The translations under genes and the position numbers were made by a program. Under the pieces are notes generated by a model that did not search any database, was not told where the DNA came from, and worked only from the letters and a program-made list of their open reading frames with translations. A DNA stretch of 64,000 nt, from the sequence record LC819008.1; one strand, written 5' to 3'. Positions within the stretch are counted from its first letter, which is position 1, and every line of letters starts with the position of its first letter. Below are positions 1 to 64,000 of this stretch, piece by piece.

Positions 1-166
1 TCAGACCAGGCAGAGCCAGCATCTGCTCGATCGTCAGGTCACTGTCCTGGATCGTAGCTGTCTGGCCCTGATACTCAAACTGCAGGAATGCTGAATCCTG
101 CAAGATGAGATCGTTCTGTACCTGCTCAAGGGTATAGAACGCATTCATACGCGGCTTTTGGCGCAT
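1..166 (-). CDS. Hypothetical protein, runs off the left edge (MRQKPRMNAFYTLEQ...)
   Basis: ATG at 166 preceded by AGGAGAG RBS; open frame to the window edge. Confidence 0.6.
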   Translation of the reverse strand, partial: MRQKPRMNAFYTLEQVQNDLILQDSAFLQFEYQGQTATIQDSDLTIEQMLALPGL

Positions 167-231
167 GGTGTTACTCTCCTAAAAAGGTTTTAAGCAGAGG
201 GCGGAATTGCCCTCCATTTTGGTCCAGCTGT

Positions 232-720
232 TTACATCCCGTACTTCACGAGGAAGTCGTCGAACTTCGTGTAGAACTCACTGCGAGTCATAACCTCGCC
301 GTGGAACTCACGATTGGCGATCCGTAGTTCTGATTCGACCCGATACGCTTGCAGCATGACTTCAGCAATCATGCATTCAACACGACGTGCGAAGTCCCTG
401 GTATATGGAGCATCGAAGCCGAAGTGACTCAGCACCGCCAGGTAAGCATTGACTTCGATCGAGTCATTGAACCTGTCGTATCTGAAATCGCCATTTTCAG
501 CTTGCCCGATGAAGCGACTCGACATCAGCCACTTGTCGACTGTAACCGTAGCCAGTTTGAACGACTTGCGGTCTTCATTCGATTCCGCGAACGGATTGAA
601 ACGAAGATCGACCATCTCTTTCGTGTAGTGGCTGCGAGGTTCACGCGCATTCATTGTGCGTAGAACTTCACCGTCGTAAACAACGTGGACCACGTACTTC
701 TTATCCATTACAAACTCCAT
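232..720 (-). CDS. Hypothetical protein, 162 aa (start may be M5)
   Basis: ORF track; early-type promoter motif about 45 nt upstream. Confidence 0.7.
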   Translation of the reverse strand: MEFVMDKKYVVHVVYDGEVLRTMNAREPRSHYTKEMVDLRFNPFAESNEDRKSFKLATVTVDKWLMSSRFIGQAENGDFRYDRFNDSIEVNAYLAVLSHFGFDAPYTRDFARRVECMIAEVMLQAYRVESELRIANREFHGEVMTRSEFYTKFDDFLVKYGM

Positions 721-763
721 TGTAAAAGGAAGTTCAAAGCCTTTGATTGGCTTTATCCTTTTC

Positions 764-772
764 GTTATATAT
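764..772 (-). promoter_or_regulatory. Putative early promoter motif ATATATAAC
   Basis: One of seven ATATAT[ACT]A[CT] copies upstream of minus-strand genes; resembles the phiKZ early consensus TATATTAC. Confidence 0.55.
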
Positions 773-798
773 CTTTGAAAAAATCTACAAAGGCAAAT

Positions 799-829
799 GA
801 CGAGGATAGGGCTTTCGCCCTATCCCGTC
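799..829. terminator. Hairpin terminator (9-bp core, GAAA loop on minus strand)
   Basis: ggatagggc-tttc-gccctatcc directly after the stop of 836..2218. Confidence 0.65.
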
Positions 830-835
830 TTTCGT

Positions 836-2218
836 TTAGTCCAATCCTGTCAGACCAGCCTGATTGGGATCATCCGCTTTCACGAAGATCACCATTGCGA
901 CGAATGAACGATAGCCATTTGCCATCAGGCCCTTGCCGTTCATCTTGGTTTGGATATGCGCTTTCAACAACACGCCATTGACTTCTTTCACTTCACCCTG
1001 ATCGAGGAACATGATCTTCACGTTCAGACCAGGCTTGATGATTTCGGGATTAGCGTTTTCCCATTCGAGCGTGTAGAAATGTCCTTGTCCACGAGCCAAA
1101 CGAGAAGTCGCCAGATACGGATTTGCCGTAATCCCTTCAGGCGAGAGTCGAACATTGTTCTTTCCGTTAGGAGCTTGCTCACCAACGAATTCACTGTTGT
1201 TCTGACTACGTCTAGCCAGCGCAGTATTGTTGCCGCCCTTGGAGAAGCCTTGGACGATCTGGTTAGCATCTGCGAACATGACGCCATTACCAGCATTGTC
1301 CTGAATCTGACTCTTGTCAGATTCGATCTTCTTGTTACCCGTCGACAGGATGGTCGTGATGCCATTTTGCGTAAGGTAAGTCTTCTCAACCTGAGGAAAG
1401 CGCTTGGCAGGAACTGAGATGATGATCAGCTTTTCCTTTGCCTCATCAAAGCCTGCCGTGTCATACGGCGGATACACGTACCAGATACGCTCATGAACAA
1501 ACTGAGCCATACCGGTCGGAAAGATACCGCCGCACTTGGTTTGAACGTAATCTGCCAGATCCGAGAGCATGACGCCGTGATCGATTACGACCTGGCTTTG
1601 CTTATCGGTAGCTGCTGACGGGTGCATGTTCACGCCCAGGAGCTTATTGTCGTCATCGACTTCCAGCTGACCGCAGTTCATCGTGATCAGGTGCTTGACG
1701 AGATCTGCATTGGTCGTGTTGGTAAAGTTACCACCCACACTCACTTTACTGATGTCGTCGAGCAACTTGGGTTTTAGCTGAATATCGACTTCAACGAAGT
1801 CAAGCAGGTTCTGAACCTCTCGACTCAAATTCTCGTTGTTGTTATCTTCCGACATGAAGGGACGAGCCTTCGGATCGATAGACACATTAAACGTTTCGAC
1901 AGTCACCGATCCAGCAGCATCGGATTTGTCGTAACTGGTAGGATTGAGTAATTCTGTTTTCAGAATGAACTCAAGATTACCCTTGGCCGGATAAACGAAA
2001 GCCGTGTAGTCACCCAACATCATGACCACACGAATCATCTTCACCGCACCATAGTTCAGTTCGTAGTCGGCATGTTCGTCGATGTCCGTAATCTTGATCA
2101 CGTCATACGTCTGCGTGCCAACCTTGAACTGTCCCGTATAGCTGTAGAAGTTAGGCTGGAAGCTGGAATTCAATACCCGCTGGATATCAAAGTCCAATGG
2201 AGAGCTGTCGATGTTCAT
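836..2218 (-). CDS. Conserved virion structural protein, tail/baseplate hub candidate (phiKZ gp101 position)
   Basis: 460 aa; last gene of a coupled four-gene operon; assignment by synteny only. Confidence 0.55.
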   Translation of the reverse strand: MNIDSSPLDFDIQRVLNSSFQPNFYSYTGQFKVGTQTYDVIKITDIDEHADYELNYGAVKMIRVVMMLGDYTAFVYPAKGNLEFILKTELLNPTSYDKSDAAGSVTVETFNVSIDPKARPFMSEDNNNENLSREVQNLLDFVEVDIQLKPKLLDDISKVSVGGNFTNTTNADLVKHLITMNCGQLEVDDDNKLLGVNMHPSAATDKQSQVVIDHGVMLSDLADYVQTKCGGIFPTGMAQFVHERIWYVYPPYDTAGFDEAKEKLIIISVPAKRFPQVEKTYLTQNGITTILSTGNKKIESDKSQIQDNAGNGVMFADANQIVQGFSKGGNNTALARRSQNNSEFVGEQAPNGKNNVRLSPEGITANPYLATSRLARGQGHFYTLEWENANPEIIKPGLNVKIMFLDQGEVKEVNGVLLKAHIQTKMNGKGLMANGYRSFVAMVIFVKADDPNQAGLTGLD

Positions 2219-2919
2219 TGAATGCGCCCGTGAATACCTGAACGATCCATGTAAGACAGGAAGATGTCACGCATGGATGGACGCTCCGGCAACTTCTTCT
2301 CTTCCACATTTTCCGGCTTGGGCTGATCGGTAACCGGTACTGTCGAGTACTTGTTGCGAACAGTGTACTGATCCTGCTTTGCCTTGCCTCGATCCCTGAC
2401 GCGTTTGTCGACTGCATCGAACATTGCGTTGAGGTTGACGATTTCTCTTTGAAGACCTTCCGGAATGAACGTGCGAGCAAACTCTTCGCCATACTCGTGA
2501 CCAGCATACTGATACACGGCTTCAGCGAATTCGTCGATCTGCACGAGATCTTCAAACGGCACATTGTGGTTGAACACAGTCGACTGGATGCGTTTAGCCC
2601 AATCGAAAGTATAGTCCTGGCAGATCTCGTAGATCGCTTTCGTATCGTCACGCTTAACGATACTGACCATTGTGTGTTCGTGATAGTACTCCACCATCTG
2701 AGCGATGGGGATGTACACGGGAGCCTGCTGCTTCATGAGCTCCCGGTCTACGTTTTGATTACCCGATGTGTGCAGGCCGTAGCGTTCAAGGTACGCCGTA
2801 CCAAAACGAGCAATACGAGGTACCTTGCACAACCAGACCCGCCCCCACAACGGATACCGAGGATCATCGAAAGGGATGCTACTCGGGTTAGGTGCGGGGC
2901 GTTTCTTTTGTTCCGTCAT
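2215..2919 (-). CDS. Conserved hypothetical protein (phiKZ gp100 position)
   Basis: 234 aa; 4-nt overlaps with both neighbours indicate translational coupling. Confidence 0.6.
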   Translation of the reverse strand: MTEQKKRPAPNPSSIPFDDPRYPLWGRVWLCKVPRIARFGTAYLERYGLHTSGNQNVDRELMKQQAPVYIPIAQMVEYYHEHTMVSIVKRDDTKAIYEICQDYTFDWAKRIQSTVFNHNVPFEDLVQIDEFAEAVYQYAGHEYGEEFARTFIPEGLQREIVNLNAMFDAVDKRVRDRGKAKQDQYTVRNKYSTVPVTDQPKPENVEEKKLPERPSMRDIFLSYMDRSGIHGRIQ

Positions 2920-4265
2920 AGCCTTCTGAGGTTGTACTTGATCAGCAACAGGAGAAGCGGAATGTAGTAGAACCGTTCCACATGTCCCCAGTTGAGAATG
3001 TCGTCACACACTTTCAGAATATCGCCAGCGGCGATAATTTTAAAGTCGATGTAATCCAGCAGCAAACTTTCGAGCAACGACAGATTCGTGTTGTCACGCG
3101 TATAGAAGGCGCTGGAGAGGACGTAGCCGTTGTCCATGTCGATGGGCTTGATGATGGGCATCGGAGCGATGGAGCCATCCGTAGGCGGCGTGGGAGGCAC
3201 GTACGCAGGCATTGTCGACTTGATGTTGACCGGAAGCAGAGGTTTCTGGATTTCCTTGGCCATCATGAAGTCAACGTTCGTCTTCGGATCGACCGGATAC
3301 ACGACTTGAGCAATGCCCGAGTAGCGCATCGAAGCGAGAAGTGCTGAACGATGGAAATTCACCCGTGACGTCACGCCGGTCTTCGTGTAGATGAAGTTCA
3401 TCAACTTCGGATCGCGATTGGAGAGCATCGTCCACAGACTCATGGACGAAATCGCGCCATCGTCACCGATGTTCAATTCACGAATCGACTGGATATGAAC
3501 ATCGTCGAACGAGTTCATGATCGACTTGACGAAATCGACCAACCCATGATCGTAAGTCGGCACGTCTTGCATCGGCACGACAATCGTCATGTACTCGCGA
3601 CTGAAGTACTGGTTGAAGTACAGCTGGATGTAGTCGTACCAGTAGCCAGCCAGCTTCTTGCTGTTCTGATAGTCGTCCTCAACGAGCAAGGGATTCTGCA
3701 GGTTCAGCAGGAAGTCCTTGACGAAGTAGTACGTGACGATAGTCTTCTGATCCAGGTCGAAGATACGAGTCTGATCATTGATCGCAATCAGCTGATATTC
3801 GATCTGGTGGGCATGGTCCACGAAGATCTGCATCGCCTGCACTTTCGTGACCTTGAAGATACCTTCACGACCATCAGCAATGCCGGCGCGGAACATGTCA
3901 CCTTCCTGAGGCACCAGGAAAGGATAGACGTTCGCCATACCCTGCATCGTCATTTCATTGGTTTGCGGATCTTGAGAAACCTGCGTCAAGTCCTGAGTCA
4001 CTTTCAGTTCCATCGACCAGATGCGACGGTACTGTTGGAGAACAGCAGGCAAGGACGTATCCTGGCCTTTGATCTCACTATTCTTGTCGAGGATCTGTGA
4101 GTAGTAATCCACCACCCACGGCGAGCCTTCGATATACGCAAGCAGATCGCTCTGAGGCGTATATTCGGTATCGATGACAGCGGTCTTCACACCCGGCTTG
4201 AAAGGACGGACAATGTCCTGCCTGGGCTGAGTGGGAGCGTTGTCGAGATCTGTCCAAAGCGGCAT
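2916..4265 (-). CDS. Virion structural protein, neck/connector candidate (phiKZ gp99 position)
   Basis: 449 aa; synteny in the late block. Confidence 0.55.
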   Translation of the reverse strand: MPLWTDLDNAPTQPRQDIVRPFKPGVKTAVIDTEYTPQSDLLAYIEGSPWVVDYYSQILDKNSEIKGQDTSLPAVLQQYRRIWSMELKVTQDLTQVSQDPQTNEMTMQGMANVYPFLVPQEGDMFRAGIADGREGIFKVTKVQAMQIFVDHAHQIEYQLIAINDQTRIFDLDQKTIVTYYFVKDFLLNLQNPLLVEDDYQNSKKLAGYWYDYIQLYFNQYFSREYMTIVVPMQDVPTYDHGLVDFVKSIMNSFDDVHIQSIRELNIGDDGAISSMSLWTMLSNRDPKLMNFIYTKTGVTSRVNFHRSALLASMRYSGIAQVVYPVDPKTNVDFMMAKEIQKPLLPVNIKSTMPAYVPPTPPTDGSIAPMPIIKPIDMDNGYVLSSAFYTRDNTNLSLLESLLLDYIDFKIIAAGDILKVCDDILNWGHVERFYYIPLLLLLIKYNLRRL

Positions 4266-4274
4266 TGCGTCCTC

Positions 4275-5840
4275 TTATTTCTTCGATTGAAACACGCCAT
4301 TGACGGTACTGAACTGTACGGTCTTCATGGCACGATTGATGGTTCGGCCTTTGAGGCATTCAGCGAATGCATCGTAGGTACGCGGCGTCAAGCCGTTAGC
4401 GATGATGTTATCGCACGGACGATAGTTACCGGCAGTCGTCGGTGCAATGTACTGAACGATCTGATCGAACGCACAGCGGGCATTGCGAAGACGAGCTTTC
4501 GCATCTTCCGTGATGTAGGTCAGGTCAGTGGTCACCGAAATACGCAGATGCCAGACCTTACGCTTATTGAGAGGCTGAGTCGAATAGATGTTCAGATTCT
4601 CATCCATGCGAATCCAGGTAGGATCTACCAGCAGTCGACCCATGTAAAGGGCCACGTTCACGGCAGACTGACGAGGCTTTGTCACGTACTGGGCTTCCGA
4701 TGCCATGAATTGCTTCATGCAGTCACTGAACTGGAAACCATACGAATCCGCTTCGAGATCCGTCAGGTTCATGAGCAGGTTCGGATCCATTCCCGCCGCC
4801 ACCTGATCGTCAGTCGGCAACAGAACGAGAGTCGTGACCATGCGCATCGTTCTCTCAGGAACATTGCGAGGCATAAACTCATCGAAGGTCGGGAAGTAAC
4901 GACCCGGGAAATCCTGATAGACAGGATTCACGTTCTGCATCGACTCGAACGATTTCAGGTGCGCCATCGACCAGCTACGCGATTGCTGGTGATCTTGCAA
5001 ACGCTGAAAGCCTGTTTCGTTTCGGAACTTCTTGCTCAGGATCTGATTGTGAATCGAGATCGGATACATGAAGTGAATGTCCTTCGGCTTCTCGTAACGC
5101 AGCACGTAAGGAATTTCCACTTCCCACACATCCGTCTCATCTTTACGCTGACCGAAGTCAGGCTCAGAGCCGATGTCAAAGAAGCCAAGACAACGCATCT
5201 GGGTTTCCTTGAAGACACCCAATGTGTTCTTTCCTGCCTGATCCGTCAATAGACCATAGCGGGGATTGACCCATTTCTGGAAGAACGTGTCAAAGTCCTC
5301 ACCATAGCCTGCTACAGCTTCCTGGAGGCGATGGATCTCTCTGAGGATGACCATGTAGGACTCCGGCATCGCAAACGAATACTGAAGCGTATGGAGCCAC
5401 GTATCCTCACGATTGGGGATCTTCATGATCATGTAATCGTACCAGCGACGAGCATCCGTCTTGTTCTTGGCACGATAGTGGATCGTGAACTTCATTTCCA
5501 CCGATGCATAAATCGGACGCATCTCGATTTCGAGGTCACGATTCAGAAAGAGCGGAATTTGTTCAGGTTGTTTGGTCACCATTGCAGGCAGCCAATCATT
5601 GACATAGTTCTCCGTGATTTCGATGAAGATCTTGTCAGTCGTCGGCAGGCGAATGGTTTCGTATTTGTTCGAGATGTAGCCATGAGGCTGAGCGACCGTA
5701 TCCGCATAACCCGGATAGTTGATATTCATGTCTGCAGGCAGACCGAGTCGATCGATCAGAATTTCCTGGACCGTGGCTACAGCGATGGCACGACTCACCG
5801 ACTGATCGGATTCCAGGATAGGTCTTTGAATCTTGGGCAT
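4275..5840 (-). CDS. Virion structural protein, neck/tail-completion candidate (phiKZ gp98 position)
   Basis: 521 aa; synteny in the late block. Confidence 0.55.
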   Translation of the reverse strand: MPKIQRPILESDQSVSRAIAVATVQEILIDRLGLPADMNINYPGYADTVAQPHGYISNKYETIRLPTTDKIFIEITENYVNDWLPAMVTKQPEQIPLFLNRDLEIEMRPIYASVEMKFTIHYRAKNKTDARRWYDYMIMKIPNREDTWLHTLQYSFAMPESYMVILREIHRLQEAVAGYGEDFDTFFQKWVNPRYGLLTDQAGKNTLGVFKETQMRCLGFFDIGSEPDFGQRKDETDVWEVEIPYVLRYEKPKDIHFMYPISIHNQILSKKFRNETGFQRLQDHQQSRSWSMAHLKSFESMQNVNPVYQDFPGRYFPTFDEFMPRNVPERTMRMVTTLVLLPTDDQVAAGMDPNLLMNLTDLEADSYGFQFSDCMKQFMASEAQYVTKPRQSAVNVALYMGRLLVDPTWIRMDENLNIYSTQPLNKRKVWHLRISVTTDLTYITEDAKARLRNARCAFDQIVQYIAPTTAGNYRPCDNIIANGLTPRTYDAFAECLKGRTINRAMKTVQFSTVNGVFQSKK

Positions 5841-5874
5841 AAGTTGTCCAGTGTTGGTTCTATGTCAAAAGATG

Positions 5875-6291
5875 TCACTCGTTTCGCTGCATGTATTCAG
5901 GCAGATCGGGAAACGGCAAGATCTTTCCTTTCAATTCGTGCGAACAGTCGCCCAGGAAATACACTTCTCCCGGTTTAGCTCCGTTGCAACCTACCCAGGT
6001 ATGGCACTGCTGACATTCGAAGTCACGCTCGTCTTCAGGATGCTTCTCATTAAACGTACACCAGCAATCATCCCCAGGTTTGTGGGAATCCATGTAATGT
6101 CCAGAACGAGTCAGGACGCTCGGACCGAAGACGGGTTTGTTCACGTCTCCATTCCACGTCCAGTTCTGACCCGGAGGACCACCTTGAGTCGTGATCTGGT
6201 GACAAGTCTGACAACCCTGACACCAATAGGTCAAACCACTACGACCGCGATTGTCGGACCAGCTACGAAGTTTTGAAGACAGAAGTCCCAT
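5875..6291 (-). CDS. Cys/His-rich putative Zn-binding protein, DUF6527-like
   Basis: YWCQGCQTCH, WTWNGDVNKPVFGPSVL, CHTWV and FLGDCSHEL pattern; start MGLLSS at 6291 after a GAGAA RBS. Confidence 0.6.
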   Translation of the reverse strand: MGLLSSKLRSWSDNRGRSGLTYWCQGCQTCHQITTQGGPPGQNWTWNGDVNKPVFGPSVLTRSGHYMDSHKPGDDCWCTFNEKHPEDERDFECQQCHTWVGCNGAKPGEVYFLGDCSHELKGKILPFPDLPEYMQRNE

Positions 6292-6326
6292 GATGTTCTC
6301 AATAAAGATTAACCAAAGGATCAACA

Positions 6327-6354
6327 CTACCAGTAGCCTTTCGGCTACTGGTAG
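6327..6354. terminator. Hairpin terminator, 12-bp perfect stem
   Basis: ctaccagtagcc-tttc-ggctactggtag. Confidence 0.7.
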
Positions 6355-6366
6355 AGGATCTGCTGT

Positions 6367-6645
6367 TTAGTCGTCGTGACCACGAGTACGTTCGCGGAAG
6401 GAACTGTGTCCCGTCATGCGGGCTTTCAGATCCTTGTTGCTGCTGCTGCCCGTACCGTAAGCATCGTTGATGGTCCTGACTGCACGTACGGCCGCATGGC
6501 CGACGTTCTTGGCCGAACCCACCACTGCTTCCTTGACGTCATGCGCGGCGTTCTTCACGCCTTGCTTGGCGTTTTCCTTGGTGTCCTGCCACGAGCTCAA
6601 GGAAACCTGGCTCTTGCGCGGTTTGTCGATCTGGTAGAAGCCCAT
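6367..6645 (-). CDS. Small hypothetical protein, 92 aa
   Basis: Starts 2 nt after the upstream stop; codon usage like its neighbours. Confidence 0.6.
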   Translation of the reverse strand: MGFYQIDKPRKSQVSLSSWQDTKENAKQGVKNAAHDVKEAVVGSAKNVGHAAVRAVRTINDAYGTGSSSNKDLKARMTGHSSFRERTRGHDD

Positions 6646-6647
6646 GA

Positions 6648-7958
6648 TCAGTGCCCATCCTTCTTCAAGTCAACGTGGTTGCCGCTACGGTTGTTGAAAG
6701 CCAACACGTATTGGGCAAGATTGATGAACGAGTTCACCACCCCATCTACCAGGCCGTAATACATCAGAGCAGGCTGGTCCATCGTCTTCTGGAAGAACTT
6801 CAGATCGTAAAGCATGATGTCACGGTCGTTCTTCTTCTCTTTGGTGGAGAAGAGGTTTGCGCCGATCTTCTTGATCTTGGCTTCCATGCCCTTGATGAAT
6901 GCTTCCTTGTCAACCTGATACTGCTTGACCTTATCTGCGCACGCTTTCAGCTGCGAGTTCAGATACTGGATGTTTTCGATGAGTTTGTCGGGATTGGCGA
7001 AATCGCCTTCGAGCACAGCGTACTTGTTCAAGTTGATGATGCCTTCGACTTTCGTCTTCTGGATCTTCAGGCCGTCGACCCAACGCAAGTTCTGCTTCAT
7101 CACGTCATCGCTCTTCGCATCGTACTTCGGAGGCGGGAGCATCTGAACAGTCACGAAGGTGTTGTCGCCGAATTCTTCCGACGCATACACCTTGAGTTCA
7201 CCATTCTTGCCGCGAGCAGCGGTGAGAACTTTACCCTCACGGGTTTCCTCGAAAGGAACCGGCATCGAGTCGTCAGTCGGTTTATCGCCAAGCATGCTTT
7301 CTTTGGCCTTGCGGTTCATCTCATGCTGGGCACCAAACACCTTCAGCATTTCAGAACCGATCTTGCCGAGGTACGGACCATCCATGATGCCGTGGGTGGT
7401 CACGATATGCTTGAGGATCTCCGGCTTGGACAAATCGCACTTGGTGTAAAAGCCATTGGAGCCAATCGGATACGGACCATCTTTCTTCTGCTCGTCGGTC
7501 TTTTTCTCGTTAGCAGCTTTGACTTCTTCAGCTTTGTGCTTCAGATCCGCGGTCTTTTCTTCGTGGTCCTTGTTGCGCGTGAAGATACGCTTAATCAGGC
7601 CCCACACCCACTGGAACGCTTTCTTGATCGCATTGATGATCGACATGAAAACGTTCTTGATCCCTTCACCGAATCCTTCGAGAGCGGCATGACTGATGTC
7701 GTGCGTCTTGAAGGACTGCAAGTCGGGAATCACTTTGTTCGGTTCGCCGCCAATGCGACCCAGACGCAGGAAGCATTCAACGGAGTGCTGGACGAGTTTG
7801 TACGCTGTCTCATCGAGTCCCTTATCGCCGTCGGTCATCAGTTCCTGGGTATACGTGAGACTTTCCAGAGTCTGAATAGCCGTTTCGACTTTCTCGTTAT
7901 CGTGAGCATAAGCCTGGAGGTCCAGATCCAAGCTGTCGCTATAGGTGAGTGAGCTCAT
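6648..7958 (-). CDS. Inner-head/ejection protein paralogue (phiKZ gp93-97-like family)
   Basis: Acidic propeptide, AALE^GF site, then amphipathic helix IINAIKKAFQWVWGLIKRIF; AAGGA RBS. Confidence 0.7.
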   Translation of the reverse strand: MSSLTYSDSLDLDLQAYAHDNEKVETAIQTLESLTYTQELMTDGDKGLDETAYKLVQHSVECFLRLGRIGGEPNKVIPDLQSFKTHDISHAALEGFGEGIKNVFMSIINAIKKAFQWVWGLIKRIFTRNKDHEEKTADLKHKAEEVKAANEKKTDEQKKDGPYPIGSNGFYTKCDLSKPEILKHIVTTHGIMDGPYLGKIGSEMLKVFGAQHEMNRKAKESMLGDKPTDDSMPVPFEETREGKVLTAARGKNGELKVYASEEFGDNTFVTVQMLPPPKYDAKSDDVMKQNLRWVDGLKIQKTKVEGIINLNKYAVLEGDFANPDKLIENIQYLNSQLKACADKVKQYQVDKEAFIKGMEAKIKKIGANLFSTKEKKNDRDIMLYDLKFFQKTMDQPALMYYGLVDGVVNSFINLAQYVLAFNNRSGNHVDLKKDGH

Positions 7959-7985
7959 CGGATTCCTTAATTAGACGTCATAAGA

Positions 7986-8019
7986 GAATACTCAGGAGCC
8001 CGAAGGCTCCTGAGTATTC
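7986..8019. terminator. Hairpin terminator, 15-bp perfect stem, UUCG loop on minus strand
   Basis: gaatactcaggagcc-cgaa-ggctcctgagtattc. Confidence 0.75.
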
Positions 8020-8063
8020 CCAGTGACAACTAACCGAAGTCAGTTACCGGCACGAAACGAGGA

Positions 8064-9380
8064 TTACTCCTTGTTTTCGTACTGGCGTGCCGACAGTTCA
8101 GCGTACTGCAGCGACGCGCTCATGCCGCGGATCGAGTGCGAAGCGAACGAAGCCGCCGGCTCGTCCATCAGCTTGCGGAACAGCGTTGCCGAAGCCTTCG
8201 CCTTCTTCTCGGCGTCGCCCTTCGAATCGCCGCCTTCGCGCGATTGACCGGCCGCGAACTTTTCGAGCTTCGCGATGAACTTCGCCTTGTTGTTGTTGAT
8301 GTCGGTGAGGTTGCGCTTGTACTCGCTCACTTCACCGGCGAACTTCTCGATCGCTTCCGCGAAGCCGCGGATTTCGTCCGGCGTCAGGACCTTCAGCGTC
8401 TTGCCTTCGTCCTTCTTGTCGGACAGCGAGACCGAGCCGGCCTTGACCTTGTTCGCAGCTTCTTGAGCAGCCTTCACGTCGGCGCCACCTTGTGCCTTCG
8501 GCACTGCGATGTACACGACGGATTCGCCCGGGAAGCGCGAGGTCACGAACACGGCGACGTCGCTTTCAGCCGTCACGCGCTTGGCCGTACCGGCGTCAGC
8601 TTGCTTCAGGCCGTATTCAGCCGGCGACACGCCTTCCGTACGATCGTTCGCGAGGTCCGTTGCCTTGCCGAAGACGTCCGAGAATGCCTTTTGCTGGCTG
8701 AACAGCTTCTTCGCTTCAGCAGCCAGACCTTGCAGGTCGGCGGTCTTGACCGGCTGGCCGTTCACGCGCACGCTGTTGTACAGCGAGTCGTTTTCGAGGT
8801 TCGGCTCGGTAGCCTGGCCCGACAGCTTCGTGGTCGATTCCTTCAGCTTCTGAGCGCGCGATTGCAGACGCTCGGCCGCGCCGAAGATCTTGTTGAAGAA
8901 GTTGCGGACCCACTCGATCGACTTCTTGATCGCGTCGACGATCGATTGCCAGATCTTCTTGGCGGAGATTTCGAGCGCTTCGACCGTGGCCTTGCCCAGT
9001 GCCGCGCGGTTCGTGCGCGTACGGAACGATTCCGACGACGGGATGCCGAGTTGCTTGTACGTCACGCCGATGCGTGCGACCTTGAGCAGCGTTTCGACGG
9101 ACGTTTCGATGATCTCGGCCGTGTTCTCGTCGATGCCTTCGCCTTCGTTCGCTTCCGCGACTTGTTCGGCGATGGTTTCCAGGCCGTCGGCTGCAACAGC
9201 AGCTGCGTCGATCTGGTCGTTGCCCGTGTTGATCGCTGCTTCGTCGGCGTTGATTTCGCTGACGGCCGATGCCAGGGTGTTGGTTTCGTCCGGAGCGATT
9301 GCGTCAGCGCCGGTCATGGTGTCTGCGGCGTCGAAGTTTTCGTTCGAGTGCAGGATGCCGCTTTGCGGAAGGAAAGACAT
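8064..9380 (-). CDS. Major inner-head/ejection protein paralogue (phiKZ gp93-97-like family)
   Basis: Several S/A/G-x-E sites, ATVE/ALE then IVDAIKKSIEWVRNFFNKIF helix; strongly biased codons. Confidence 0.72.
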   Translation of the reverse strand: MSFLPQSGILHSNENFDAADTMTGADAIAPDETNTLASAVSEINADEAAINTGNDQIDAAAVAADGLETIAEQVAEANEGEGIDENTAEIIETSVETLLKVARIGVTYKQLGIPSSESFRTRTNRAALGKATVEALEISAKKIWQSIVDAIKKSIEWVRNFFNKIFGAAERLQSRAQKLKESTTKLSGQATEPNLENDSLYNSVRVNGQPVKTADLQGLAAEAKKLFSQQKAFSDVFGKATDLANDRTEGVSPAEYGLKQADAGTAKRVTAESDVAVFVTSRFPGESVVYIAVPKAQGGADVKAAQEAANKVKAGSVSLSDKKDEGKTLKVLTPDEIRGFAEAIEKFAGEVSEYKRNLTDINNNKAKFIAKLEKFAAGQSREGGDSKGDAEKKAKASATLFRKLMDEPAASFASHSIRGMSASLQYAELSARQYENKE

Positions 9381-9512
9381 GTTGGATTACTCCATTGCAA
9401 TGAAGGTTACTAAGAGGCCCTTAGTTTAAAACACCTACTCTCGTAGGATCCTGAAAAACGTGCATTCTAAACTATATGCCTAAAATACACGTTTTAGTTT
9501 CTCACCAAACAA

Positions 9513-10097
9513 TTAAGAGCCAAAGAACACGCGAAGGGTGAAAAGCATATCGCTCAAACCATCCCGTTGTCCCAGCCATGTACGCAGGAAGTCCCGGATG
9601 AGAACGGGTTCGTTGTTGTAGCGCCCCAAGAGGAACTCGCGTGTTGCGATCCCAATCGTCCAGGCATTGTGCTTACCGATGTCCAGTGTGTCCACATAGA
9701 TCATCGGATGATACTTCCGGAACCCCGTGTACACGTAGCAGACCGTCTCGTCAACGAAACGATTTTGCATCGTGTCAAAATATGGGTTCTGTTTCTGTTT
9801 TTCGATCCATTCGTTGATGGTCAAGGTGCCAAACGAGCCGAGGGCAGCTCGATACAGGCGTTCGCGAAAAGCGAAATCCCGCTTGAGCATGTCCTCGTGC
9901 TTCGTGACCTCTTTCCAGAGTTCCTCGATGTCCGCGTTCGGAGTGAGGTCATTAGCCTCAGACTCCAAAGTGATACGCCGAGTTGCGGCACCTATAAGAT
10001 CCACCTGAATGGGTTTGTTCACCTGAGCCTTACGGTACTCGATGGGGGCACCGAGAAAACCGTTCGGATAGAGTTTCAACCCACCGAAGATCTTCAT
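9513..10097 (-). CDS. Conserved hypothetical protein (phiKZ gp91 position)
   Basis: 194 aa; start overlaps the upstream stop (TAATG). Confidence 0.6.
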   Translation of the reverse strand: MKIFGGLKLYPNGFLGAPIEYRKAQVNKPIQVDLIGAATRRITLESEANDLTPNADIEELWKEVTKHEDMLKRDFAFRERLYRAALGSFGTLTINEWIEKQKQNPYFDTMQNRFVDETVCYVYTGFRKYHPMIYVDTLDIGKHNAWTIGIATREFLLGRYNNEPVLIRDFLRTWLGQRDGLSDMLFTLRVFFGS

Positions 10098-10987
10098 TAC
10101 TGCATCTCCTCTTCGGCTTTGTTGATTTTGTAAATCAAGCCTTCCGACTTATCGCGCAGGAGTTTGATCTCCTTCTCGACTTGCGGGTTGGACTTGCCGG
10201 CTTGCGCTTCTTCCAGCAGCAAAATACGCGACTGGATGCGACGCAGGTCTTCCTGCGCCTCTTTGTAGCGCCATGCCTGGAACTCGACGATCCACTTGCC
10301 GATATGGAAGAACGGGTTCAGGCTGACCGGGATGAAACCCATTTTGAACGGGTCCATCTTCAGACGGCCGAAGAGCGCGTTGTTGTCGTCGCTTTCCACG
10401 TCGACCTTCACGTTCGGGATCTCGTCGAACTTCGACTTGAACTTGTCGTCCGACAGCGCTTCGAGGGTTTCCAGGAAGAACGGGAAACGTGCGTCGACCC
10501 AGGCAGCTTCGCCCTTGGACATGTTTTCCTTCTGGTAGTCCTCGTACATGCCGATGGCTTCGGTTTCGTAGATCGTGACTGCCTCGACGAACTTGCGCAG
10601 GAAACGATTCAGGAACGAAGCGTTGTCCACCAGTTGCATCATGACAGCCGAGCGATGATCGATCGTTGCCTGCGATACCGTTTCGGGCATCGACTTGCGG
10701 ATTTCCTGAGCCAGGATATCCAGGTTCTTCTGAACCTTGTGCAGACGATCCTTCAGGTCTTCGATCACGCTCGCGTTGCGTCCCAGGCGGAATGCTTCGC
10801 GATACTTCTCTTCGTAACCGAGGACCATTTCCGACTTGGCCTTGCGGGTTTTGAACGCCGCAGCAGCGGTGTTGTAGATCGGCATGACCTTGGTGCTCAG
10901 ATCTTGCTGAACCACTTCCAGCGAGGCCAGTACTTCATCCTTGCTGGTCACACCTTTGAGCGACTTGACGTATGCGTTGATATTCAT
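10097..10987 (-). CDS. Inner head protein (phiKZ gp90 position)
   Basis: 296 aa, helical/coiled-coil C-terminus; synteny. Confidence 0.6.
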   Translation of the reverse strand: MNINAYVKSLKGVTSKDEVLASLEVVQQDLSTKVMPIYNTAAAAFKTRKAKSEMVLGYEEKYREAFRLGRNASVIEDLKDRLHKVQKNLDILAQEIRKSMPETVSQATIDHRSAVMMQLVDNASFLNRFLRKFVEAVTIYETEAIGMYEDYQKENMSKGEAAWVDARFPFFLETLEALSDDKFKSKFDEIPNVKVDVESDDNNALFGRLKMDPFKMGFIPVSLNPFFHIGKWIVEFQAWRYKEAQEDLRRIQSRILLLEEAQAGKSNPQVEKEIKLLRDKSEGLIYKINKAEEEMQ

Positions 10988-11003
10988 GTTGGCGGCCTTG
11001 CTG

Positions 11004-12104
11004 TTAGAAGCTCGGAGCGTTGCCGAGCTGGTAAGCTTTCAGAATATCGGTGATCGACGTGCTGTCCTTCTGGTTGGCCGCCTTGCACTCGCGGATCGAC
11101 AGATCCGACACCGACGGGATACCGGTCGTGTAGAACTGCACACGGTCGTATTCCGTATCCATCACGGCCACAATGAACAGCCCCGTTGCATCGAACAGCT
11201 TCTGGCGAGCCTTGAAGTTGCTGAACTTGTCGTTCATCGCCAGTTCGACCTTCTTGATGGTTTCCGTCGTGGTCACCACCAGGTTCGTCGAGTTTGCCAC
11301 CGACGGGTTGAGCGAGAGCAGGCCGGAGAGCTTGTTGCCACGACGCTGGTTGGCCAGTGCCGTGTACACGCCCGACTTGTCTTGCATCAGGTTCTTCTTG
11401 TGTTCCTTCACGAGATCACGTGCCGTGAGCAGATCGACCAGGTTGATCTGGCCGCTGCGGTACTTGATCCATCGCGTGGACACGTCATTGTCGACATGGC
11501 CCGTCGAGAGCAGCTGCGAGAGCAGATCCGGAACCATCGTCGATGCTTGCAGACGAATGAGAACCGGGAGCGTACCCTTGTTGCCGCCAGCGGAGATCTG
11601 GACTTCCAGCAGCTTGCCGACAGACAGGTTGCTCGCTTCCTTGATCACTTCCGTCGAACGCGATGCCAGACCACCCGGTTCCGAGATTTCATTCTCGCCA
11701 CCGAGCATCTGCGAAGCTTCGTTCGAAATCGACTTGAACGACGGCAAACGATGCTTGAAGCTTTCGTTGGACATCGTCCAGATCGCGCCGGCAGTGTCGA
11801 TGGCGCTGTCTTTCGGATTGCGGTTGGGATTGAGCTTGTCCAGGTGACGAGCCACCGCGATGTTGTCGATGCTTGCCTGGAGCATGTTCCAGGACAGCAG
11901 ATAGTATGCCGAAAAAGCCGAATGCAGTGACTGGGTCACTGTGGGCGTATTTTCGTTGAAGAGCACACTGGAGTCGACGATCATCAGGGGTTCGACGCGG
12001 ACATTGCGCGTGTAGTCGACGTACGAATCGGCAGTGCCGGAACGCATTGCGTCGATTACTTTGCCAGCGGTAACGAGGCCGGCTTCTCCAAGCTTTTCAA
12101 GCAT
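11004..12104 (-). CDS. Inner head protein (phiKZ gp89 position)
   Basis: Start MLEKLG at 12104 after GAGGA RBS; SNE sites; synteny. Confidence 0.6.
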   Translation of the reverse strand: MLEKLGEAGLVTAGKVIDAMRSGTADSYVDYTRNVRVEPLMIVDSSVLFNENTPTVTQSLHSAFSAYYLLSWNMLQASIDNIAVARHLDKLNPNRNPKDSAIDTAGAIWTMSNESFKHRLPSFKSISNEASQMLGGENEISEPGGLASRSTEVIKEASNLSVGKLLEVQISAGGNKGTLPVLIRLQASTMVPDLLSQLLSTGHVDNDVSTRWIKYRSGQINLVDLLTARDLVKEHKKNLMQDKSGVYTALANQRRGNKLSGLLSLNPSVANSTNLVVTTTETIKKVELAMNDKFSNFKARQKLFDATGLFIVAVMDTEYDRVQFYTTGIPSVSDLSIRECKAANQKDSTSITDILKAYQLGNAPSF

Positions 12105-12136
12105 GATTTTATTCCTCGGGATAACAGGACTTTTAA

Positions 12137-13405
12137 ATGGATAACAGATTAGATCTAACGATCGACCAGATCTATTCACTCGGGAAAAACGGGTCGGAGA
12201 CCTTGCAAGCCGGGTTGGATCGAATCTACAATTCGACGCCTCTCGGTCCGTTGCCGAGTAACATGGTCAACACGATTTACGGTATCAACCACCGACAGAC
12301 TCAGTTGGCTTTGCCTTTCAACCGCGACAATTATGGTTTAACATTCTTTACGCGGCCGAGGTTGAACCTGACCACAAACAACATTCGTTTTGTTCGGCAA
12401 ATGTATCCGTTGTTGAACACGGAGCCACGGTCTATTCAGCGGATCATCCGTTGCCTGCTGGATCCCTCACTGGCCTATCCAGACACGCAATACACTCAGA
12501 TCCAACCTGTCAAGTCGCCCTATGTGGACGACCTGAATATGTTTATTCCACTGCTGTCCAACCTCTGTCTGACTATTTCGGGGTGGCCTGATTACGTCGT
12601 CGATACGCATACGACGCCCGAGGGTCACTACCGGGAATCGCACAGCATGGTCGACAGCAGTATTGAAGTTAAAAACACATACGAATTGTCGGCTTCCTTT
12701 CGGAACATACCGAATAATCCGGTCACATTATTGTTTTATTTCTGGATCTTCTACGCATCGAAGGTCTTTGAAGGTGAAATGATTCCGTATGGCTCCTCGC
12801 TGTACGAAAATGAGATCGATTACAACACCCGAATCTACCGTCTGGTGCTGGATCCGACCAAGCGTTACGTTCAGCATATCTTGTCGACTGGGGCGTCTTT
12901 CCCCCTCAATGCACCGGTTGGTGCGCTGGGTAACTTCGACCACGATCAGCCCTTCAATGAATCAGGGGATAACGTCAACATCCGCTTCCAATGCATCGGA
13001 ATGGATTACAACGATCCGATCCAGATTCAGGAGTTTAACTCCGCTGTGACGATCATGAATCCTGGCATGGGCGATGGTTACCGTGACCAGTTCTACATCA
13101 AGATTCCTTACCAGATCCTCTCGTTCTTCAATATGCGTGGTTATCCTCGTATCGAGAAGAGCACGATGGAACTGGAATGGTACGTGTCCTACGCGATGTT
13201 CCAGTCGTATGCCGCTCAGTTGAGTGACTTCGCCAATATCCAGGGCATGCGCAACCAGACATTCTTGCAATATATTTCCGCAGGCGACACCTCTAATTAT
13301 AAGAAAGCCTTGGAAGACCTGGATACCGAGAACCTGAATCAGACGTTTAACGGCGGCATCATTAAAGCTGATGTCAACGCGAACTCTGGTTCCTCACAGA
13401 CTTAA
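12137..13405 (+). CDS. Virion tail/baseplate protein (phiKZ gp88 position)
   Basis: 422 aa; divergent orientation paired with a 972-aa gene, as recalled for gp87/gp88. Confidence 0.55.
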   Translation: MDNRLDLTIDQIYSLGKNGSETLQAGLDRIYNSTPLGPLPSNMVNTIYGINHRQTQLALPFNRDNYGLTFFTRPRLNLTTNNIRFVRQMYPLLNTEPRSIQRIIRCLLDPSLAYPDTQYTQIQPVKSPYVDDLNMFIPLLSNLCLTISGWPDYVVDTHTTPEGHYRESHSMVDSSIEVKNTYELSASFRNIPNNPVTLLFYFWIFYASKVFEGEMIPYGSSLYENEIDYNTRIYRLVLDPTKRYVQHILSTGASFPLNAPVGALGNFDHDQPFNESGDNVNIRFQCIGMDYNDPIQIQEFNSAVTIMNPGMGDGYRDQFYIKIPYQILSFFNMRGYPRIEKSTMELEWYVSYAMFQSYAAQLSDFANIQGMRNQTFLQYISAGDTSNYKKALEDLDTENLNQTFNGGIIKADVNANSGSSQT

Positions 13406-13419
13406 CTGGAGCCATTTTA

Positions 13420-16338
13420 ATGGGCACTATCCGTGACATCATGAACGACGCGCTGGCGGCGTCCTATGACCCTAGCGGTCAGTTCAGAGCGTCGATGCGC
13501 ACGCTCGTAGCAATCATGAATGGGGAGATCGATGACGTCTCTCCGGCCAACCCCGTGGTGATGACCATCGAAAACACGGGTGCGTTGATCGCGGCGTTCA
13601 CTGAGAGCATGCAGACTCAGACTCAGCGACTCCTGCAGGTGAACGCTCTGACGCCTGAGGACCTTTATCCTCACATGGCGGACGTACACTTCACCAACAT
13701 CTTCAATCTGCCAGCCAAGTCGACATTCACTCTGATTCTGGATAAGAAAGAAATCCTGAACCAGATGAAGCCGATTCCTGGCACGATGTCGAGCAAGGTG
13801 ACGATTCCTCGCAACTCGTACTTTACGGTCTCGGATTACGTCTTCGGTATTCACTATCCGATCGATATCATCCAACAGGTGCATGGTGGAATTCGTGTTC
13901 AGTATGACACGAGTATGCCGACTGCTCTGGAAGCGTTGTCGACCAACATCCTGAATACGCGTGAAGTTCAGCGTGACGGGGTGACGTATCTGGCAATCGA
14001 CATCGACGTCTTCCAGTTCGACATCGCGAGCAAGACGCCGGTAGTGACCCAAGGCACTACCTTCAGCTTCAACGTGGCGACCACGGATCTGTATTACGCG
14101 ACCCGTGTCTACATGACGAATGCTGACGGCTCGTACTCCGAGATCCCGGTAACGTACAGCGAGAAGATCTATGATCCTCTCAAGCCGTGTGCTGTGGTGA
14201 AACTGAGTGATGGGAACGTCAATGTTTCCATCCCGCAGATCTACATCAACCAGGGCATCATTCTGGGCACGCTGCGCATCGACGTCTACACCACGAAGGG
14301 ACCGCTCCAGACCGATTTCTCCAGTTTCGCTATTGGTTCGGTAGGCTACCGCTTCAGAGACCTCGATAAGAACGCTGTAACGACGTATACGGCCCCGATG
14401 ACGCAGTTGGATACCTGCATCATACTGGCGGAGCAGCCCGTCTCTGGCGGCGCTCTGGCGATGACCTTCGACGAGTTGCGTACAGCCGTGATTGCCGACG
14501 CAATTGGTGATCCGAACCTGCCGATCACGCCTGCCCAGATTCAGAACTTCATCACGCGTCTTGGCTACGACGTCATCAAGAATACCGACATCGTAACCGA
14601 CCGTGTGTTCCTGGGCACGAAGAACATGCCGGACCCGACCGATCCGTCTTTGCTCACTGCTGCGAACGCTTCTATCGAAACGATGAATGCGGCGTTCACC
14701 GATCTGATTGGTAACTCGGCAGTGATCGACAACACGGCGGATTCGAACTCCATTACCTTGACGCCTAAGGCTATCTACCAGTTGGTCGATGGCATGCTCA
14801 AGCTGGTGGACGACTCGACTCTTGCTTCGATCAATGCAATGCGCAGTGATCTGAAGGCAACTTACATCACCAATGGTGGTTTCCTCTATTCGCCGTATTA
14901 CTACGTGCTGGATAAGAGCAACAACCAGTTCCGTCTTGCGCCTTACTACCTGGATAATCCTCAGGTGCTGTCGCAGACGTTCGTCGAAGACAACGAAGGC
15001 ACGCTCCTGCAAGTCAACACCAACGGGTACACGCTGGTGAAGACGGACTCGGGCTACACGCTTCGTCTGACAGTCAAATCCAACGACGACTACAAGGCTT
15101 TGCAGGACACGGACGTACAGTGTCTGCTGGGCTTTAAGTCGCCCACGGAAGAAGATCCCTGCTGGCTCACGGGTACGCTCTACGGAACGGATCCCACGAG
15201 CAAGGAACGGATCTGGGAATTCGATCTCTCGTCCAAGTTCGCTATGGATGTCACCGATCGGATTGACTTCCGTAACTTCAAGATGTACGACACGACCGCC
15301 AAGACGATCTTCGCAAGCCTCACGCAAGACTTCACGGTTATCTACGCGACTCAATCGCAAATGGGTAACCTCTTCGTGCCTGGCCTGATCGACGCACTGC
15401 TTCCGCGTTATCTGGTCGGCCTGAATAGCAAGGCGATCTGTCAGGAGAAGCTGACGCTGCAGTTCGGTCAAGCTTTGTCCAACCTCTGGGCACGTGCTCG
15501 TTCGGTTGCTTCCACGATCGAATACGAAACGTACCCGACCGACGTTATCCTGCGCTACACGGACGACGTCTGGAAGGTGGATCCGGCAACCAACAGCACG
15601 ATCTTCATGGTCGATGGCAAGCCGACACGTATTCTTCTGCATGCGAAGAACGATCCGATCCTGGATGCCAATGGCAATCAGCAGGTTCAGTATCCGGCTG
15701 GTTCGATCGTGTATGACTACACGCAGAATCCGCCTGTGCCGATCGTCAAGAACGTTCGTTATCTGAAACATCGCTTCGAGCTCTTCCTGATCGAAGGCGT
15801 CTATGCGTTCAGTAACGACGACATCGCTGTTGCCTATCGTAACACTGTTGCTCAGACGGTGGCTTCGTGGGTGACAACCGACATGGTGAACGTTCAGAAG
15901 GCTTCGATGGATAAGACGCGAGTCTACTTCTATCCGAAGACTATCTTCGGCACCATCGAGGTTGTGGTGGCCGATGGCATCATCCAGCAGATCTCGGCAG
16001 GTCAACGTTTCGACGTTGCTCTGACTGTGACCAAGGAAGTCTATCAGGACGACGTTAAACGTCAGCTGCTGACCAATCAGACCACGACGGTGATTGCCGC
16101 CTATCTGAAAGGTCAAACGCTTTCCAACAGCGACATCGTGGAACAACTTCGTGCAAGTTATGGCGAAGACGTTCTGGATGCTCAAGTATCGCTCTTTGGC
16201 GATGCTGCGAACATTCCGGTGATGCAGTTGGTCAATGAAGTTCACTGTTGCGGTATTCGTAAACGACTGGTGTCGCGTGACGACAACAAGCTGGTCGTGC
16301 AGGAAGACATCAACGTGACCTTCACGATGATTCAGTAA
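13420..16338 (+). CDS. Large virion baseplate protein (phiKZ gp87 position)
   Basis: 972 aa, beta-rich, GGAG RBS; size and synteny. Confidence 0.6.
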   Translation: MGTIRDIMNDALAASYDPSGQFRASMRTLVAIMNGEIDDVSPANPVVMTIENTGALIAAFTESMQTQTQRLLQVNALTPEDLYPHMADVHFTNIFNLPAKSTFTLILDKKEILNQMKPIPGTMSSKVTIPRNSYFTVSDYVFGIHYPIDIIQQVHGGIRVQYDTSMPTALEALSTNILNTREVQRDGVTYLAIDIDVFQFDIASKTPVVTQGTTFSFNVATTDLYYATRVYMTNADGSYSEIPVTYSEKIYDPLKPCAVVKLSDGNVNVSIPQIYINQGIILGTLRIDVYTTKGPLQTDFSSFAIGSVGYRFRDLDKNAVTTYTAPMTQLDTCIILAEQPVSGGALAMTFDELRTAVIADAIGDPNLPITPAQIQNFITRLGYDVIKNTDIVTDRVFLGTKNMPDPTDPSLLTAANASIETMNAAFTDLIGNSAVIDNTADSNSITLTPKAIYQLVDGMLKLVDDSTLASINAMRSDLKATYITNGGFLYSPYYYVLDKSNNQFRLAPYYLDNPQVLSQTFVEDNEGTLLQVNTNGYTLVKTDSGYTLRLTVKSNDDYKALQDTDVQCLLGFKSPTEEDPCWLTGTLYGTDPTSKERIWEFDLSSKFAMDVTDRIDFRNFKMYDTTAKTIFASLTQDFTVIYATQSQMGNLFVPGLIDALLPRYLVGLNSKAICQEKLTLQFGQALSNLWARARSVASTIEYETYPTDVILRYTDDVWKVDPATNSTIFMVDGKPTRILLHAKNDPILDANGNQQVQYPAGSIVYDYTQNPPVPIVKNVRYLKHRFELFLIEGVYAFSNDDIAVAYRNTVAQTVASWVTTDMVNVQKASMDKTRVYFYPKTIFGTIEVVVADGIIQQISAGQRFDVALTVTKEVYQDDVKRQLLTNQTTTVIAAYLKGQTLSNSDIVEQLRASYGEDVLDAQVSLFGDAANIPVMQLVNEVHCCGIRKRLVSRDDNKLVVQEDINVTFTMIQ

Positions 16339-16349
16339 CATAGATGAAC

Positions 16350-16383
16350 CATACACACCTGGGCGTAAGCCCAGGTGTGTATG
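16350..16383. terminator. Bidirectional hairpin terminator, 15-bp stem, GUAA loop
   Basis: catacacacctgggc-gtaa-gcccaggtgtgtatg between convergent genes. Confidence 0.8.
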
Positions 16384-16394
16384 TGCTCTTTCGT

Positions 16395-18179
16395 TTATTC
16401 GTCTTTTTTCTCTTGACCCGTCACGATACGGAGAGCGTTCTCAGCTTCCGACGTAGACATGGTAATCGAAGGACGATCGTCATCTTCATCATCCGCGCCA
16501 CCGAACGACACCTTCAGGTGCTTAACGGAGACGAACGGCAGCATGTGTTGGTTGACTGTCGATTCCTGAGCTTCCTTGCTCAGATCCGACAGATCATCCA
16601 CGAGTTCTTCCAACGAAGGCGGAACCATCTCACCCACCTTGTTGTAAAGCGCCACAAGACCAGCTGCGTTCTTCCTCAGCGTACTCACGACGTCTGCTGC
16701 GTTCTTGGTGACTTCCGTGTAAACACGGGAGATCTCCGCATACACACGCATCAAGCCGGCGTAGTTCTCCGTCAAGACGCGTTGCAGGCGAATGATCGAT
16801 TCAGCTTGCGCTTTACGTTCCGGGCGCGAAGGATCACGCGCAGCAGTTTTCTGAAGACCGCGTGATGCGCCTTCGAGATGTTGCAGGGCAGGCTGAGACT
16901 TCTTCAGCAGTTCGATGAAGACGATCATGCCGCGCCAGTCTACTTCCTTCAGGCGACGCACACCGATCTGGTAACCAGAGAGCAGTTCTTCCAGATCGTT
17001 GAAGTTCGGCTCTTTCGAACCAGCTTCATGAATGCTGTTGCGAAGAGTCGATGCCCATTCGCCCGCCGTCATGAACGTGTGGGTGCCGATCTTGAATGCA
17101 GCTGGTCGTTCGTCGGAAATGGATGCCAACGAAAGAAGACCGGTGCGTTCCTTATCCCAACCTGCGCTGGGGGGTGCATTGCCTTGCGTGAAAGCAGACG
17201 TCGCTTCCTTGCCGGCAGCAAATGCTGCTTCGAGAGCGTCCAGTTCGGATGACATGATCTTGCTGTAGCTGTTGAAGCCTTCGAACGACGACGTGATGAG
17301 CGACATCGCATCGCTACGTTCTTGAGCGAAAACAACACGAGCGTAACGGCTCGGCTTTCTCATGTACTCCAGAACTTCTTTGCCACCTTCAACGCCCATC
17401 AGTGCTTCGCCCAGGTCGATCTTCAGGAAGTGCTCGCGCTTTGCCTTCGGATCGATCTTGGTGTTGTCCAGCAGGTCGGGGATTTCAGCGATGATCTGGT
17501 CTTGAACCGACACAGGCAGCGAGGACTTGCGGACTTCCTCGTGACTGATCGCATTGGGCATGCGAATGTTCAGTTCTTTACCCCGCGTAGCTCGGACCTT
17601 GCTGACGGTGCGATCGAGGACCTTCTCCTGCTTGTCCACTTTCTTCTCGGATTCACGGACACCCTGCTCCGCTTTATCCAGATTACCGCCGCCGCTACCA
17701 CCACTCGATCCACCACCACTGCCAAACAGCCAGTTGATGAACTTGTAGATGATAGCGACGAGGAAAGCAGCCGCCGCAGCAATCACTACCCACATCTGGG
17801 TCGAGAGGGCTTCGAGACTCGGCTCGTAGCCAACGCCCGAAACATCTTCGGTGAAGTAGTTGGGCTTGACGTGGGATTCGAGCGACGGAACGAGTTCCAG
17901 AAGCTCGTAAGCCATCCCACGACTCATGCCCTTGTTCTTCTTCATGCGGCGTTCCAGGTCAATCAGGCGATTGACGTAGGATTCGGTCGAGATGATCAGA
18001 TCGATGTCGTCCTTCATCTCCGGGAACTGGTTAGCCAATTCCGGTTGCTTGAAGAAGTTCGTATCCGGCATCTCGAAGCCGCTGTTGGGACCGCCCTCAG
18101 CTGCGGACTGCATAGCCTGAGCGCGGATCTCCTCGTTGTCGTTGAACTTGTCCCACGTGAAAAGCGAATCACCACGCAT
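16395..18179 (-). CDS. Processed head/ejection protein with hydrophobic helix (phiKZ gp86 position)
   Basis: STE, SLE and SLE^AL sites then MWVVIAAAAAFLVAIIYKFINWLF and a Gly-Ser linker. Confidence 0.6.
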   Translation of the reverse strand: MRGDSLFTWDKFNDNEEIRAQAMQSAAEGGPNSGFEMPDTNFFKQPELANQFPEMKDDIDLIISTESYVNRLIDLERRMKKNKGMSRGMAYELLELVPSLESHVKPNYFTEDVSGVGYEPSLEALSTQMWVVIAAAAAFLVAIIYKFINWLFGSGGGSSGGSGGGNLDKAEQGVRESEKKVDKQEKVLDRTVSKVRATRGKELNIRMPNAISHEEVRKSSLPVSVQDQIIAEIPDLLDNTKIDPKAKREHFLKIDLGEALMGVEGGKEVLEYMRKPSRYARVVFAQERSDAMSLITSSFEGFNSYSKIMSSELDALEAAFAAGKEATSAFTQGNAPPSAGWDKERTGLLSLASISDERPAAFKIGTHTFMTAGEWASTLRNSIHEAGSKEPNFNDLEELLSGYQIGVRRLKEVDWRGMIVFIELLKKSQPALQHLEGASRGLQKTAARDPSRPERKAQAESIIRLQRVLTENYAGLMRVYAEISRVYTEVTKNAADVVSTLRKNAAGLVALYNKVGEMVPPSLEELVDDLSDLSKEAQESTVNQHMLPFVSVKHLKVSFGGADDEDDDRPSITMSTSEAENALRIVTGQEKKDE

Positions 18180-18190
18180 GGCGGGTCACC

Positions 18191-18667
18191 TCACGAGAGC
18201 GAGATCTTGTTGCACTCGCGCAACTTGCAGATGAGCAGGTTGGCCAGTTGGAGAACCGACGATGCCTGCATGCCGACTTCCTTGATGGCATTCCACACTT
18301 CGACCGGCATGATCGGAGCGATACCCAACGCGGTAGCCAGGAATTCGAATTCCGGGTTCACGTTGTAGTCGCACGCTTCTCCGTTCAGGATGCGGCTGCG
18401 CAGCAGGAACATCATCTTCGCGGCTTCACAAGCTGCTTGCACGTCGATGAGCATTTCTTCGTTCAGGAACGAGACCGCACGCGCGACGTTTGCCGTGTGC
18501 ACATCTGCGAACACCGTCATCGGGTTCAGTTCGTTGCCGATCTTCGGAACGAGGTGGTTGCCGATTGCCATGCCGATGATGACCGGCAGGATCAGGCGAC
18601 GCTTGGCGGAATCGGGCAGCATGAGGCTGACCTTGCCAGCGAATTCTTGGACTTCGAAATTCTGCAT
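18191..18667 (-). CDS. Conserved virion-associated protein (phiKZ gp85 position)
   Basis: 158 aa in the operon; synteny. Confidence 0.55.
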   Translation of the reverse strand: MQNFEVQEFAGKVSLMLPDSAKRRLILPVIIGMAIGNHLVPKIGNELNPMTVFADVHTANVARAVSFLNEEMLIDVQAACEAAKMMFLLRSRILNGEACDYNVNPEFEFLATALGIAPIMPVEVWNAIKEVGMQASSVLQLANLLICKLRECNKISLS

Positions 18668-18682
18668 GATGGTGACCTGTGG

Positions 18683-19993
18683 TTAAGCGTTACGGAACTT
18701 GTTTGCGTAGTAGAACAGCTTGTTGGACGCCATGTCTTCGAGCTGTTGCTGGAATTCGATCTGTTTGCGTTTGTTGACGCCCGACGGAATCAGGTAGTCA
18801 TAAACCAGGCCCACGAGCTGGGTATGGTCCTTGAAGTGATCGTTGGTCTTGTCGATGATCTCGATGTCTTCGCGAATGCGAGCCGAGTCTTCCTTCGTCA
18901 GGCCAGGTTCCTTCAGTTCGTTGATCAGGTCGTTGCGGATACGGATGAAACGACGACCTGCCTTGTCGTACCAGTCGTGATGGGCATCTGCCAGCAGGAG
19001 ACCTGCGAGCAGCACGAACGTCGTGTATGCGCCGTACACTTGACCGATTGCGATTTCGAAGATACCGAGCGCAAGCACACAGACCTTCACGAATTCCATG
19101 AAGAAGTAGCCGACCCAGCCACGACGATAGATCGTGCCCTTGTACATCTTGTCGAGCGCCGTCACGAGATCACGGCCAGCACCATGACGCGTTGCGAACT
19201 GATCCGACAGAGCTTCGAAGCTGTTGATGTCGTAGCCTTCCACACCCGACTGGCTGCGGTTCTTGCGTGCCAGGTTCGAGATGATGACCGTGTAGATCGT
19301 CGTGTTGTTCTTGTTGCCGAGATCCTGAGCATCCAGATTCGTGATCGCCAGCATATCGCCAGCTTCCTTGATGATCAGCTCACGGCGACCATGATCGGTC
19401 GTACCATCCAGTTCGCGCACCATCGTGATGAGGATCTGGTTGGTCGTACGGAAACGGATCAGGTGTTCGAAGAACGACCACACGTGACCGACTTCATGCA
19501 GGATGATAGCCGAGAGTTCCGGGCTGGAATATTCGCGGCCGTCGAAGAGCTTGTAGAGCAGGCCCTTGTTGCCGTAGATCATCGCAGCGTTCAGGTACAT
19601 CTTGATCGGCGGCAGTTCTGCCAGGTAGCCGTCCACCCAGCCTGCGTTCGTATCGATGAACGCACGCACTTCCTTGTTCTGGCTCTTGCGGATGTCGGCG
19701 AGCGAGCGCTTGGAGAGCGTCGTGTCCTTCCAGCCGTAGCCTTCGAGCAGCGGGCTGTTCTTGTCCAGATGCGGGGGTTCCGTCATCATGGGCATGTCGC
19801 TCACGCTGATTTCGAAGTTGATGTTCGTGTTGTCCTTGATGCACTTGGCAACTGCGATCTCGAACTCGGTGCGAGTGTTACCGTCGCTCTTGGTACGGTA
19901 CTTGTCGATGATCGCCGTCATCTCGCGGTGGAAGCGATCGTTCTGGAACGAAATGCTCTCCGGCGAGTAGATGGGATTGATGGTGGTAAACAT
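18683..19993 (-). CDS. Virion protein with HExxH zincin-like motif and C-terminal hydrophobic segments (phiKZ gp84 position)
   Basis: LHEVGH motif, downstream FEALSDQFA, N-terminal SPE^SISFQ site. Confidence 0.6.
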   Translation of the reverse strand: MFTTINPIYSPESISFQNDRFHREMTAIIDKYRTKSDGNTRTEFEIAVAKCIKDNTNINFEISVSDMPMMTEPPHLDKNSPLLEGYGWKDTTLSKRSLADIRKSQNKEVRAFIDTNAGWVDGYLAELPPIKMYLNAAMIYGNKGLLYKLFDGREYSSPELSAIILHEVGHVWSFFEHLIRFRTTNQILITMVRELDGTTDHGRRELIIKEAGDMLAITNLDAQDLGNKNNTTIYTVIISNLARKNRSQSGVEGYDINSFEALSDQFATRHGAGRDLVTALDKMYKGTIYRRGWVGYFFMEFVKVCVLALGIFEIAIGQVYGAYTTFVLLAGLLLADAHHDWYDKAGRRFIRIRNDLINELKEPGLTKEDSARIREDIEIIDKTNDHFKDHTQLVGLVYDYLIPSGVNKRKQIEFQQQLEDMASNKLFYYANKFRNA

Positions 19994-20090
19994 GTTTTGG
20001 CCGACCTTTTGTCAACGGTAATTAAAAATCAGACGACACAATGTTGTGCCTGAAATTGTCCTACGCCTCATAAAAAAGGTGCGAAATAGA

Positions 20091-22187
20091 ATGGATAATA
20101 TTCTGTTGCTCAACAAGAGGAACAAAACAGCAGTTTACCCAAGTGATCTGCTGGTCATTGACATTGACAGAACCTGTCCGATTCTCGGAAATCCGTTTCC
20201 GATGAAGGACAAAGACGACGATGAAGAACGCTCTTTTGTGATCGATTCATACCGTCGGTATTTTGAAAAAGAGTATACCAATAATGGGATACTCACCAAA
20301 CGAATTCATGAACTTGCAGACCTGGTTCGCTCTGGTAAGCGGATCGGTCTTCGCTGCTGGTGTCACCCTAAACCGTGTCACGGCAACATCATCATCTCCA
20401 AGATCAAAAAACTACTGGAAGGAAACATGTCTGAATCGCCTCAACAACCCAGTAAAGAGTTTCTGAACTATCCCTTCGCAAAGGAAGACATCGATTACGT
20501 CGAATGTCGTTTCGCTATCCACATTCCGAAGGATCGAAACAACGAGAAAGGTATCGACCTTCATGCAGTTAAGGAAATCATTCACTTCAAGGATGGCACG
20601 ACCAAGCCGTGGGTGAAGTACATTCCGAACTACCAGTGCAAATTCTGGACGACGAAGCCTCATGTTCGTAACGGCAAGTTTGCACACAAGCAGAAGAAAG
20701 AATGGGAGTCGCTCGATAACCTGATTGAAGGTCAGGCTACCGCTTCCGGCATGGGCTTTGCTGTTGCTCGTGCGCTGGATCAGATGCGTCTGGCTGATCG
20801 TTATTTCGATCTGAAGGATTCGCCCTACGTCTACGGTCTGGATATTCCGTCGACGGTGCAACTCAAGCACGACTACACCGTGCGTATGCAGGGTAAGGCT
20901 GATACGCCGTTTACCATCGCCTATTCTGATACTGAAACGAACATGCTCGGTATCGAAGAAGGTGCTTCGAAACACATCATCATGCAGTCGCTCTTCCATC
21001 AGGATGGACGTCTGTTCACGGTGATTCTCGAAGACTTCGTGAAGACGCTGCCTAATCCGCAGAAAGATCTTCGCGCCCTCTATGACGAACACATGCCTGA
21101 GCAAGGCAAGGAACTCGTCAAGGATTGGGAAATCGCAATCGTCAAAGAACCGATCGACATCGTCAAGGCAATTTTGCAACGTTGCCATACGTGGCAGCCT
21201 GACTTCCTGTCGTTCTGGAACATGATCTTCGACTTGGACAAAATGATCCAGTGCGTTGAAGACGCCGGTTATCGTCCAGAAGACATCTTCTGCGATCCTC
21301 GTCTGCCGCGTGAGTTGCGTTATGCATACCTGAAGCGCGCTAACCCGAGCAAGACGTCGGCATCGGGTCGTCTGATGACCAAGAAGCCTGCCGACCAGTG
21401 GCATAGCTGGCTATGTCCTGCCTCGTTTTACATCATTGACCAGATGGCCACCTACCGCTTCGTTCGTAAATCGAAGCAGCTGGAAAAGTCTTACGGTCTG
21501 GATGACATTCTGGGCAAGGAACTCGAAGGTCTGGGTAAGCTTAAGCACAAGCCTGCTGAAGGTTTGACTAAAGCTGAATTCCACATCTTCATGCAACAGA
21601 AATATCCTGGCGAGTATGTGATCTATCACATCTGGGATGCGGTCTGTATGCACCTGCTGACATTGAAGACGAAGGACTTGTCATTCTCGTTGCCAGGTAC
21701 GACGGAGTTCTCGGACTTCATGAGCTTTGAATCGGAACCGAAGCGTTACATCCACAAGTTCCATTTCTACGCATTGGAAAACCATCGATGCGTCACTGGT
21801 GTATCCAGTAAAGCTCTGGTGCAAGAATACGACGACATGACCATCTCCACCAAAGGTCACATCGTTACTCTTGAACCACACTTGACTGTGGATTCGGGGA
21901 TGAAGATCTTCAATGATTATCCCGAGCTACAGACAAACTTCTACGGTCACAATGCTGACCTGGACGTTAAGTCCAGTTATCCATACGGCCAGTGGGTTTT
22001 CAACATGTCGCGTACGACGACTGTTCGAGAACTCGTTGAGATCGAAGGTGTGCGAGATCATGTCCGTCGCATCCAGGGTCTTAACATCTCCGGTGGACGC
22101 AGTAATGCAGTTGAATTCTGTACTGAGATCTTCGGTCTTCCGACTCTTGCCGAACTCGACAAGATTTACGATCAAGCAAATGCATAA
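20091..22187 (+). CDS. Split family B DNA polymerase, exonuclease plus motif-A fragment (phiKZ gp82-like), with in-frame N-terminal DUF4326-like domain
   Basis: ExoI SDTET, ExoII WNMIFD, ExoIII YHIWD, motif A DLDVKSSYP; N-terminal LGNPF and LRCWCHPKPCHG; second RBS plus ATG at 20427. Confidence 0.85.
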   Translation: MDNILLLNKRNKTAVYPSDLLVIDIDRTCPILGNPFPMKDKDDDEERSFVIDSYRRYFEKEYTNNGILTKRIHELADLVRSGKRIGLRCWCHPKPCHGNIIISKIKKLLEGNMSESPQQPSKEFLNYPFAKEDIDYVECRFAIHIPKDRNNEKGIDLHAVKEIIHFKDGTTKPWVKYIPNYQCKFWTTKPHVRNGKFAHKQKKEWESLDNLIEGQATASGMGFAVARALDQMRLADRYFDLKDSPYVYGLDIPSTVQLKHDYTVRMQGKADTPFTIAYSDTETNMLGIEEGASKHIIMQSLFHQDGRLFTVILEDFVKTLPNPQKDLRALYDEHMPEQGKELVKDWEIAIVKEPIDIVKAILQRCHTWQPDFLSFWNMIFDLDKMIQCVEDAGYRPEDIFCDPRLPRELRYAYLKRANPSKTSASGRLMTKKPADQWHSWLCPASFYIIDQMATYRFVRKSKQLEKSYGLDDILGKELEGLGKLKHKPAEGLTKAEFHIFMQQKYPGEYVIYHIWDAVCMHLLTLKTKDLSFSLPGTTEFSDFMSFESEPKRYIHKFHFYALENHRCVTGVSSKALVQEYDDMTISTKGHIVTLEPHLTVDSGMKIFNDYPELQTNFYGHNADLDVKSSYPYGQWVFNMSRTTTVRELVEIEGVRDHVRRIQGLNISGGRSNAVEFCTEIFGLPTLAELDKIYDQANA

Positions 22188-22197
22188 AGCATAGGTG

Positions 22198-22226
22198 CCT
22201 ACTCCTACCCGCAAGGGTAGGAGTAG
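22198..22226. terminator. Bidirectional hairpin terminator, GCAA loop; identical copy at 32005-32033
   Basis: ctactcctaccc-gcaa-gggtaggagtag between convergent genes. Confidence 0.8.
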
Positions 22227-22238
22227 AACTATGTCTGT

Positions 22239-22838
22239 TTACCACAAGCTGTAACCAGCAGGTGTGTATTTGGGATTTGCCTGCCAGTCCACAATGGTTG
22301 CACCTACCTGACCATTAGGACTGGAAATGACAGGATAGTAATTGGTTTGTCCCGGCGAATAGGTCGTGAGGCTAAGTGTGCCTTCATTGACGCCATTGCG
22401 GTAATAGGTAAACTGTTTGTTGACAAAATCGACAGCCATGCCGACGTAGTCGCCTTGAGTAAACCCAGTTACACCGTAGTTAGCACGAACGTTGCTGTTG
22501 TAAATCAGCTGACTCACAGCACCTGTGCAATACCAGAAGACTTCACCGGAATTGGTGGTCCATGGCGTATTAAAAGGCGTCGTGGTTGTTCCAAGACCAA
22601 TAAGAGGGCTGTATGAAACAGAACCCTCAAACTGAGTCATGAGAACTTCAAAATACCACTTGCCTCCATTGGCAACGGCTCTGGAAAGTGTTGCAAAAAC
22701 TGAGCCGCCTGTGTTTCCGCAGTTCGCTCTCAGGTTTCCGTTTGAAACGGAAACCGAAGTAGCTTTAAGTGTTGGGCTAAAAGTCGTTGTTGTTGCTGCG
22801 ATTGTTTTCTTTTTTAACAGCAAGCTAGTTGCCAACAT
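22239..22838 (-). CDS. SPRY/B30.2-like domain protein, probably virion/tail associated
   Basis: GKWYFEV, GDYVGMAVDF, FTYYRNG, YYPVIS; N-terminal MLATSLLLKKK. Confidence 0.7.
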   Translation of the reverse strand: MLATSLLLKKKTIAATTTTFSPTLKATSVSVSNGNLRANCGNTGGSVFATLSRAVANGGKWYFEVLMTQFEGSVSYSPLIGLGTTTTPFNTPWTTNSGEVFWYCTGAVSQLIYNSNVRANYGVTGFTQGDYVGMAVDFVNKQFTYYRNGVNEGTLSLTTYSPGQTNYYPVISSPNGQVGATIVDWQANPKYTPAGYSLW

Positions 22839-22841
22839 AAA

Positions 22842-23441
22842 TCACCACCGAGAAAAGCCGGACGGAATCGGATTCACCAGGTTCGTCGTGAAGTCAACGA
22901 TCGCAGGCGAACCACCAGCATTCACGCTACATGAAACCGGATAGTACGTGTGTCCGAGGTTACTGTAAGTGGAAAGGGAGAGTTTTCCTCGCGCAGTTCC
23001 ACCAAGAATAAATTCGATCGTGTTGTTGACCAGATCCAGACAGATACCGATCACACCACCTGCACTTACGAATGTACCGTAGTTCAGACGTGCATCAGCA
23101 GCATAGCTGACCTGTGCATTATTGGGTGCGCTTCCGTAGAAGAGAACCTGATCCAGTGCGCCGCCGCCATACACGTTCGACAACCCTGTGCGTTCAGAAC
23201 AGATCCCGGTCATTGGTGCTGCGCCGCCTGACCACCCACTCTCAGTCTGGACAATCAGAATTTCGGTGTACCACTTTCCAGTAGTTTTACCGATAGTGCC
23301 GCGAGCACCTGCTCGTGAGTTGGATGCCAGCGTTGCTCGTGAATTGGTATTCGACAGCGTTACACCGGAAACTACGACAGCAGGATCCCAAGCCAGCAAA
23401 GATCCTGTCTTCTTCTTTAAAAGCAGGGAGTTGTCAAGCAT
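22842..23441 (-). CDS. SPRY/B30.2-like domain protein, tandem paralogue
   Basis: GKWYTEI, VIGICLDL, YYPVSC; likely start MLDNSLLLKKK at 23441. Confidence 0.7.
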   Translation of the reverse strand: MLDNSLLLKKKTGSLLAWDPAVVVSGVTLSNTNSRATLASNSRAGARGTIGKTTGKWYTEILIVQTESGWSGGAAPMTGICSERTGLSNVYGGGALDQVLFYGSAPNNAQVSYAADARLNYGTFVSAGGVIGICLDLVNNTIEFILGGTARGKLSLSTYSNLGHTYYPVSCSVNAGGSPAIVDFTTNLVNPIPSGFSRW

Positions 23442-23476
23442 ATAAAGCCCAGTATAATTGGTCAAAAGTCATAGAA

Positions 23477-23504
23477 TCGTACCTAGGCTTTCGCCTAGGT
23501 ACGA
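23477..23504. terminator. Hairpin terminator, 12-bp stem, GAAA loop on minus strand
   Basis: tcgtacctaggc-tttc-gcctaggtacga after the tmk stop. Confidence 0.7.
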
Positions 23505-23508
23505 GTTC

Positions 23509-24204
23509 TTAACCGATGTACTGGATGATTTCGTCGACGGATTTCTTCACTTCAGTGAAGAGGCGAGTTGCGTCAACAGTGAAAAGAGGACCCGCTTCCT
23601 GGATGCGACGCTGCGCGAATTGCAGGCGGAAATTCTGGATGAGATTCTCGAAGAATTCATCCGGTTTCGTTTCGAACGCGTCCTTCGTATTGCCGAGCGC
23701 ACTCACTCGCTCGTCGACACGAGCACGAGACGTTGCCAGATCGATGTCCAGGAAGATCGTGGCGTAGCCTTTGATCTGGCTGTAGAGCCATGCCCGCGTT
23801 TGAAGCGGATAGCCTGCCAGGATGTTGGGCAGATTCAGATGGTAGTCGAACATCTGATCACAGAGCTTCTTAGGGATTCCCTGGGTGAAGTGCTGGTACA
23901 CCCATGTCGTGTCGTTCCAACGGTCACTGATGACCACCTGGCCAGACAGAAGGGCAGGTATGATGGTCTCGACCAGTACCCGACGGCGCAGATACAGAAT
24001 GCATGACAAAACTGCCGGCATCGGGATTTTCTGATGAATCCATGCGTCCCGCATGAACGATGCTTCTTCGTCTTTCGGGTAGGCTGCCACGACGACGTTC
24101 GGAATACCCTTGGCGGTCAGGTATTCCCCGATGTGCTGCGAGATGCTGCTCTTGCCACTACCGTCGATGCCTTCAACGGTCCAGAAACGATTGTCACTTG
24201 CCAC
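23509..24204 (-). CDS. tmk: Thymidylate (dTMP) kinase
   Basis: P-loop TVEGIDGSGKSS, ISDRW motif, IFLDID, 231 aa. Confidence 0.88.
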   Translation of the reverse strand: MASDNRFWTVEGIDGSGKSSISQHIGEYLTAKGIPNVVVAAYPKDEEASFMRDAWIHQKIPMPAVLSCILYLRRRVLVETIIPALLSGQVVISDRWNDTTWVYQHFTQGIPKKLCDQMFDYHLNLPNILAGYPLQTRAWLYSQIKGYATIFLDIDLATSRARVDERVSALGNTKDAFETKPDEFFENLIQNFRLQFAQRRIQEAGPLFTVDATRLFTEVKKSVDEIIQYIG

Positions 24205-24308
24205 GATTGGTCTCCTAGTTTAACCAGGGTATCTGCCGAAAGAATAAAAAAATAAAGCAAAAAAATCCCCGGTGTTACCCGGGGAGAAAATACACGCGCC
24301 GCCGAGGG

Positions 24309-25079
24309 CTACACGCGACGCATGTAGAGACTCAGTGGCACGTAGGACGGATTCACGAAACGATACATCGCAGCGGCACTCTGTTCCTTCTCGCGGCAGT
24401 TATTCGCGAAACGAACGAAGTGCTCCAACTCGCCCTTGTTCTTGGCGGTGCCGACGTACACACTGTTCTGCTCCTTAAGCGAACTGTAGTAGACTTCGAC
24501 GCCGCCTTCTTTCGAGCGAGCATATGCCTGTACGCCATCGGGGATGATGACGTCATGCACAGTCTTGATATAGTTCCGGTTGTACTTCACCGGATACCAC
24601 AACGACTTGTTGACCTCGTCGGTGAACTGACGCAGATTCTCGAAGTAGTAGTTCGCGGCTTCCAGGACCATGTTCTTGTAGTCCGGGTTGTGGAACTCCT
24701 GCGCAATGCTACTACCGCTGAACACGCGGATAACAACCTTACGAGGACCCCGCATTACTGCGACCATTTTCGAAGGAAGAATGAAAACGCCATGGCCGGG
24801 AATGACCTTGACGCCTTCTTCTTTCTTATCAAACAACTGACGTAGCTTGCCGCGCTGGGCGAAAGCTTTCGACTGACCGAGCGCGACGTTGTACTCGCGG
24901 AATGTCTCAGCCGATACTTCTTCGTCCACGATGGGCGTGAACACGTGATTCTGACGAATGCTATTCACCCGCCATGCCTTATCGCCATAGCTGGCGTTGA
25001 TGATGGATAGGTCCGAATCAATCGGGAATTCGCGATTCAGAATACGCACTACGTTTTTGCCGACGGAGATCTGTTGCAT
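24309..25079 (-). CDS. Hypothetical protein, 256 aa
   Basis: ORF track; AAGGA RBS. Confidence 0.65.
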   Translation of the reverse strand: MQQISVGKNVVRILNREFPIDSDLSIINASYGDKAWRVNSIRQNHVFTPIVDEEVSAETFREYNVALGQSKAFAQRGKLRQLFDKKEEGVKVIPGHGVFILPSKMVAVMRGPRKVVIRVFSGSSIAQEFHNPDYKNMVLEAANYYFENLRQFTDEVNKSLWYPVKYNRNYIKTVHDVIIPDGVQAYARSKEGGVEVYYSSLKEQNSVYVGTAKNKGELEHFVRFANNCREKEQSAAAMYRFVNPSYVPLSLYMRRV

Positions 25080-25113
25080 GTCGATTTTATCCTTACGTTT
25101 TGAAAGTTGAAGC

Positions 25114-25851
25114 TTAAGCTGCGTTGGTGCTTACATCTTCAGAGTTTGCTGCTTCCAGGCTTTCGCCCGATGCTGCTTTTTGGCGAGCCTTGATGATGCA
25201 GATCGCCATGTCCACGGCCACCAGGAAGTGGGCGTGAGAGGTTTGGTACGGATTCTTCGGAACAGAAACCGTACTGGCCAGCCGTCGCGGATCGCCTGCT
25301 TCTTCATAGCTTTCCAGCGGAGCAGTCGTCTGATACGCGTCGATCATTTCCTTGGTAGCGGCGATGACCGAATCGACCCAGACATACTTCTTCTTCCATG
25401 CTGCCTTGTAATAGCGCTTGGCATCTTCAACCGAATAGCCGGCATTGGCGAGAGTCGCCAGACAGCCTTGTTCGAAGATTGCCCGCGTACGGACAGACAG
25501 CGGAATCGCGACGATTGTGCGGCCGACTTCTTTTTCATCTTGCTTGCGGATATTGACGCGCAGGTCCCATTCACCGAGTCGGTGGGGAACGCGGCTCCAA
25601 CCGTGGAAGAACTGTACCAGGTCCTTCTGGCGTCCTTCAGACACGATCCGTTCGATTTCTGCTACAGCCGCTTCGTCGGCGGCAGATGCGAGAGGTGCAG
25701 GGGCTACCCGATGTGCAGGACGATGGGTCGCATGGTTGTTTCCTCCACGACTGAAGGTCGAGGTGTGCGGCCGGTGACGTTGGCCTTCTGTGGATTGGGG
25801 CGTCTTATTCTTGTTGCCGCCGAATCGATGTGCCATGTTGAGATAAGTCAT
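25114..25851 (-). CDS. Hypothetical protein with basic disordered N-terminus
   Basis: Start MTYLNM at 25851 after GGAG RBS; early-type motif upstream. Confidence 0.65.
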   Translation of the reverse strand: MTYLNMAHRFGGNKNKTPQSTEGQRHRPHTSTFSRGGNNHATHRPAHRVAPAPLASAADEAAVAEIERIVSEGRQKDLVQFFHGWSRVPHRLGEWDLRVNIRKQDEKEVGRTIVAIPLSVRTRAIFEQGCLATLANAGYSVEDAKRYYKAAWKKKYVWVDSVIAATKEMIDAYQTTAPLESYEEAGDPRRLASTVSVPKNPYQTSHAHFLVAVDMAICIIKARQKAASGESLEAANSEDVSTNAA

Positions 25852-25948
25852 AATGACTCCCAAGACATAATTTTGGTAAGCGAGGAATTCGCTTGTTTTA
25901 ACCAACAGAACAGAACCCAGCAAAAGTTTTAGCCGGAAATTCATTTTG

Positions 25949-25957
25949 ATTATATAT
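25949..25957 (-). promoter_or_regulatory. Putative early promoter motif ATATATAAT
   Basis: Recurring motif in an AT-rich intergenic region. Confidence 0.5.
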
Positions 25958-26015
25958 TGTTGATTTTTTCTGCATTATATCTGAACGCTACACAAATAAA
26001 AACAGACATAGACCA

Positions 26016-26043
26016 ATACCAGAAGCCTTGCGGCCTCTGGTAT
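26016..26043. terminator. Hairpin terminator, GCAA loop on minus strand
   Basis: ataccaga-a-gcc-ttgc-ggc-c-tctggtat. Confidence 0.65.
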
Positions 26044-26045
26044 CG

Positions 26046-26600
26046 TCATTTCTTTTGCTGTTGATTACTAGGCGTTTGAGCGAGCAGCTTCTCCAACTTC
26101 TGAATGGCGCCGTTTCCGGCCCCCAGGAGCTTGGCACTATGCTTCTTCGCCGAGTTAATCACCTTCAGGAAATCGCGTCGAGGATAACGAATTAACTCAT
26201 CGAAGGAAAACCCGAAGATTTCGTGCACCTTGTTTTCGGCAAACTGGTCGAGACGGAAGTCAAACGGGTCCACACGAGCCAGATCCTCAAGCGGCGAGCA
26301 GAATAACAGGGGCCATGGAACGTTCTTGAAGTCGTCCGGTCCGTCGTGATTGTAGATACCGAATGCGGTTTCGTACTTCATCCGCATGAACAACTCCGCG
26401 TCCACCACATTGGGTAGTTTGGCGTTGGTCATGGCTTCCAGAATCACGTTGACCGGAGACCTGCCCCTGTCTTCTATTCTCGCCAACTCGGGTTCTAGTC
26501 CGATGTGTCCTCCAGACTCCTCGATGAGAGTCCAAGCAACTTCTGCTCGACCAGCTGAAAAAAAACCGAAACCGCATCGAGTGCGATCAGGCGCGGCCAC
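26046..26600 (-). CDS. Conserved hypothetical protein; true start probably downstream of 26495 (e.g. ATG 26432)
   Basis: ORF track; the first 106 nt overlap the upstream gene. Confidence 0.55.
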   Translation of the reverse strand: MAAPDRTRCGFGFFSAGRAEVAWTLIEESGGHIGLEPELARIEDRGRSPVNVILEAMTNAKLPNVVDAELFMRMKYETAFGIYNHDGPDDFKNVPWPLLFCSPLEDLARVDPFDFRLDQFAENKVHEIFGFSFDELIRYPRRDFLKVINSAKKHSAKLLGAGNGAIQKLEKLLAQTPSNQQQKK

Positions 26601-28021
26601 TTGTCGCCGGACAGGGTGTCCTCGTACTCGTTGACCGAAGTCGTCGCAATGATTGCGACTTGCGTGTTGTTGATGTAGTCGCTGATCGCCTTGAAGAACT
26701 TCCGGGAGATCTCGTCGGAGGCCGAGAGGGACACGAGCACCTTGTCCACGTTTTCACGCGTGGTATAGAGCTCGCCATCTTCTTCGATAGCCTTGACGTA
26801 GTGCGAGTACTGGCGCAGACGGGAAGCCTTAGCCAATTGGCTGATGTACTGCATGCGCTTCTGGTCGGTCGCTTCCGCGCCAAGAGCTTCGTGAACCGCG
26901 GCGTTGATCTCGTTGATCCACTTCTCGCCGGTGTCGAAGTACTCGCGCAGATTCGGCGTATACAGATGCAGCTTCACACCTTCGCCGATTTCGACCACCG
27001 TGTTCTGGTTGAAGACGAACTGGTCCTTGTAGTCCTTGATCGTCTTGAGCGTCATCGGCGCTTCGATGCGCTTGACCATGTGTGCCAGTTGCTCTTCCTT
27101 GAACATTTTGGCGTTCATGAAGAGACACTTGCGCAGGTCGATGATCTGGTGCAGTTCTTCCTTCGGCAGCTTCGTATCTTCCGTGAAGACAGCCCGCGAC
27201 ATCGGGAAGCCGTTCGGATAGATCGAGGATGCGACCGACAGAGCGATCAGCGGCAGATCGTTCACGGTGATGTGATCGACCAGGTTTTCCTTGGGCAGAT
27301 CGTTGACCGTCGTTTCGATCAGCGAGCCGACCCATGCTTCGAAAACAGCCTTGGCCGTGAAGACCGAGTTGTTCGCGAACATGAGACCGTGCGTGGCCCG
27401 GCCGAGCTTGATCGGTTCAGCGATGATGGTACGCCACAGGCCGATGATGTCGTATTCTTCCAGCGGCTTCACAGTCGCATAGAAGCCCGAACCAACGAGC
27501 GGAACCTGTACCGGCGAACCCAGACCCAGACGCGCACGAACCGACAGGTTCAAACGCTCCGAGCTCATCTTCGCGCCACGTCCCTTATTCGTGAACTTGG
27601 GACGACCGACGTTGACGTTCTGGCCTGCGTAGTTCAGAGCGTTGCGCCATTCGGCATTCGGGTCAGCGAGCGCATCTTCGAACACGCCATGAGCCGGAAC
27701 CGAACGGAAGCCGTTGAGCAGCGTCTGATACCAGTTCACCGCATCTTCGTTGACGTCGACTTCGCCCATCTTGGTCGCTGTCATGTCGTCGTTGATACGG
27801 CTTGCCGAATCAGGCAGAAGAGGAACCAGGATATCCTGGAACTTCTTCAGTTCTTCTTCGCAGGGAGCAGGCGACATCAAGTCGGTCTTGCTTTCCCAGT
27901 TCTTTGCTTGCTTGGGCACCTCGACGGTCTGCGGGTCGATACTGACCTGCGTTTCGTCGGGCATGTGAAGCTCGGGCTCGTCACCCGAGCCGCCCTGGTT
28001 GTCTTCAGGAGCGATTGCCAT
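26495..28021 (-). CDS. Conserved phiKZ-like core protein, 508 aa (function unclear; baseplate-assembly factor is a guess)
   Basis: AAGGA RBS, strong codon bias, acidic N-terminus. Confidence 0.6.
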   Translation of the reverse strand: MAIAPEDNQGGSGDEPELHMPDETQVSIDPQTVEVPKQAKNWESKTDLMSPAPCEEELKKFQDILVPLLPDSASRINDDMTATKMGEVDVNEDAVNWYQTLLNGFRSVPAHGVFEDALADPNAEWRNALNYAGQNVNVGRPKFTNKGRGAKMSSERLNLSVRARLGLGSPVQVPLVGSGFYATVKPLEEYDIIGLWRTIIAEPIKLGRATHGLMFANNSVFTAKAVFEAWVGSLIETTVNDLPKENLVDHITVNDLPLIALSVASSIYPNGFPMSRAVFTEDTKLPKEELHQIIDLRKCLFMNAKMFKEEQLAHMVKRIEAPMTLKTIKDYKDQFVFNQNTVVEIGEGVKLHLYTPNLREYFDTGEKWINEINAAVHEALGAEATDQKRMQYISQLAKASRLRQYSHYVKAIEEDGELYTTRENVDKVLVSLSASDEISRKFFKAISDYINNTQVAIIATTSVNEYEDTLSGDKWPRLIALDAVSVFFQLVEQKLLGLSSRSLEDTSD

Positions 28022-28033
28022 GTAGCTGGTTCC

Positions 28034-28795
28034 TTAGATGCTGATCAGGCCAGAGCCAACGCGCGGATCCACGTCGTTCGGTTCGGCGGCTTTCGTCGTG
28101 TCGACGTCGAAGTCGGTGGGACGACGGCCTTCAGCCGGCTGGTTGATGATTTCCGACGGTTTGAGTGCATCTTCGCCATCGGCGCTGATACCTTCCATGC
28201 CTTCGGCCGGAGCTTCGACTTCCTTCGCTGCTTGCGGAACGTCGCCTTCGTCGAGGATGGCGACTTCCTGGCCGGCAGCACGCGCAGCTTCGATCTGTTC
28301 GACCGTCAGTGCGTCTTGCGCTTCGAGCAGTTCCTTGAGCGCCTTGTTGTAGATCAGGTTCAGCGCGCCGATGATCGGCTGGAACTTGTTGAAGAGGTCG
28401 ATGTCGAATGCCTGATAGGCTTCGAAGATGCGATACGCTTTCGAGAGCTCTTCGTAGCTCAGGCACAGCTTACGGATGTGGCCGTGGCTGTCCCAGAGAG
28501 CCTGGAATTCCTTGGCCATTTCGGCGACGAGCGGCTGGATCTTCGCGATTTCGGCGTCGAACGCTTCCTTCTCGCCGTTCTTGGCGACCTTCATCAGCAC
28601 GACCGGGTGGTTGTACTGTGCGAACAGTTCAGCCAGCTTGTTGATGTTCTTCTGGCTGCGTTGGTGAACTTCTTTCAGCTGATACCAGCAGCGGGAGGTC
28701 TTCTCGCGATCGAACGATTTCTTGCCGCTCGTCATGCCGGCTGCTGCGCGGCGTTCTGCGTCTTTCTGACGACGGCTTGCGGATTTTTGCGTCAT
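28034..28795 (-). CDS. Hypothetical helical protein with acidic C-terminus, 253 aa
   Basis: ORF track; biased codons. Confidence 0.65.
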   Translation of the reverse strand: MTQKSASRRQKDAERRAAAGMTSGKKSFDREKTSRCWYQLKEVHQRSQKNINKLAELFAQYNHPVVLMKVAKNGEKEAFDAEIAKIQPLVAEMAKEFQALWDSHGHIRKLCLSYEELSKAYRIFEAYQAFDIDLFNKFQPIIGALNLIYNKALKELLEAQDALTVEQIEAARAAGQEVAILDEGDVPQAAKEVEAPAEGMEGISADGEDALKPSEIINQPAEGRRPTDFDVDTTKAAEPNDVDPRVGSGLISI

Positions 28796-28891
28796 TTGTC
28801 ATATCCCCAGTAGGAATTTTAGATGGTTCACCAGACGATAACTTCAGGTAAATAAAAAAGTATTTATTTACTCTGTTGTGTAGATCCTCTG

Positions 28892-29806
28892 ATGAATAAG
28901 GAGAACACTATGCTCGATCAGAGCTTGGACAACTTTTTGGAACAGGCATTGCCGCCGGAGAAGTACCGTCTCTACGTGGACATTATCTCCTATTTGGAGA
29001 GCATAGAATACGACACCATCGAGAGTGAGCTACTCAATCTCATCTACATGTCGATTGGCGACGAGAACGAAAAGGTTCCGAAGCCTGAGTCGACCTGCGT
29101 GGATGAAATCTACGGTCACCTTCGCGAGTGTATGATCTCCCAACTTTCGCAAAGCGGTATCGTCGCGAATGAAGAGGTCAAGCTAAAGGATGTGTACGAT
29201 TTGGCCATCGGCCTTTTCCACATCTCCACTCACGAAGACATCGCAGGTATTGTTGCATGCTGCAGTCTCGATGAAGCCCCGATCCACCAACTGGCTGAAG
29301 TACTCCAGCTGGTGACGACGGTGAGCGCCGATCACTGGATGACAGTTATCGACGAAATTCAACCCGAAGTCATCGACAAGATTGTCGAGATGAGTAAAGA
29401 GACGATCAACTCCGAGTATCAAGTAATGGAGGAGACGGCTGAATATTTACAGAAGATCCGGATCTATTCCGAGTACTGTGTCAAGAAGGGAATGATTGAC
29501 CTCAAGGTCTTCAATCTCGTCTCGAATGTCGTACTCGGACAGAACTACCAGACGTATCTGGATTCTGGTGTGATTCATGAACTCTTCGAAGGCGATCAGA
29601 TGGAACGGTTGGCGCTTGAGATGTACGGCATGGCGCTGATGTCCAACGATGCTTCGAAGGATCCGGTCGGAGCTATCCGAACTGTCATCGAGTCATATAT
29701 CGAGGACACGCGTCGTATTGTCGACTTGAACTCGAAAGTGCAGCTGGTCAATGCCGAGTTCGTCAAGTTCTATCAAACCACCAGCCAGGGCCTGAACAAT
29801 GGATAA
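28892..29806 (+). CDS. Conserved hypothetical protein (phiKZ gp79 position); start may be 28910
   Basis: AAGGAG RBS before ATG 28910; coupled to the RNAP fragment. Confidence 0.65.
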   Translation: MNKENTMLDQSLDNFLEQALPPEKYRLYVDIISYLESIEYDTIESELLNLIYMSIGDENEKVPKPESTCVDEIYGHLRECMISQLSQSGIVANEEVKLKDVYDLAIGLFHISTHEDIAGIVACCSLDEAPIHQLAEVLQLVTTVSADHWMTVIDEIQPEVIDKIVEMSKETINSEYQVMEETAEYLQKIRIYSEYCVKKGMIDLKVFNLVSNVVLGQNYQTYLDSGVIHELFEGDQMERLALEMYGMALMSNDASKDPVGAIRTVIESYIEDTRRIVDLNSKVQLVNAEFVKFYQTTSQGLNNG

Positions 29807-31097
29807 ACGTGACTTTTTCATGCTCTGCATGAAAGAACACAAGTATCGGGATAAGCGTTGGGTGCTACGTGCTTTCGCTTTGGTGCGGGAGAACAAGACA
29901 CCCGAGACGTCTAAACCTCTCGACATCATTCAAACGCCTGCCGGACACTTCTACAAGCATCCGGAAACCGGCGAACTCGAACAGATTCGTGGTGCAGTCA
30001 AACCTGGCAAGCCGATGTATGGCGTCAAGGAAAAACTCACCGTGAAGAAAGGCGAGTTGCCGGGTATTCTCAAAGATGAGGAAACTGACTACGGTCGTAT
30101 CCTCTACTTCTGCATCGTCTTCCTCCATTCGTTTGACGGGCATGTGCCCTTTAAAAACCAGCAAATGGACATGGGGAAATTCGAAGATGAACTCGCAGCG
30201 AAACTCCAGGACGATGTTGAACCTGGACAAGAGGAGAACCCGGCTCTATTCTATCCTCGTCAGCTCGTACGTTATTACGAAGCCATGGCGTACACCCGCG
30301 GCCTGGCAATGCTGTGCGTACCCGCTGCTTCTCCGGCCTCAATGACCATCGACCCGAAGGTCTTGAAGCGTCGTGACGAACTCTTCAACGATCCGAACAT
30401 TGACCTGAACAATCAGGCAGTGGCGGCTTCGGTGGAAAAGGAACTGGTGGACATGGACCGCGATTCGTTCAAGGACGATTCGGCCTCCGGCTTCCTTATC
30501 AACAAAAAAGACTTCGCGGTTATCCGCAAGAAGCGTTTCATTTCATTCGGCTCGGGGGCTGGCCTCACGCCTGACTCCAAGACTGCGTACGTTAAACGTA
30601 GCTTGAACGAAGGTGTGGATGTAAAACAGTTCAAGGACTACAACGATGAAATGCGTACTGGCTCGTATAAACGCGGCGTTGAAACGATGTTCGGTGGCGA
30701 ACTGGACAAGTGGCTCGTTCGTGAGTCTTCGAACATCAGGGTTCTTCCGGATGACTGCGGTAGCACTGTCGGTATTCCGACCCTCATCAACGAACTCAAC
30801 CAAAACCAGTGGATCGGCTTTAACATCGTCGAAGGACGAGGCGTCAATAAGCTGAGTTCCGACAACATCGGCACTTATATGGGCAAGGTCGTTCTGCGAC
30901 GGTCTCCGGCTGCATGCTGGGCACCTAAGCCTGACTATTGCACGGTGTGCCTGGGCGAAAAGCTCTCGATGAACCCGGACGCAATTTCCATCGCGTTCTC
31001 GCAATACGGCCACGACTTCATGGGCGAATCCATGTCCGCAATGCACGGCAAATCCTTGTCGATTGCTCGGATGGATCTCGTGGCAGAAGCTTCTTAA
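29799..31097 (+). CDS. Virion RNA polymerase beta' subunit fragment (phiKZ gp80-like)
   Basis: Bridge-helix-like YKRGVETMFGGELDKWLVRESSN followed by DDCGS; LRRSPAACW and CTVCLG Zn ligands. Confidence 0.85.
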   Translation: MDKRDFFMLCMKEHKYRDKRWVLRAFALVRENKTPETSKPLDIIQTPAGHFYKHPETGELEQIRGAVKPGKPMYGVKEKLTVKKGELPGILKDEETDYGRILYFCIVFLHSFDGHVPFKNQQMDMGKFEDELAAKLQDDVEPGQEENPALFYPRQLVRYYEAMAYTRGLAMLCVPAASPASMTIDPKVLKRRDELFNDPNIDLNNQAVAASVEKELVDMDRDSFKDDSASGFLINKKDFAVIRKKRFISFGSGAGLTPDSKTAYVKRSLNEGVDVKQFKDYNDEMRTGSYKRGVETMFGGELDKWLVRESSNIRVLPDDCGSTVGIPTLINELNQNQWIGFNIVEGRGVNKLSSDNIGTYMGKVVLRRSPAACWAPKPDYCTVCLGEKLSMNPDAISIAFSQYGHDFMGESMSAMHGKSLSIARMDLVAEAS

Positions 31098-31123
31098 CAC
31101 TTTTCTTTCTGGAGAACATTCTC

Positions 31124-31981
31124 ATGGCAACGGAACAACAAGGCGGTACGCAAGACAACACTGGCGTCGATCAGGAAGCTTTGAAGGCAGCAGCTGCCGA
31201 TCAAGCCGCTCAACAACAAGAGCAGCAAGACGCCGCAGCTGATGCAGCAAAGGTCACGCCTCCGGCAGACGACGCTGCCGCCGACGCTCAGGCTGCCGCC
31301 GATGCTCAAGCCGCTGCAGATGCAGCTGCCGCCGCCAAGGCTCATCCCGTGACCGCACAAGTCCGCAAGACGATCCCCGCTCCGGCTGCTCAGCAAACGG
31401 GCGCGAAGGATGCTTCGACGACCACGGCAACGACGCCTGCCGCCGCTGTCGTCACCAAGCAAGTCGCCGCTGCAACGGTCACCGATACGACCGCCAAGGC
31501 TCCGGCCAGCGATCGTGATCTGCCCGAAGTCGTCGCTGCGATGAAGGTCGCGAAAGCGCAGACGCAATCGGCTCTGTACCAAGTCATCCAGTACGCAATC
31601 GACATGCATCCGGGCAAGCGCGTGGAACTGCCGGCGATCGAACAGGCTCAGATCAACCTGCGCTCGAACCTGTTCACGATCCTGTCGGCTGAAGACGTGA
31701 ACTTCAAGGTCGTGTACCAGGCACTGCTCGCAATCGTCAAGGCACATCGCCAGAACTGCTTCGCGATCACGGCACGCAACCGCGGCCTGAACACGGTCAG
31801 CCTGGCAGCGCTCGACAACAAGGGCATGCGTTTCCTGACGAAGATCGTCGATCTGCTGGTGCTGACTGCCGGCATGAACGACGTCGAAAACGTCAAGAAG
31901 CAGTTCGACTTCTCGAAGCTGGCTGAATGGTGCCCGAATGTGCGCATTCAGCAAAACCTGACGTCGTACTACTCGGCGTAA
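31124..31981 (+). CDS. Protein with Ala/Asp/Gln/Thr-rich N-terminus and helical C-terminal domain
   Basis: Start MATEQQ at 31124 after GGAG RBS; tandem AADAQA repeats. Confidence 0.7.
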   Translation: MATEQQGGTQDNTGVDQEALKAAAADQAAQQQEQQDAAADAAKVTPPADDAAADAQAAADAQAAADAAAAAKAHPVTAQVRKTIPAPAAQQTGAKDASTTTATTPAAAVVTKQVAAATVTDTTAKAPASDRDLPEVVAAMKVAKAQTQSALYQVIQYAIDMHPGKRVELPAIEQAQINLRSNLFTILSAEDVNFKVVYQALLAIVKAHRQNCFAITARNRGLNTVSLAALDNKGMRFLTKIVDLLVLTAGMNDVENVKKQFDFSKLAEWCPNVRIQQNLTSYYSA

Positions 31982-32004
31982 TTCGCAGCAATGCGGACAT
32001 AGCT

Positions 32005-32033
32005 CCTACTCCTACCCGCAAGGGTAGGAGTAG
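32005..32033. terminator. Bidirectional hairpin terminator identical to 22198-22226
   Basis: 29-nt exact duplicate between convergent genes. Confidence 0.8.
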
Positions 32034-32046
32034 GGCTTTATGCCGT

Positions 32047-32907
32047 TTAGGCGTAATTCATCTTGCGCGCTTTACGATTCTGCTTCTTGATACGAGCAGA
32101 ACGTTGACGACGATTCTTCTGATGCTCCTGGTTATCCAGGCGTGCTTGTGTTGCGTAGTTCTCACGCTCCACATGCTTCACAGCACCAGCGAAGTATTGG
32201 TCGATGCCGCGCTCGAAGAACTCATGGCGAACACTATCCCAGCTGGTCAGGTCTTCGTCTTCCCGGCACATGTCGAACGGAACAGCGCAGGACATGACGA
32301 CGCTTTGCGAGATGGGACGACCAAAGAATTCCAGGATGGCAATGGCCATACATTCGCAACGATCAGCATAGTGCAGATGCTGTCGATGGCGATACAAAAC
32401 GCCATTCAGATTCTTGATGCGGAAGTGATGTTCCACGAACTGCATCAGATCCATGCCGATGGCCTGCAAGCCTTTGCGACCAGAGTGCTCGATGATTGCC
32501 TGCATACCGTGCATCATGATGACTGCGTAGTAGTTGGGCATGTACTGGCCGATGTAGTGCGGCTTCGTGCAAGCGCCTTCGTAAGCGATCATTTCATCTT
32601 CGATCTGATCGAGTACGCCCTTGGTGAAACGAACCAGAGAGAAGTTGTGGATCTTGCTTTGTTCGACGAACTTCTTCAGGCTGTCCTTGAACGCGTCGTA
32701 CTTCAACTGCTGTGCGCTACGTTCTCGGCTGCTCGCTAGAGCAGCTGCGTGAAGCAAGCGTTTGAGTTCACGCTTGTCTTTACGCGACATTTTCTTTTCT
32801 TTCTTTGATCTCTTCTCGGCGATCACCCACTTGAACGCGATGACAACGATCAAGATAAGCAGACCCACCAACCCCACAGCGACGGCATTCGGATTATACA
32901 TTTTCAA
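32047..32907 (-). CDS. Hypothetical protein with N-terminal transmembrane anchor and basic patches
   Basis: AVAVGLVGLLILIVVIAF followed by a Lys/Arg-rich stretch. Confidence 0.65.
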   Translation of the reverse strand: MKMYNPNAVAVGLVGLLILIVVIAFKWVIAEKRSKKEKKMSRKDKRELKRLLHAAALASSRERSAQQLKYDAFKDSLKKFVEQSKIHNFSLVRFTKGVLDQIEDEMIAYEGACTKPHYIGQYMPNYYAVIMMHGMQAIIEHSGRKGLQAIGMDLMQFVEHHFRIKNLNGVLYRHRQHLHYADRCECMAIAILEFFGRPISQSVVMSCAVPFDMCREDEDLTSWDSVRHEFFERGIDQYFAGAVKHVERENYATQARLDNQEHQKNRRQRSARIKKQNRKARKMNYA

Positions 32908-32924
32908 ACTCTTCTTGGTTTATG

Positions 32925-33329
32925 TCATTCAGGAATGTAGGAAAGAACTACGTACGAAATACCAGGTTCGAGACCGATCTTGTCACCCAGAATCGGAATC
33001 AAGCTAATGCCGGCCAAAGTCGACAGATAAAGCGCAGTCAACCCAGCCTTGTCGTCTTCGAAAGTGCATTCACAGGTGAAAGCGCCATCGTCTTCGACAA
33101 TTTTGCCAGCCGCGATACACTGGCTAAAATCCGTTTTGGAGGGATTCTTCTCCCGGATGTACTGCTGGAGAGCATAGGCTAAACGAGCCTGTCTGGGACC
33201 CTCGTTGAAGGCCGCAAAGTGCTTCCTCCACTCGTCTACGGTGGTCTCGTACTCCGGCGGCAGAAAAATGTCCACGACCTGGGAAGTACGAGACCGGATA
33301 GTCTTTTGAACTAACCGGTCAAGACTCAT
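32925..33329 (-). CDS. Hypothetical protein, 134 aa
   Basis: GAGGAG RBS; coupled to the upstream gene. Confidence 0.65.
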   Translation of the reverse strand: MSLDRLVQKTIRSRTSQVVDIFLPPEYETTVDEWRKHFAAFNEGPRQARLAYALQQYIREKNPSKTDFSQCIAAGKIVEDDGAFTCECTFEDDKAGLTALYLSTLAGISLIPILGDKIGLEPGISYVVLSYIPE

Positions 33330-33330
33330 A

Positions 33331-33606
33331 TTACTCCTCGTTCAGATGCTTAATTACCTTGTCAAAGACGTCCTGCCAGGTAGCGAACGGGCCATCGAGA
33401 AATCCGATTTCCAATTCATCTTCCAGTTCAGACATGATGTCCATGTGATCCAGCGAATCCAGATCCCCGCTCTGGAAAGGCATCGCCAGGAACTCACGGA
33501 ACTCCGTACTGTTCTCGACCGCGGTCTTGCGAACCGTTTTCGTGTCGTACGACGATACTACTTGGACGAGCACTCGACGTGCCTTCTGTGCTTTGGCCTC
33601 AGCCAT
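33331..33606 (-). CDS. Acyl carrier protein-like protein
   Basis: DLDSLDHMDIMSELEDELEI matches the ACP DSL motif and helix II (Ser51); acidic, 91 aa. Confidence 0.65.
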   Translation of the reverse strand: MAEAKAQKARRVLVQVVSSYDTKTVRKTAVENSTEFREFLAMPFQSGDLDSLDHMDIMSELEDELEIGFLDGPFATWQDVFDKVIKHLNEE

Positions 33607-33661
33607 TTTAAAAACCCCTGCTTGTTATTACTGTTACTGGTTTCGGTCGAAAACCAAATAA

Positions 33662-33859
33662 TCAGTCTCGCTTTATATCGTACAAATCCGTCAGTTCCGG
33701 ATGGTAAACACGCAACTGAATCATGTCCCGGTTGTTCGGTACTTCGTTGAACTCGAAGAACATGTTGAATGCTTGACCTTTCTGATCCACTACCTGGCAG
33801 AGGATGTGTCGGTCCTGTGGCAATTTATCCATCAAAGCTTTAATGTCTACCGGGGTCAT
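33662..33859 (-). CDS. Small hypothetical protein, 65 aa (MTPVDIKAL...)
   Basis: GAGG RBS before ATG 33859. Confidence 0.6.
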   Translation of the reverse strand: MTPVDIKALMDKLPQDRHILCQVVDQKGQAFNMFFEFNEVPNNRDMIQLRVYHPELTDLYDIKRD

Positions 33860-33886
33860 AAAAACCTCAAAAAATAAGTCGACAGC

Positions 33887-33925
33887 AAAAAGGGCGGGAC
33901 AGAGTGGCCGAAGCCACTCCATCCC
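33887..33925 (-). terminator. Intrinsic terminator, UUCG loop plus U tract; possible 3' end of the candidate ncRNA
   Basis: Minus strand gggat-ggagtggc-ttcg-gccactct-gtccc then gcccttttt. Confidence 0.7.
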
Positions 33926-34365
33926 ATGCCTAAGATGAAACTGAACTTACATCCCTAGGTCGTCGCATCACCACAAGGAAATGACGAGTGACGACTAAGG
34001 GCTATAAGCTTTGCAGCGTTTCCCAACGGATGCGCTACTTATAACTGGTCCCGAAAAGACCCCTTACAATCGATGCGGGCTTAATACACACGAAGGCCAA
34101 ACGACGTCCCCGCAAGCGCGAACGCGCGCGCCAGCGATTTACGTCAGGCATCACTAAGTCCTTAAAGGGAAACTCATATCGGCGGCACTAAGAGGCGGCC
34201 ATGAGTCGTGATCTTCGCGCAGCTTAGAGCAGTAGTATCGAGACTCTGCCTTCACCACATACGACGTGTGTATTTCGCGGGCCTTTCACCCGAGTCAGGA
34301 TATATCGCGCAATCGCACCATCCCGACCTCTGCCTCGAACAGATCTTCAGAAGCCATGTTGTTAA
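33896..34365 (-). ncRNA. Candidate large structured non-coding RNA (~450 nt), family not recognised
   Basis: No credible ORF; many nested stems found by eye, with G-U wobbles on the minus strand; GAAA/UUCG loops; bounded by hairpins. Confidence 0.5.
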
Positions 34366-34411
34366 AGAACGAGACGACTGACCAGTCCCTCACGAGATTA
34401 GGTCAGTCGCC
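34364..34411 (-). terminator. Hairpin (terminator or processing site) after the low-complexity gene
   Basis: gcgactgacc/ggtcagtcgt stem with inner GUGA loop followed by gttcttt. Confidence 0.55.
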
Positions 34412-34420
34412 AGATCACGC

Positions 34421-35671
34421 TTACGGTTGAAGCGAGTCGGTTTGATCAGCAGCTGCTGCGCCGTCCGCATCAGCCTTCACGTCGGTAGCCGCCGGCGTTT
34501 GGACTTCTGCTTGAACAGCAGCATCTGCGACTTCAGCGGTCGGGGCAACGTCGGCGGGAGCAGCGACTTGTTCAGCCGTTGCGTCCACTGCCGGCGTTTC
34601 CGCGGCCGGAACTTCTGCCTGCGCTTGTGCGGCGTCGGTTTCCACCGGCGCAGCCGTTTGCGCTGCGTCAGCAGCTTGTTCCACCGGAGCAGCGTCGACA
34701 GGTGCGCCAGTCAGTGCTGCAGCCGTTTCCGGATCTGCATTCACTTCGGGCGTTTGTGCCAGAGCTTCGGGCGAGTGATCGACTTCTTGCGAGGTCAGAT
34801 CCGCCGGAGCAGCTGCTTGTTCCACAGCGGGAGCTTCAGCTTGAGCAGCATCGGCTGCCGGTGCTTCCACTTGTGCTGCGGCATCGACGGCCGGAGCCGT
34901 TTCTACCGGTACTGCTTGCTCACCAGTGGCGGGGTCGACTTCCGGGGCAGCTTCTTGAGCCACGCCTTCGTCGGCTACGCCGGCCGGTTGAGCTTGTTCA
35001 GCAGCAGCGTCTTCCGTACCAGCTGCAGCTTGGGCCGGAACTTCGGCTTGTGCATTTGCTGCGGGAGCGTCGACTTGCGGAGCTGCGTCAGCCGGGGCTT
35101 GAGCTTGCGCTTCGCCTGCGGTCGGGTCCACTTCTGCTACTGCGGGTGCTTCCGGAACTGCCGGGGTTTCCGGTTGTGCCGGTGCATCTGCGGGCTGTTC
35201 CACTGCCGGTGCAGCTTGTTCAGCCGTACCTGCATCCGTGCCCGCTGCCGGATCTTGTTCGACGGCCGGAGCATCGCCCGTCGGTTGTGCTTCTGCGGTG
35301 CCAGCGTTGTCGACCGGTGCTGCATCTGCGGGAGCCGCGTCAGCAGGTGCCGGATCTTGAGCTTGATCACCAGCGGCCGGAGCCGCGTCTTGCGATTGGT
35401 CGCCAGCTGCGATCTGGTTGTCCAGAGCAACTGCTGCTGCGCCAGCGGCTGCGGCGGCTGCCGTACCGTTGTCGCCCAGACCGAGAGCTTCGTTCGTGGT
35501 GTCGCCGAGCGGTGCTTCGTCGCTTGCCGGCGGGACGATCGGATGGTCTTCCTTCTTCTTGTGGAAGATGCCGACGATACGTTCGACCACGTGTTCGGGC
35601 AGGGAGGCCAGGGCTTCGATCGCCAGGATTTCGGTCTTCAGTTCATCGAGAACTTTGTGGATGATGCTCAC
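34421..35671 (-). CDS. Acidic Ala/Pro/Gln/Glu/Asp-rich low-complexity protein, 416 aa
   Basis: GTG start after AAGGA; about 40-aa helical N-terminus, then a disordered repetitive tail. Confidence 0.75.
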   Translation of the reverse strand: MSIIHKVLDELKTEILAIEALASLPEHVVERIVGIFHKKKEDHPIVPPASDEAPLGDTTNEALGLGDNGTAAAAAAGAAAVALDNQIAAGDQSQDAAPAAGDQAQDPAPADAAPADAAPVDNAGTAEAQPTGDAPAVEQDPAAGTDAGTAEQAAPAVEQPADAPAQPETPAVPEAPAVAEVDPTAGEAQAQAPADAAPQVDAPAANAQAEVPAQAAAGTEDAAAEQAQPAGVADEGVAQEAAPEVDPATGEQAVPVETAPAVDAAAQVEAPAADAAQAEAPAVEQAAAPADLTSQEVDHSPEALAQTPEVNADPETAAALTGAPVDAAPVEQAADAAQTAAPVETDAAQAQAEVPAAETPAVDATAEQVAAPADVAPTAEVADAAVQAEVQTPAATDVKADADGAAAADQTDSLQP

Positions 35672-35755
35672 GATTTTTCCTTGAAAGGAGTGTTTTAAAA
35701 GTACTGCTTGACCAGCAAAAACGTTGTTACTGGCTCATACAATTTCGGTCGATTT

Positions 35756-36115
35756 TCACGTAGCCGGATAGGCCAAAGTGATAGCGATTCCGATCGCGAA
35801 AAGCAGCTTGCAAGCAATGTGAAGAGCCTGATCACCCATCGCGCTAATGTGTTTATTGACGCGCAGCCAATCTATGGCCCAATGCCAAACCATTTCCACA
35901 ATCGCTACTTTCAGTGCGACTGAGGGAAGGAACAACCAGGCTACGCTACCTGCAGCTGCACCCTGAATCAGGGCATGCATTGTCAGGCCATACCACCACG
36001 GGAAGCCAGGCACCAACTTGTTCTTGATGTCGGACAGGAATTGTCCTTGACCAGGAAAATCGAAGAATGCGTGAACTGCCAGCAGGAGACCGAAGACTGC
36101 AAGGAACGTCGTCAT
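35756..36115 (-). CDS. DUF3307-like small membrane protein
   Basis: HAFFDFPGQ, HALIQ, HWAIDW and DQALH His/Asp pattern with hydrophobic helices. Confidence 0.7.
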   Translation of the reverse strand: MTTFLAVFGLLLAVHAFFDFPGQGQFLSDIKNKLVPGFPWWYGLTMHALIQGAAAGSVAWLFLPSVALKVAIVEMVWHWAIDWLRVNKHISAMGDQALHIACKLLFAIGIAITLAYPAT

Positions 36116-36153
36116 GGTTATTATCCTTATTAGAGTGAAGGCGCAGCCTGAGT

Positions 36154-36498
36154 TTAGTTACCTAATGAATCCAGGATCTTCCGAGCCTCAGACGGTTTCC
36201 AGCAATCCCGTCCGTACACCTGCTTCAGAAGTTCAAAGGACTCGTAGTACTCCGGATCCCACTGATCCTCAAGGCCGAAGCACGAGCAGTGCGATCCGTA
36301 CACATCGAAGAATTGCTTCTTCTCATGGTCGTAACCAAACACCACCGAGGATCCAGAATAATCTTCGTACGTATACCCTGCGTACAGGATTTGGTATTTC
36401 GGATCATCCTCGACGTTGAACTCACGAAAGACATCTTCGCGGCAATCAAATTCGTCGTGGAAAACGGGTTCTTTAGACAACAGGATAGCTTCAGTCAT
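36154..36498 (-). CDS. Hypothetical phage protein with GSHCSCFGLEDQW motif (start 36498 or 36549)
   Basis: YTYEDYSG and GSHCSC motif recalled from other phage proteins. Confidence 0.65.
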   Translation of the reverse strand: MTEAILLSKEPVFHDEFDCREDVFREFNVEDDPKYQILYAGYTYEDYSGSSVVFGYDHEKKQFFDVYGSHCSCFGLEDQWDPEYYESFELLKQVYGRDCWKPSEARKILDSLGN

Positions 36499-36589
36499 GA
36501 TAATTCCAGTATTGAGTTTGAAGGAAAAGCATTTCCCTAAAGCACTCATTTACTGAACTTCTCACTACTTAACTACCCAAGCTGCGCCT

Positions 36590-36835
36590 TCGTAAAGGGG
36601 TGGCCCGAGATCTTTATCGTTGGTTAGAACGCTTTGTTGAGCCGCACACCGTAGGAGGTTGGAGTATGCGCTCGAACTCGATCTCAAAGCCGAAAAAAAA
36701 TAGCAGGAAGGCATCTTCCTGCAAAAGGGGGAGTTACCCCGAACGTACCGACTCCCTTCACCACAAAGGAGTTTGCTGCCGCATGAGCGTGCTGCTAATC
36801 GAGTCGGTCGTTCTGGGCAAATCATAGCTACAGCA
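36590..36835 (-). ncRNA. Candidate structured leader or sRNA(s) with anti-SD-like loop
   Basis: Stems GAGC-GCATA/TGTGC-G-GCTC, ACTCCTTT/AAGGGAGT and ACCGACTC/GAGTCGGT; loop CUCCAACCUCCUAC. Confidence 0.35.
36693..36722 (-). terminator. Intrinsic terminator
   Basis: gcaggaag-atgc-cttcctgc followed by tatttttttt on the minus strand. Confidence 0.75.
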
Positions 36836-36844
36836 TTTATTTTT

Positions 36845-37354
36845 TTATAGTTCGACGAAGTCCACCTTCGGACCATAACGTAATCCACCCGACCATTCGC
36901 TGCTATCACGCAGCTTACCATGAATGGTTGAACGGATAATGCTTTCGCGTTGGGACTTGCTGTAGTAGAGACGCGGAATATACATGTCGCATTCTACAGC
37001 GATATTGTCGACGGATACCAGCACTTTGACAGGCAGCATGTGATCATGACGGCCCATGTTATCCCGATCGTTCAGCGCTTCAGCAATTTTCAAAAAGGTA
37101 TTGCGCTGATTCGTGAGATAGTCATAAGCCGGATCGAACGGACCGCAGTCTTGTGCCAGTTGTTCGCCTTCATTAACGAGTCTGATACACTCGTCGTAGG
37201 AAATGGGGCCGATAGTCTTTAACCACAACGGAAGCATCATCTCGGCACGACGCTTCAGTCTATCACTGCCAGGACCACGATCCTCCATCAGGTCCTTCAA
37301 ATTGGCTTCGCGTTTTTTCGCGATTTGGTTTTCTAGTTCTTGACGGGAAAGCAT
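36845..37354 (-). CDS. Hypothetical protein, 169 aa
   Basis: ORF track; coupled to the upstream gene. Confidence 0.65.
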   Translation of the reverse strand: MLSRQELENQIAKKREANLKDLMEDRGPGSDRLKRRAEMMLPLWLKTIGPISYDECIRLVNEGEQLAQDCGPFDPAYDYLTNQRNTFLKIAEALNDRDNMGRHDHMLPVKVLVSVDNIAVECDMYIPRLYYSKSQRESIIRSTIHGKLRDSSEWSGGLRYGPKVDFVEL

Positions 37355-37356
37355 TT

Positions 37357-38046
37357 TCAGCCCTTGTAGAGTTGGAACAGCTCAACAATCAGTTCCCGCT
37401 CTTCGATATCGCCCATCTCGAAGTCATTGTAAATCGTCGTCGCTTCCATGTAGAGATCATGGATATCGCCGTTGATCAACATACGCTTGCCTTTCATGGT
37501 AAGCGCAGAGACATCCGGGACTTCTTCACCCTGCATCGCCATCAGAAGACGGCCGTTAACAGGATGCTCATAAATCGAAAGCGGTTCCAGGTGAGTCAGT
37601 ACATCGATGCCGACAACAATCTGCATGTCGCTATGGGAAGCACGAGCGCGTTGTACTGCCATGACGCTCATGCCCAACTGCTTGAACAGCGCAAGCTTGT
37701 TGTACTGACGCAGATAATCGAAGACACCTTTCATCAGCACGCTTGATGCGGGGTTATTCGCAACAAACGCCAGTGCTTCAAAACCATCCATCGACGGATG
37801 GACAAACAGATGCTGGAGCGGTACGCCGTAAAAGAACGGCTTCCAGTTGCTCTGGTTATCCTTGACAAACGGATGACCGAACGGACCAACGTGAATGAAT
37901 TCCTGAAGCAAGAAATTGACAAGCTGATTCAGTTCCTCGTTTTCAGGAGCATCGGGTGAACGCATGAACCAGAAGTCGGTGGAACGGAAATTGACTTCCC
38001 CTTCCATGTCGTCGTAGCGTTCTTTGTGTTCAGAACCTAACAGCAT
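37357..38046 (-). CDS. Hypothetical protein, 229 aa
   Basis: GGAGG RBS. Confidence 0.65.
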   Translation of the reverse strand: MLLGSEHKERYDDMEGEVNFRSTDFWFMRSPDAPENEELNQLVNFLLQEFIHVGPFGHPFVKDNQSNWKPFFYGVPLQHLFVHPSMDGFEALAFVANNPASSVLMKGVFDYLRQYNKLALFKQLGMSVMAVQRARASHSDMQIVVGIDVLTHLEPLSIYEHPVNGRLLMAMQGEEVPDVSALTMKGKRMLINGDIHDLYMEATTIYNDFEMGDIEERELIVELFQLYKG

Positions 38047-38126
38047 AGGCCCTCCAATTAAATAGCCAACTGATTAGTGCTGGCATTAGAAAAAAAGATC
38101 CCGTCGTACTGACCGGGATCGAATCT

Positions 38127-38783
38127 TTAGTGACCGCCCATCATCTCATGGATGATTTTGAGCGTATGCAGTCCGCTGTTCTTCGCGAGCACAAAGCTCG
38201 ACTGCGGACGGCCCGGCGGAATGACGACTTCGTTCGTCACCTTGTCATAAGGGAAACCGAACATCTGCGACATCGTGACCAGGTCATGAATGTTGCCTTG
38301 GCGCCAATCGGGTTCCATGTGATTGGCAAGTTTGCTGCCGTCGATACCCGAGATCAGCTCAACTGCATAGCCGATCTTGTTCTCGCTCTTGGTCTTCTCG
38401 TAATACACCACGTTCAGGCCCGGATAGGCGACTGCCAGGAATAACAAGCGGTCGTTGTGTGCATCGTACAGGTTGATCGTCGAGCACGGGGGGACCGGAG
38501 TGCCGTCGATCTGGACGAACATCGCACTGACGAGGCGTCCATAATACTCCTCCAAATTCTCCGTCTTCTCGGTGAAGATGAGTTCATTGGTGGTCAGCGT
38601 GGATTCCGGGAAATGCGACGAACCCGTGAAATCTGCGCAGGAGCAACCTGCCTGAAAGACACCACGCAGATCTTCGGTTTGCTCACCGTATTCCGAGATC
38701 AGGAAATCTGCACTCTTCTTAACCACTTCCGCCGTAACTTCGACGACACGGAAAATATTCACTTGCGAAAGCTTAACCGACAT
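38127..38783 (-). CDS. Hypothetical protein, 218 aa
   Basis: GAGGGG RBS; hairpin at 38096-38120 downstream. Confidence 0.65.
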   Translation of the reverse strand: MSVKLSQVNIFRVVEVTAEVVKKSADFLISEYGEQTEDLRGVFQAGCSCADFTGSSHFPESTLTTNELIFTEKTENLEEYYGRLVSAMFVQIDGTPVPPCSTINLYDAHNDRLLFLAVAYPGLNVVYYEKTKSENKIGYAVELISGIDGSKLANHMEPDWRQGNIHDLVTMSQMFGFPYDKVTNEVVIPPGRPQSSFVLAKNSGLHTLKIIHEMMGGH

Positions 38784-38848
38784 TTTAATCCCCTCTAGTT
38801 ATGAAAAGAAAAAGGCCCCGAAGGGCCTCTTGTATTGCATTCTGCTGA

Positions 38849-39430
38849 TTACTTCGCGATGACTTCGGCTTGCGTCGGAGCCAGCGGGATCTTGAAAGCT
38901 TCCTTTTCAGCATCCCAGGGAAGGCCGAAGAAGTCTGCCATCTTCTTCCAGTCGCCCTTCACCTTTTCCCAGAAGGAACCGGCACCGCCGTCTTCCTTGT
39001 TGTAGGAAAGAGAGAAGCGATCGTCGTCACGATGCTCGACGTGCGTGATGACCTGATTCACGCCAGGCGACAGAACCTTGACCCACAGGTGAGCCTGAAA
39101 GTTCTTTTCGTGAACCGTGATCGTCTTGCCAGGCTGGATGAATTCACCAGCTTCGTCGACGAACACCATCTTCTTCAGGATGCTCGGGATATCCTGGCGA
39201 TCCATGAAGCCGCCCGACAGTGCAACGAACTTCACATAGTCCGTCATCACCAGAGCGATCCCGAATGCATCGCGCATGCGGATCACGTCTTCGCCCTGAG
39301 CCTTGGCCAGATCACTCAACCACTGAGCAGCTTGACCTTCCGGCAGCTTGCCAACCGTCATCGTCTTGAGGACGCGACCGTTGTTTTCCGAAACGGGTTC
39401 TTGCGGAACAGCGAGTTCTTGCTTATTCAT
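38849..39430 (-). CDS. Hypothetical protein, 193 aa
   Basis: GGAG RBS; biased codons; hairpin at 38813-38828 downstream. Confidence 0.7.
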   Translation of the reverse strand: MNKQELAVPQEPVSENNGRVLKTMTVGKLPEGQAAQWLSDLAKAQGEDVIRMRDAFGIALVMTDYVKFVALSGGFMDRQDIPSILKKMVFVDEAGEFIQPGKTITVHEKNFQAHLWVKVLSPGVNQVITHVEHRDDDRFSLSYNKEDGGAGSFWEKVKGDWKKMADFFGLPWDAEKEAFKIPLAPTQAEVIAK

Positions 39431-39500
39431 CTTGTTCTCCAGAGAAAAGAATTGTAGCGGAGCCGACCATTCGGCTCCATTAGGGTTTTACTACTACTGC

Positions 39501-39833
39501 TTAGTACGGGGCGTAGTCCATCGTGCTAGCGAACGCAATGAACGTTTCGCTCAGCAGGAACTTGCCATTGACTTCGACGATGATGCCTTCGTGCTTGAGC
39601 AGCGCGACTTCTTCATCGATGTTGCCCTTCTGGACTGCTTCATACAGTTCGAAGTCCGTGAGGCCGTCGAACTTGGTGCTCTTTGCCAGAGCGTTGATCA
39701 CATGACGATGCTTCGGTGCGCCACCTATCACGTGGTCGAGATGGAATGCACGGCCATACGACTCCATCATTACAGCCGGAACCTTTGTGCCGATGAAGTT
39801 GGTTTCAACCTTGAACGATTCGATCTTGAACAT
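39501..39833 (-). CDS. Hypothetical protein, 110 aa
   Basis: AGGAG RBS. Confidence 0.7.
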   Translation of the reverse strand: MFKIESFKVETNFIGTKVPAVMMESYGRAFHLDHVIGGAPKHRHVINALAKSTKFDGLTDFELYEAVQKGNIDEEVALLKHEGIIVEVNGKFLLSETFIAFASTMDYAPY

Positions 39834-39854
39834 GGTGATTCTCCTGAATAGGTT

Positions 39855-40076
39855 TTAGATAGCTGCTTGGAAGGTCAGCGTGTTGATCTTGCCAGCCTTG
39901 AACAGAGCGCGTTCGATGCGCATCATGCGGCTGTCGATCTTCTTGCTGATTGCTTCGAAGCGACCGAGGTTATTCGTCTTGCGTGCTGCTTCCTTAGCTG
40001 CCTTAGCTGCTTCGAGCTTAGCGGCCAGCTTGTTAACGCGTGCATTGAAAGCGATTGCCTTGAGGATCTTGTTCAT
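39855..40076 (-). CDS. Small basic helical protein, 73 aa, probable early gene
   Basis: AAGGAG RBS; first gene after the promoter motif at 40151. Confidence 0.7.
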   Translation of the reverse strand: MNKILKAIAFNARVNKLAAKLEAAKAAKEAARKTNNLGRFEAISKKIDSRMMRIERALFKAGKINTLTFQAAI

Positions 40077-40150
40077 GTTGTTCTCCTTGGGTACTAAATT
40101 TTGGCCATACGGGAAAGGTTATTCAGGCTTCATTGCTGAATGTCACCCGA

Positions 40151-40159
40151 GTTATATAT
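40151..40159 (-). promoter_or_regulatory. Putative early promoter motif ATATATAAC
   Basis: Recurring motif downstream of the helicase terminator. Confidence 0.55.
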
Positions 40160-40201
40160 AGTTGAAAATCTTTGGAATGCGATTTTTTACAGCAAAAAAA
40201 G

Positions 40202-40243
40202 ATAGCACTCTCCAGGGGCCGAAGCCCCTGGAGAGTATGCTAT
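40202..40243. terminator. Hairpin terminator, 13-bp core, UUCG loop on minus strand
   Basis: actctccaggggc-cgaa-gcccctggagagt preceded by an A tract. Confidence 0.75.
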
Positions 40244-41850
40244 AAACCTAATGTTGCGGTATGGTGCATTGTCGTGGAGATCAACGCCCTGTCTTTCAGC
40301 AAGTCTTTCTTGGACTTGTGATAGCTCATGTGTTTCGCAATGTTCATGCACACGAAGTACACAAACGTGGGAACACGATCCGAACCATAAAGCTTCTTAA
40401 GATCACGTAAGCGACCCAAAGCTTGCAGGTTAGACTGAATCGAATCGATAGCAACCGTCATGATCACTGTCGTCAGATTCGGGATATCGATAGCCGTGCC
40501 AGCCTTTTGCAAGGTAGCAAAGATGACGTCAGCGCCAAGCGCATCAATCAACGAATCCCCCTGGTTGTATTTCGCCAACTTCAGTTCAGGCATCAACTGC
40601 TTGTAGTACATCATCGCATCTTCGCACATCTTTCGAGTTGCAAAGTAGATGAGGCACTTCTCGCCATCCTTTCTTTCGAAGAAATACGTCTTACGCATCA
40701 CATCGTAAATCATCAAGTAATACTGCTTGTACAACTTACTTGACCGATGCAAAGACTTCTCGAACTCCACATGGGAATACGATGTTCTTCCCCTTGCCGT
40801 TGTTTTAAGACGACGCGGTTCATGAATGTCGAACATCCATGCAACAGTCCGAGCGTACTTCCTGTACTCAGGCACCCGCATCCGGTTCTTATCCGGATAC
40901 GCCATCTGGTACATGTCCATCAGAAACTGGTTACGATTCACCAGAGTAGCGGACAACGAAACGGACTGCTCGATATGTGTGTACAGATCGAACAGGAAGT
41001 TAGCATGAAAGTCCTGGTGCGTTTCGTCAATGATCCGGAAACCAAAACCGCACGCCTGCATGAACTCCCACGGGAAGATACGGAAACCAGGAACGTATTC
41101 GCCGGGTGGCATCTTTTCCTGATCCGAAATCCAGTTACGCATGGTGGCGTTTGAAATGAAGACGAATGTTGGCTCCAACCAACCATCCATCAGTCCATTG
41201 ATCAGCCAGATGAGTTTTTCTGATCCGCCTTTATTGTTCTCGCCGCCAATCAGCAGGATCTGCGTAGGCGCAATGTCACATTGCTTCATGACATCATCGC
41301 GCCACTTATCGAGATAGCCGGGTTTCATGAACCCAACAGTCCGATAGCCCCAATGAGCGGCTGCGAAAATTGACATGGCTGACTTACCGCCGCCCGTCTG
41401 CATTCCCACCAGTTTTGAAACGATCTCGGGATTTTTCAACTGCTCCACGATGTCAACTTGATCGGGGAACGGCTTAAAGAAATCCTTGATCTTGATCTCT
41501 ACTTTTGCCGACTCGTAAGTCGGTTCAGTTGTATAAGTTACGTCCTCAGGTCTAGCGCCTGCTCGCTCCAGAATGTTCTTGAAGTCGGGCAAGCTGTTGA
41601 TGTGAAAACGGTACTCCAGATCGGGATGATTCCAATCGTATTCGAGCGGAGGTTCGTTTATACTTGTTCTTGTCGGCGGGGAAGAGTAGGAATCTTTGAA
41701 GTCGAGATACCTCTCGCCTCCTGCTTCATCCCAGTCCCAATGCTCGAACCAGGATGCAAATTTTCCCACGATCTTTCGCGCCGCCGGTGACTCTTCGCCA
41801 AACTTCACTGCGTAGTGATGGCTAAAGATCCGGACGTTTAGCTTACTCAT
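40240..41850 (-). CDS. Superfamily 2 DExH helicase (phiKZ gp75 position)
   Basis: Walker A MQTGGGKS, Walker B IIDETH, motif III SLSAT, GTAIDIP, QALGRLR. Confidence 0.88.
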   Translation of the reverse strand: MSKLNVRIFSHHYAVKFGEESPAARKIVGKFASWFEHWDWDEAGGERYLDFKDSYSSPPTRTSINEPPLEYDWNHPDLEYRFHINSLPDFKNILERAGARPEDVTYTTEPTYESAKVEIKIKDFFKPFPDQVDIVEQLKNPEIVSKLVGMQTGGGKSAMSIFAAAHWGYRTVGFMKPGYLDKWRDDVMKQCDIAPTQILLIGGENNKGGSEKLIWLINGLMDGWLEPTFVFISNATMRNWISDQEKMPPGEYVPGFRIFPWEFMQACGFGFRIIDETHQDFHANFLFDLYTHIEQSVSLSATLVNRNQFLMDMYQMAYPDKNRMRVPEYRKYARTVAWMFDIHEPRRLKTTARGRTSYSHVEFEKSLHRSSKLYKQYYLMIYDVMRKTYFFERKDGEKCLIYFATRKMCEDAMMYYKQLMPELKLAKYNQGDSLIDALGADVIFATLQKAGTAIDIPNLTTVIMTVAIDSIQSNLQALGRLRDLKKLYGSDRVPTFVYFVCMNIAKHMSYHKSKKDLLKDRALISTTMHHTATLGL

Positions 41851-41928
41851 CGTGCAAAAAACCCCATAGGCATAGCTCAAAGGATTGAGCAAGCTGTATG
41901 TTTTATCGAGGTTCGATTAGAAAAATTA

Positions 41929-41952
41929 ATGGAGAGACCGAAGTCTCTCCAT
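41929..41952. terminator. Hairpin terminator
   Basis: atggagagac-cgaa-gtctctccat. Confidence 0.65.
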
Positions 41953-41958
41953 CACGCT

Positions 41959-42768
41959 TTACTGCGGCAAGGTCCGTTGGCCAGACTTAGCATAACCGTT
42001 CGCATAGAACTGCTTCACGAACGCATGCAAAACCGCATCACGCTTCATCGCTTCACGCAAAGACATCCATCCTTCATTCTGATAGACCCGTTGGATCTTC
42101 AGTTGGAAAGGTTGTGACTTGATGTACAGTGCGGTTTCGCCTGATGGATCGTTGTACTGAACCACGTCCATCGGCGTACCGCCTAACGTCCAGGACACAC
42201 GAATCGTGTTAATGTCCGGATAGTAATGCAGAGTACGAGGCGTGTTGTAAATCGTGCGGGTTTCCTGATCATCGTCATGGAAGCTGGTATAAACCGGCAA
42301 CCGTTCGTACTGATAGTCATTCTCCCTGAGCACCTCGTGGATGTCGCAGCCACTGAGATGCTTGTACGCAGCCTGAATCAGGACAAGAGTGAAATCCGAG
42401 AAAGCTGTCTCAGGATCAATCTTCTTTTCCTGATTTCCCATGGGTCGCATGAGAGGCTTGTTGTACAAATGCGCCAGATAAACTTTGCGCATTCCTTCAG
42501 CCACTTTGACGATCGGGCCGAAACCGATGTCTACCAGGTATTCTGGAATTTCCATACGACGAGTGTCGTTAACTTGCCCTACCTTAATCGGAACTTCGAC
42601 GAACCGTGCGTCACTGCCGACTTTAAGATTGTCGAGGTTCTTTTTATAAGACAGGTAGAGCTTGTGCATTCCCGACTGCAACGCCGAAAGGATTACTCCT
42701 GACTCGCCATTGGGCATCGGGAAAACTTCAAACACCTGGCACGTCATTGTTGCATTTTCCATTTTCAT
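41959..42768 (-). CDS. Hypothetical protein (start MKMENA at 42768)
   Basis: GGAG RBS. Confidence 0.65.
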   Translation of the reverse strand: MKMENATMTCQVFEVFPMPNGESGVILSALQSGMHKLYLSYKKNLDNLKVGSDARFVEVPIKVGQVNDTRRMEIPEYLVDIGFGPIVKVAEGMRKVYLAHLYNKPLMRPMGNQEKKIDPETAFSDFTLVLIQAAYKHLSGCDIHEVLRENDYQYERLPVYTSFHDDDQETRTIYNTPRTLHYYPDINTIRVSWTLGGTPMDVVQYNDPSGETALYIKSQPFQLKIQRVYQNEGWMSLREAMKRDAVLHAFVKQFYANGYAKSGQRTLPQ

Positions 42769-42854
42769 TTTAAAACACTCCGTTACGGATTTACGCCCCC
42801 TAAAGCGGGAGCAAAGGGATAGCCGTTTTGACCCACGGCTGAGGGTTACCACAC

Positions 42855-44861
42855 TTACACTCTTGGCAAGAGCTCGGGATGGAGAATCGCATCCATCGGA
42901 TGATCAGGACGATTCTTGTTGATGAACGACTCAACCGAACTGAAGATGATCGTATGTTTTTCGAACGCCATCGTCGCTGCGAGTGAACGCATTGCCATAG
43001 CTCTCGACATAACACCGATACCACGCTTACTCCACGGCTTGCTGAGTGCGTAGTTACCTTCCTTCGCAGAACGTACCGAAATCCCGTAAACCGCCACAGA
43101 GACCTGAGCCATGTTGATGGTCAGTTCACTATTGAGCAGTTCGTAGGTATCCAGCAGGAATTGATCCACGTCAGTAAACTGATCGCGAATCTCTTCACGC
43201 TTCACTTCCGACTCGATGTGGGATTTGAACCCCAACGAGAAGTCGATCAGCGAATCGTTCTTCATCGGCACGAACGCAAAGGGCTTGCGATAATCCCAAT
43301 TGCTCATGTCGATGACGAAGTTGTTCTTATCGTCAATCTCCCAATACTGATCCTTCACATACTTCAGCATGTCATGACTGAACGATGCCATGCGTTTGCC
43401 GGTACCGAGGATGAACGGGCGGCGATCCACATACTCGACCTTGCCCTTGTGTTCGATCTCCAGAGACATTGAGCCGATTTCCGTAATACGACCGATAGAA
43501 ACACGATCGATGTCGGTGAGATACATCACGTCGGTCAACGATTTTCCTTCGTCGTGACTGATGATCATCTTGTAATTCATGCCCTTCATGTTCTCTGTGA
43601 AGTAATACGAAATACCATCGCGACCAACTTCGAGGTACTGCGCATCTTCTTCATCGATTCTCAGCTTCTGCACCACGCTGTTAGCCAGGTAATGCTTCTT
43701 CGACAACTGACGCTGAATAATGAACGCGTACAGGTCGGTGGTCATCAACTGACCGAGGTTGGTACGTTTCGGAATCGTCAGGCTGATTGCACCCAGACAG
43801 CATTCGCATACGCCGTTCGGATCCGGATGCGCACAATGGTTAATGTTGCGCGCATGAATGATTTTCCCGATCAGATGCTCATCGGTACTTTTCAGTTCGT
43901 ACAGCGTTTCCGTCGGATCTTCAGGCAGCGTATAATACACGCCTTCGTTCAATTCCAGATCGCTTGCGGTCAGATCGTTTTGCTCACGAATCTTGAACGG
44001 AATGAAGCTCTTCGTACCACAGTCGCCAGGATGCACATTCATCAGGATTTCATTCAAGATTTCCTGACGCCGCGACTGATACACCGCATCTTCCAACTCA
44101 GCTTTGGTAGCTTCGATGGCTTGCGATGCCTTACGCGACTCGACCATGTTGTCATACAGCGTACGATGGCCGTCGGTATAATTCGACATCAGCGGATACT
44201 TGAAGATCTCGCCGCCCAGATCCTCAATGTAACCAGTCGGCGCAATTGCCTGAACCAACTGGTTCGTCTTGATGACGCCCGCTCGCGCCATGCGGACTGC
44301 ACGGTTGTTCATGATTTCGGGAATCGTCGATTTCGCAATCAACTTCGTGATTCCCTGAGTCGTTCCCAACACCGACTCTTCCGTGGGTCGCATCTTTTCC
44401 AACAGATCGGCGATCTCGGGCACCTTGAACAACTTGATGACATCCTTGATGGACACGGTCGAAACCGACGTGCCCATCTTGACTGCCAGCAGATTGTACA
44501 TGACATTCCCATACTCGTAAAACTCTTTGGTGAGTTCTTCGAGCAGGTCATAGTCACCGAATCGTCCAGTCTTCTTGTACGCTTCGTAGATGTCCCAGTG
44601 GATAATGTTCAACAAGTCCATGTGCATGTTCTTGTGGAACGTCTTCTTCGCCATCGAGTTGGAGATATGATGACGCTTTTTCAACGGGATCGGACGCTTG
44701 CGAATCCAATCCCACATCGGCATCGTGAAGTTGGTTTCACGATCGTTGGTGAGCAACTGGCCGTCCTCGAACTCCAGATAAAACTCACCGGTCAGTACGT
44801 CGCTGAGTTCCCAATGAGAATACTTCAGCAAATCCTCGGCTGGAAAGATAATGTCTGACAC
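42855..44861 (-). CDS. Non-virion RNA polymerase beta' subunit, C-terminal part (phiKZ gp74-like)
   Basis: GDCGT, CAHPDPNGVCECCLG Zn site, QRQLSKKH trigger-loop-like segment, SLAATMAFEK. Confidence 0.85.
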   Translation of the reverse strand: MSDIIFPAEDLLKYSHWELSDVLTGEFYLEFEDGQLLTNDRETNFTMPMWDWIRKRPIPLKKRHHISNSMAKKTFHKNMHMDLLNIIHWDIYEAYKKTGRFGDYDLLEELTKEFYEYGNVMYNLLAVKMGTSVSTVSIKDVIKLFKVPEIADLLEKMRPTEESVLGTTQGITKLIAKSTIPEIMNNRAVRMARAGVIKTNQLVQAIAPTGYIEDLGGEIFKYPLMSNYTDGHRTLYDNMVESRKASQAIEATKAELEDAVYQSRRQEILNEILMNVHPGDCGTKSFIPFKIREQNDLTASDLELNEGVYYTLPEDPTETLYELKSTDEHLIGKIIHARNINHCAHPDPNGVCECCLGAISLTIPKRTNLGQLMTTDLYAFIIQRQLSKKHYLANSVVQKLRIDEEDAQYLEVGRDGISYYFTENMKGMNYKMIISHDEGKSLTDVMYLTDIDRVSIGRITEIGSMSLEIEHKGKVEYVDRRPFILGTGKRMASFSHDMLKYVKDQYWEIDDKNNFVIDMSNWDYRKPFAFVPMKNDSLIDFSLGFKSHIESEVKREEIRDQFTDVDQFLLDTYELLNSELTINMAQVSVAVYGISVRSAKEGNYALSKPWSKRGIGVMSRAMAMRSLAATMAFEKHTIIFSSVESFINKNRPDHPMDAILHPELLPRV

Positions 44862-44874
44862 GAATTAACCTTCC

Positions 44875-47154
44875 TTATTTAAAAAGTTTTCTAATGAAAC
44901 CACTGGCCTTGCGAGCCATGTTCGCTGCCGATCGCGCCATACGTTGGAACGTGCTGGTCGCTTCGAACAGATACTCGCGCTTCTTGTCGATATAGGCGTC
45001 GCGGTGTTCGATGTCCGGATCCTTGTACTTCTGGAATACGAACTTGTAGCCATTCATGTCCAGAATGTGCTTGAAGAGTTTGAGGGCCCGATTGTTGCCA
45101 AGCGGTACGTTGTTGCGATCCACACCACGTTCGATGTTGGTCGGCGTTTTCGAATCGAGAATCGAATACACATACTCGCGGTGAGTTGCGAGAGAGTTGT
45201 TTCGATCCAGCAGATCGGCTGCCACCTGCCCACCACAATACGACATGATGATCCGCAGTTCTGCTTCGGAGATTGCTTTGACTGCCTGCGTCTTGGCCGG
45301 ATTAGAATACTTATCCGAACTCGTGACTTGCCCGAGGACACCCAGATGCTGAACCTTGGCCGTATTGGTTGCGATCCAGTCGTCGGAAATCTTTTCGAGC
45401 AGCATGAAGTACTTGTGACCCATCTCGATGTCTTCTTCGGTCCATACCCACTCACCCGAATAATCGCGATACTCCACAGGTCCAACACGAGGCGGGAACT
45501 CCGCTTCACATGCTTCAACTGCCTGACGCCATGCGGTCATGTTGTGCGTCGGACTGAGAATGTGGATGCATGGGAACTTCATCAGCCACGACAAATGCAG
45601 TGCACGCTTTTCAACATCGTCGAATTGCGCACTCGTGTAATGCTCGTGCATCGTCGGACTGAGAATCTCATACAACCTCATCAGGTCGCCCCAAACCTGG
45701 TCATACGCCTGCTGACGCTTGGGCATATCTTCCAGGACTTGCTTTTGGGTCGGCTGATCATCCGGTCCAAGCTCGATCGTGTCACGAACCGTCACCAGGA
45801 ACTCACGAGTCACCTGATTGAAATACGGCTCATACAGGCCACCGAAGTTTTGCCGGTTAAACGGCGACTCCGGAGACATGACTACTTCAGCGCGAACACC
45901 ATACTGGTTACGCGGCATTTCGTTGTCAGGCAGAACGTGACACACAACGCCCTTGTCGCCTGCACAACCAGTTGCCTTGTTACCGATGTTCGGCAGAATG
46001 TTGTACTTGATCTTGAACTCGACGCGCCAATCATCGATCGGTGCTTTGTGATACAGCTTTTGCACCACGTCGCCGATGTCGTAATCCGTCATCGCACATG
46101 CTTCGAGAACGAGACGATGGAATTCGTCCGTCAGATGCATTTCGCCACGGCGCTGACGATACTGCTCGTTGTAGACGTTCAGAATTTCCCGATAGAAGCG
46201 ATCGGTCAGATCCTTGTAATACTCGACCTGATCATTCATGCCGTTAGGCAACGAACGATTGTCGTGATAGACCATGATGTCGATGATTTCGCCATCACCT
46301 GCGCGAGTATACAGCTTGTCATCGTACGTCATGTCCAGCATACGGGTATCATGAATACCCATGCTGCACACCGCGAGCCGTTCATCGAACTCACGAGTGG
46401 CCATCAGCAGGCCGTCAGGACGAATGCGTTCACCTACGTCCTTGAAGATTTTATAACGCTTGCGCGGGTCTTCACTCCGCGGGTCGCCGAACATATTCAG
46501 GCCATAACGGTTTTGGCCCCAGCTAGCAGTACGAGTCTCAATCATGTTGAAACTCATCTTCTTCAGTGCGGACTCCGAAATCAGAATACCGTCTTCAGAT
46601 ACTGCCGGGTGACTCATGTTGGCGAACATGAGATTCAGGCCATAGCCGTAACCACCACCAGCTTTAATCGATGGCGATGTGAGGAATTCGGTCCCTTCCT
46701 CGAAACTTGCTCCTTTTGCAATGCGAGCCCAGTCGCTCGTTTTCTTATACTGGAAACCAAAGTACTGGTGTTCCAGCGAATAGTCTCGCAGATCCAGACA
46801 GCCGATCGGACGGCCAGGATTTTTCAAATCGACATAGATCGCGATCCTTTGAGGATTCGTGATCGTGCTGCCGATGGTACGAGAGCGCGGAAACCGATCG
46901 ATGACTGCAAGAATCTCGATATCACTCGGTGCTTTAACTGAAAAACAATACTCCCCGAATCGTGCTTCAGTCCCTGTTTGCCAATAGCGTTCCTCCGAGC
47001 CAGAGATGACAAGTGCTTGCGGCAAGTGCCCAGCGAACATCACCTTCCGAGGACCACTGTTTACATCGACCCATGGATCCATGGAATTGTTTGAGAGAAA
47101 CTCCGCGTGGAGCTCGCTTGGATGACGGGCTAATATTGTCATTGATCCATCCAT
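44875..47154 (-). CDS. Non-virion RNA polymerase beta subunit, C-terminal part (phiKZ gp71-73-like)
   Basis: RKVMFAGHLPQA, SEDGILIS, GNKATGCAGDKGV, SPFNRQN, KAISEAE. Confidence 0.88.
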   Translation of the reverse strand: MDGSMTILARHPSELHAEFLSNNSMDPWVDVNSGPRKVMFAGHLPQALVISGSEERYWQTGTEARFGEYCFSVKAPSDIEILAVIDRFPRSRTIGSTITNPQRIAIYVDLKNPGRPIGCLDLRDYSLEHQYFGFQYKKTSDWARIAKGASFEEGTEFLTSPSIKAGGGYGYGLNLMFANMSHPAVSEDGILISESALKKMSFNMIETRTASWGQNRYGLNMFGDPRSEDPRKRYKIFKDVGERIRPDGLLMATREFDERLAVCSMGIHDTRMLDMTYDDKLYTRAGDGEIIDIMVYHDNRSLPNGMNDQVEYYKDLTDRFYREILNVYNEQYRQRRGEMHLTDEFHRLVLEACAMTDYDIGDVVQKLYHKAPIDDWRVEFKIKYNILPNIGNKATGCAGDKGVVCHVLPDNEMPRNQYGVRAEVVMSPESPFNRQNFGGLYEPYFNQVTREFLVTVRDTIELGPDDQPTQKQVLEDMPKRQQAYDQVWGDLMRLYEILSPTMHEHYTSAQFDDVEKRALHLSWLMKFPCIHILSPTHNMTAWRQAVEACEAEFPPRVGPVEYRDYSGEWVWTEEDIEMGHKYFMLLEKISDDWIATNTAKVQHLGVLGQVTSSDKYSNPAKTQAVKAISEAELRIIMSYCGGQVAADLLDRNNSLATHREYVYSILDSKTPTNIERGVDRNNVPLGNNRALKLFKHILDMNGYKFVFQKYKDPDIEHRDAYIDKKREYLFEATSTFQRMARSAANMARKASGFIRKLFK

Positions 47155-47203
47155 TCTGTTTTGAAAGTTGAACTGTCTGAGACTTCTAGACAGTATCCAA
47201 GAT

Positions 47204-47212
47204 ATGATATAT
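47204..47212 (-). promoter_or_regulatory. Putative early promoter motif ATATATCAT
   Basis: About 50 nt upstream of the nvRNAP beta start. Confidence 0.55.
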
Positions 47213-47249
47213 TTCTCTAATATTTTATATAGGCCCTTGAAGGATTCTT

Positions 47250-47591
47250 ATGCCTGCCATTCTGGATAACATCGATAACCAAGGTCCGGCGATTTACTAT
47301 TCCGAAACCTTCAGACAGATGATCGAGGATCACCTGACTGTTCTCAAAACGATGTCGACTACTCAAGTGCGCACCATCACCGATGATGACTGGGCGACGC
47401 TGTACAAATATGAAGGAGACTTCTATGGTCTTCTTGGCGCATTGCAAGTTGACCGCAAGTATCATTGGACAGTGATGCGCATGAATGGTTTCCGTAGCCG
47501 ATTTGAAGCTACGGACGACATCGCTCAACTGATGCTGCCTGACTGGACGTATGTGGACAAGCTCGCACAACTGAGCAAAGAGAAGAAATAA
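47250..47591 (+). CDS. Conserved small protein, 113 aa, lone plus-strand gene in the core block
   Basis: AAGGA RBS; YKYEGDFYGLL and WTVMRMNG motifs. Confidence 0.65.
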   Translation: MPAILDNIDNQGPAIYYSETFRQMIEDHLTVLKTMSTTQVRTITDDDWATLYKYEGDFYGLLGALQVDRKYHWTVMRMNGFRSRFEATDDIAQLMLPDWTYVDKLAQLSKEKK

Positions 47592-47602
47592 ACAAAAGAA
47601 AA

Positions 47603-47634
47603 TACTACTGGATCCCGCGAGGGATCCAGTAGTA
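47603..47634. terminator. Bidirectional hairpin terminator, 14-bp stem, GCGA loop
   Basis: tactactggatccc-gcga-gggatccagtagta between convergent genes. Confidence 0.8.
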
Positions 47635-47646
47635 CCTTATGCCGTC

Positions 47647-49278
47647 TTAACGACGGTAGTAACGGTCACGCCGATCGTAACGATCATCCCGATCATCGTA
47701 ATCGCGATCGCGACGAGCGCGGTCACGGATGTCGCGGATACCACGACGACGATCATTGCGATCGTAATCACGGTCATCATAGTCACGTTCACGGCGGCGA
47801 CCATAACGCTCGCTGCTACGTTCTTCATCGCGCAGTGCATCACGCAATGCCGGATTATCTTCGAAGATATCTCCGGTACGTTCGCGGCGACGATCGTCAT
47901 AGTCACGATCATCACGGCGATCGCGATCACGCCGGCGGTCATCACGATCGTAATCACGATCGCGCGAACGACGGTCATCGTAATCACGCTCACGGCGACG
48001 TTCACGCAGTTCGCGTTCTTCTTCTTCGCGACGCTCGCGTTCGAGCCGTTCTTCACGTTCACGCAACTCACGCTCACGCCGTTCGAGTTCACGACGTTCA
48101 CGATCTGCTGCGCTGCGGGCTTCACGTTCGCTCGTAACTGCCCGATCAGTACCGGAAGCCTCGCGGGTTCTGTCGGGCAGTGCTTTTCCCAGCGTTTCAC
48201 CGGTCGACACGGGAGCCGGAGCACCCAGAACCATACGACCACGCGGAGCCGAGGAAGATACAGAAGTCGATGTCGCGCCGAGAACAGGACGTTCACGACG
48301 GACTTCATCAGCACGACCCATATCGCGTTCTTCACGACGAGGTTCGCGACGAACTTCCTCTTCCTTCTCACGATCCATTTCTTCCCCAGCTTCGTTGGAG
48401 TTGAGAGCAGGAATCGTGCGAGCGAGCTTTTCGACCATGTCCTTGCTGTCGAAGATTTCCTTCCAGGTCCCGAGGTCTTCCGGGAACGTCAGGATTTCCG
48501 GCAGATCGACGATACCCATGTAGGGCTGCGCCGTTTCCACCAGAGCGTCAACGACATTCAGAACCGAACGCACGAGCGACTCGATGAACGGAGCCGAACG
48601 CGAGTTGATGCCGACATTGAAGAATTCCGGATCTGCGAGCAGAGTCGGGAACACGAATTCGTAGAGCTTGATCAGCATCTCGCGGTTCTTGTTCGTCAAC
48701 TTCACACCGTTGATCGGTTCCTTCTCCGGCTTCTTCAGGCTTTCGTAGATCGGGAACGTGACGATACCTGCACGGCCATACGTCACGCCCTTCACCACAC
48801 CACCACGCTTGATGAAGATGTTGATGAACATGTCCGCATTGTTGCGGGACTTCGTCGACTTCTGAATCGATTCGAAATCCTTCACGAGCGATGCATCGCA
48901 CTTCGACAGCGCGTTCAGAACTTGCGACTGTTCGGTCGACAGGTTCTTCTGGTTGTCTTGATCGTACGCGATCGCAATGAGCTCCTTCATCAGGTAAGCG
49001 ATCGACGCATTCAGACGTTGAACGAACTGGTCACGCAACGTGGCCACCATGTCACTGATGCCCAGGTTGAATGCTTCGCGCAGCGGATGGAAGCCCACGC
49101 GAGTTTTCCAGTTTTGATTCTTCATCTGCTCCCGGGTGGGCAGAACAACCCGCTTGCCATCGATGGTGGCAGGCATCAGTTGATCGCCGAGCTTCACCGA
49201 CACGTTCCCTTCTTCGTCGGCAACCATCCACCCCAGGTCCAGCAGAATCTTGTAATAATCGATGATCTTATCACGCAT
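47647..49278 (-). CDS. Conserved core protein (phiKZ gp70 position) with long Arg/Asp/Glu mixed-charge C-terminal tail
   Basis: Synteny between the gp69-position gene and RNAP beta; about 160-aa RE/RD/Y low-complexity tail. Confidence 0.65.
   Translation of the reverse strand: MRDKIIDYYKILLDLGWMVADEEGNVSVKLGDQLMPATIDGKRVVLPTREQMKNQNWKTRVGFHPLREAFNLGISDMVATLRDQFVQRLNASIAYLMKELIAIAYDQDNQKNLSTEQSQVLNALSKCDASLVKDFESIQKSTKSRNNADMFINIFIKRGGVVKGVTYGRAGIVTFPIYESLKKPEKEPINGVKLTNKNREMLIKLYEFVFPTLLADPEFFNVGINSRSAPFIESLVRSVLNVVDALVETAQPYMGIVDLPEILTFPEDLGTWKEIFDSKDMVEKLARTIPALNSNEAGEEMDREKEEEVRREPRREERDMGRADEVRRERPVLGATSTSVSSSAPRGRMVLGAPAPVSTGETLGKALPDRTREASGTDRAVTSEREARSAADRERRELERRERELREREERLERERREEEERELRERRRERDYDDRRSRDRDYDRDDRRRDRDRRDDRDYDDRRRERTGDIFEDNPALRDALRDEERSSERYGRRRERDYDDRDYDRNDRRRGIRDIRDRARRDRDYDDRDDRYDRRDRYYRR
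47650..48130 (-). repeat. Coding low-complexity repeats (RDYDDR, RERRE units)
   Basis: Degenerate cgatcgtaatcacg-type repeats encoding DRDYDD and RERRE. Confidence 0.75.
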
Positions 49279-49291
49279 TTTTTAATTTACC

Positions 49292-50749
49292 TTAATAGCT
49301 GTAACCACGACCCGAACCACCAGCGCCCATTCCAGTTGTCGAAAGGATTTCATCGAACAGGCTATTGTAGTCACGAGCCACGTCGCGGACGTCTTGCCGA
49401 CTGTTGGTCAGAATCGGAGACGTGAGAGAATTGCAGAAGCAAGGGAACACATAACGGCCATGATTCTCGCCATCATAGAACAGCTTGAAGTCGATTTCCC
49501 CGAACACACGGCACTTCACTTGCAAACCGATCGATACGCGATCTTCTGCGGTAATCGGGAACATCAGTTCGTCGAGCAGACGATCTTCGAACTGGTCCAC
49601 GAACCAGCTGAGGTCCACGTCACGCACGAACGACTTCGCAGTCGTCGGAATGAATTCAAACGGAGCCTCATGAGACGCCGTCTGATTGTGAACCTGGAAG
49701 TCCAGCCGATGCAGACCGGTTTCCATCATCAGAGCCGGAACTGCAACCTGAATCAAGGCTGCGATCTTGTCCCATTCTTCGCCGCCGTTCAGGTCGTTCG
49801 AATCGACGTGATACTCGGTCATTGCCTTCGATTCGTTGTCGAACAGCTTCGTTTCCGTACGGCGCTCTGCTTCCGGATCGATATACAGCAGGTCGCGGAA
49901 CGTGAAGTTGTCGGTGGTGGTCGACAGATTGCGAGCATTCGAAATTGCACGCAGGAATACGTCGTCCGTGGCATATGCTTCTTGCACATAGCCTTGAGCC
50001 GTCGCATTCACGTCGAGTACGGATCCACCAAACTCCGTGTTGTCGATTGCCTTGCGGCGCGATTCGAGAACCTTCGACATGTAACGCGAACCGATACGAT
50101 TCGAGGTCGACGACTTCACCGAGTTCTTCGACAGCGTCACGCGCAGATCGGTGAGGTCTTCCACGAGCTCACCAGTTTGTTCCGCGTCGAGCGACGAATA
50201 GATATCTTCCGGCCGCATCGTGTACAGCTTGTCGCTACGACGACGCAGGCCAGCATTCTCACGATCGGACAGAACATCCGCTGCGCGAGCCGGCATGAAC
50301 GTACGCTGATAGCCTCCGCGGCCATCCGGAATCATACGTTCTTCGAGCATGAACGTATTGTTGACATAGAACTCCATGTCATGATCCACGTTACGTGTGG
50401 TGAAGCCGACCGAGTTGGTATAACCCATCACGACCTGCTTCAGTTTGTCGCCGGTTCCGATCTGGATTTCCAGCGTCAGGATAAAACGGCCACGCCGAGC
50501 ATCCCAGCCATTCGGGACATCGATGATGCCACGAGTGTGGAACGACGGAACCATGAACTGGTTTGCAATCTGTGCCAGCATCGACGGCGTGAAGCGCCTG
50601 GACTTTTGGTAACGCTCTTCGACACTGTCGAGGAGTGTACCGCTGAAATGGGTTTCATACGGACGGAGGAACTGATCCTGAAACGTAGCCGACTCAGCGA
50701 TGATCAGCTCTTCAACGAAAATCTTGATGTCTTGACGACCTTGGCGCAT
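49292..50749 (-). CDS. picA: Phage-nucleus protein import factor candidate (phiKZ gp69 / PicA / Imp1 position)
   Basis: 485 aa directly downstream of the gp68-position gene; N-terminal ESATFQDQFLRPY; by synteny. Confidence 0.55.
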   Translation of the reverse strand: MRQGRQDIKIFVEELIIAESATFQDQFLRPYETHFSGTLLDSVEERYQKSRRFTPSMLAQIANQFMVPSFHTRGIIDVPNGWDARRGRFILTLEIQIGTGDKLKQVVMGYTNSVGFTTRNVDHDMEFYVNNTFMLEERMIPDGRGGYQRTFMPARAADVLSDRENAGLRRRSDKLYTMRPEDIYSSLDAEQTGELVEDLTDLRVTLSKNSVKSSTSNRIGSRYMSKVLESRRKAIDNTEFGGSVLDVNATAQGYVQEAYATDDVFLRAISNARNLSTTTDNFTFRDLLYIDPEAERRTETKLFDNESKAMTEYHVDSNDLNGGEEWDKIAALIQVAVPALMMETGLHRLDFQVHNQTASHEAPFEFIPTTAKSFVRDVDLSWFVDQFEDRLLDELMFPITAEDRVSIGLQVKCRVFGEIDFKLFYDGENHGRYVFPCFCNSLTSPILTNSRQDVRDVARDYNSLFDEILSTTGMGAGGSGRGYSY

Positions 50750-50766
50750 TTCTTTAGCCCTCTATT

Positions 50767-52338
50767 TTAAAAAGTGTACAACGAAATGAACTGTTCATTC
50801 CGCCCTTGCACGTAAATGGCATAGTCTGCCAATCTGTTCCGAATGTCGTACCCCACTCGGAATGTTTTGTTTACCGCGCTGCCACGTTGGGCTGCGATTT
50901 GCTCCTCAGGCAGATTCAGGAACCACGTATGGTCAGACAGAGCCTGAGCCAATTCCATGATTTCATTCACCGCATCGTTGTTGGGCTTCACCGCCTTTTT
51001 CGTCGGATGACGACGGTAGTACGGATAAAGCTCATTGAGTTTGTCGATTTTGTCCTTCGTGATGTGGGCACGGGACTCCTGGCTATACGAACCATATCCT
51101 TCCGCATTCATGCTGCGTGCAGTCGGGATACCGGCCAGATCCTTGAAATCGGTATTCCACAGAACGAACTGCGCAACACCAGCAAGCCGCAAGATGCTCG
51201 ACTTGTTGATATCCCACAACGCCCGTGGACTGACGATCGGATTGACCACCCACTGAATCATGCGGATCTGGCATTCTTCGAGTACGTTGGTCGACATCGT
51301 TTCAGCCGAGTCCATTGCCCTTTCGAGTTCAGCGAGTTGCTCTTCGGACAATTCGTTTTGAAGCAGCAATCGCGCAGCGATCTCGGGATAATACTCGGTC
51401 CACTTCTCGATCGCCGTGAACTCACCCGGAGGCACCAGGGGTTTGTTCTTGTACTTCTCCGCACGAGACGAGGAGTCTTCACTCGAATCATCTTCGTTCG
51501 GATTGATCTTTTCAAGGATCGCGTTCTGATGGCTGTCGTTTTGCGAGAGCCGATTGCGAAGCGTCTTGTGGATGATCTGCACCAGATGCGTATCCGACGG
51601 ATGTCGCGTGAAGCTTGCGATCACCAGGAAGCGCACGAGAATGTTCGCTACCAGGTTCGTCTGAAACACATCGGAACCAATCCCGTCGATCGAAGAACGA
51701 ATGTTGATGTCGTCCTGCTTGACGTTCTTCGCCACATAGTGGTTCAGACGCTGCATTGCCGGAGACTCTTCGATCGAAGTCTTCGAGATCGTGAAATACG
51801 TATTCAGATCCCTGAACGTCGGCCCAGATTCCTTCTTGGTGATTTCTGCGAACTCGCCCCAGATCGGTGCGATTGAGCGCAACTTGATCACCATGAACAC
51901 GAGTTCCCAATAGTCAGCGACCAGATAAGTCTGCTCGCGACTGCCAGGTTTCTCGTGAGTGAACTTGTACTCCACATCCAGATCTTCAGGAATCCAGATG
52001 CCGCCATGATACCGAGTCCAACGCTCGAAATCTTCCGTGTCATGGATATTGATAATCTCATTGACAATCGGACGAAGCTGAAGGATCAGCGGATTGACGT
52101 TGAACGTCTCGTTGAAGATGTTCTTTGCCTGGCGATACAGATCGAAGATTTTGTCCTGAAGTTCGATATCGATCCGAGCCCAGTACTTATTGATTTGCTG
52201 AAACGGTTCGTACGTTCCTTTCTTAAAAGCTTGTCCATAAACCCCACCATTGAACTCCAGGGTTTCCCCGCGGTGTTCGATGAGAATCATCCCGCTTCCA
52301 GCGACGCCTGCGTGTTGGAATTTCGCTTGCATCGACAC
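50767..52338 (-). CDS. Non-virion RNAP promoter-specificity subunit candidate (phiKZ gp68 position)
   Basis: 523 aa helical protein; synteny; own early-type promoter. Confidence 0.6.
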   Translation of the reverse strand: MSMQAKFQHAGVAGSGMILIEHRGETLEFNGGVYGQAFKKGTYEPFQQINKYWARIDIELQDKIFDLYRQAKNIFNETFNVNPLILQLRPIVNEIINIHDTEDFERWTRYHGGIWIPEDLDVEYKFTHEKPGSREQTYLVADYWELVFMVIKLRSIAPIWGEFAEITKKESGPTFRDLNTYFTISKTSIEESPAMQRLNHYVAKNVKQDDINIRSSIDGIGSDVFQTNLVANILVRFLVIASFTRHPSDTHLVQIIHKTLRNRLSQNDSHQNAILEKINPNEDDSSEDSSSRAEKYKNKPLVPPGEFTAIEKWTEYYPEIAARLLLQNELSEEQLAELERAMDSAETMSTNVLEECQIRMIQWVVNPIVSPRALWDINKSSILRLAGVAQFVLWNTDFKDLAGIPTARSMNAEGYGSYSQESRAHITKDKIDKLNELYPYYRRHPTKKAVKPNNDAVNEIMELAQALSDHTWFLNLPEEQIAAQRGSAVNKTFRVGYDIRNRLADYAIYVQGRNEQFISLYTF

Positions 52339-52371
52339 TCCTTTTAAAAATTTCTTAGCTAATACAATCGA

Positions 52372-52380
52372 ATGATATAT
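52372..52380 (-). promoter_or_regulatory. Putative early promoter motif ATATATCAT
   Basis: About 35-40 nt upstream of the gp68-position gene, downstream of a terminator. Confidence 0.55.
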
Positions 52381-52408
52381 TTGTTCGTTTTGTTTAAATG
52401 AGGGTTTT

Positions 52409-52436
52409 CACATGGGTGGCCGAAGCCACCCATGTG
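52409..52436. terminator. Hairpin terminator, 12-bp stem, UUCG loop on minus strand
   Basis: cacatgggtggc-cgaa-gccacccatgtg. Confidence 0.75.
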
Positions 52437-52457
52437 TTATGTTTACGAGGTTACTGC

Positions 52458-53225
52458 TTAAAACGAGATGTCGTCGAAATCGGAACCGCCTCCGCCGAAG
52501 CCGCCACCCGATGATTCGCCATCGCTGTCGTTACTGCCACCACCCCAGCCACCACCACCACCGCCGTTGCCACCACGGTTGTAATTGCCGCCACCGCCGT
52601 TACCGCCACCGCGGTTGTAACCACCGCCGCCGCCATTGCCGCCCGGCGTCTTCGGTTCCGGATGCTTGTACGTTGCCACCGACACATGCACGACGATACG
52701 CGACACGAGGTTGTAGAACGCACGTGCTGCGAACACCGAGACTTCTGCTTCCGACATCGGCTGATCGGCGCGAGCCAGATGGTGCCAGTACGTCGGTGCG
52801 AACGGGAAGTAGATCTGCGGGCGGCCTTGCTTCAGCAGGTCTTCGACCATGATGTACACGACACCACCCGGATTCTTGCCGACTTCCACGCGAGCGATGT
52901 TCGACTTCTTCTTGTCGGCGCCGACCGGTGCCTGGCAGAACGTGCTGTACTTGACCGGTTCTTTCGATTCGGTCGCCGACTTCAACTGTTCGAGCATGAT
53001 CTGCAGATCGACGATGCCGAACTTCGCCTGGATCCGGCCGAAGTTGTTGTCCTTGTCGTTGGGGTCACGGGTGTAAACTGTGATGCCGGGGTTGTCGTTG
53101 TTGGCGTAGAAGTGCAGTTCCGAGAAACCCTTTACGCCCTTGACGGGACAAGGGGTCGAAAGCACGATGCGCTTCGAATCCAGCAGATTCTTGTCGCGCG
53201 CCTTGGGTTTGAAGTCACCAGCCAT
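52458..53225 (-). CDS. Putative single-stranded nucleic-acid-binding protein with Gly-rich linker and acidic tip
   Basis: Beta-rich N-domain, GGNGGGGYNR repeats, C-terminus SDFDDISF; GAGG RBS. Confidence 0.55.
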   Translation of the reverse strand: MAGDFKPKARDKNLLDSKRIVLSTPCPVKGVKGFSELHFYANNDNPGITVYTRDPNDKDNNFGRIQAKFGIVDLQIMLEQLKSATESKEPVKYSTFCQAPVGADKKKSNIARVEVGKNPGGVVYIMVEDLLKQGRPQIYFPFAPTYWHHLARADQPMSEAEVSVFAARAFYNLVSRIVVHVSVATYKHPEPKTPGGNGGGGGYNRGGGNGGGGNYNRGGNGGGGGGWGGGSNDSDGESSGGGFGGGGSDFDDISF

Positions 53226-53287
53226 GGTTGCCTCTTCTGAGAAAGTTGTTAGTCGTACTCCAGATCATGAGTAGACCTGGTAAAAGA

Positions 53288-54124
53288 TTACATCATGTCC
53301 TTCACGGTGTCACGGAAGAACGGGTTTTTCAGCTGATCCAGATTCATCCGGATACGGGCGTCAGTCGTCAACGCACTCCAGCCATATTTCGTTGCAAGTT
53401 CGACGATGTCTTTACGAAGCTTCGAATCCATCGGCGAGAAGAATTCCTTTTCACCAAAGATACGTGCAAAGTACTGGGTGAAAGGAATCATCGAGAGTTC
53501 TTTACCGTTGTTGAGTTTGGTGTACCACAACGAACGGTTCTTGATTGCTCCCGTATGCGATTCGATCAGGTCCAGTTCCTCGAAGGACTTATAGGACAAC
53601 AGATCCCACGCAATGTGTGTTTGGATCAGAAAGTTTCCATCCTTCTTATCCGGAGCAATGTCGGTATCGAATCCTTTTACGTAATCCTTACCGACATCAT
53701 CCAGGAATTGCTGAATGGATGCTTCCATGCGCTTGCGTTCTTCCACCTGCTTCGGCGTGATATCCGATTTGAAGATGGAGTGATGACGATAGCGCGTGTA
53801 GATGGCTTTATAATTGCAGAGGTACAAGGTCGGATCGATCTTGGTATCTGCAAGGACACGTTTCACTGCTTCCCATTCGTCATGCATGAGTTCTGCAATG
53901 ACGCCCGGCTTGAGCAGAATATTGATGTCAGCCGAGAAAGAGCCGACGATGTTTCGATAAAGCGTACGGGCGTTAAGCCAGTAATGGTTGTATTTCAGGT
54001 GAGGCGACTCATCCCACTTACGATCGGGATGGATGTTCATCAGGCTTTCGAGGGCCAGAGAAGTCGGTACATTCACCGGAAACTGACCACGCGCCATCTT
54101 CTCAGTGAATGTGAAGACGTTCAT
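53288..54124 (-). CDS. Conserved core hypothetical protein (possible nuclease fold)
   Basis: WLNARTLYRN, IQTHIAWDLL and LIESHTG motifs; start 54124 (M34) or later. Confidence 0.6.
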   Translation of the reverse strand: MNVFTFTEKMARGQFPVNVPTSLALESLMNIHPDRKWDESPHLKYNHYWLNARTLYRNIVGSFSADINILLKPGVIAELMHDEWEAVKRVLADTKIDPTLYLCNYKAIYTRYRHHSIFKSDITPKQVEERKRMEASIQQFLDDVGKDYVKGFDTDIAPDKKDGNFLIQTHIAWDLLSYKSFEELDLIESHTGAIKNRSLWYTKLNNGKELSMIPFTQYFARIFGEKEFFSPMDSKLRKDIVELATKYGWSALTTDARIRMNLDQLKNPFFRDTVKDMM

Positions 54125-54290
54125 TGTGTCCAAATTCCCAAATGGATGGATGCTATCAGCCCAGCTTCGCGTTTTGCCGGATGATTGTAAATGGTCGAAT
54201 GATTCAAAGCCAGCAGCGGCCAATCATTCTTCACGAAGGGATAAGTCCTCTTCTTAAACCACATCAGAGGCTGACCATTCATCATTTCAA

Positions 54291-54809
54291 TCATGACGTC
54301 CTCACAATGCTCTTGACCCACGCTTCGATGAACTTGTATTCGCCAATCGTGATGTCGGTCGGGAAGGTCGGGATACGACGAATCGACATTCCGCTAAGCA
54401 GCCGATAACCGCGATACTGAACCGACGGATCTCCGAAAGGATGTTTGTCACTGATCCCACGAGGAATCGAGTTCTTCGGCGAGAACCGCGACGGACCTTT
54501 CGGCGGACGCGGATACTTCTTGATCAGATCGCCGAGAACTTGAACTTGAATGTGATCGACGATCTTTTTCTGCCATTCTGTAAAGAAGGTCGACGGCAAC
54601 GACTTCCCGACATTACTCGGTCTTTCCATCTGAACCAATTGCCATTGTCCAGTCTCGGGATTGACTTCAGTCCCAAACCGCACTTTAGCCGGATCGATGT
54701 ACTCGCCGTTCGTGATCCATTCGACTTCGGGTTCAGGTTTGCTTTTGGGCAACGGCGCATGGCCGTTGCGTTTGAACTGATTGATATACGAAAAATTCGG
54801 ACCGCTCAT
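54291..54809 (-). CDS. Hypothetical Pro/Lys-rich protein, 172 aa
   Basis: GAGGA RBS. Confidence 0.6.
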   Translation of the reverse strand: MSGPNFSYINQFKRNGHAPLPKSKPEPEVEWITNGEYIDPAKVRFGTEVNPETGQWQLVQMERPSNVGKSLPSTFFTEWQKKIVDHIQVQVLGDLIKKYPRPPKGPSRFSPKNSIPRGISDKHPFGDPSVQYRGYRLLSGMSIRRIPTFPTDITIGEYKFIEAWVKSIVRTS

Positions 54810-54815
54810 GATTCC

Positions 54816-56012
54816 TCACATAACGGAAGCCATCAGTTCGTCAAAGTACTCACGCTCATCATCATTGTTAAGCGTAATTCCCAGACGTTCCATGATGATT
54901 GTTTTAATGTTCGACGAGTCGATAGTGAAAGGCACGTAATCAGCCTCGTCAGTAGTTTCTAACACAGTCGTCGTATCGACTTCTTCCTCATCCAGGACTT
55001 TCTTCGAGAAATGCAGGAAAGGATACAACGATTGGTACGTATCTATCGCAGCCAGAACTGGATGTCCACGACGAGCAGCAATCCTAACATGATTGTGAGG
55101 ACGAAGAGAATCGCAGGTGTGTAAGACCTGAAGGTGCGCCTTGTCGAGATCCTCGTCAACCTCAATTGTCTTGAAATCCATCGCATGTTCATTCACCTGA
55201 AACGTAGCAGTATACGAACCATCTCGGTTCACTGCTGCATGGACGAAGCCTTTAGGCGTTTCCATTCCATGCCGCTGACGATCTGGAGAGCCCTGAACGA
55301 TGATGCGACCCTCTCTACGGAACTCATGATCGTGTCCAATAAAGATCAGGTAGCGAACGATGTTTAGGTAAGCTTCCGAGCTATGGAACCGTGAGTGTCG
55401 ACCCACAGGAACCTGAAATTCGAAAAAGCCATGCATGATTGCGAAGTCCACTTTCTCAAGTGCTCGTGCTTCCATCATGTCCATGACTTGTCGGTAAGTA
55501 ACTTCGTCCGACGTATTCTTTTCATCAGGAATACAGAGAAGATGAATATCATACTTCTCGATGTATTCGATCGATACTTCCTTCACATAACGCAGTTCAC
55601 ACTTGTCTTCAGGATCAGCCGCATCATTGATGGCGACGAACAAGTGAGATTGTAGTCGGTCATGTGAGGGAGTTCCTTCCAGCACGACGACCGTGGTATC
55701 CGTCCTCGCACAACGAGCGAGTAAGCGACGGATCCACGATACGATAAACGGAACATCCCGATGGTTAACCGGGAGACCTCGATCGAAGACGTCACCGACG
55801 ATAAAGAGAATGTTGATTCCCTTCAAGAAGTCATACGTCAACATTGAATCGAGGCCCTTGACCATGAACTCGGCCGGATTAGACGGGCATCCCAGATGAA
55901 TATCCGAGATGCTCGCAACCTTAATCTGTGTCCAGTTCGTAGTCGCCGACGTCTGCAGTGTTTGCACTGCTGCTTCCACCGAGGTCGACAGCTTTGTCTT
56001 TGTTGGGGTCAT
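54816..56012 (-). CDS. sbcD: SbcD/Mre11-like metallophosphoesterase nuclease (start uncertain)
   Basis: SDIHLG, GDVFD, GTPSHD, MHG and GHDH motifs. Confidence 0.85.
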   Translation of the reverse strand: MTPTKTKLSTSVEAAVQTLQTSATTNWTQIKVASISDIHLGCPSNPAEFMVKGLDSMLTYDFLKGINILFIVGDVFDRGLPVNHRDVPFIVSWIRRLLARCARTDTTVVVLEGTPSHDRLQSHLFVAINDAADPEDKCELRYVKEVSIEYIEKYDIHLLCIPDEKNTSDEVTYRQVMDMMEARALEKVDFAIMHGFFEFQVPVGRHSRFHSSEAYLNIVRYLIFIGHDHEFRREGRIIVQGSPDRQRHGMETPKGFVHAAVNRDGSYTATFQVNEHAMDFKTIEVDEDLDKAHLQVLHTCDSLRPHNHVRIAARRGHPVLAAIDTYQSLYPFLHFSKKVLDEEEVDTTTVLETTDEADYVPFTIDSSNIKTIIMERLGITLNNDDEREYFDELMASVM

Positions 56013-56637
56013 TTTCGAGGAGATTCCCGAGATTCAGGATCTTGTCGTGCTTGCCGTAGCGTTCGAAGATCGCATTCCAGATACGCATGTTCGCGTAGAC
56101 TTGTTCAGTCGGCTTGTCCTTGATGTGCAGACCCGAAAGTTTCTTGTTCAGGAACTGCTGCGAAGCTGCCGCATCGAATTCCTTCAGACGCGAATAATGC
56201 CGCTCGATCAGCGTCATCGATTCGCCGCCCGGCTTCGACTGTTCGAGGATCGACGTATCGAAGAGTGGCGGAACCGTGAAGAGGATCTTGCCGTTTTCAT
56301 CGACGATGTCGACCGAAACCTTTTCACCACCAGCAACCTTTTCGAGCCAGGTGCGGTAGTTCACTTCTGCGGTTGGCTGGACTTCACCAGCGAAGAGCGG
56401 CAGGAAGTGTTCGACGAAGAGCGTTTCCGGGAACTGCGAGTTCTGCTCGATTTGCGTGAGCGAGTTCGCAATGCCGCGGATGTCGATACCGATGCCCATC
56501 CGGCGTTGTTGCTGGAAGTTGGCAAAGACCTTCATCGCTTCTTGCTGGCGCGGATGAGGCTGAGCAACATCGGTTTGAGGTTCCGGCACACGGGAAGTCG
56601 TGCCATCCAGTTTGTTGTCGAGTTCGCGTTGGTTCAT
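55921..56637 (-). CDS. Conserved core hypothetical protein, 238 aa
   Basis: AGGAAG RBS; FVEHFLPLF and LFTVPPLF motifs; overlaps both neighbours. Confidence 0.65.
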   Translation of the reverse strand: MNQRELDNKLDGTTSRVPEPQTDVAQPHPRQQEAMKVFANFQQQRRMGIGIDIRGIANSLTQIEQNSQFPETLFVEHFLPLFAGEVQPTAEVNYRTWLEKVAGGEKVSVDIVDENGKILFTVPPLFDTSILEQSKPGGESMTLIERHYSRLKEFDAAASQQFLNKKLSGLHIKDKPTEQVYANMRIWNAIFERYGKHDKILNLGNLLENDPNKDKAVDLGGSSSANTADVGDYELDTD

Positions 56638-57050
56638 GTTGGGCTTCCTGTTGCATCGACGTTATAGATGCGCTGGACTTGAGTGCCCAGCAGGTCAATA
56701 GCTCTCGACAGATCGTGGCGAATACCCTGATCGTCGACGAAGCTACATCCTATCGTAATCGTCAATGAAGTATTATCGTTCGGATCAGTTTGAGCAACAT
56801 TGCAATCCATCTGCACGTTGGTAAACTGGGTGGAGAAATACGTGTTCAGATACGCATTCAGATTGGACGTAAGCTCGCCATCCGAAGTCGAATCTGCTAT
56901 CAGTGACTGATACGACGTCACGTTCAGCTTGTCTTTATAGAACTGCGTCTGGCTCTTCTGTGTCGTAAAGAAGTGTGCCAGCATGTAGTCTGCTTTTTCG
57001 AGCGGGTTCGACACGAACCCGCTCGGGGAATAAGTCGGAAGCAAAGCCAT
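56634..57050 (-). CDS. Conserved core protein, 138 aa (start MALLPT at 57050)
   Basis: GGGA RBS; synteny in the chimallin block. Confidence 0.6.
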   Translation of the reverse strand: MALLPTYSPSGFVSNPLEKADYMLAHFFTTQKSQTQFYKDKLNVTSYQSLIADSTSDGELTSNLNAYLNTYFSTQFTNVQMDCNVAQTDPNDNTSLTITIGCSFVDDQGIRHDLSRAIDLLGTQVQRIYNVDATGSPT

Positions 57051-57076
57051 TTTCAGATCCCGAAAACAAAAAAAAA

Positions 57077-57103
57077 TATGGTCAGGGATTTCCCCTGACC
57101 ATA
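57077..57103. terminator. Hairpin terminator, 11-bp stem with U tract on minus strand
   Basis: tatggtcaggg-atttc-ccctgaccata preceded by an A tract. Confidence 0.7.
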
Positions 57104-57112
57104 CTCCGAACA

Positions 57113-57772
57113 TTACATGTTCTCGTTCAACACCGAAGTCGGATCTTTCTTCTTCGCCGCATAATGCGCTTCAAGCACATCCCACGTCGAGATGATGTCG
57201 CCCTGTTCGATTACGTCGAGATCCCGTTCATCAACGGAATCGTTCATATCCGAATAGAGGACAAATGCGTCTTCGCCTTCACCGAGGCGATTGAAGTCAT
57301 TCTTGATGCCGTGACGATCTTCCGTCCAGATGACACCATCAATGACACGCATAAAGTCCGGGTCATCAAACCCACGTCGTTCGGGATAGCGATTGCGATA
57401 ACTGTCCGAATACCCATCGATTGCCTGCTGTTCATGCAGGATTCTCGACATGATATTAGCCATGAGATAGCGTTGCATCACAGGCTTTGCGTTCTGGATG
57501 GATTCGATCGTCGACAACGGTCGGATCACATCTTTACGCATCGGGTCAGCAGTCTGACGAACACGTGCTCGAATACGACGCAGTGCTCGCTCGCCATTAT
57601 ATCGATCAAACGCTTCACGCGAATCCTCAAAGAACCCATTGAAGAGTTCACTGATTCTCGGCGCATAGCGTTCGACACGATCTCTCAGATAACTGAGAGT
57701 TCCCTGATGGGGTTCTCCAAACAATTCGGCGTCGATATCCTCTTCACTGATATAACCGCCTCTGATTCCCAT
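57113..57772 (-). CDS. Conserved core hypothetical protein, 219 aa
   Basis: Coupled to RNAP beta' (TAATG); LFGEPHQGTLSYL and QRYLMAN motifs. Confidence 0.65.
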   Translation of the reverse strand: MGIRGGYISEEDIDAELFGEPHQGTLSYLRDRVERYAPRISELFNGFFEDSREAFDRYNGERALRRIRARVRQTADPMRKDVIRPLSTIESIQNAKPVMQRYLMANIMSRILHEQQAIDGYSDSYRNRYPERRGFDDPDFMRVIDGVIWTEDRHGIKNDFNRLGEGEDAFVLYSDMNDSVDERDLDVIEQGDIISTWDVLEAHYAAKKKDPTSVLNENM

Positions 57773-59403
57773 TAGTGCAGTGTCCTCGTATTAAACATTT
57801 TGTGCATCCGCGCCAGCTTAGCTGGGTCGGGTCTGCGAGCTTGTTCGCTGTAGTTGTACAGGTGATTCACCACCGACGACACGATCGGTTTGGGCAACGG
57901 CATGTTGTCGCCGATCTTGCGCGGGCCGGACAGTTTCCACGCACCGAAGTGCGGCGCCAGATAACGGAGTTCATCCGTCGTCCAGTTGTCCATGGTCAGG
58001 AAGCCGAACATCTGATCGCCATCGAAGTCAGCATTCGGGCCAGCCACCGAAATGATCGGATAGCTGATCGACATGATCTTCGGATTGGTCTTGATCTTGG
58101 TCACGAACATCCGCTGGATCGAAGTACGATACATGGACGGATTGCGACCGAAGATAACCGGAATACCACGGCGAACTTTGATCTCGCGAAGCTCGATCTC
58201 TCCATTCTCCAGATACTTCGGTTTCATCTGACCATCGACAATCGAAGCTTCGATTGTCGGCGACAGTTCGTACGGCGACTCATCCAGAAGCTCGTCGAAG
58301 AGTTCTTCGAGCAGCGGATGATGGACGTGCGTATGCGCATTCAGAAAGTACGATGCGTCGTTGTGGCCAAAACCACGACGGAACAACTTACCCATCAAGT
58401 GCAGACGGAACGTCGTTACTGCCAGAGCCCACGGCAGGTGAATCTCGTCATGGTGATGCGGCTCCGTGAGCGAATTGATAACCGCACGGAAGCTGAACCA
58501 ACAGCGAGTTGCGTAAACGTGTTTCCGTACCAGGCCAGGTTTGCCGGCGATGAAGTTCTTTTCGTAATCACGCCCGAACTCGGACAATGCTTCCGAAAAC
58601 TTGGACGCACGGTTTTCCTTTTGGGCAACCGTATAGTCCTTGATATCGCTGTCGATACCGGAGATGTTCCGGACGGCATCGATAATCGTCTTCAACGTCG
58701 TATCCATGTAAGTACCGAACTTGGTGTTCTCGATCACCAGGATGGTCTTGTTGTGCACAGGTACGTGTTGCGAGAAGATGCGATCGCGATACATTGCGAT
58801 AAAGATCTGCATCTCCCTGAGTTTCTCCTTCTTGTCTCTCGTGGAACTGAATTGTGGAAATTCACAAAGCTGACCGATGATCCAGTCAAAGTTGTGATAG
58901 AAGAAGTTCAGCCCGCGCTCGATGCGGCGGTTTTCCAGTTCGTCCATCCACCGACCATGATGCTGGCGATTCGGACGATAGTCCGTATTCGTCAGATACT
59001 TGATGATGTTGAATTTCTGGTTGCTGTTGTTCGAGAGACTGAAGAAGTCCGACAGCAGACGCCAAGCCTGAGGATTGATCAGTGCATCGACGCCTTTAGG
59101 CGCTTCAACCCAGATGATGGGCTCAAGCGGTTTATCCAACACAGCCTGAACCGGCTGCTTACATTTTCGACAGACGGTCCCCTTACCGTTTCTGTCTACG
59201 TGATGCTGACCGAACGTATGCCCACACGAACATTTCGGAATCGTGTCAAGCAGATCGGTATCGTTGTACGTCACGAAGAAGTTTTCGTCGAAGGCCGACT
59301 TCTCCGTTTCCAGCGTGTCCAGTACCTTATTGACGATGATGGGGTCTGATGTTATCTGCGAGAATAACTCGTCATAGTTTTGCATTTCCAAATGTGTGCC
59401 CAT
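57772..59403 (-). CDS. Non-virion RNA polymerase beta' subunit, N-terminal/catalytic part (phiKZ gp55-56-like)
   Basis: CSCG and CRKC Zn finger, GKPGLVRKHV, GRNPS, catalytic NADFDGD; GGAGG RBS before 59403. Confidence 0.92.
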   Translation of the reverse strand: MGTHLEMQNYDELFSQITSDPIIVNKVLDTLETEKSAFDENFFVTYNDTDLLDTIPKCSCGHTFGQHHVDRNGKGTVCRKCKQPVQAVLDKPLEPIIWVEAPKGVDALINPQAWRLLSDFFSLSNNSNQKFNIIKYLTNTDYRPNRQHHGRWMDELENRRIERGLNFFYHNFDWIIGQLCEFPQFSSTRDKKEKLREMQIFIAMYRDRIFSQHVPVHNKTILVIENTKFGTYMDTTLKTIIDAVRNISGIDSDIKDYTVAQKENRASKFSEALSEFGRDYEKNFIAGKPGLVRKHVYATRCWFSFRAVINSLTEPHHHDEIHLPWALAVTTFRLHLMGKLFRRGFGHNDASYFLNAHTHVHHPLLEELFDELLDESPYELSPTIEASIVDGQMKPKYLENGEIELREIKVRRGIPVIFGRNPSMYRTSIQRMFVTKIKTNPKIMSISYPIISVAGPNADFDGDQMFGFLTMDNWTTDELRYLAPHFGAWKLSGPRKIGDNMPLPKPIVSSVVNHLYNYSEQARRPDPAKLARMHKMFNTRTLH

Positions 59404-59456
59404 CCAACCTCCTTCAAAGCACGATTGTAAAAGATTTCTACTGCAGTATCCAATAG

Positions 59457-59465
59457 ATGATATAT
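59457..59465 (-). promoter_or_regulatory. Putative early promoter motif ATATATCAT
   Basis: About 55 nt upstream of the beta' start. Confidence 0.55.
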
Positions 59466-59564
59466 CGGTATACTTTTTTACATATAGAGACATCTATATA
59501 AAAAAACATACGGATAGATCAAAAGAAAAATCCGCAAGACTCGCTGGATTTTCCTCGACTGTCC

Positions 59565-59837
59565 TTAGTGGACAGTTGCCAATTGGAGTGGTTCCGATTG
59601 GTTGACGGTACGGTAGAGTGCTGCTTGTGTTGCATTGAGGTCATTCAGTTTCCGACGTCCGTAATCGTTTTCGATCATGAACATCGCTGTTGCAATTTCC
59701 ACAACCGGTATTTCAGGAAAAGCTTGCATGACTGCGAGAGTTGCTTCTCGAATCGTTTTACCTGCATCACGCTCTTTGTAATAAGCTTCGCGAATGTTAC
59801 CGAAACTCAGGAGAGCGGAACTTCTTATTGTGTTCAT
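59565..59837 (-). CDS. Small hypothetical protein, 90 aa, between chimallin and RNAP beta'
   Basis: ORF track; GAGAACTGAG upstream of ATG 59837. Confidence 0.5.
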   Translation of the reverse strand: MNTIRSSALLSFGNIREAYYKERDAGKTIREATLAVMQAFPEIPVVEIATAMFMIENDYGRRKLNDLNATQAALYRTVNQSEPLQLATVH

Positions 59838-59867
59838 CTCAGTTCTCAAGTTGACGGCAAAAAAGAA

Positions 59868-59899
59868 AATAGAGAGAGTCCCGAAGGACTCTCTCTATT
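59868..59899. terminator. Chimallin gene terminator, 14-bp stem, UUCG loop, U tract on minus strand
   Basis: aatagagagagtcc-cgaa-ggactctctctatt. Confidence 0.8.
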
Positions 59900-59930
59900 C
59901 AGTGGGTTACTACTGGCTTACGCCGGCAGC

Positions 59931-61877
59931 TTACCAGCGGTTGTCGTTGCGATCGGCGCGATCGTAGTAACGATCGTCGTAACGGTCACGCGACTGACGC
60001 TGATTGCGATACAGACCACCGCTACCCGGACGGGCCAGGATCGTATCGATGTTGCCATACGTGGTGCGATAGCGATCGCTGCCATCGCGGCTGCTCGACG
60101 TCGGGTTGAGCGACAGCTTGCAGCGGCTGATTGCTTCGATCAGCGCTTCGTCGAAACGGGTATCCCAGTTGTAACGCTGGAAGAAGCCCGTGATGACGGC
60201 GGTCGGCACGAAGTCACGGATGATTTCGTAGCGTTCCGATTGCGACAGCGTGTTGTCGTCGTTCGAAGCTGCGGCCATGCCCCATTTCTGGATCAGGAGC
60301 AGGTCGTCTTCCTTTTCCGGACGCAGCATGTTCAGCAGCGCCAGATAGTCGAAGTCGCGCAGGTCGAGACGCATGCCGCGATCGCCTTCCGTGTAGTAAC
60401 CGCCATGGATCCGCTCGACGTGGCTGTCGAGGATCGGTTCCGTACGGTCGTACAGGTCTTCGAAGTGACCGTCGGTCAGCACGCAGCACGCGTCGTAGAT
60501 GCGATCCATTGCCTTCTGGCTGCCTTGCGCAGCTGCCATCAGGTCGACATGTTGCCAGGTCGAGGAGCCGCATTCCGGCACGTCGATCGAGTGGATCACG
60601 CCGGGACGCACGGTCGTACGCAGCAGAGCCTGACGCTTCGCAGCGGTGAAGCTCGCGTTCTTCGTTTCCCAGCGCTCGCCGAAGCCGCGTTCCAGATCCT
60701 GGAGGTTGGGTTCGATGGCCAGCGCGCCGATGTTGCGCATGTCGTCTTCACCGACCGAGAGGTTCGGTTCGAAGGCACGCATGATCTCGGCCGATTCACC
60801 AACCGCATGAGCCGTCGCGTGAGCGAGCATCATGGTCGTCGGCGAGAAGTCGACGGTGTCGGTGAACGTGTTGATGAAGCGCAGTGCGTACAGCTGGCAT
60901 TCTTCGCTGCGACGATCGCCACGACGAGCGTACAGATCGTTGCGGCTCGACGCGCCGTCGGCCGGAGCGTAGACGAAGTCGAAGTAGCCGCCGACACGCG
61001 AGATGCGAGTGCCGGTAACCAGCTGGTCGATCGGGTCGCGGCTGTTACGGCCACGGTTTTCGCGCGAGACGAGATCGATGATCATGTCAGCACGGACCGG
61101 CAGATGGCCACGATCGTAGATGTGGTTCTGGCGGTGCTGGATGTGCACGCTGTTGAAGCTGTCGTCGTCGGACTTCAGGCACAGCTGAGGCGCGTCCGGA
61201 TCGTTGCGATCGATGGCCGTCTTGATGGCAGCGAACGAGTTCTTCACGCAATCGGCGATTGCCTGCGGATCGTCCTTGGCGGTCGGGAAACCACCGTAGA
61301 TGACTTCGGCATCTGCCGTGTACAGGTTTTCGTTCGGATACGCGTTGCCCAGAACTTCCTTCACGACGTCGCGAACCTTCGAGTCGTAGCCGTCGCCCGG
61401 CACTTGCACGACCGTCACGCGATTGCCGCGATAGCTTTCTTCACGCGGACGCAGCTCTTCGGCCGAGCCGGCGAGCAGGAACGTGTGATAGCCGACGCCC
61501 AGCTTTTCCTTGCCACGCTTCTTGCCTGCGATGACGATGCAGGAGAACGGAATGCCGGCGACCGATGCGTCGATCGGGAACACCTGGCAGTCCAGCATGT
61601 TGTTGTCGGTCTTGGCCGGCATGGCTTCCACGAAGTCACGACGGAACACTTCGAGCGCTTCCGCCGTGCCCGTCATTGCGATCGGGGTCGGGTTCATGCG
61701 GCCGATGTTGCTCAACGATGCCGTACGGATAGTGCCGCTGGAGCGGCTTTCGTCACGGCGCGACGAGCGTTCTTCTTGTGCACGATCTTCTTGTTCGCGG
61801 CGGCTGCCACCTTGCTCTTGCGCACGGCGCATTGCGTCACGGACTTGCGATTGCTGATCTTTGCCTTCGATGCTCAT
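59931..61877 (-). CDS. chmA: Chimallin (phage nucleus shell protein)
   Basis: 648 aa; upstream of nvRNAP beta' N-terminal gene as in phiKZ gp54/gp55; exact TATATTAC promoter; strong codon bias; AGGA RBS before 61877. Confidence 0.8.
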   Translation of the reverse strand: MSIEGKDQQSQVRDAMRRAQEQGGSRREQEDRAQEERSSRRDESRSSGTIRTASLSNIGRMNPTPIAMTGTAEALEVFRRDFVEAMPAKTDNNMLDCQVFPIDASVAGIPFSCIVIAGKKRGKEKLGVGYHTFLLAGSAEELRPREESYRGNRVTVVQVPGDGYDSKVRDVVKEVLGNAYPNENLYTADAEVIYGGFPTAKDDPQAIADCVKNSFAAIKTAIDRNDPDAPQLCLKSDDDSFNSVHIQHRQNHIYDRGHLPVRADMIIDLVSRENRGRNSRDPIDQLVTGTRISRVGGYFDFVYAPADGASSRNDLYARRGDRRSEECQLYALRFINTFTDTVDFSPTTMMLAHATAHAVGESAEIMRAFEPNLSVGEDDMRNIGALAIEPNLQDLERGFGERWETKNASFTAAKRQALLRTTVRPGVIHSIDVPECGSSTWQHVDLMAAAQGSQKAMDRIYDACCVLTDGHFEDLYDRTEPILDSHVERIHGGYYTEGDRGMRLDLRDFDYLALLNMLRPEKEDDLLLIQKWGMAAASNDDNTLSQSERYEIIRDFVPTAVITGFFQRYNWDTRFDEALIEAISRCKLSLNPTSSSRDGSDRYRTTYGNIDTILARPGSGGLYRNQRQSRDRYDDRYYDRADRNDNRW

Positions 61878-61980
61878 TTTAGTGCTTTCCTGTTTTGGAA
61901 GAAATGAAAAGTAGATACGCGTACCAGAATTAGTCACGTACGATAAAGAATTGATCGCATTACTAACGCAGATCAACTTT

Positions 61981-61989
61981 GTAATATAT
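61981..61989 (-). promoter_or_regulatory. Early promoter ATATATTAC upstream of chmA
   Basis: Contains an exact match to the phiKZ early consensus TATATTAC. Confidence 0.7.
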
Positions 61990-62178
61990 CAATGAAATTT
62001 ATTTAAATCGCACGATATACCACAGCACGCGAACATAGGTGCTACAACATGCAGACGTTGTCATCTGCACAGTATAGGGGTAAAACAATAACTTTTTATT
62101 TCCCAGTACTTTGTCCCTGTCGCATGTTCATGCTATGACTACGATTGCTAGAAAATTACCTAATACGGATGTGTTCGC

Positions 62179-63258
62179 ATGCTCAGCATCTTCAACGACC
62201 TTCAACCCAGGATGAAAGGTATCATCAGCTTTCCTGAATGGACATTCATTCGGGACGGTCTGATGATGAACCTGGACCACACCAACAAGTATTACCGCAG
62301 TGGTGCTTATGCGGTAGGTTCCGATCACGAACTGGTCAAGTTGTTGTTCGGTTTGACAACCAGTACGGATGAAGAACTCGCCACCTATTACAAACGCGTT
62401 GATGCAAAAGCATTGACGGTTGCTCAGCAATTGGGATTCACGACTTCTATCAGTAAGGGACACATGTTCAACAATGTGTTCTTCTCAGGTAAGAGTCGAG
62501 AAGTCATCATCGTTCATAACGAAGACTTCGACCCCCAGCAAGTTACGGAGAACTGGCGTGATGCTCGTCCGATTCAAATCCTGCGTCATGGCTTTGACTT
62601 CATCGATTGTTTTCCTATGCAAGGGCAGCTGGAAAGCTCTGGAGTCAGCTGCTTCGCCATCAATCTGTCCATGCTCGGCGTGCAGTATCGAGCGTATCGC
62701 CAATGGCAAAAAAGCTACGTAACAGAAGAGACAGGTCGTAATTCGGTCTATCACTTCCTGTTTGCGTATCCGTTGAACAACATGATTTATGACGCAATGG
62801 ATCATGCGGTGTTTAACCGTTTGGTGCGTCTGAATCAAGATCTACCTACAAGCGACAATCAGTATCGTCATCCGTTTCATGTGACGAACTTCGTGGGTCG
62901 TGTGGATCGAATCCTGGGGAAAGTTCTCGATACACTTCGAAACAATCCTCTTGACTTTTACAACATCTGCGCCACGATCCCTCTGATCAATCAGGGCAGT
63001 TTGCTGGATCTCCTGAAGCTTCCGGACATCTACGAATCGCGGCAAATCAACTGGGCTATTTACATGGCTCGGATCGATATGCTGTTGTTCCTCCTGAGTT
63101 TCGATAACAATCTGAAGATGATGAATCAAAGCGAACTGAGTAAGATCAAGTACGCACTGAAGCTGTATCTGAAGGATGGTACGATTCAGTCTGCAGTACC
63201 GCGCGATCTGTTCGGCAAACAAAAGATCGTCATCGAACGACTGGTTGAAAAGATGTGA
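62179..63258 (+). CDS. Conserved protein divergent from chimallin (phiKZ gp52/53 position, possibly virion)
   Basis: 359 aa; synteny. Confidence 0.6.
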   Translation: MLSIFNDLQPRMKGIISFPEWTFIRDGLMMNLDHTNKYYRSGAYAVGSDHELVKLLFGLTTSTDEELATYYKRVDAKALTVAQQLGFTTSISKGHMFNNVFFSGKSREVIIVHNEDFDPQQVTENWRDARPIQILRHGFDFIDCFPMQGQLESSGVSCFAINLSMLGVQYRAYRQWQKSYVTEETGRNSVYHFLFAYPLNNMIYDAMDHAVFNRLVRLNQDLPTSDNQYRHPFHVTNFVGRVDRILGKVLDTLRNNPLDFYNICATIPLINQGSLLDLLKLPDIYESRQINWAIYMARIDMLLFLLSFDNNLKMMNQSELSKIKYALKLYLKDGTIQSAVPRDLFGKQKIVIERLVEKM

Positions 63259-63259
63259 A

Positions 63260-63295
63260 CATATACCACTCTGGCTTACGCCAGAGTGGTATATG
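63260..63295. terminator. Bidirectional hairpin terminator, 16-bp stem, GUAA loop on minus strand
   Basis: catataccactctggc-ttac-gccagagtggtatatg between convergent genes. Confidence 0.8.
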
Positions 63296-63298
63296 GGC

Positions 63299-64000
63299 TT
63301 ATGGGTCTGGTGTGAAATTCGACGTGTATTTCGCGTAACTGTACATCTTGAAGTTATCAAGGTTTCCAATCCACGGGAACTCGGTCGTCGCGCCATTGGC
63401 TGTTTCAGAAATACAACCGATGGTCAGTATCTTCGTATTCAGTGAAAAAGCGGAAGCATTGAAAGTTGTACTTCCGTTCGCAACACCATTCTGATAGATG
63501 GTGAAGACATTACCCTGCTTAACGAACGCAGCATGGTATTTGGTATTCAGGTTGAAACTGTTCGTGGCACCAACGATGGTCAAATGGTTATCGTTTTGTC
63601 CGACGCTATAAAACAGCCCAAGCTTCTGGGAACGTCCAGTTGCATAAAGGGCATAGCCGTTATCGTTGTGATTTCCAAACGTGAAGAAGACAGCTTGACC
63701 AAAGTTGCCTTGCTTCAGATTGTAAAAATAGAATTCGAATGTGAAATCACTGACGAACGGATTAAAATTCCAAGGCGTCGTATCTGTTCGAAGATACGTT
63801 GTCGCCGGAGTAACGTTTGTCGATGCAAACAATGCATTCTGGGATCCAGACAATGCAGGCGTGCTCGCGAGTGTTACTCCTGTGTTTGTGATCGGCCACG
63901 CGTTCGGGCTCTTGTCTGTGAAGTCGCCTTCAAAATCAAGATTCAAGAGCGCTGGCGGTGTAGCTATTTTCTTTTTATAAAGGAGATTGGCACCTAGCAT
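63299..64000 (-). CDS. LamG/concanavalin A-like lectin domain protein, probably virion/tail associated
   Basis: DFTFEFYFY, KYHAAFVKQGNVFTIYQNG, WIGNLDNFKM; N-terminal MLGANLLYKKK; ATG at the window edge. Confidence 0.72.
   Translation of the reverse strand: MLGANLLYKKKIATPPALLNLDFEGDFTDKSPNAWPITNTGVTLASTPALSGSQNALFASTNVTPATTYLRTDTTPWNFNPFVSDFTFEFYFYNLKQGNFGQAVFFTFGNHNDNGYALYATGRSQKLGLFYSVGQNDNHLTIVGATNSFNLNTKYHAAFVKQGNVFTIYQNGVANGSTTFNASAFSLNTKILTIGCISETANGATTEFPWIGNLDNFKMYSYAKYTSNFTPDP

What the first reader, a model, noticed from the sequence alone, without database searches (positions are those of the whole stretch)
22239..64000. Shared N-terminal tag ML-x3-LL-x-KKK on different beta-sandwich domains
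Seen: MLATSLLLKKKT (start 22838, SPRY), MLDNSLLLKKKT (start 23441, SPRY) and MLGANLLYKKKI (start 64000, LamG). Each tag is followed by a short Thr/Ala/Pro linker and an unrelated or divergent binding domain, and the genes lie 40 kb apart. Inference: a modular docking or addressing peptide that loads interchangeable adhesin or effector domains onto one virion site (or another compartment), forming a plug-in receptor-binding system.
Basis: partly seen in the sequence, partly recalled or inferred. Interest (0 to 1): 0.65.

Follow-up and report, generated by a model that had tools for sequence, protein, structure and literature searches.

The report
Shared tag on jumbo-phage binding domains
A jumbo phage of plant-pathogenic Ralstonia and Burkholderia puts the same 11-residue peptide at the start of about ten small sugar- or protein-binding proteins of unrelated folds, which most likely docks them all onto one site, probably on the virus particle, though that site is not yet shown.

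Summary
The window is the last 64 kb of Ralstonia phage FLC4-4C (genus Chiangmaivirus, an RSL2-like, nucleus-forming jumbo phage). ML-x3-LL-x-KKK occurs three times in the six-frame translation, each time at the first ATG of an ORF; about 4e-5 are expected and none appeared in 200 shuffles.

A looser form, M-[LQH]-[DE]-x-x-L-L-x-K-K, heads ten 158-248 aa proteins across the whole genome. Their domains are SPRY, LamG, F5/8 type C (discoidin) and one unassigned. A Gly-rich domain carries the full tag in the relative SURPRISE13.

- Tag identity between paralogues is 56%, against 18% for the rest of the protein.
- The Leu and Lys positions use varied synonymous codons, so selection acts on the peptide.
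- AlphaFold2 leaves residues 1-19 unstructured ahead of a confident SPRY fold.
- The strict tag is confined to this lineage, but looser hydrophobic N-termini head related SPRY proteins in the tail modules of small phages.

The best reading (about 0.45) is a docking peptide like those of secondary receptor-binding proteins in branched tailspike systems. Virion incorporation and the partner protein are inferred, not shown. I rate it a new variant of a known kind.

The parts
22239..22838 (-). Tagged SPRY gene (FLC4-4C gp198), 199 aa. It is the second gene of a two-gene tagged array.
   Evidence: ORF. Pfam SPRY E 1e-9. phrog_10080 E 2e-53, aligned from profile position 2. The GenBank CDS covers only 22239-22517.
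22806..22838 (-). 11-residue tag of gp198 (MLATSLLLKKK).
   Evidence: The AlphaFold2 mean pLDDT over residues 1-10 is 59, with no secondary structure.
22782..22805 (-). Thr/Ala-rich linker of gp198 (residues 12-19).
   Evidence: Coil in the AlphaFold2 model; the first strand begins at residue 20.
22242..22781 (-). SPRY beta-sandwich of gp198 (residues 20-199).
   Evidence: AlphaFold2 mean pLDDT 94, pTM 0.88. Foldseek against PDB gives SPRY/B30.2 domains at TM about 0.73. BFVD matches include phage tail fibre, lectin and structural proteins.
22842..23441 (-). Tagged SPRY gene (gp199), 199 aa counted from the ATG at 23441. It is the first gene of the array.
   Evidence: Pfam SPRY is weak at 5e-3; phrog_10080 gives 5e-35. 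GenBank starts the gene at 23399.
23409..23441 (-). 11-residue tag of gp199 (MLDNSLLLKKK).
23469..23502 (-). GNRA-loop hairpin just after the thymidylate kinase stop, followed by TATGA 28-32 nt upstream of the gp199 ATG. This is a terminator plus a promoter-like motif.
   Evidence: The same arrangement of hairpin, then T[AG]TGA, then about 24-35 nt to the ATG precedes the other tagged gene units and also terminase gp25, internal head protein gp187, gp42 and gp66. Promoter function is inferred.
22239..23450 (.). Divergence island that coincides with the two SPRY genes.
   Evidence: DNA identity to FLC8 and RSL2 falls from about 90-97% in the flanks to 20-87% per 30-nt window (mostly 30-70%). 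The fall begins at the gp198 stop and ends at the gp199 tag. The tags are retained in FLC8 and RSL2.
63299..64000 (-). Tagged LamG gene (gp242), 233 aa. It is the last gene of a three-gene tagged array (gp2-gp1-gp242) that crosses the record end.
   Evidence: GenBank starts it at 63853. The SURPRISE13 orthologue (69% identity) is annotated with the tag.
63968..64000 (-). 11-residue tag of gp242 (MLGANLLYKKK).
63332..63796 (-). Laminin_G_3 (concanavalin-like) domain of gp242, residues 69-223.
   Evidence: Pfam E 1.3e-12. The PHROG matches are domain-level and fall in families annotated as virion structural protein.

Best explanation
The tag is an N-terminal docking peptide. Its consensus is M-[L/Q/H]-[D/E]-x-x-L-L-x-K-K-[K/A/S]. 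A short flexible linker joins it to a single binding domain, which may be SPRY, LamG, discoidin, Gly-rich or another fold.

All ten or so tagged proteins of the phage would use this peptide to bind the same kind of site on a shared partner. The Leu pair would sit in a hydrophobic pocket and the Lys pair against an acidic surface. The partner is most probably a fibre or baseplate component of the virion, so the particle would display a replaceable set of small adhesins.

Shown: the tag exists, it is selected as a peptide, it lies outside the fold, it heads non-homologous domains, and it stays constant while the payloads turn over.

Inferred: that it binds a partner, that the partner is in the virion, and that the payloads bind host surface structures.
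For: - **Number and selectivity.** There are ten tagged ORFs in FLC4-4C. PSSM scores are cleanly bimodal, 31-36 against 12.7 or less, although the ten were also the training set. In the independent genome SURPRISE13 seven ORFs score 22-35 and four more 6.8-16. Two further SURPRISE13 genes carry the tag if an internal or GTG start is read as the start.
- **Payloads.** They belong to SPRY, Laminin_G_3, F5_F8_type_C and Gly_rich_2.
- **Tag conservation.** Pairwise identity is 56% in the tag against 18% in the rest, higher in 45 of 45 pairs. L6 and L7 each use five Leu codons and K9 and K10 use both Lys codons across 20 genes.
- **Structure.** Residues 1-19 are a coil of low confidence ahead of a high-confidence SPRY fold.
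- **Turnover.** The SPRY genes form a sharply bounded divergence island between phages that are about 96% identical, and the tags are kept. Copy number and payload at the tagged loci differ between FLC4-4C and SURPRISE13.
- **Link to fibres.**
  - The discoidin payload is 48.6% identical to the C-terminus of FLC1-1B gp154. That gene lies two genes downstream of a collagen-like tail fibre gene and has a similar N-terminus, MLEFLLGGK.
  - The fibre and the gene next to it are homologous to FLC4-4C gp176 and gp175.
  - Neighbouring FLC1-1B genes match PHROGs annotated as virion structural protein.
- **Distant relatives.** Some 190-aa SPRY homologues with hydrophobic N-termini sit at the end of the tail modules of small phages.
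- **Fold neighbours.** Among viral proteins these include tail fibre, lectin, structural and minor tail proteins.
- **Expression signal.** The hairpin plus T[AG]TGA motif is shared with the terminase and internal-head-protein genes.
- **Precedent.** N-terminal docking peptides of 7 to 11 residues attach secondary receptor-binding proteins in K1-5/SP6-like and Klebsiella phages. The KP34 group heptapeptide MALxxLV is one example. This docking has been validated experimentally (PMC6872550; PMC13352976).
Against: - No proteomic or structural evidence places any tagged protein in the virion. The RSL2/RSF1 proteomics paper is not in the library.
- None of the tagged genes carries the 'virion structural protein' label in the GenBank records.
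- The genes are scattered among replication and nucleotide-metabolism genes rather than lying in a tail cluster.
- Pfam found no T4 gp10-like branching domain in ten fibre and baseplate candidates.
- The payloads are small single domains, unlike trimeric tailspikes.
- The docking itself could not be modelled, because no multimer prediction was available.
- SPRY is mainly a protein-binding fold, which would suit an intracellular role equally well.
Confidence: 0.45

Rival explanations
1. The tag is an intracellular address. It brings a set of binder domains to a shared non-virion partner or compartment in the infected cell. That could be a membrane surface, reached through the hydrophobic-plus-polybasic character of the tag, or a phage- or host-encoded hub. 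The payloads would then act in host takeover or counter-defence.
For: - The genes lie among replication and nucleotide-metabolism genes, and in other jumbo phages the SPRY homologue sits alone between such genes.
- SPRY is a classical protein-protein interaction fold.
- Rapid turnover also suits arms-race genes.
- The tag is a short hydrophobic stretch followed by Lys residues.
Against: - LamG, discoidin and Gly-rich domains are typical of extracellular or virion-surface binding, and their phage relatives are tail, baseplate or structural proteins.
- Related proteins sit in tail modules.
- AlphaFold2 predicts no amphipathic helix.
- The promoter-like motif is shared with terminase and an internal head protein.
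Confidence: 0.2
2. The tag is a capsid-targeting or cargo peptide. It would load the proteins into the head or tail lumen for ejection into the host, like the short N-terminal targeting sequences of T4 internal proteins (own knowledge).
For: The tag is a short N-terminal peptide shared by unrelated small proteins of a phiKZ-like phage that has an elaborate internal head. The internal-head-protein genes are at window 6648-9380. The promoter-like motif is shared with one of them.
Against: - No conserved acidic cleavage site follows the tag. The first 40 residues of gp198 and gp199 contain no Glu at all. The protease preference for Glu is own knowledge.
- Lectin-like domains are not typical ejected cargo.
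- No homology to internal head protein families was seen.
Confidence: 0.08
3. The tag is a relic of common descent with no function of its own. It would be a leader kept because the genes arose by duplication, and spread to other domains by chance recombination.
For: - SPRY and LamG are related folds, and several genes are tandem duplicates.
- The strict tag is confined to one phage lineage.
- A 24-nt identical stretch across the tags of gp2 and gp61 hints at gene conversion.
Against: - A neutral relic would not stay at 56% identity while the rest of the protein falls to 18%.
- It would not keep Leu-Leu and Lys-Lys through many synonymous changes.
- It would not persist on non-homologous discoidin and Gly-rich domains, or across phages of two host genera.
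Confidence: 0.1
4. The conserved element is nucleic acid rather than peptide: a translation-initiation enhancer, an A-rich slippery site, or a recombination microhomology that overlaps the start codon.
For: - The Lys run is A-rich.
- Some copies contain an A AAA AAG string.
- Shine-Dalgarno sequences are weak.
- The 24-nt identity between gp2 and gp61.
Against: The codons at the conserved positions vary freely: five Leu codons at each Leu position and both Lys codons. The slippery-like string is absent from most copies. Amino acids are conserved where bases are not.
Confidence: 0.05

Closest known systems
Conserved N-terminal docking peptides of secondary receptor-binding proteins in branched RBP systems (K1E/K1-5/SP6; Klebsiella KP32, KP34, Menlow and PhiK64-1 groups)
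   Same: - A peptide of 7 to 11 residues at the extreme N-terminus, with conserved hydrophobic positions.
- It is shared by different specificity proteins of one phage.
- It is specific to the lineage.
- It sits in front of fast-evolving, exchangeable payloads.

Docking onto a branching domain has been shown experimentally for KP32, K11 and KP34 (PMC6872550; PMC13352976).
   Different: - The payloads here are small single beta-sandwich domains of 158-248 aa, not trimeric beta-helix depolymerases.
- There are about ten per genome.
- The genes are scattered over 225 kb of a nucleus-forming jumbo myovirus.
- The tag carries a Lys cluster, whereas the Klebsiella peptides are described as lacking positive charge.
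- No T4 gp10-like partner was found.
- Virion attachment is untested.
Capsid targeting sequence of phage T4 internal proteins (own knowledge)
   Same: A short N-terminal peptide shared by otherwise unrelated small proteins. It acts as an address during virion assembly.
   Different: - The T4 peptide is removed by the prohead protease after a Glu; no such site follows the tag here.
- The payloads here are lectin-like binding domains rather than ejected effectors.
Stand-alone phage SPRY proteins of about 190 aa with a short hydrophobic N-terminus (metagenomic family found)
   Same: - Same architecture: N-terminal peptide, short linker, SPRY domain.
- Several members lie at the distal end of tail modules or, in other jumbo phages, as solitary genes.
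- The window SPRY genes are members of this family (E down to 1e-75).
   Different: - The N-termini of distant members keep only a hydrophobic Leu-rich core (for example MQQLLLAAKK or MLRRLLLAD).
- The strict tag with its Lys pair, and its use on non-SPRY folds, is seen only in the Chiangmaivirus lineage.
Cohesin-dockerin plug-in assembly (cellulosome; own knowledge, functional analogy only)
   Same: One conserved small docking element is placed on many different binding or catalytic modules so that all of them load onto a common scaffold.
   Different: - A dockerin is a folded domain of about 70 residues at the C-terminus.
- There is no sequence or structural relation.
- No scaffold has been identified here.

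Membership tests
Branched RBP system with docking peptide | A short conserved peptide at the extreme N-terminus, shared by different specificity proteins of one phage. | tested here: met
   Ten ORFs in FLC4-4C, and seven strong plus four weaker in SURPRISE13; two more in SURPRISE13 with alternative starts. Tag identity is 56% against 18% for the rest.
Branched RBP system with docking peptide | A partner protein with a T4 gp10-like branching domain. | tested here: inconclusive
   Pfam found none in ten fibre and baseplate candidates. Only Pfam was used, only ten proteins were scanned, and remote homology was not explored.
Branched RBP system with docking peptide | The peptide-bearing proteins are components of the virion. 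| not testable with these tools
   No proteomics for these proteins was accessible. The only support is indirect, from gene context and fold neighbours.
Branched RBP system with docking peptide | The genes interrupt a conserved structural-gene synteny as divergent cassettes. | tested here: inconclusive
   The cassettes are divergent with sharp borders. However, the flanking genes are DNA polymerase and thymidylate kinase, not tail genes.
Pfam SPRY (PF00622) | Score above the gathering threshold, and a SPRY fold. | tested here: met
   gp198 scores 38.9 bits against a cut-off of 26.3. The AlphaFold2 model matches solved SPRY domains at TM about 0.73. gp199 scores only 17.3 bits but is a clear paralogue through phrog_10080.
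Pfam Laminin_G_3 (PF13385) | Score above the gathering threshold. | tested here: met
   gp242 scores 48.6 bits against a cut-off of 27.6.
T4-type capsid targeting sequence | A protease cleavage site directly after the N-terminal address peptide. | tested here: not met
   No conserved acidic residue follows the tag, and gp198 and gp199 have no Glu in their first 40 residues. The requirement for Glu is own knowledge.

The most novel reading that the evidence does not exclude
Chiangmaiviruses would carry a peptide-addressed adhesin array. One lineage-specific 11-residue address would load ten or more interchangeable lectin-like domains, of at least four folds and encoded all over the genome, onto a single repeated site of the virion. 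The long collagen-like fibre module shared with FLC1-1B-type phages is one candidate for that site. This would give the particle a combinatorial binding surface and could help explain the cross-genus (Ralstonia/Burkholderia) activity of these phages. A second N-terminal module of 45 residues on neighbouring genes may be another part of the same apparatus.
Probability: 0.3. Interest if true: 0.75.

Novelty: new variant of a known kind. Interest (0 to 1): 0.58.

Why it matters
The receptor-binding proteins of these phages are unknown. The SURPRISE13 paper says so explicitly: that relative depends on the flagellum, and its binding proteins remain to be identified.

A shared address peptide gives a simple sequence rule for listing the whole candidate adhesin set of a jumbo phage, including genes that lie far from the tail cluster and genes whose starts are misannotated.

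If the docking reading holds, short-peptide docking would extend from podovirus tailspikes to small lectin-like modules on a nucleus-forming jumbo myovirus. It would also point to a hub protein that remains to be found.

The finding also corrects the start codons of at least four genes in the public record.

Tried and rejected
- **Pattern scans of IMG/VR for the back-translated tag.** The hits were almost all out-of-frame chance matches in AT-rich DNA. Only RSL2-type contigs carried a real tagged ORF.
- **The same pattern in bacterial genomes.** Only chance hits and an internal motif of a Comamonadaceae aminopeptidase-like gene appeared. There is no sign of mimicry of a host signal. This scan was also truncated.
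- **The search for homologous proteins with gp242.** It returned only two relatives.
- **Search for a T4 gp10-like partner.** None was found.
- **Idea that the fibre C-terminus of gp176 is homologous to the phiTE_241_C-type protein next to a small-phage SPRY gene.** Not supported (BLASTP E 0.61; no Pfam hit).
- **Frameshift idea from the A AAA AAG string.** The string is present in only some copies.
- **Variovorax and Synechococcus phage LamG hits that aligned from residue 2-10.** The Variovorax phage locus that I read does not carry the tag; in the Synechococcus phage only the feature table was checked.
- **Literature.** No virion proteomics covers these proteins. The RP31 supplements had no relevant entry, and the RSL2/RSF1 paper is not held.

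Full report
**Identity of the window.** The window is 100% identical to Ralstonia phage FLC4-4C (LC819008.1), positions 161072-225071, so the window end is also the record end. Close relatives are FLC8, FLC6, RSL2, RSF1, RsoM3USA and Burkholderia phage SURPRISE13, genus Chiangmaivirus. These are phiKZ-related jumbo phages with a chimallin-like shell protein and a tubulin, so they presumably form a nucleus.

**The observation.**
- ML.{3}LL.KKK occurs three times in the six-frame translation. About 4e-5 are expected, and 200 dinucleotide shuffles gave none.
- Each hit is the first ATG of its ORF.
- For the gene at 64000 the upstream sequence continues at the start of the record. Only 3 nt separate its ATG from the stop codon of gp1. 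The gene order in SURPRISE13 confirms this join.
- Pfam gives SPRY for the gene at 22239-22838, a weak SPRY for the gene at 22842-23441, and Laminin_G_3 for the gene at 63299-64000.
- GenBank starts all three genes downstream of the tag, and its gp198 CDS covers only the C-terminal 92 residues, about half of the SPRY fold.

**The full set.** I read the rest of the genome locus by locus. A looser pattern found ten tagged ORFs of 158-248 aa and one false hit.
- They form six units: gp2-gp1-gp242 (one array across the record end), gp61, gp85, gp86, gp99-gp98, and gp199-gp198.
- Their domains are SPRY (gp1, gp198, gp199), Laminin_G_3 (gp2, gp61, gp85, gp98, gp242), F5/8 type C (gp86) and none detected (gp99).
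- gp97 has a degenerate tag on a Gly_rich_2 domain. Its SURPRISE13 counterpart has the full tag.
- A position-specific score matrix built from the ten tags separates them cleanly from all other Met positions in FLC4-4C (31-36 against 12.7 or less), but this comparison is circular because the ten were the training set.
- In the independent SURPRISE13 genome the matrix finds seven strong tags and four weaker ones. Two more appear if an internal or GTG start is read as the start.
- SPRY and LamG are related concanavalin-like folds. Discoidin and the Gly-rich domain are not related to them, so the tag is not simply inherited together with one fold.

**Peptide or nucleic acid.**
- In the ten-protein alignment the tag is the most conserved 11-column stretch. 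Pairwise identity is 56% there against 18% elsewhere, and higher in all 45 pairs.
- Across 20 tagged genes from four phages, M1, K9 and K10 are invariant and L6 and L7 are Leu in 19 of 20.
- L6 and L7 each use five different Leu codons, and K9 and K10 use both Lys codons. Selection is therefore on the amino acids.
- An A AAA AAG string occurs in only some copies, so a frameshift signal is unlikely.

**Structure.** AlphaFold2 was run on a 60-sequence alignment. It gives a confident SPRY fold for residues 20-199 (mean pLDDT 94, pTM 0.88). Residues 1-19 have no secondary structure, and residues 1-10 have a mean pLDDT of 59.
- The fold matches solved SPRY/B30.2 domains.
- Among viral models it matches the RSL2 orthologue, and then tail fibre, lectin, structural and minor tail proteins.
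- The architecture is tag, flexible linker, binding domain.

**Turnover.** Against FLC8 and RSL2, DNA identity drops from about 90-97% to 20-87% per 30-nt window, mostly 30-70%. The drop begins at the stop of gp198 and ends at the tag of gp199. The replaced SPRY genes keep the tag. Other tagged genes are nearly identical between the same phages. Copy number and payload at the tagged loci differ between FLC4-4C and SURPRISE13.

**Distribution.**
- Back-translated tag patterns found a true tagged ORF only in RSL2-type contigs of IMG/VR and none among the bacterial genomes returned.
- An exhaustive phmmer search with gp198 found 363 relatives. Many are 190-200 aa proteins with a Leu-rich hydrophobic N-terminus, a short linker and the SPRY domain.
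- The contexts of six of these were read.
  - Two are solitary genes among replication genes, one on a contig of about 310 kb and one on a contig of about 109 kb.
  - One is the syntenic gene of a 218-kb Chiangmaivirus-like contig with a variant tag.
  - Two sit at the distal end of small-phage structural modules. One of these directly follows a tail protein (phrog_1101, E 7e-211) and a tail-fibre-like protein.
  - One contig was too short to be informative.

**Link to a fibre module.**
- The discoidin domain of gp86 is 48.6% identical to the C-terminus of FLC1-1B gp154.
- FLC1-1B is an unrelated 290-kb Ralstonia phage. There gp154 (LamG plus discoidin) and gp153 follow a collagen-like tail fibre gene (gp156) and gp155. 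They start MLEFLLGGK and MLELLLMSGGG. A third gene 24 kb away starts MFELLLSTR.
- gp156 and gp155 are homologous to FLC4-4C gp176 and gp175.
- gp151-153 match PHROGs annotated as virion structural protein. RSL2 carries homologues of them next to its SPRY genes.
- Two otherwise unrelated jumbo lineages therefore share both the fibre module and proteins with N-terminal tags. This is the main, still circumstantial, reason to place the docking site on the virion.

**Expression signal.** Five tagged gene units are preceded by T[AG]TGA about 24-33 nt before the ATG; three of the six units (gp2, gp61, gp199) also show a terminator-like hairpin upstream, and the gp2 unit carries a TGTGA variant that the regex missed. 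The regex hits that lie before an annotated gene start include terminase gp25, internal head protein gp187, gp97, gp162, gp174 and gp212; inspecting upstream regions also showed the motif before gp42 and gp66. It does not precede the major head or sheath genes. phiKZ late promoters are reported to be very short motifs (own knowledge), so this fits late expression but does not prove it.

**Interpretation.** The closest known mechanism is the conserved docking peptide of secondary receptor-binding proteins.
- These are N-terminal peptides of 7 to 11 residues with conserved hydrophobic positions. They attach tailspikes to a T4 gp10-like branching domain (PMC6872550). The mechanism has been validated experimentally for KP32, K11 and KP34 (PMC13352976).
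- The present system differs in payload type, number, genomic dispersal, the Lys cluster and the lack of a detectable gp10-like partner.
- I therefore rate the docking reading at about 0.45, an intracellular address at 0.2, and the other rivals lower.
- SURPRISE13 depends on the flagellum and its receptor-binding proteins are unidentified. The tagged set is a reasonable candidate list.

**Limits.** No multimer modelling and no proteomics were available. Only two complete genomes of the genus were scanned. PHROG and GenBank labels are annotations, not experiments.

I also declare a slip.

Noticed in passing
window 22239-22517, 22842-23399, 63299-63853; record LC819008.1 62366-62965 (gp61): The GenBank CDS starts of four tagged genes lie downstream of the conserved tag. 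The gp198 CDS as annotated covers only the C-terminal 92 residues, about half of the SPRY fold. The RSL2 RefSeq and SURPRISE13 annotations include the tag.
   Followed up: yes
L004:34242-34931 (gp84), L004:12979-13509 (gp62); L128:36433-38390 (SURPRISE13 gp87, gp88): There is a second shared N-terminal module. The first 45 or so residues, with repeated G-x-W-K motifs, are common to gp62 and gp84 (phrog_36019 and phrog_25859 cross-match over positions 1-45). The C-terminal parts differ, and gp84 and gp88 show an ILEI-like domain. Both genes lie directly downstream of a tagged LamG gene (gp61, gp85).
   Followed up: partly
window 20091-22187 (+): The DNA polymerase part gp197 starts MDNILLLNKRNK. 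This resembles the tag but scores below the matrix cut-off. It is conserved in FLC8, RSL2 and SURPRISE13 and is probably a coincidence.
   Followed up: partly
window 36154-36498 (-): gp215 (114 aa) starts MTEAILLSKEPVF. It is the best-scoring non-member in the tag matrix (12.7). It could be a decayed tag or chance.
   Followed up: no
L003:627-1307 and L004:12306-12965 (gp2, gp61): A 24-nt stretch across the tag is identical in gp2 and gp61, although the proteins are only about 19% identical. Possible causes are gene conversion, or use of the tag as a recombination microhomology.
   Followed up: no
window 7978-7982 (-), 23469-23473 (-); record 18511, 62282, 85679, 85686, 96792, 99117, 147381, 154823, 194931: A hairpin followed by T[AG]TGA about 24-35 nt before the ATG recurs upstream of a subset of genes: the tagged units, terminase, internal head protein gp187, gp174, gp162 and gp212. 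This is a candidate phage promoter class. Many other genes instead have a T-run upstream.
   Followed up: partly
L214:4245-7285 (RSL2 ORF183-185); L126:4515-7572 (FLC1-1B gp151-153): RSL2 carries a three-gene cassette between thymidylate kinase and the next conserved gene. The cassette is absent from FLC4-4C and homologous to genes of the FLC1-1B fibre cluster. A metagenomic relative (L224) has the cassette with a tag-like start (MHEALLAAGAAK).
   Followed up: partly
window 59931-61877 (-): This is a homologue of the phage-nucleus shell protein; the SURPRISE13 orthologue is annotated as a putative nuclear shell protein. The tubulin gene lies elsewhere in the genome. The element is therefore a nucleus-forming phage.
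   Followed up: no
window 6648-7958, 8064-9413, 13417-16356, 34421-35698: Long mirror ORFs lie on the strand opposite to annotated genes and are nearly co-extensive with them. They are probably shadow ORFs caused by codon bias rather than genes.
   Followed up: no
window 22839-22841 and record junction 225071/1-3: Both tandem junctions (gp199 to gp198, and gp1 to gp242) read TGG TGA, then 3 nt, then ATG. An SPRY gene ending in Trp is followed after 3 nt by the next tagged gene, which suggests a duplicated unit.
   Followed up: no

Follow-up and report, generated by a model that had tools for sequence, protein, structure and literature searches.

A large conserved non-coding RNA of jumbo phages with a hammerhead-like five-way junction

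Our data show that the gap between gp213 and gp212 in the Ralstonia jumbo phage FLC4-4C (LC819008.1) encodes a conserved, non-coding RNA on the minus strand, which is organized in two domains and ends at a strong intrinsic terminator. Its 5' domain is a five-way junction of helices P1, H1, H2, H3 and H4, and the three strands joining these helices have the sequence and the order of those in the catalytic core of a type I hammerhead ribozyme. An obvious question is whether this new family of large phage RNAs also cleaves itself, which by analogy would occur between positions 34083 and 34082; we put the probability of this reading at roughly 0.5, with cleavage, transcript ends and biological role all being inferred. 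Positions refer to the window, i.e. the whole 64,000-nt stretch of DNA that was analysed, which is 100% identical to the phage record and represents the right end of the phage genome (adding 161071 to a window position gives the position in the record).

A conserved minus-strand RNA between gp213 and gp212

The gap extends over 561 nt between gp213 (34421-35671, minus strand) and the true ATG of gp212 (33859, minus strand) and is the largest unannotated one in 49 kb. A first-pass annotation, made by a model from the letters and open reading frames only, had described it as free of credible open reading frames, bounded by two hairpins and likely to specify a new structured jumbo-phage RNA on the minus strand that fits no recognized class. 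All of this held. No conserved open reading frame was found in the gap in 18 homologues, in which the longest sense frames vary in frame and position and every frame of the region is interrupted by 2-14 stops; the ATG at 34356, for instance, is AGG in RsoM3USA. Both bounding hairpins are real features, the 3' one being detected by a terminator scan and the 5' one (34373-34411) by covariation. The outer elements are the following:

33887..34355, minus strand: entire predicted RNA (about 470 nt), bounded by the P1 5' strand and the terminator U-tract, conserved, without conserved open reading frame and with covariation
34362..34411, minus strand: H0 feature with its hairpin at 34373-34411, directly 3' of the gp213 stop codon and followed by the U-rich tract UCGUUCUUUAAC

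Evidence for a selected fold comes from energy, pairing and compensatory change. With -227 kcal/mol the minus strand folds better than shuffles (z = -5.2; plus strand, z = -3.8). Over the whole RNA, 87.7% of the cells of the alignment model are paired, against 39-44% in slid controls, and compensatory changes on both sides occur in 58 pairs, against 19-24 in such controls; none of 500 shuffles reached the observed values for pairing and covariation. For the core junction the contrast is even more pronounced, with 97.2% of cells paired and 30-49% in slid controls (20 distinct sequences). That imperfect pairs are G-U on the minus strand had been taken in the first-pass annotation as a sign of selection at the RNA level, and this is borne out by 275 G.U versus 49 A.C cells in the model pairs. 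In well-aligned helices the ratio rises to 180 versus 6, an excess that agrees with an RNA made from the minus strand rather than with DNA.

Some reservations apply to these numbers. The covariation of the fold is based on up to 20 distinct sequences, which are related to each other, so that fewer independent events underlie the data than the cell counts suggest. In each sequence, the H4 3' strand was placed by a best-complement search, a procedure that favours pairing, and in members derived from a pattern scan CUGANGA, CGAAA and parts of both loops are invariant because the search pattern required them. Covariation scans of single columns were swamped by shared ancestry, and stacked pairs alone were informative.

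H0 covaries (alignment columns 13-23 with 41-51). From its sequence we read it as a terminator-like end of gp213, the hairpin having CGUUCUUUAAC as its U-rich tail, and it probably lies outside the core RNA. H0 and CGUUCUUUAAC are present again in L077, L088 and L089, but are swapped for a 103-aa open reading frame in L081-83 and L091; the motif associated with H0 occurs only once in the window. The 103-aa frame of L081-83 and L091 uses the UGA within CUGAAGA as its stop codon, and the RNA there thus starts inside the transcript of this frame. In FLC4-4C the 5' end of the RNA is inferred to lie at or upstream of 34355, its exact position not having been mapped. A sigma-70 scan revealed no promoter-like site in front of the RNA, and inspection of 25 upstream regions no shared promoter motif; as candidate promoter elements, CGTTCTTTAACAA was dismissed with a single occurrence in the window and TAACAAG with a frequency at chance level. 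Iterons are absent from the gap.

The five-way junction and its hammerhead-like strands

The 5' domain is closed by P1, a newly found helix, and its helix H4 carries a large variable domain (H5-H7). From 5' to 3', it consists of the following parts:

34351..34355, minus strand: 5' strand of P1 (GGCUU), pairing with 34078-34082, at the position of hammerhead stem I
34344..34350, minus strand: joining strand CUGAAGA, at the position of hammerhead C3-A9
34329..34343, minus strand: H1, 4-bp stem UCUG/CAGA with a T-loop-like 7-nt loop (UUCGAGG)
34296..34325, minus strand: H2, a hairpin found in all members, with variable sequence
34278..34292, minus strand: H3, 5-bp stem CGGGU/GCCCG with loop GAAAG
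34274..34277, minus strand: joining strand C-GAA, a C followed by the position of hammerhead G12 A13 A14
34265..34273, minus strand: 5' strand of H4, pairing with 34084-34092, at the position of hammerhead stem III and opening with an invariant A
34084..34092, minus strand: 3' strand of H4 (CGUGUGUAU), ending in an invariant U at hammerhead position 16.1
34083, minus strand: the one unpaired base that separates H4 from P1, corresponding to hammerhead position 17
34078..34082, minus strand: 3' strand of P1 (AAGCC), directly after the unpaired nucleotide in every member

P1 is found in eight different sequences, always flush against CUGAWGA, with all five pairs covarying and 100% of cells paired (20 sequences). 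Three of the four pairs of H1 covary, its stem appearing as UCUG/CAGA, CCGG/CCGG, GCGG/CCGC, GGAG/CUCC, GCCG/CGGC or GGGG/CCCC, and in its loop positions 1, 3, 5 and 6 (U, C, A and G) are invariant. H3, with 99% of cells paired, covaries between C-G and U-A and between G-C and A-U. H2 is a different hairpin in each lineage, in a region that comprises 41-47 nt in distant members; it is poorly aligned by MAFFT and only 53% of its cells are paired. Each of H1, H2 and H3 is thus either supported by covariation or always present. Eight of the nine H4 pairs covary, and the junction-proximal first one is A-U in 20 of 20 sequences, which the search pattern did not impose.

In 12 distinct homology-derived sequences only the fifth base of CUGAWGA varies (A or U), and CGAAA, with its (C)GAA directly 5' of H4, is invariant in all homology-derived sequences. 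The unpaired linker base is U, C or A but never G in 20 sequences, the triplets being AUU, GUU, GUC, GUA, AUC, CUC and CUA. From 5' to 3' the core thus reads P1, CUGAWGA, H1-H2-H3, (C)GAA, the A-U pair that opens H4, one U, C or A, and again P1, an arrangement of core bases that has not been described before. In addition, position 2 of the H1 loop and position 5 of the H3 loop change together in all 20 sequences, U being matched by G, and G by C or A; these co-varying bases adjoin an invariant C and an invariant G, respectively.

Nevertheless, this is not a canonical hammerhead, because its three-helix rule, i.e. A9 and G12 flanking a single stem II, is not met: H1-H3 intervene, and the bases adjoining A9 and G12 are not paired with each other. 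The Rfam hammerhead models gave no match at gathering score or at E<=10, even with a 101-nt stretch. A canonical version with G12 directly after H1 was rejected, the bases at this place (GGU, UGU, AGA or AAA) not being conserved. To our knowledge, no active natural hammerhead has two extra hairpins plus linkers inside its core. What is known is that phage intergenic regions commonly hold hammerheads, that stem II can be as short as 1-2 bp and that the GAAA strand can accommodate an insertion (PMC3088659), and also that the hammerhead core tolerates rearranged connectivity (PMC10085705). We do not class the phage RNA as a canonical hammerhead but propose that it works like one.

In the proposed mechanism, the T-loop-like H1 and H3, whose loop ends in GG, would dock onto each other in the manner of a tRNA elbow and thereby join the ends of a 'stem II' module. 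Internal transesterification after the unpaired nucleotide would then cut the minus-strand RNA at 34083|34082, releasing a putative 5' piece (about 275 nt) that ends in a 2',3'-cyclic phosphate and a 3' piece (about 195 nt) with a 5'-OH. The additional domains may tune or gate this cleavage or may themselves be the functional products. Among the roles suggested in the first-pass annotation, i.e. scaffold, sponge or ribozyme, the hammerhead-like junction favours the ribozyme, as a prediction that has not been demonstrated. Cleavage may not even be the main function, because 470-700 nt far exceeds what a hammerhead needs, and it is conceivable that a tandem G.A junction motif preserves the same bases without any catalysis.

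A bolder version, which we offer only tentatively, is a natural hammerhead-type ribozyme with its stem II replaced by a tRNA-elbow mimic. The core would then assemble only once the elbow module has folded or has been bound by a partner, with a tRNA-recognizing protein, RNase P, the ribosome or another RNA as candidates, and the RNA would be a gated self-cleaving switch; both catalysis and gating are inferred. If the chemistry of the core turned out to be different, it would represent a new ribozyme class that has converged on the same junction.

Several other pairings around the junction were considered and discarded. An RNAalifold pairing (GCUUCUG/CAGAGGU) breaks in L077, L080, L081, L088 and L089, and it is UCUG/CAGA of H1 that covaries instead. 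A kissing contact between the loops of H1 and H5 (UCGAG/CUCGA) is uncompensated in RSF1-type and RsoM3USA sequences, an extended stem I (GAU/AUC, ACAA/UUGU) is not conserved, and with just 3-4 bp, pseudoknot pairing of the H1 loop with the tail downstream of P1 (UCGA/UCGA) is, by our own estimate made without computation, too short to be told from chance.

Peripheral domains and distribution of the family

Outside of the junction, the RNA comprises the domain inserted in H4, the 3' domain and the terminator:

34096..34263, minus strand: H4 peripheral domain of H5, H6 and H7, which together with H4 form a four-way junction
34216-34263, minus strand: H5, apical loop CUCGAU
34150-34212, minus strand: H6, with the motif GGCCGCC..GCCGCC
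34096-34149, minus strand: H7, hairpin GCGCGCGUUCGCGC
33954..34061, minus strand: 3' domain of H8, H9, H10 and H11
34047-34061, minus strand: H8
34037-34045 with 34001-34009, minus strand: H9
34013-34033, minus strand: H10, with the GNRA loop GGGA
33954-34000, minus strand: H11
33887..33925 (33926-33895 in the terminator scan), minus strand: intrinsic terminator of 13-14 pairs with a UUCG loop, GCCC and then UUUUU

The three-arm layout of H5-H7 appears in single-sequence folds of 13 lineages, and the domain covaries (helices 5-16 of the alignment model). It is 107-234 nt long and differs in size and content in distant members, with peripheral domains being conserved within lineages. In the 3' domain, 96-99% of cells are paired in H8, H9 and H11, with compensatory changes in H9 and H11, and the inner stem of H10 occurs as CGUU/AACG, CGUC/GACG or UGUC/GACA below a GGGA or GAGA loop. 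The terminator has 99% of its cells paired and six covarying pairs, and in FLC4-4C as well as L096/L098 it is followed, after 30 nt, by the downstream gene's ribosome-binding site and ATG. The segment GCUUAUAGC is complementary to an upstream (forming H9) or to a downstream segment, and both pairings are largely kept in 15 sequences; no competing pairing was found for the terminator stem itself.

Seven of the eight helices that had been picked out by eye in the first-pass annotation match helices conserved in relatives: 34265-74/34083-92 is H4, 34208-12/34150-54 and 34201-07/34171-77 belong to H6, 34141-45/34103-07 to H7 (although this stretch pairs in only about 65% of aligned cells), 34038-45/34001-08 is H9, 34033-37/34014-18 is approximately the outer part of H10, and 33990-95/33959-64 belongs to H11. 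The eighth, 34248-53/34092-97 (GAAGGC/GCCUUC), failed; it is complementary in FLC4-4C, but its 5' side is uncompensated in relatives and it competes with H5 and H7. Two suggested pseudoknots did not hold either, since GCGGG of CCCGC/GCGGG is present in some lineages only, and in AUGCCU/AGGCAU only GCCU/AGGC is invariant, with uncompensated flanks and with GCC already engaged in H7. Likewise, a fourfold recurrence of CUUAG carries no weight, as a 5-mer with at least four copies occurs in 404 of 500 dinucleotide shuffles. What had been missed were the closing helix P1, and with it the five-way junction, as well as the joining strands of the hammerhead-like core.

Members of the family are widespread among jumbo phages of Burkholderiaceae-type hosts and among uncultured relatives and, as far as seen, are confined to jumbo phages. 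The RNA is kept in nine cultured relatives and about 15 uncultured jumbo-phage contigs, with 77-100% identity across nine phage records, and adjoins gp211 homologues in at least 10 metagenomic contigs. An initial scan of IMG/VR and a metagenome collection with an 18-nt pattern returned RSL2, RSF1 and otherwise only 65 chance matches (nhmmer check); pattern scanning also yielded further members from IMG/VR (contigs of 159-324 kb) and from Paraburkholderia and Caballeronia assemblies, and these share no flanking genes with FLC4-4C. Upstream and downstream genes differ completely between lineages, one upstream neighbour being a tRNA; in L095, L096 and L098 the RNA is preceded by tRNA genes on the same strand. 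Gene gp212 can be deleted without change to the RNA, which is kept where gp212 is gone. Across the family, the RNA comprises 330-700 nt. In L092 and L095 the 3' domain is absent, with the 5' domain and a terminator being kept; in L085 the RNA is missing and its site is taken by a 117-aa open reading frame called on the contig.

A Thaumarchaeota MAG contig (L102) contains the 5' half only, without a convincing 3' partner, and its membership is doubtful.

Alternative explanations and relation to known systems

The most serious rival, which we consider less probable than the hammerhead-like reading, is a stable, non-catalytic RNA with a role in trans, be it as scaffold, decoy or part of an RNP. 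Its elbow-like module might bind a host or phage factor that recognizes tRNA, and its hammerhead-like strands would serve folding, as a structural junction motif that consists of a U-turn and tandem G.A pairs. Large size, two domains, an intrinsic terminator of its own, GNRA loops and a T-loop-like loop, peripheral domains conserved within lineages, unrelated gene contexts with tRNA genes upstream in L095, L096 and L098, persistence of the RNA where gp212 is deleted, and the unmet three-helix rule all fit this explanation. Yet, it does not account for the sole variable position of the 7-nt strand being precisely the N of CUGANGA, for the invariant A-U pair beside a single base that is never G, or for P1 abutting the junction without spacer. 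Alternatively, the RNA could be a cis-acting 5' leader, i.e. a riboswitch or attenuator governing terminator read-through into gp212, gp211 and beyond. A terminator placed 30 nt ahead of the next gene's ribosome-binding site and ATG would be in line with this, as would the largely kept alternative H9 pairings of GCUUAUAGC, but we regard it as unlikely: there is no match to an aptamer family, the terminator stem takes part in no alternative pairing, the downstream genes are wholly different between lineages, loss of gp212 leaves the RNA unchanged, L092 and L095 have dropped the 3' domain yet maintain the 5' domain and the terminator, and 470-700 nt is far above the size of known leaders.

Even less probable is a structured 3' UTR of the upstream gene, gp213 or the 103-aa frame, that would shield the mRNA from 3' exonucleases. 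The frame's stop codon within CUGAAGA (L081-83 and L091) and the absence of a promoter-like site before the RNA speak for it, but in FLC4-4C and most relatives a covarying hairpin and a U-rich tract separate gp213 from the RNA, upstream genes are unrelated across lineages, with a tRNA among them, and mere stability does not need invariant junction bases. Finally, a DNA-level element such as a replication origin or packaging site, or an unannotated small protein gene, could be suspected from the largest unannotated gap in 49 kb and from the z-score of -3.8 for the plus strand. Both are very improbable, the former in view of the 180 G.U versus 6 A.C cells, the lack of iterons and the chance-level CUUAG, the latter in view of the absence of any open reading frame conserved in frame or position and the change of the ATG at 34356 to AGG in RsoM3USA.

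Returning to the hammerhead-like reading, its prediction of self-cleavage is directly testable on one in vitro transcript. Jumbo phages are being intensively studied, but their non-coding RNAs are almost unknown, and the RNA described here would be a widespread, large and conserved family of them. The function of many phage hammerheads is a long-standing question. If self-cleaving, the RNA would be a hammerhead enlarged to a five-way junction, its 'stem II' being branched, and could be the first natural one gated by an accessory domain. If non-catalytic, a phage RNA of 470-700 nt with an elbow-like module and strong covariation would still be a worthwhile object for structure determination and knock-outs.

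Comparison with known RNAs by covariance models yielded no relative. With Rfam 15, neither the whole region nor its sub-domains matched any family at gathering score, and at E<=10 only chance hairpin hits appeared. The lack of likeness to tmRNA, RNase P and group I or II introns noted in the first-pass annotation was confirmed, as ARAGORN found no tRNA or tmRNA in the window or within the RNA of relatives, and neither these nor RNase P RNA, group I or group II introns gave an Rfam match; the same is true for known riboswitch and T-box aptamer families. The RNA also brings to mind the cobalamin riboswitch (GGUGAAA..CCCGC), the J11/12 region of RNase P and, with GAAACACACG, loop B of the hairpin ribozyme, resemblances that have no Rfam backing.

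With the type I hammerhead (RF00163 and relatives) the phage RNA shares the order of elements around the junction, and it has all 11 consensus core bases in invariant form, with N7 and H17 being variable in both. In contrast to the three-way junction of the hammerhead, its junction is five-way, with H1-H3 at the place of stem II; the GAA strand does not directly follow the helix after A9 and is preceded by an extra invariant C, stem III bears a conserved domain of 107-234 nt, and 3' domain and terminator bring the RNA to 330-700 nt. As to the tRNA elbow, the H1 loop (UUCGAGU, UUCAAGU or UGCAAGU on a 4-bp stem) follows the T-loop pattern U-N-C-R-A, and the H3 loop provides G-G (or A/C-G), with the first base co-varying with position 2 of the T-loop, where tRNA has G18/G19 pairing with Psi55/C56. 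This contact between H1 and H3 is inferred from one co-varying position, and unlike a tRNA the phage RNA has no cloverleaf and no acceptor end or CCA, and its T-like arm precedes the D-like one. Engineered aptazymes are allosteric hammerheads with a sensor domain grafted on stem II; similarly, the phage RNA has an accessory folded module at the stem II position, the folding of which could decide on core assembly, but it is natural and conserved, has no known ligand or partner, and its regulation is purely inferred.

At the level of the entire molecule, the closest likeness is to GOLLD, ROOL, OLE and raiA, which also comprise hundreds of nucleotides, many helices and GNRA loops in a strongly conserved structure of unknown role. 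Rfam 15 covariance models for these and for HEARO did not match the window or three of its sub-regions. GOLLD and ROOL are often found near phage tRNAs, and the RNA described here is likewise phage-borne and in some lineages located just downstream of tRNA genes. It is set apart from these RNAs by a different architecture, by its restriction, as far as seen, to jumbo phages and by its ribozyme-like core.

Locus, boundaries and coding content

The window region is 100% identical to LC819008.1 (225 kb), the record of Ralstonia phage FLC4-4C, of which it forms the final 64 kb; FLC4-4C, of the genus Chiangmaivirus, is an RSL2-like jumbo phage related to phiKZ. The minus strand carries every gene surrounding the RNA gap, and no unannotated stretch in 49 kb is longer than this gap.

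Features at the locus
34421 (gp213 stop codon) to 33859 (real ATG of gp212): RNA gap between gp213 and gp212, 561 nt
34421-35671, minus strand: gp213, 416-aa, Ala/Pro-rich protein
34351-34355 with 34078-34082, minus strand: P1, junction-closing helix, GGCUU with AAGCC, stacked covariation

The 3' boundary of the gap is a textbook intrinsic terminator (13-14-bp stem, UUCG loop and T-run in a terminator scan), while the hairpin at the 5' boundary (34373-34411) covaries, so that both bounding hairpins of the first-pass annotation held. The latter hairpin, together with the U-rich CGUUCUUUAAC, probably represents something like a gp213 terminator, and relatives repeat such a module of hairpin and U-rich tract at this boundary with unrelated hairpin sequences. 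A search for a promoter of the RNA found none. The earlier claim of no credible ORF also held, i.e. no ORF is conserved in the gap: among 18 homologues the longest ORFs vary in frame and place, and the ATG at 34356 reads AGG in RsoM3USA. The proposed folding-energy check was passed as well, with -227 kcal/mol for the minus strand (z = -5.2 against dinucleotide shuffles; plus strand, z = -3.8).

Several observations concern the neighbourhood. The gp213 protein, without Pfam or PHROG match, is of low complexity and rich in Ala, Pro, Gln and Glu, and its relatives span 223 to 450 aa. The gene for gp212 (65-aa; 33662-33859) is cleanly lost in FLC8, FLC6 and FLC4-11C (retrieved loci L007, L008 and L009, around position 2066-2090), leaving its ATG joined to its last codons and the upstream RNA unchanged in all three phages. 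Between gp212 and gp211, a hairpin, UUUGGUUUUCGACCGAAACCA (window 33607-33661), shows almost no variation across all relatives and survives this loss. Another unannotated stretch, 346 nt long (36499-36844, minus strand, between gp215 and gp216), is 79-99% conserved in FLC6, FLC4-5C and RsoM3USA, and RSL2 and RSF1 retain part of it. It carries no annotated feature, has a folding z of -3.9, is overlapped only by an unconvincing 118-aa ORF, and might be a further non-coding RNA. Finally, gp198 (22239-22838, minus strand) is annotated with 92 aa in FLC4-4C, but its ORF reaches 199 aa and resembles a paralogue of the adjoining 207-aa ORF (22842-23465), so that what looks like a 324-nt gap there is coding.

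Relatives and distribution

Rfam 15 gave zero matches at gathering score for the whole 64-kb window and, at E<=10, only chance hairpin matches for the region and three sub-regions, and ARAGORN detected neither tRNA nor tmRNA; the first-pass view that no known class is matched held. The literature searched contained no account of this RNA and no jumbo-phage hammerhead either. Neither the fold nor the family has a precedent in Rfam 15 or in the literature that could be searched.

As had been suggested, related phages were searched by blastn, which recovered the region in 9 phage records, with identities of 98% (FLC4-5C, FLC8, FLC6, FLC4-11C), 89% (RSL2), 80% (RsoM3USA) and about 77% (RSF1, SURPRISE13). 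Metagenomic jumbo-phage contigs, gathered by protein search with the downstream ACP-like gp211 and subsequent contig look-ups, mostly have the RNA at the same place (L077-L084, L088-L092); in the L085 lineage, a 117-aa ORF is called at the site instead. Scanning with a pattern made from the conserved 5' part yielded further, more distant members in IMG/VR contigs of 159-324 kb and in Paraburkholderia and Caballeronia assemblies. Except for L095, these scan-derived members share no flanking genes with FLC4-4C, and the RNA is therefore an independent module. Family members are about 330 to 700 nt long, and a hairpin with a trailing U-run forms the 3' end wherever this was read (FLC4-4C and its close relatives, L092, L096/L098).

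Some of these loci have peculiarities of their own. The two bacterial members (L103, a 286-kb contig of Paraburkholderia sp. BCC1886, and L104, a 22.6-kb contig of Caballeronia arationis LMG 29324) may stem from jumbo phages whose DNA was co-assembled with the bacteria or is carried by them; L103 agrees with IMG/VR contig L094 across the RNA parts compared. In a Thaumarchaeota MAG contig (L102:1251-1318) only the 5' half matches (CUGAUGA, H1, a short H2 and H3-CGAAA), with no convincing 3' partner for P1 or H4; the match may be due to chance, the copy may be truncated, or the contig may be viral and mis-binned. Three distant lineages have same-strand tRNA genes (Ser and Asn, or Gly) on the upstream side of the RNA (L098:3545-3810, L096:6113-6379, L095:2663-2736), and in L098 the RNA begins about 10 nt past the tRNA-Asn gene, which suggests, by inference, that the RNA is co-transcribed with the tRNAs and obtains its 5' end through their processing. 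In some uncultured relatives (L081:1882-2193, L082:2086-2397, L083, L091:2057-2368) the gp213-like gene is separated from the RNA by an additional 103-aa ORF that has as its stop the UGA within the conserved CUGAAGA, so its coding sequence overlaps P1 and the core.

A five-way junction with peripheral domains

Projecting the FLC4-4C fold model onto a 15-sequence MAFFT alignment gave standard pairs in 87.7% of 1864 cells, compared with 39-44% when partners were slid by 1-3 columns, and changes on both sides in 58 of 127 pairs (19-24 in the slid controls); none of 500 shuffles attained these values. MAFFT misaligns the helices that score poorly here (H2, parts of H6, H7 and H10), all of them variable hairpins; when sequences are folded singly, the same arms appear in 13 lineages. 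The model pairs contain far more G.U than A.C cells, 275 against 49 overall and 180 against 6 in well-aligned helices; the structure is therefore that of the RNA read from the minus strand, as the first-pass annotation had concluded from G-U pairs. Seven of its eight helices match conserved ones. The eighth (34248-53/34092-97) is complementary in this lineage only, its two pseudoknots (CCCGC/GCGGG and AUGCCU/AGGCAU) are unsupported, and its fourfold CUUAG motif recurs at chance level.

P1 emerged from a scan for stacked covarying column pairs beyond the model. The helix itself takes at least eight different sequences, and in every member CUGAWGA directly adjoins its 5' strand, while the H4 3' strand is followed by one nucleotide and then the P1 3' strand. 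In an ungapped alignment of real core segments (20 distinct sequences), 97.2% of cells are paired (30-49% in slid controls), with covariation in 5/5 pairs of P1, 3/4 of H1 and 8/9 of H4. This makes the 5' domain a closed junction of five helices (P1, H1, H2, H3, H4). The scan pattern itself imposed CUGANGA, CGAAA and parts of both loops on scan-derived members, and H4 3' strands were placed by best complementarity. Only the 12 homology-derived sequences test the imposed positions independently; these alone are 100% paired.

H4 carries a peripheral domain, which in Chiangmaivirus-like members is a four-way junction with three arms:

H5: loop CUCGAU
H6: GGCCGCC..GCCGCC motif
H7: GC-rich hairpin

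Distant members have different arms in their place, with GNRA loops. The 3' domain (H8 to H11, with a GNRA hairpin) is well supported in the 15-sequence alignment; L092 and L095 lack it, yet keep the 5' domain and terminator. Within the family, GCUUAUAGC can pair either upstream (H9; 133/135 cells) or downstream (114/120 cells), with some compensation in both; whether or not by design, this could be a switch.

The H1 loop is T-loop-like (U-N-C-R-A-N-N). In the 20 core sequences, its second base and base 5 of the H3 loop change together without exception (U/G, n=12; G/A, n=4; G/C, n=4); their neighbours, a C in H1 and a G in H3, are invariant. The tRNA elbow shows this pattern (Psi55.G18, C56-G19). 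Inferring from this one co-varying position, an H1/H3 contact would hold the hairpins side by side such that the A9 end meets the G12 end.

Possible modes of action and the hammerhead comparison

Overall, our data show a conserved non-coding minus-strand RNA family with this fold and a hammerhead-like junction. What the RNA does is inferred. With a probability of roughly 0.5, it cleaves itself between 34083 and 34082. The products would measure about 275 nt on the 5' side (the junction with H5-H7, cyclic phosphate end) and about 195 nt on the 3' side (the 3' domain and terminator, 5'-OH start); the peripheral domains and the elbow module may help or gate this cleavage.

Alternatively, the same fold could serve as a non-catalytic scaffold or decoy, an explanation clearly less likely than not. 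A cis-acting leader seems unlikely, and a stabilizer acting as a 3' UTR slightly more so. A DNA element or small gene, to be set beside the G.U excess and the absence of a conserved ORF, is highly improbable.

Returning to self-cleavage, the junction reads, 5' to 3', P1, CUGAWGA, H1/H2/H3, C-GAA, an A-U pair, H4, one unpaired U/C/A and P1; that of a type I hammerhead reads stem I, C3-A9, stem II, G12-A14, A15.1-U16.1, stem III, H17 and stem I, i.e. consensus and strand order are the same. The sole variable base of the phage 7-mer is the N of CUGANGA, as in the hammerhead; the A-U pair opening H4 never varies whereas the remainder of H4, which carries an insertion of 107-234 nt, does; the linker base, like H17, is never G; and the triplets (AUU, GUU, GUC, GUA, AUC, CUC, CUA) are all compatible with N-U-H. 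We estimate from the count of fixed bases, without a computed statistic, that a random junction would match all of these features with odds of the order of 1e-6. In contrast to the single stem II of the hammerhead, bordered directly by A9 and G12, however, the phage RNA has three hairpins at this position, and it matches none of the hammerhead models in Rfam; it is therefore not filed as a hammerhead. That the junction works like one is a proposal that could as well be wrong as right. It is made plausible by the H1/H3 elbow pattern, by natural stems II of only 1-2 bp and the tolerated insertion in the GAAA strand (PMC3088659), and by the resistance of the hammerhead core to non-circular strand rearrangements (PMC10085705). 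The hammerhead ribozyme is the nearest known relation, of which the phage RNA would be a structurally expanded variant within a large 'ornate' RNA.
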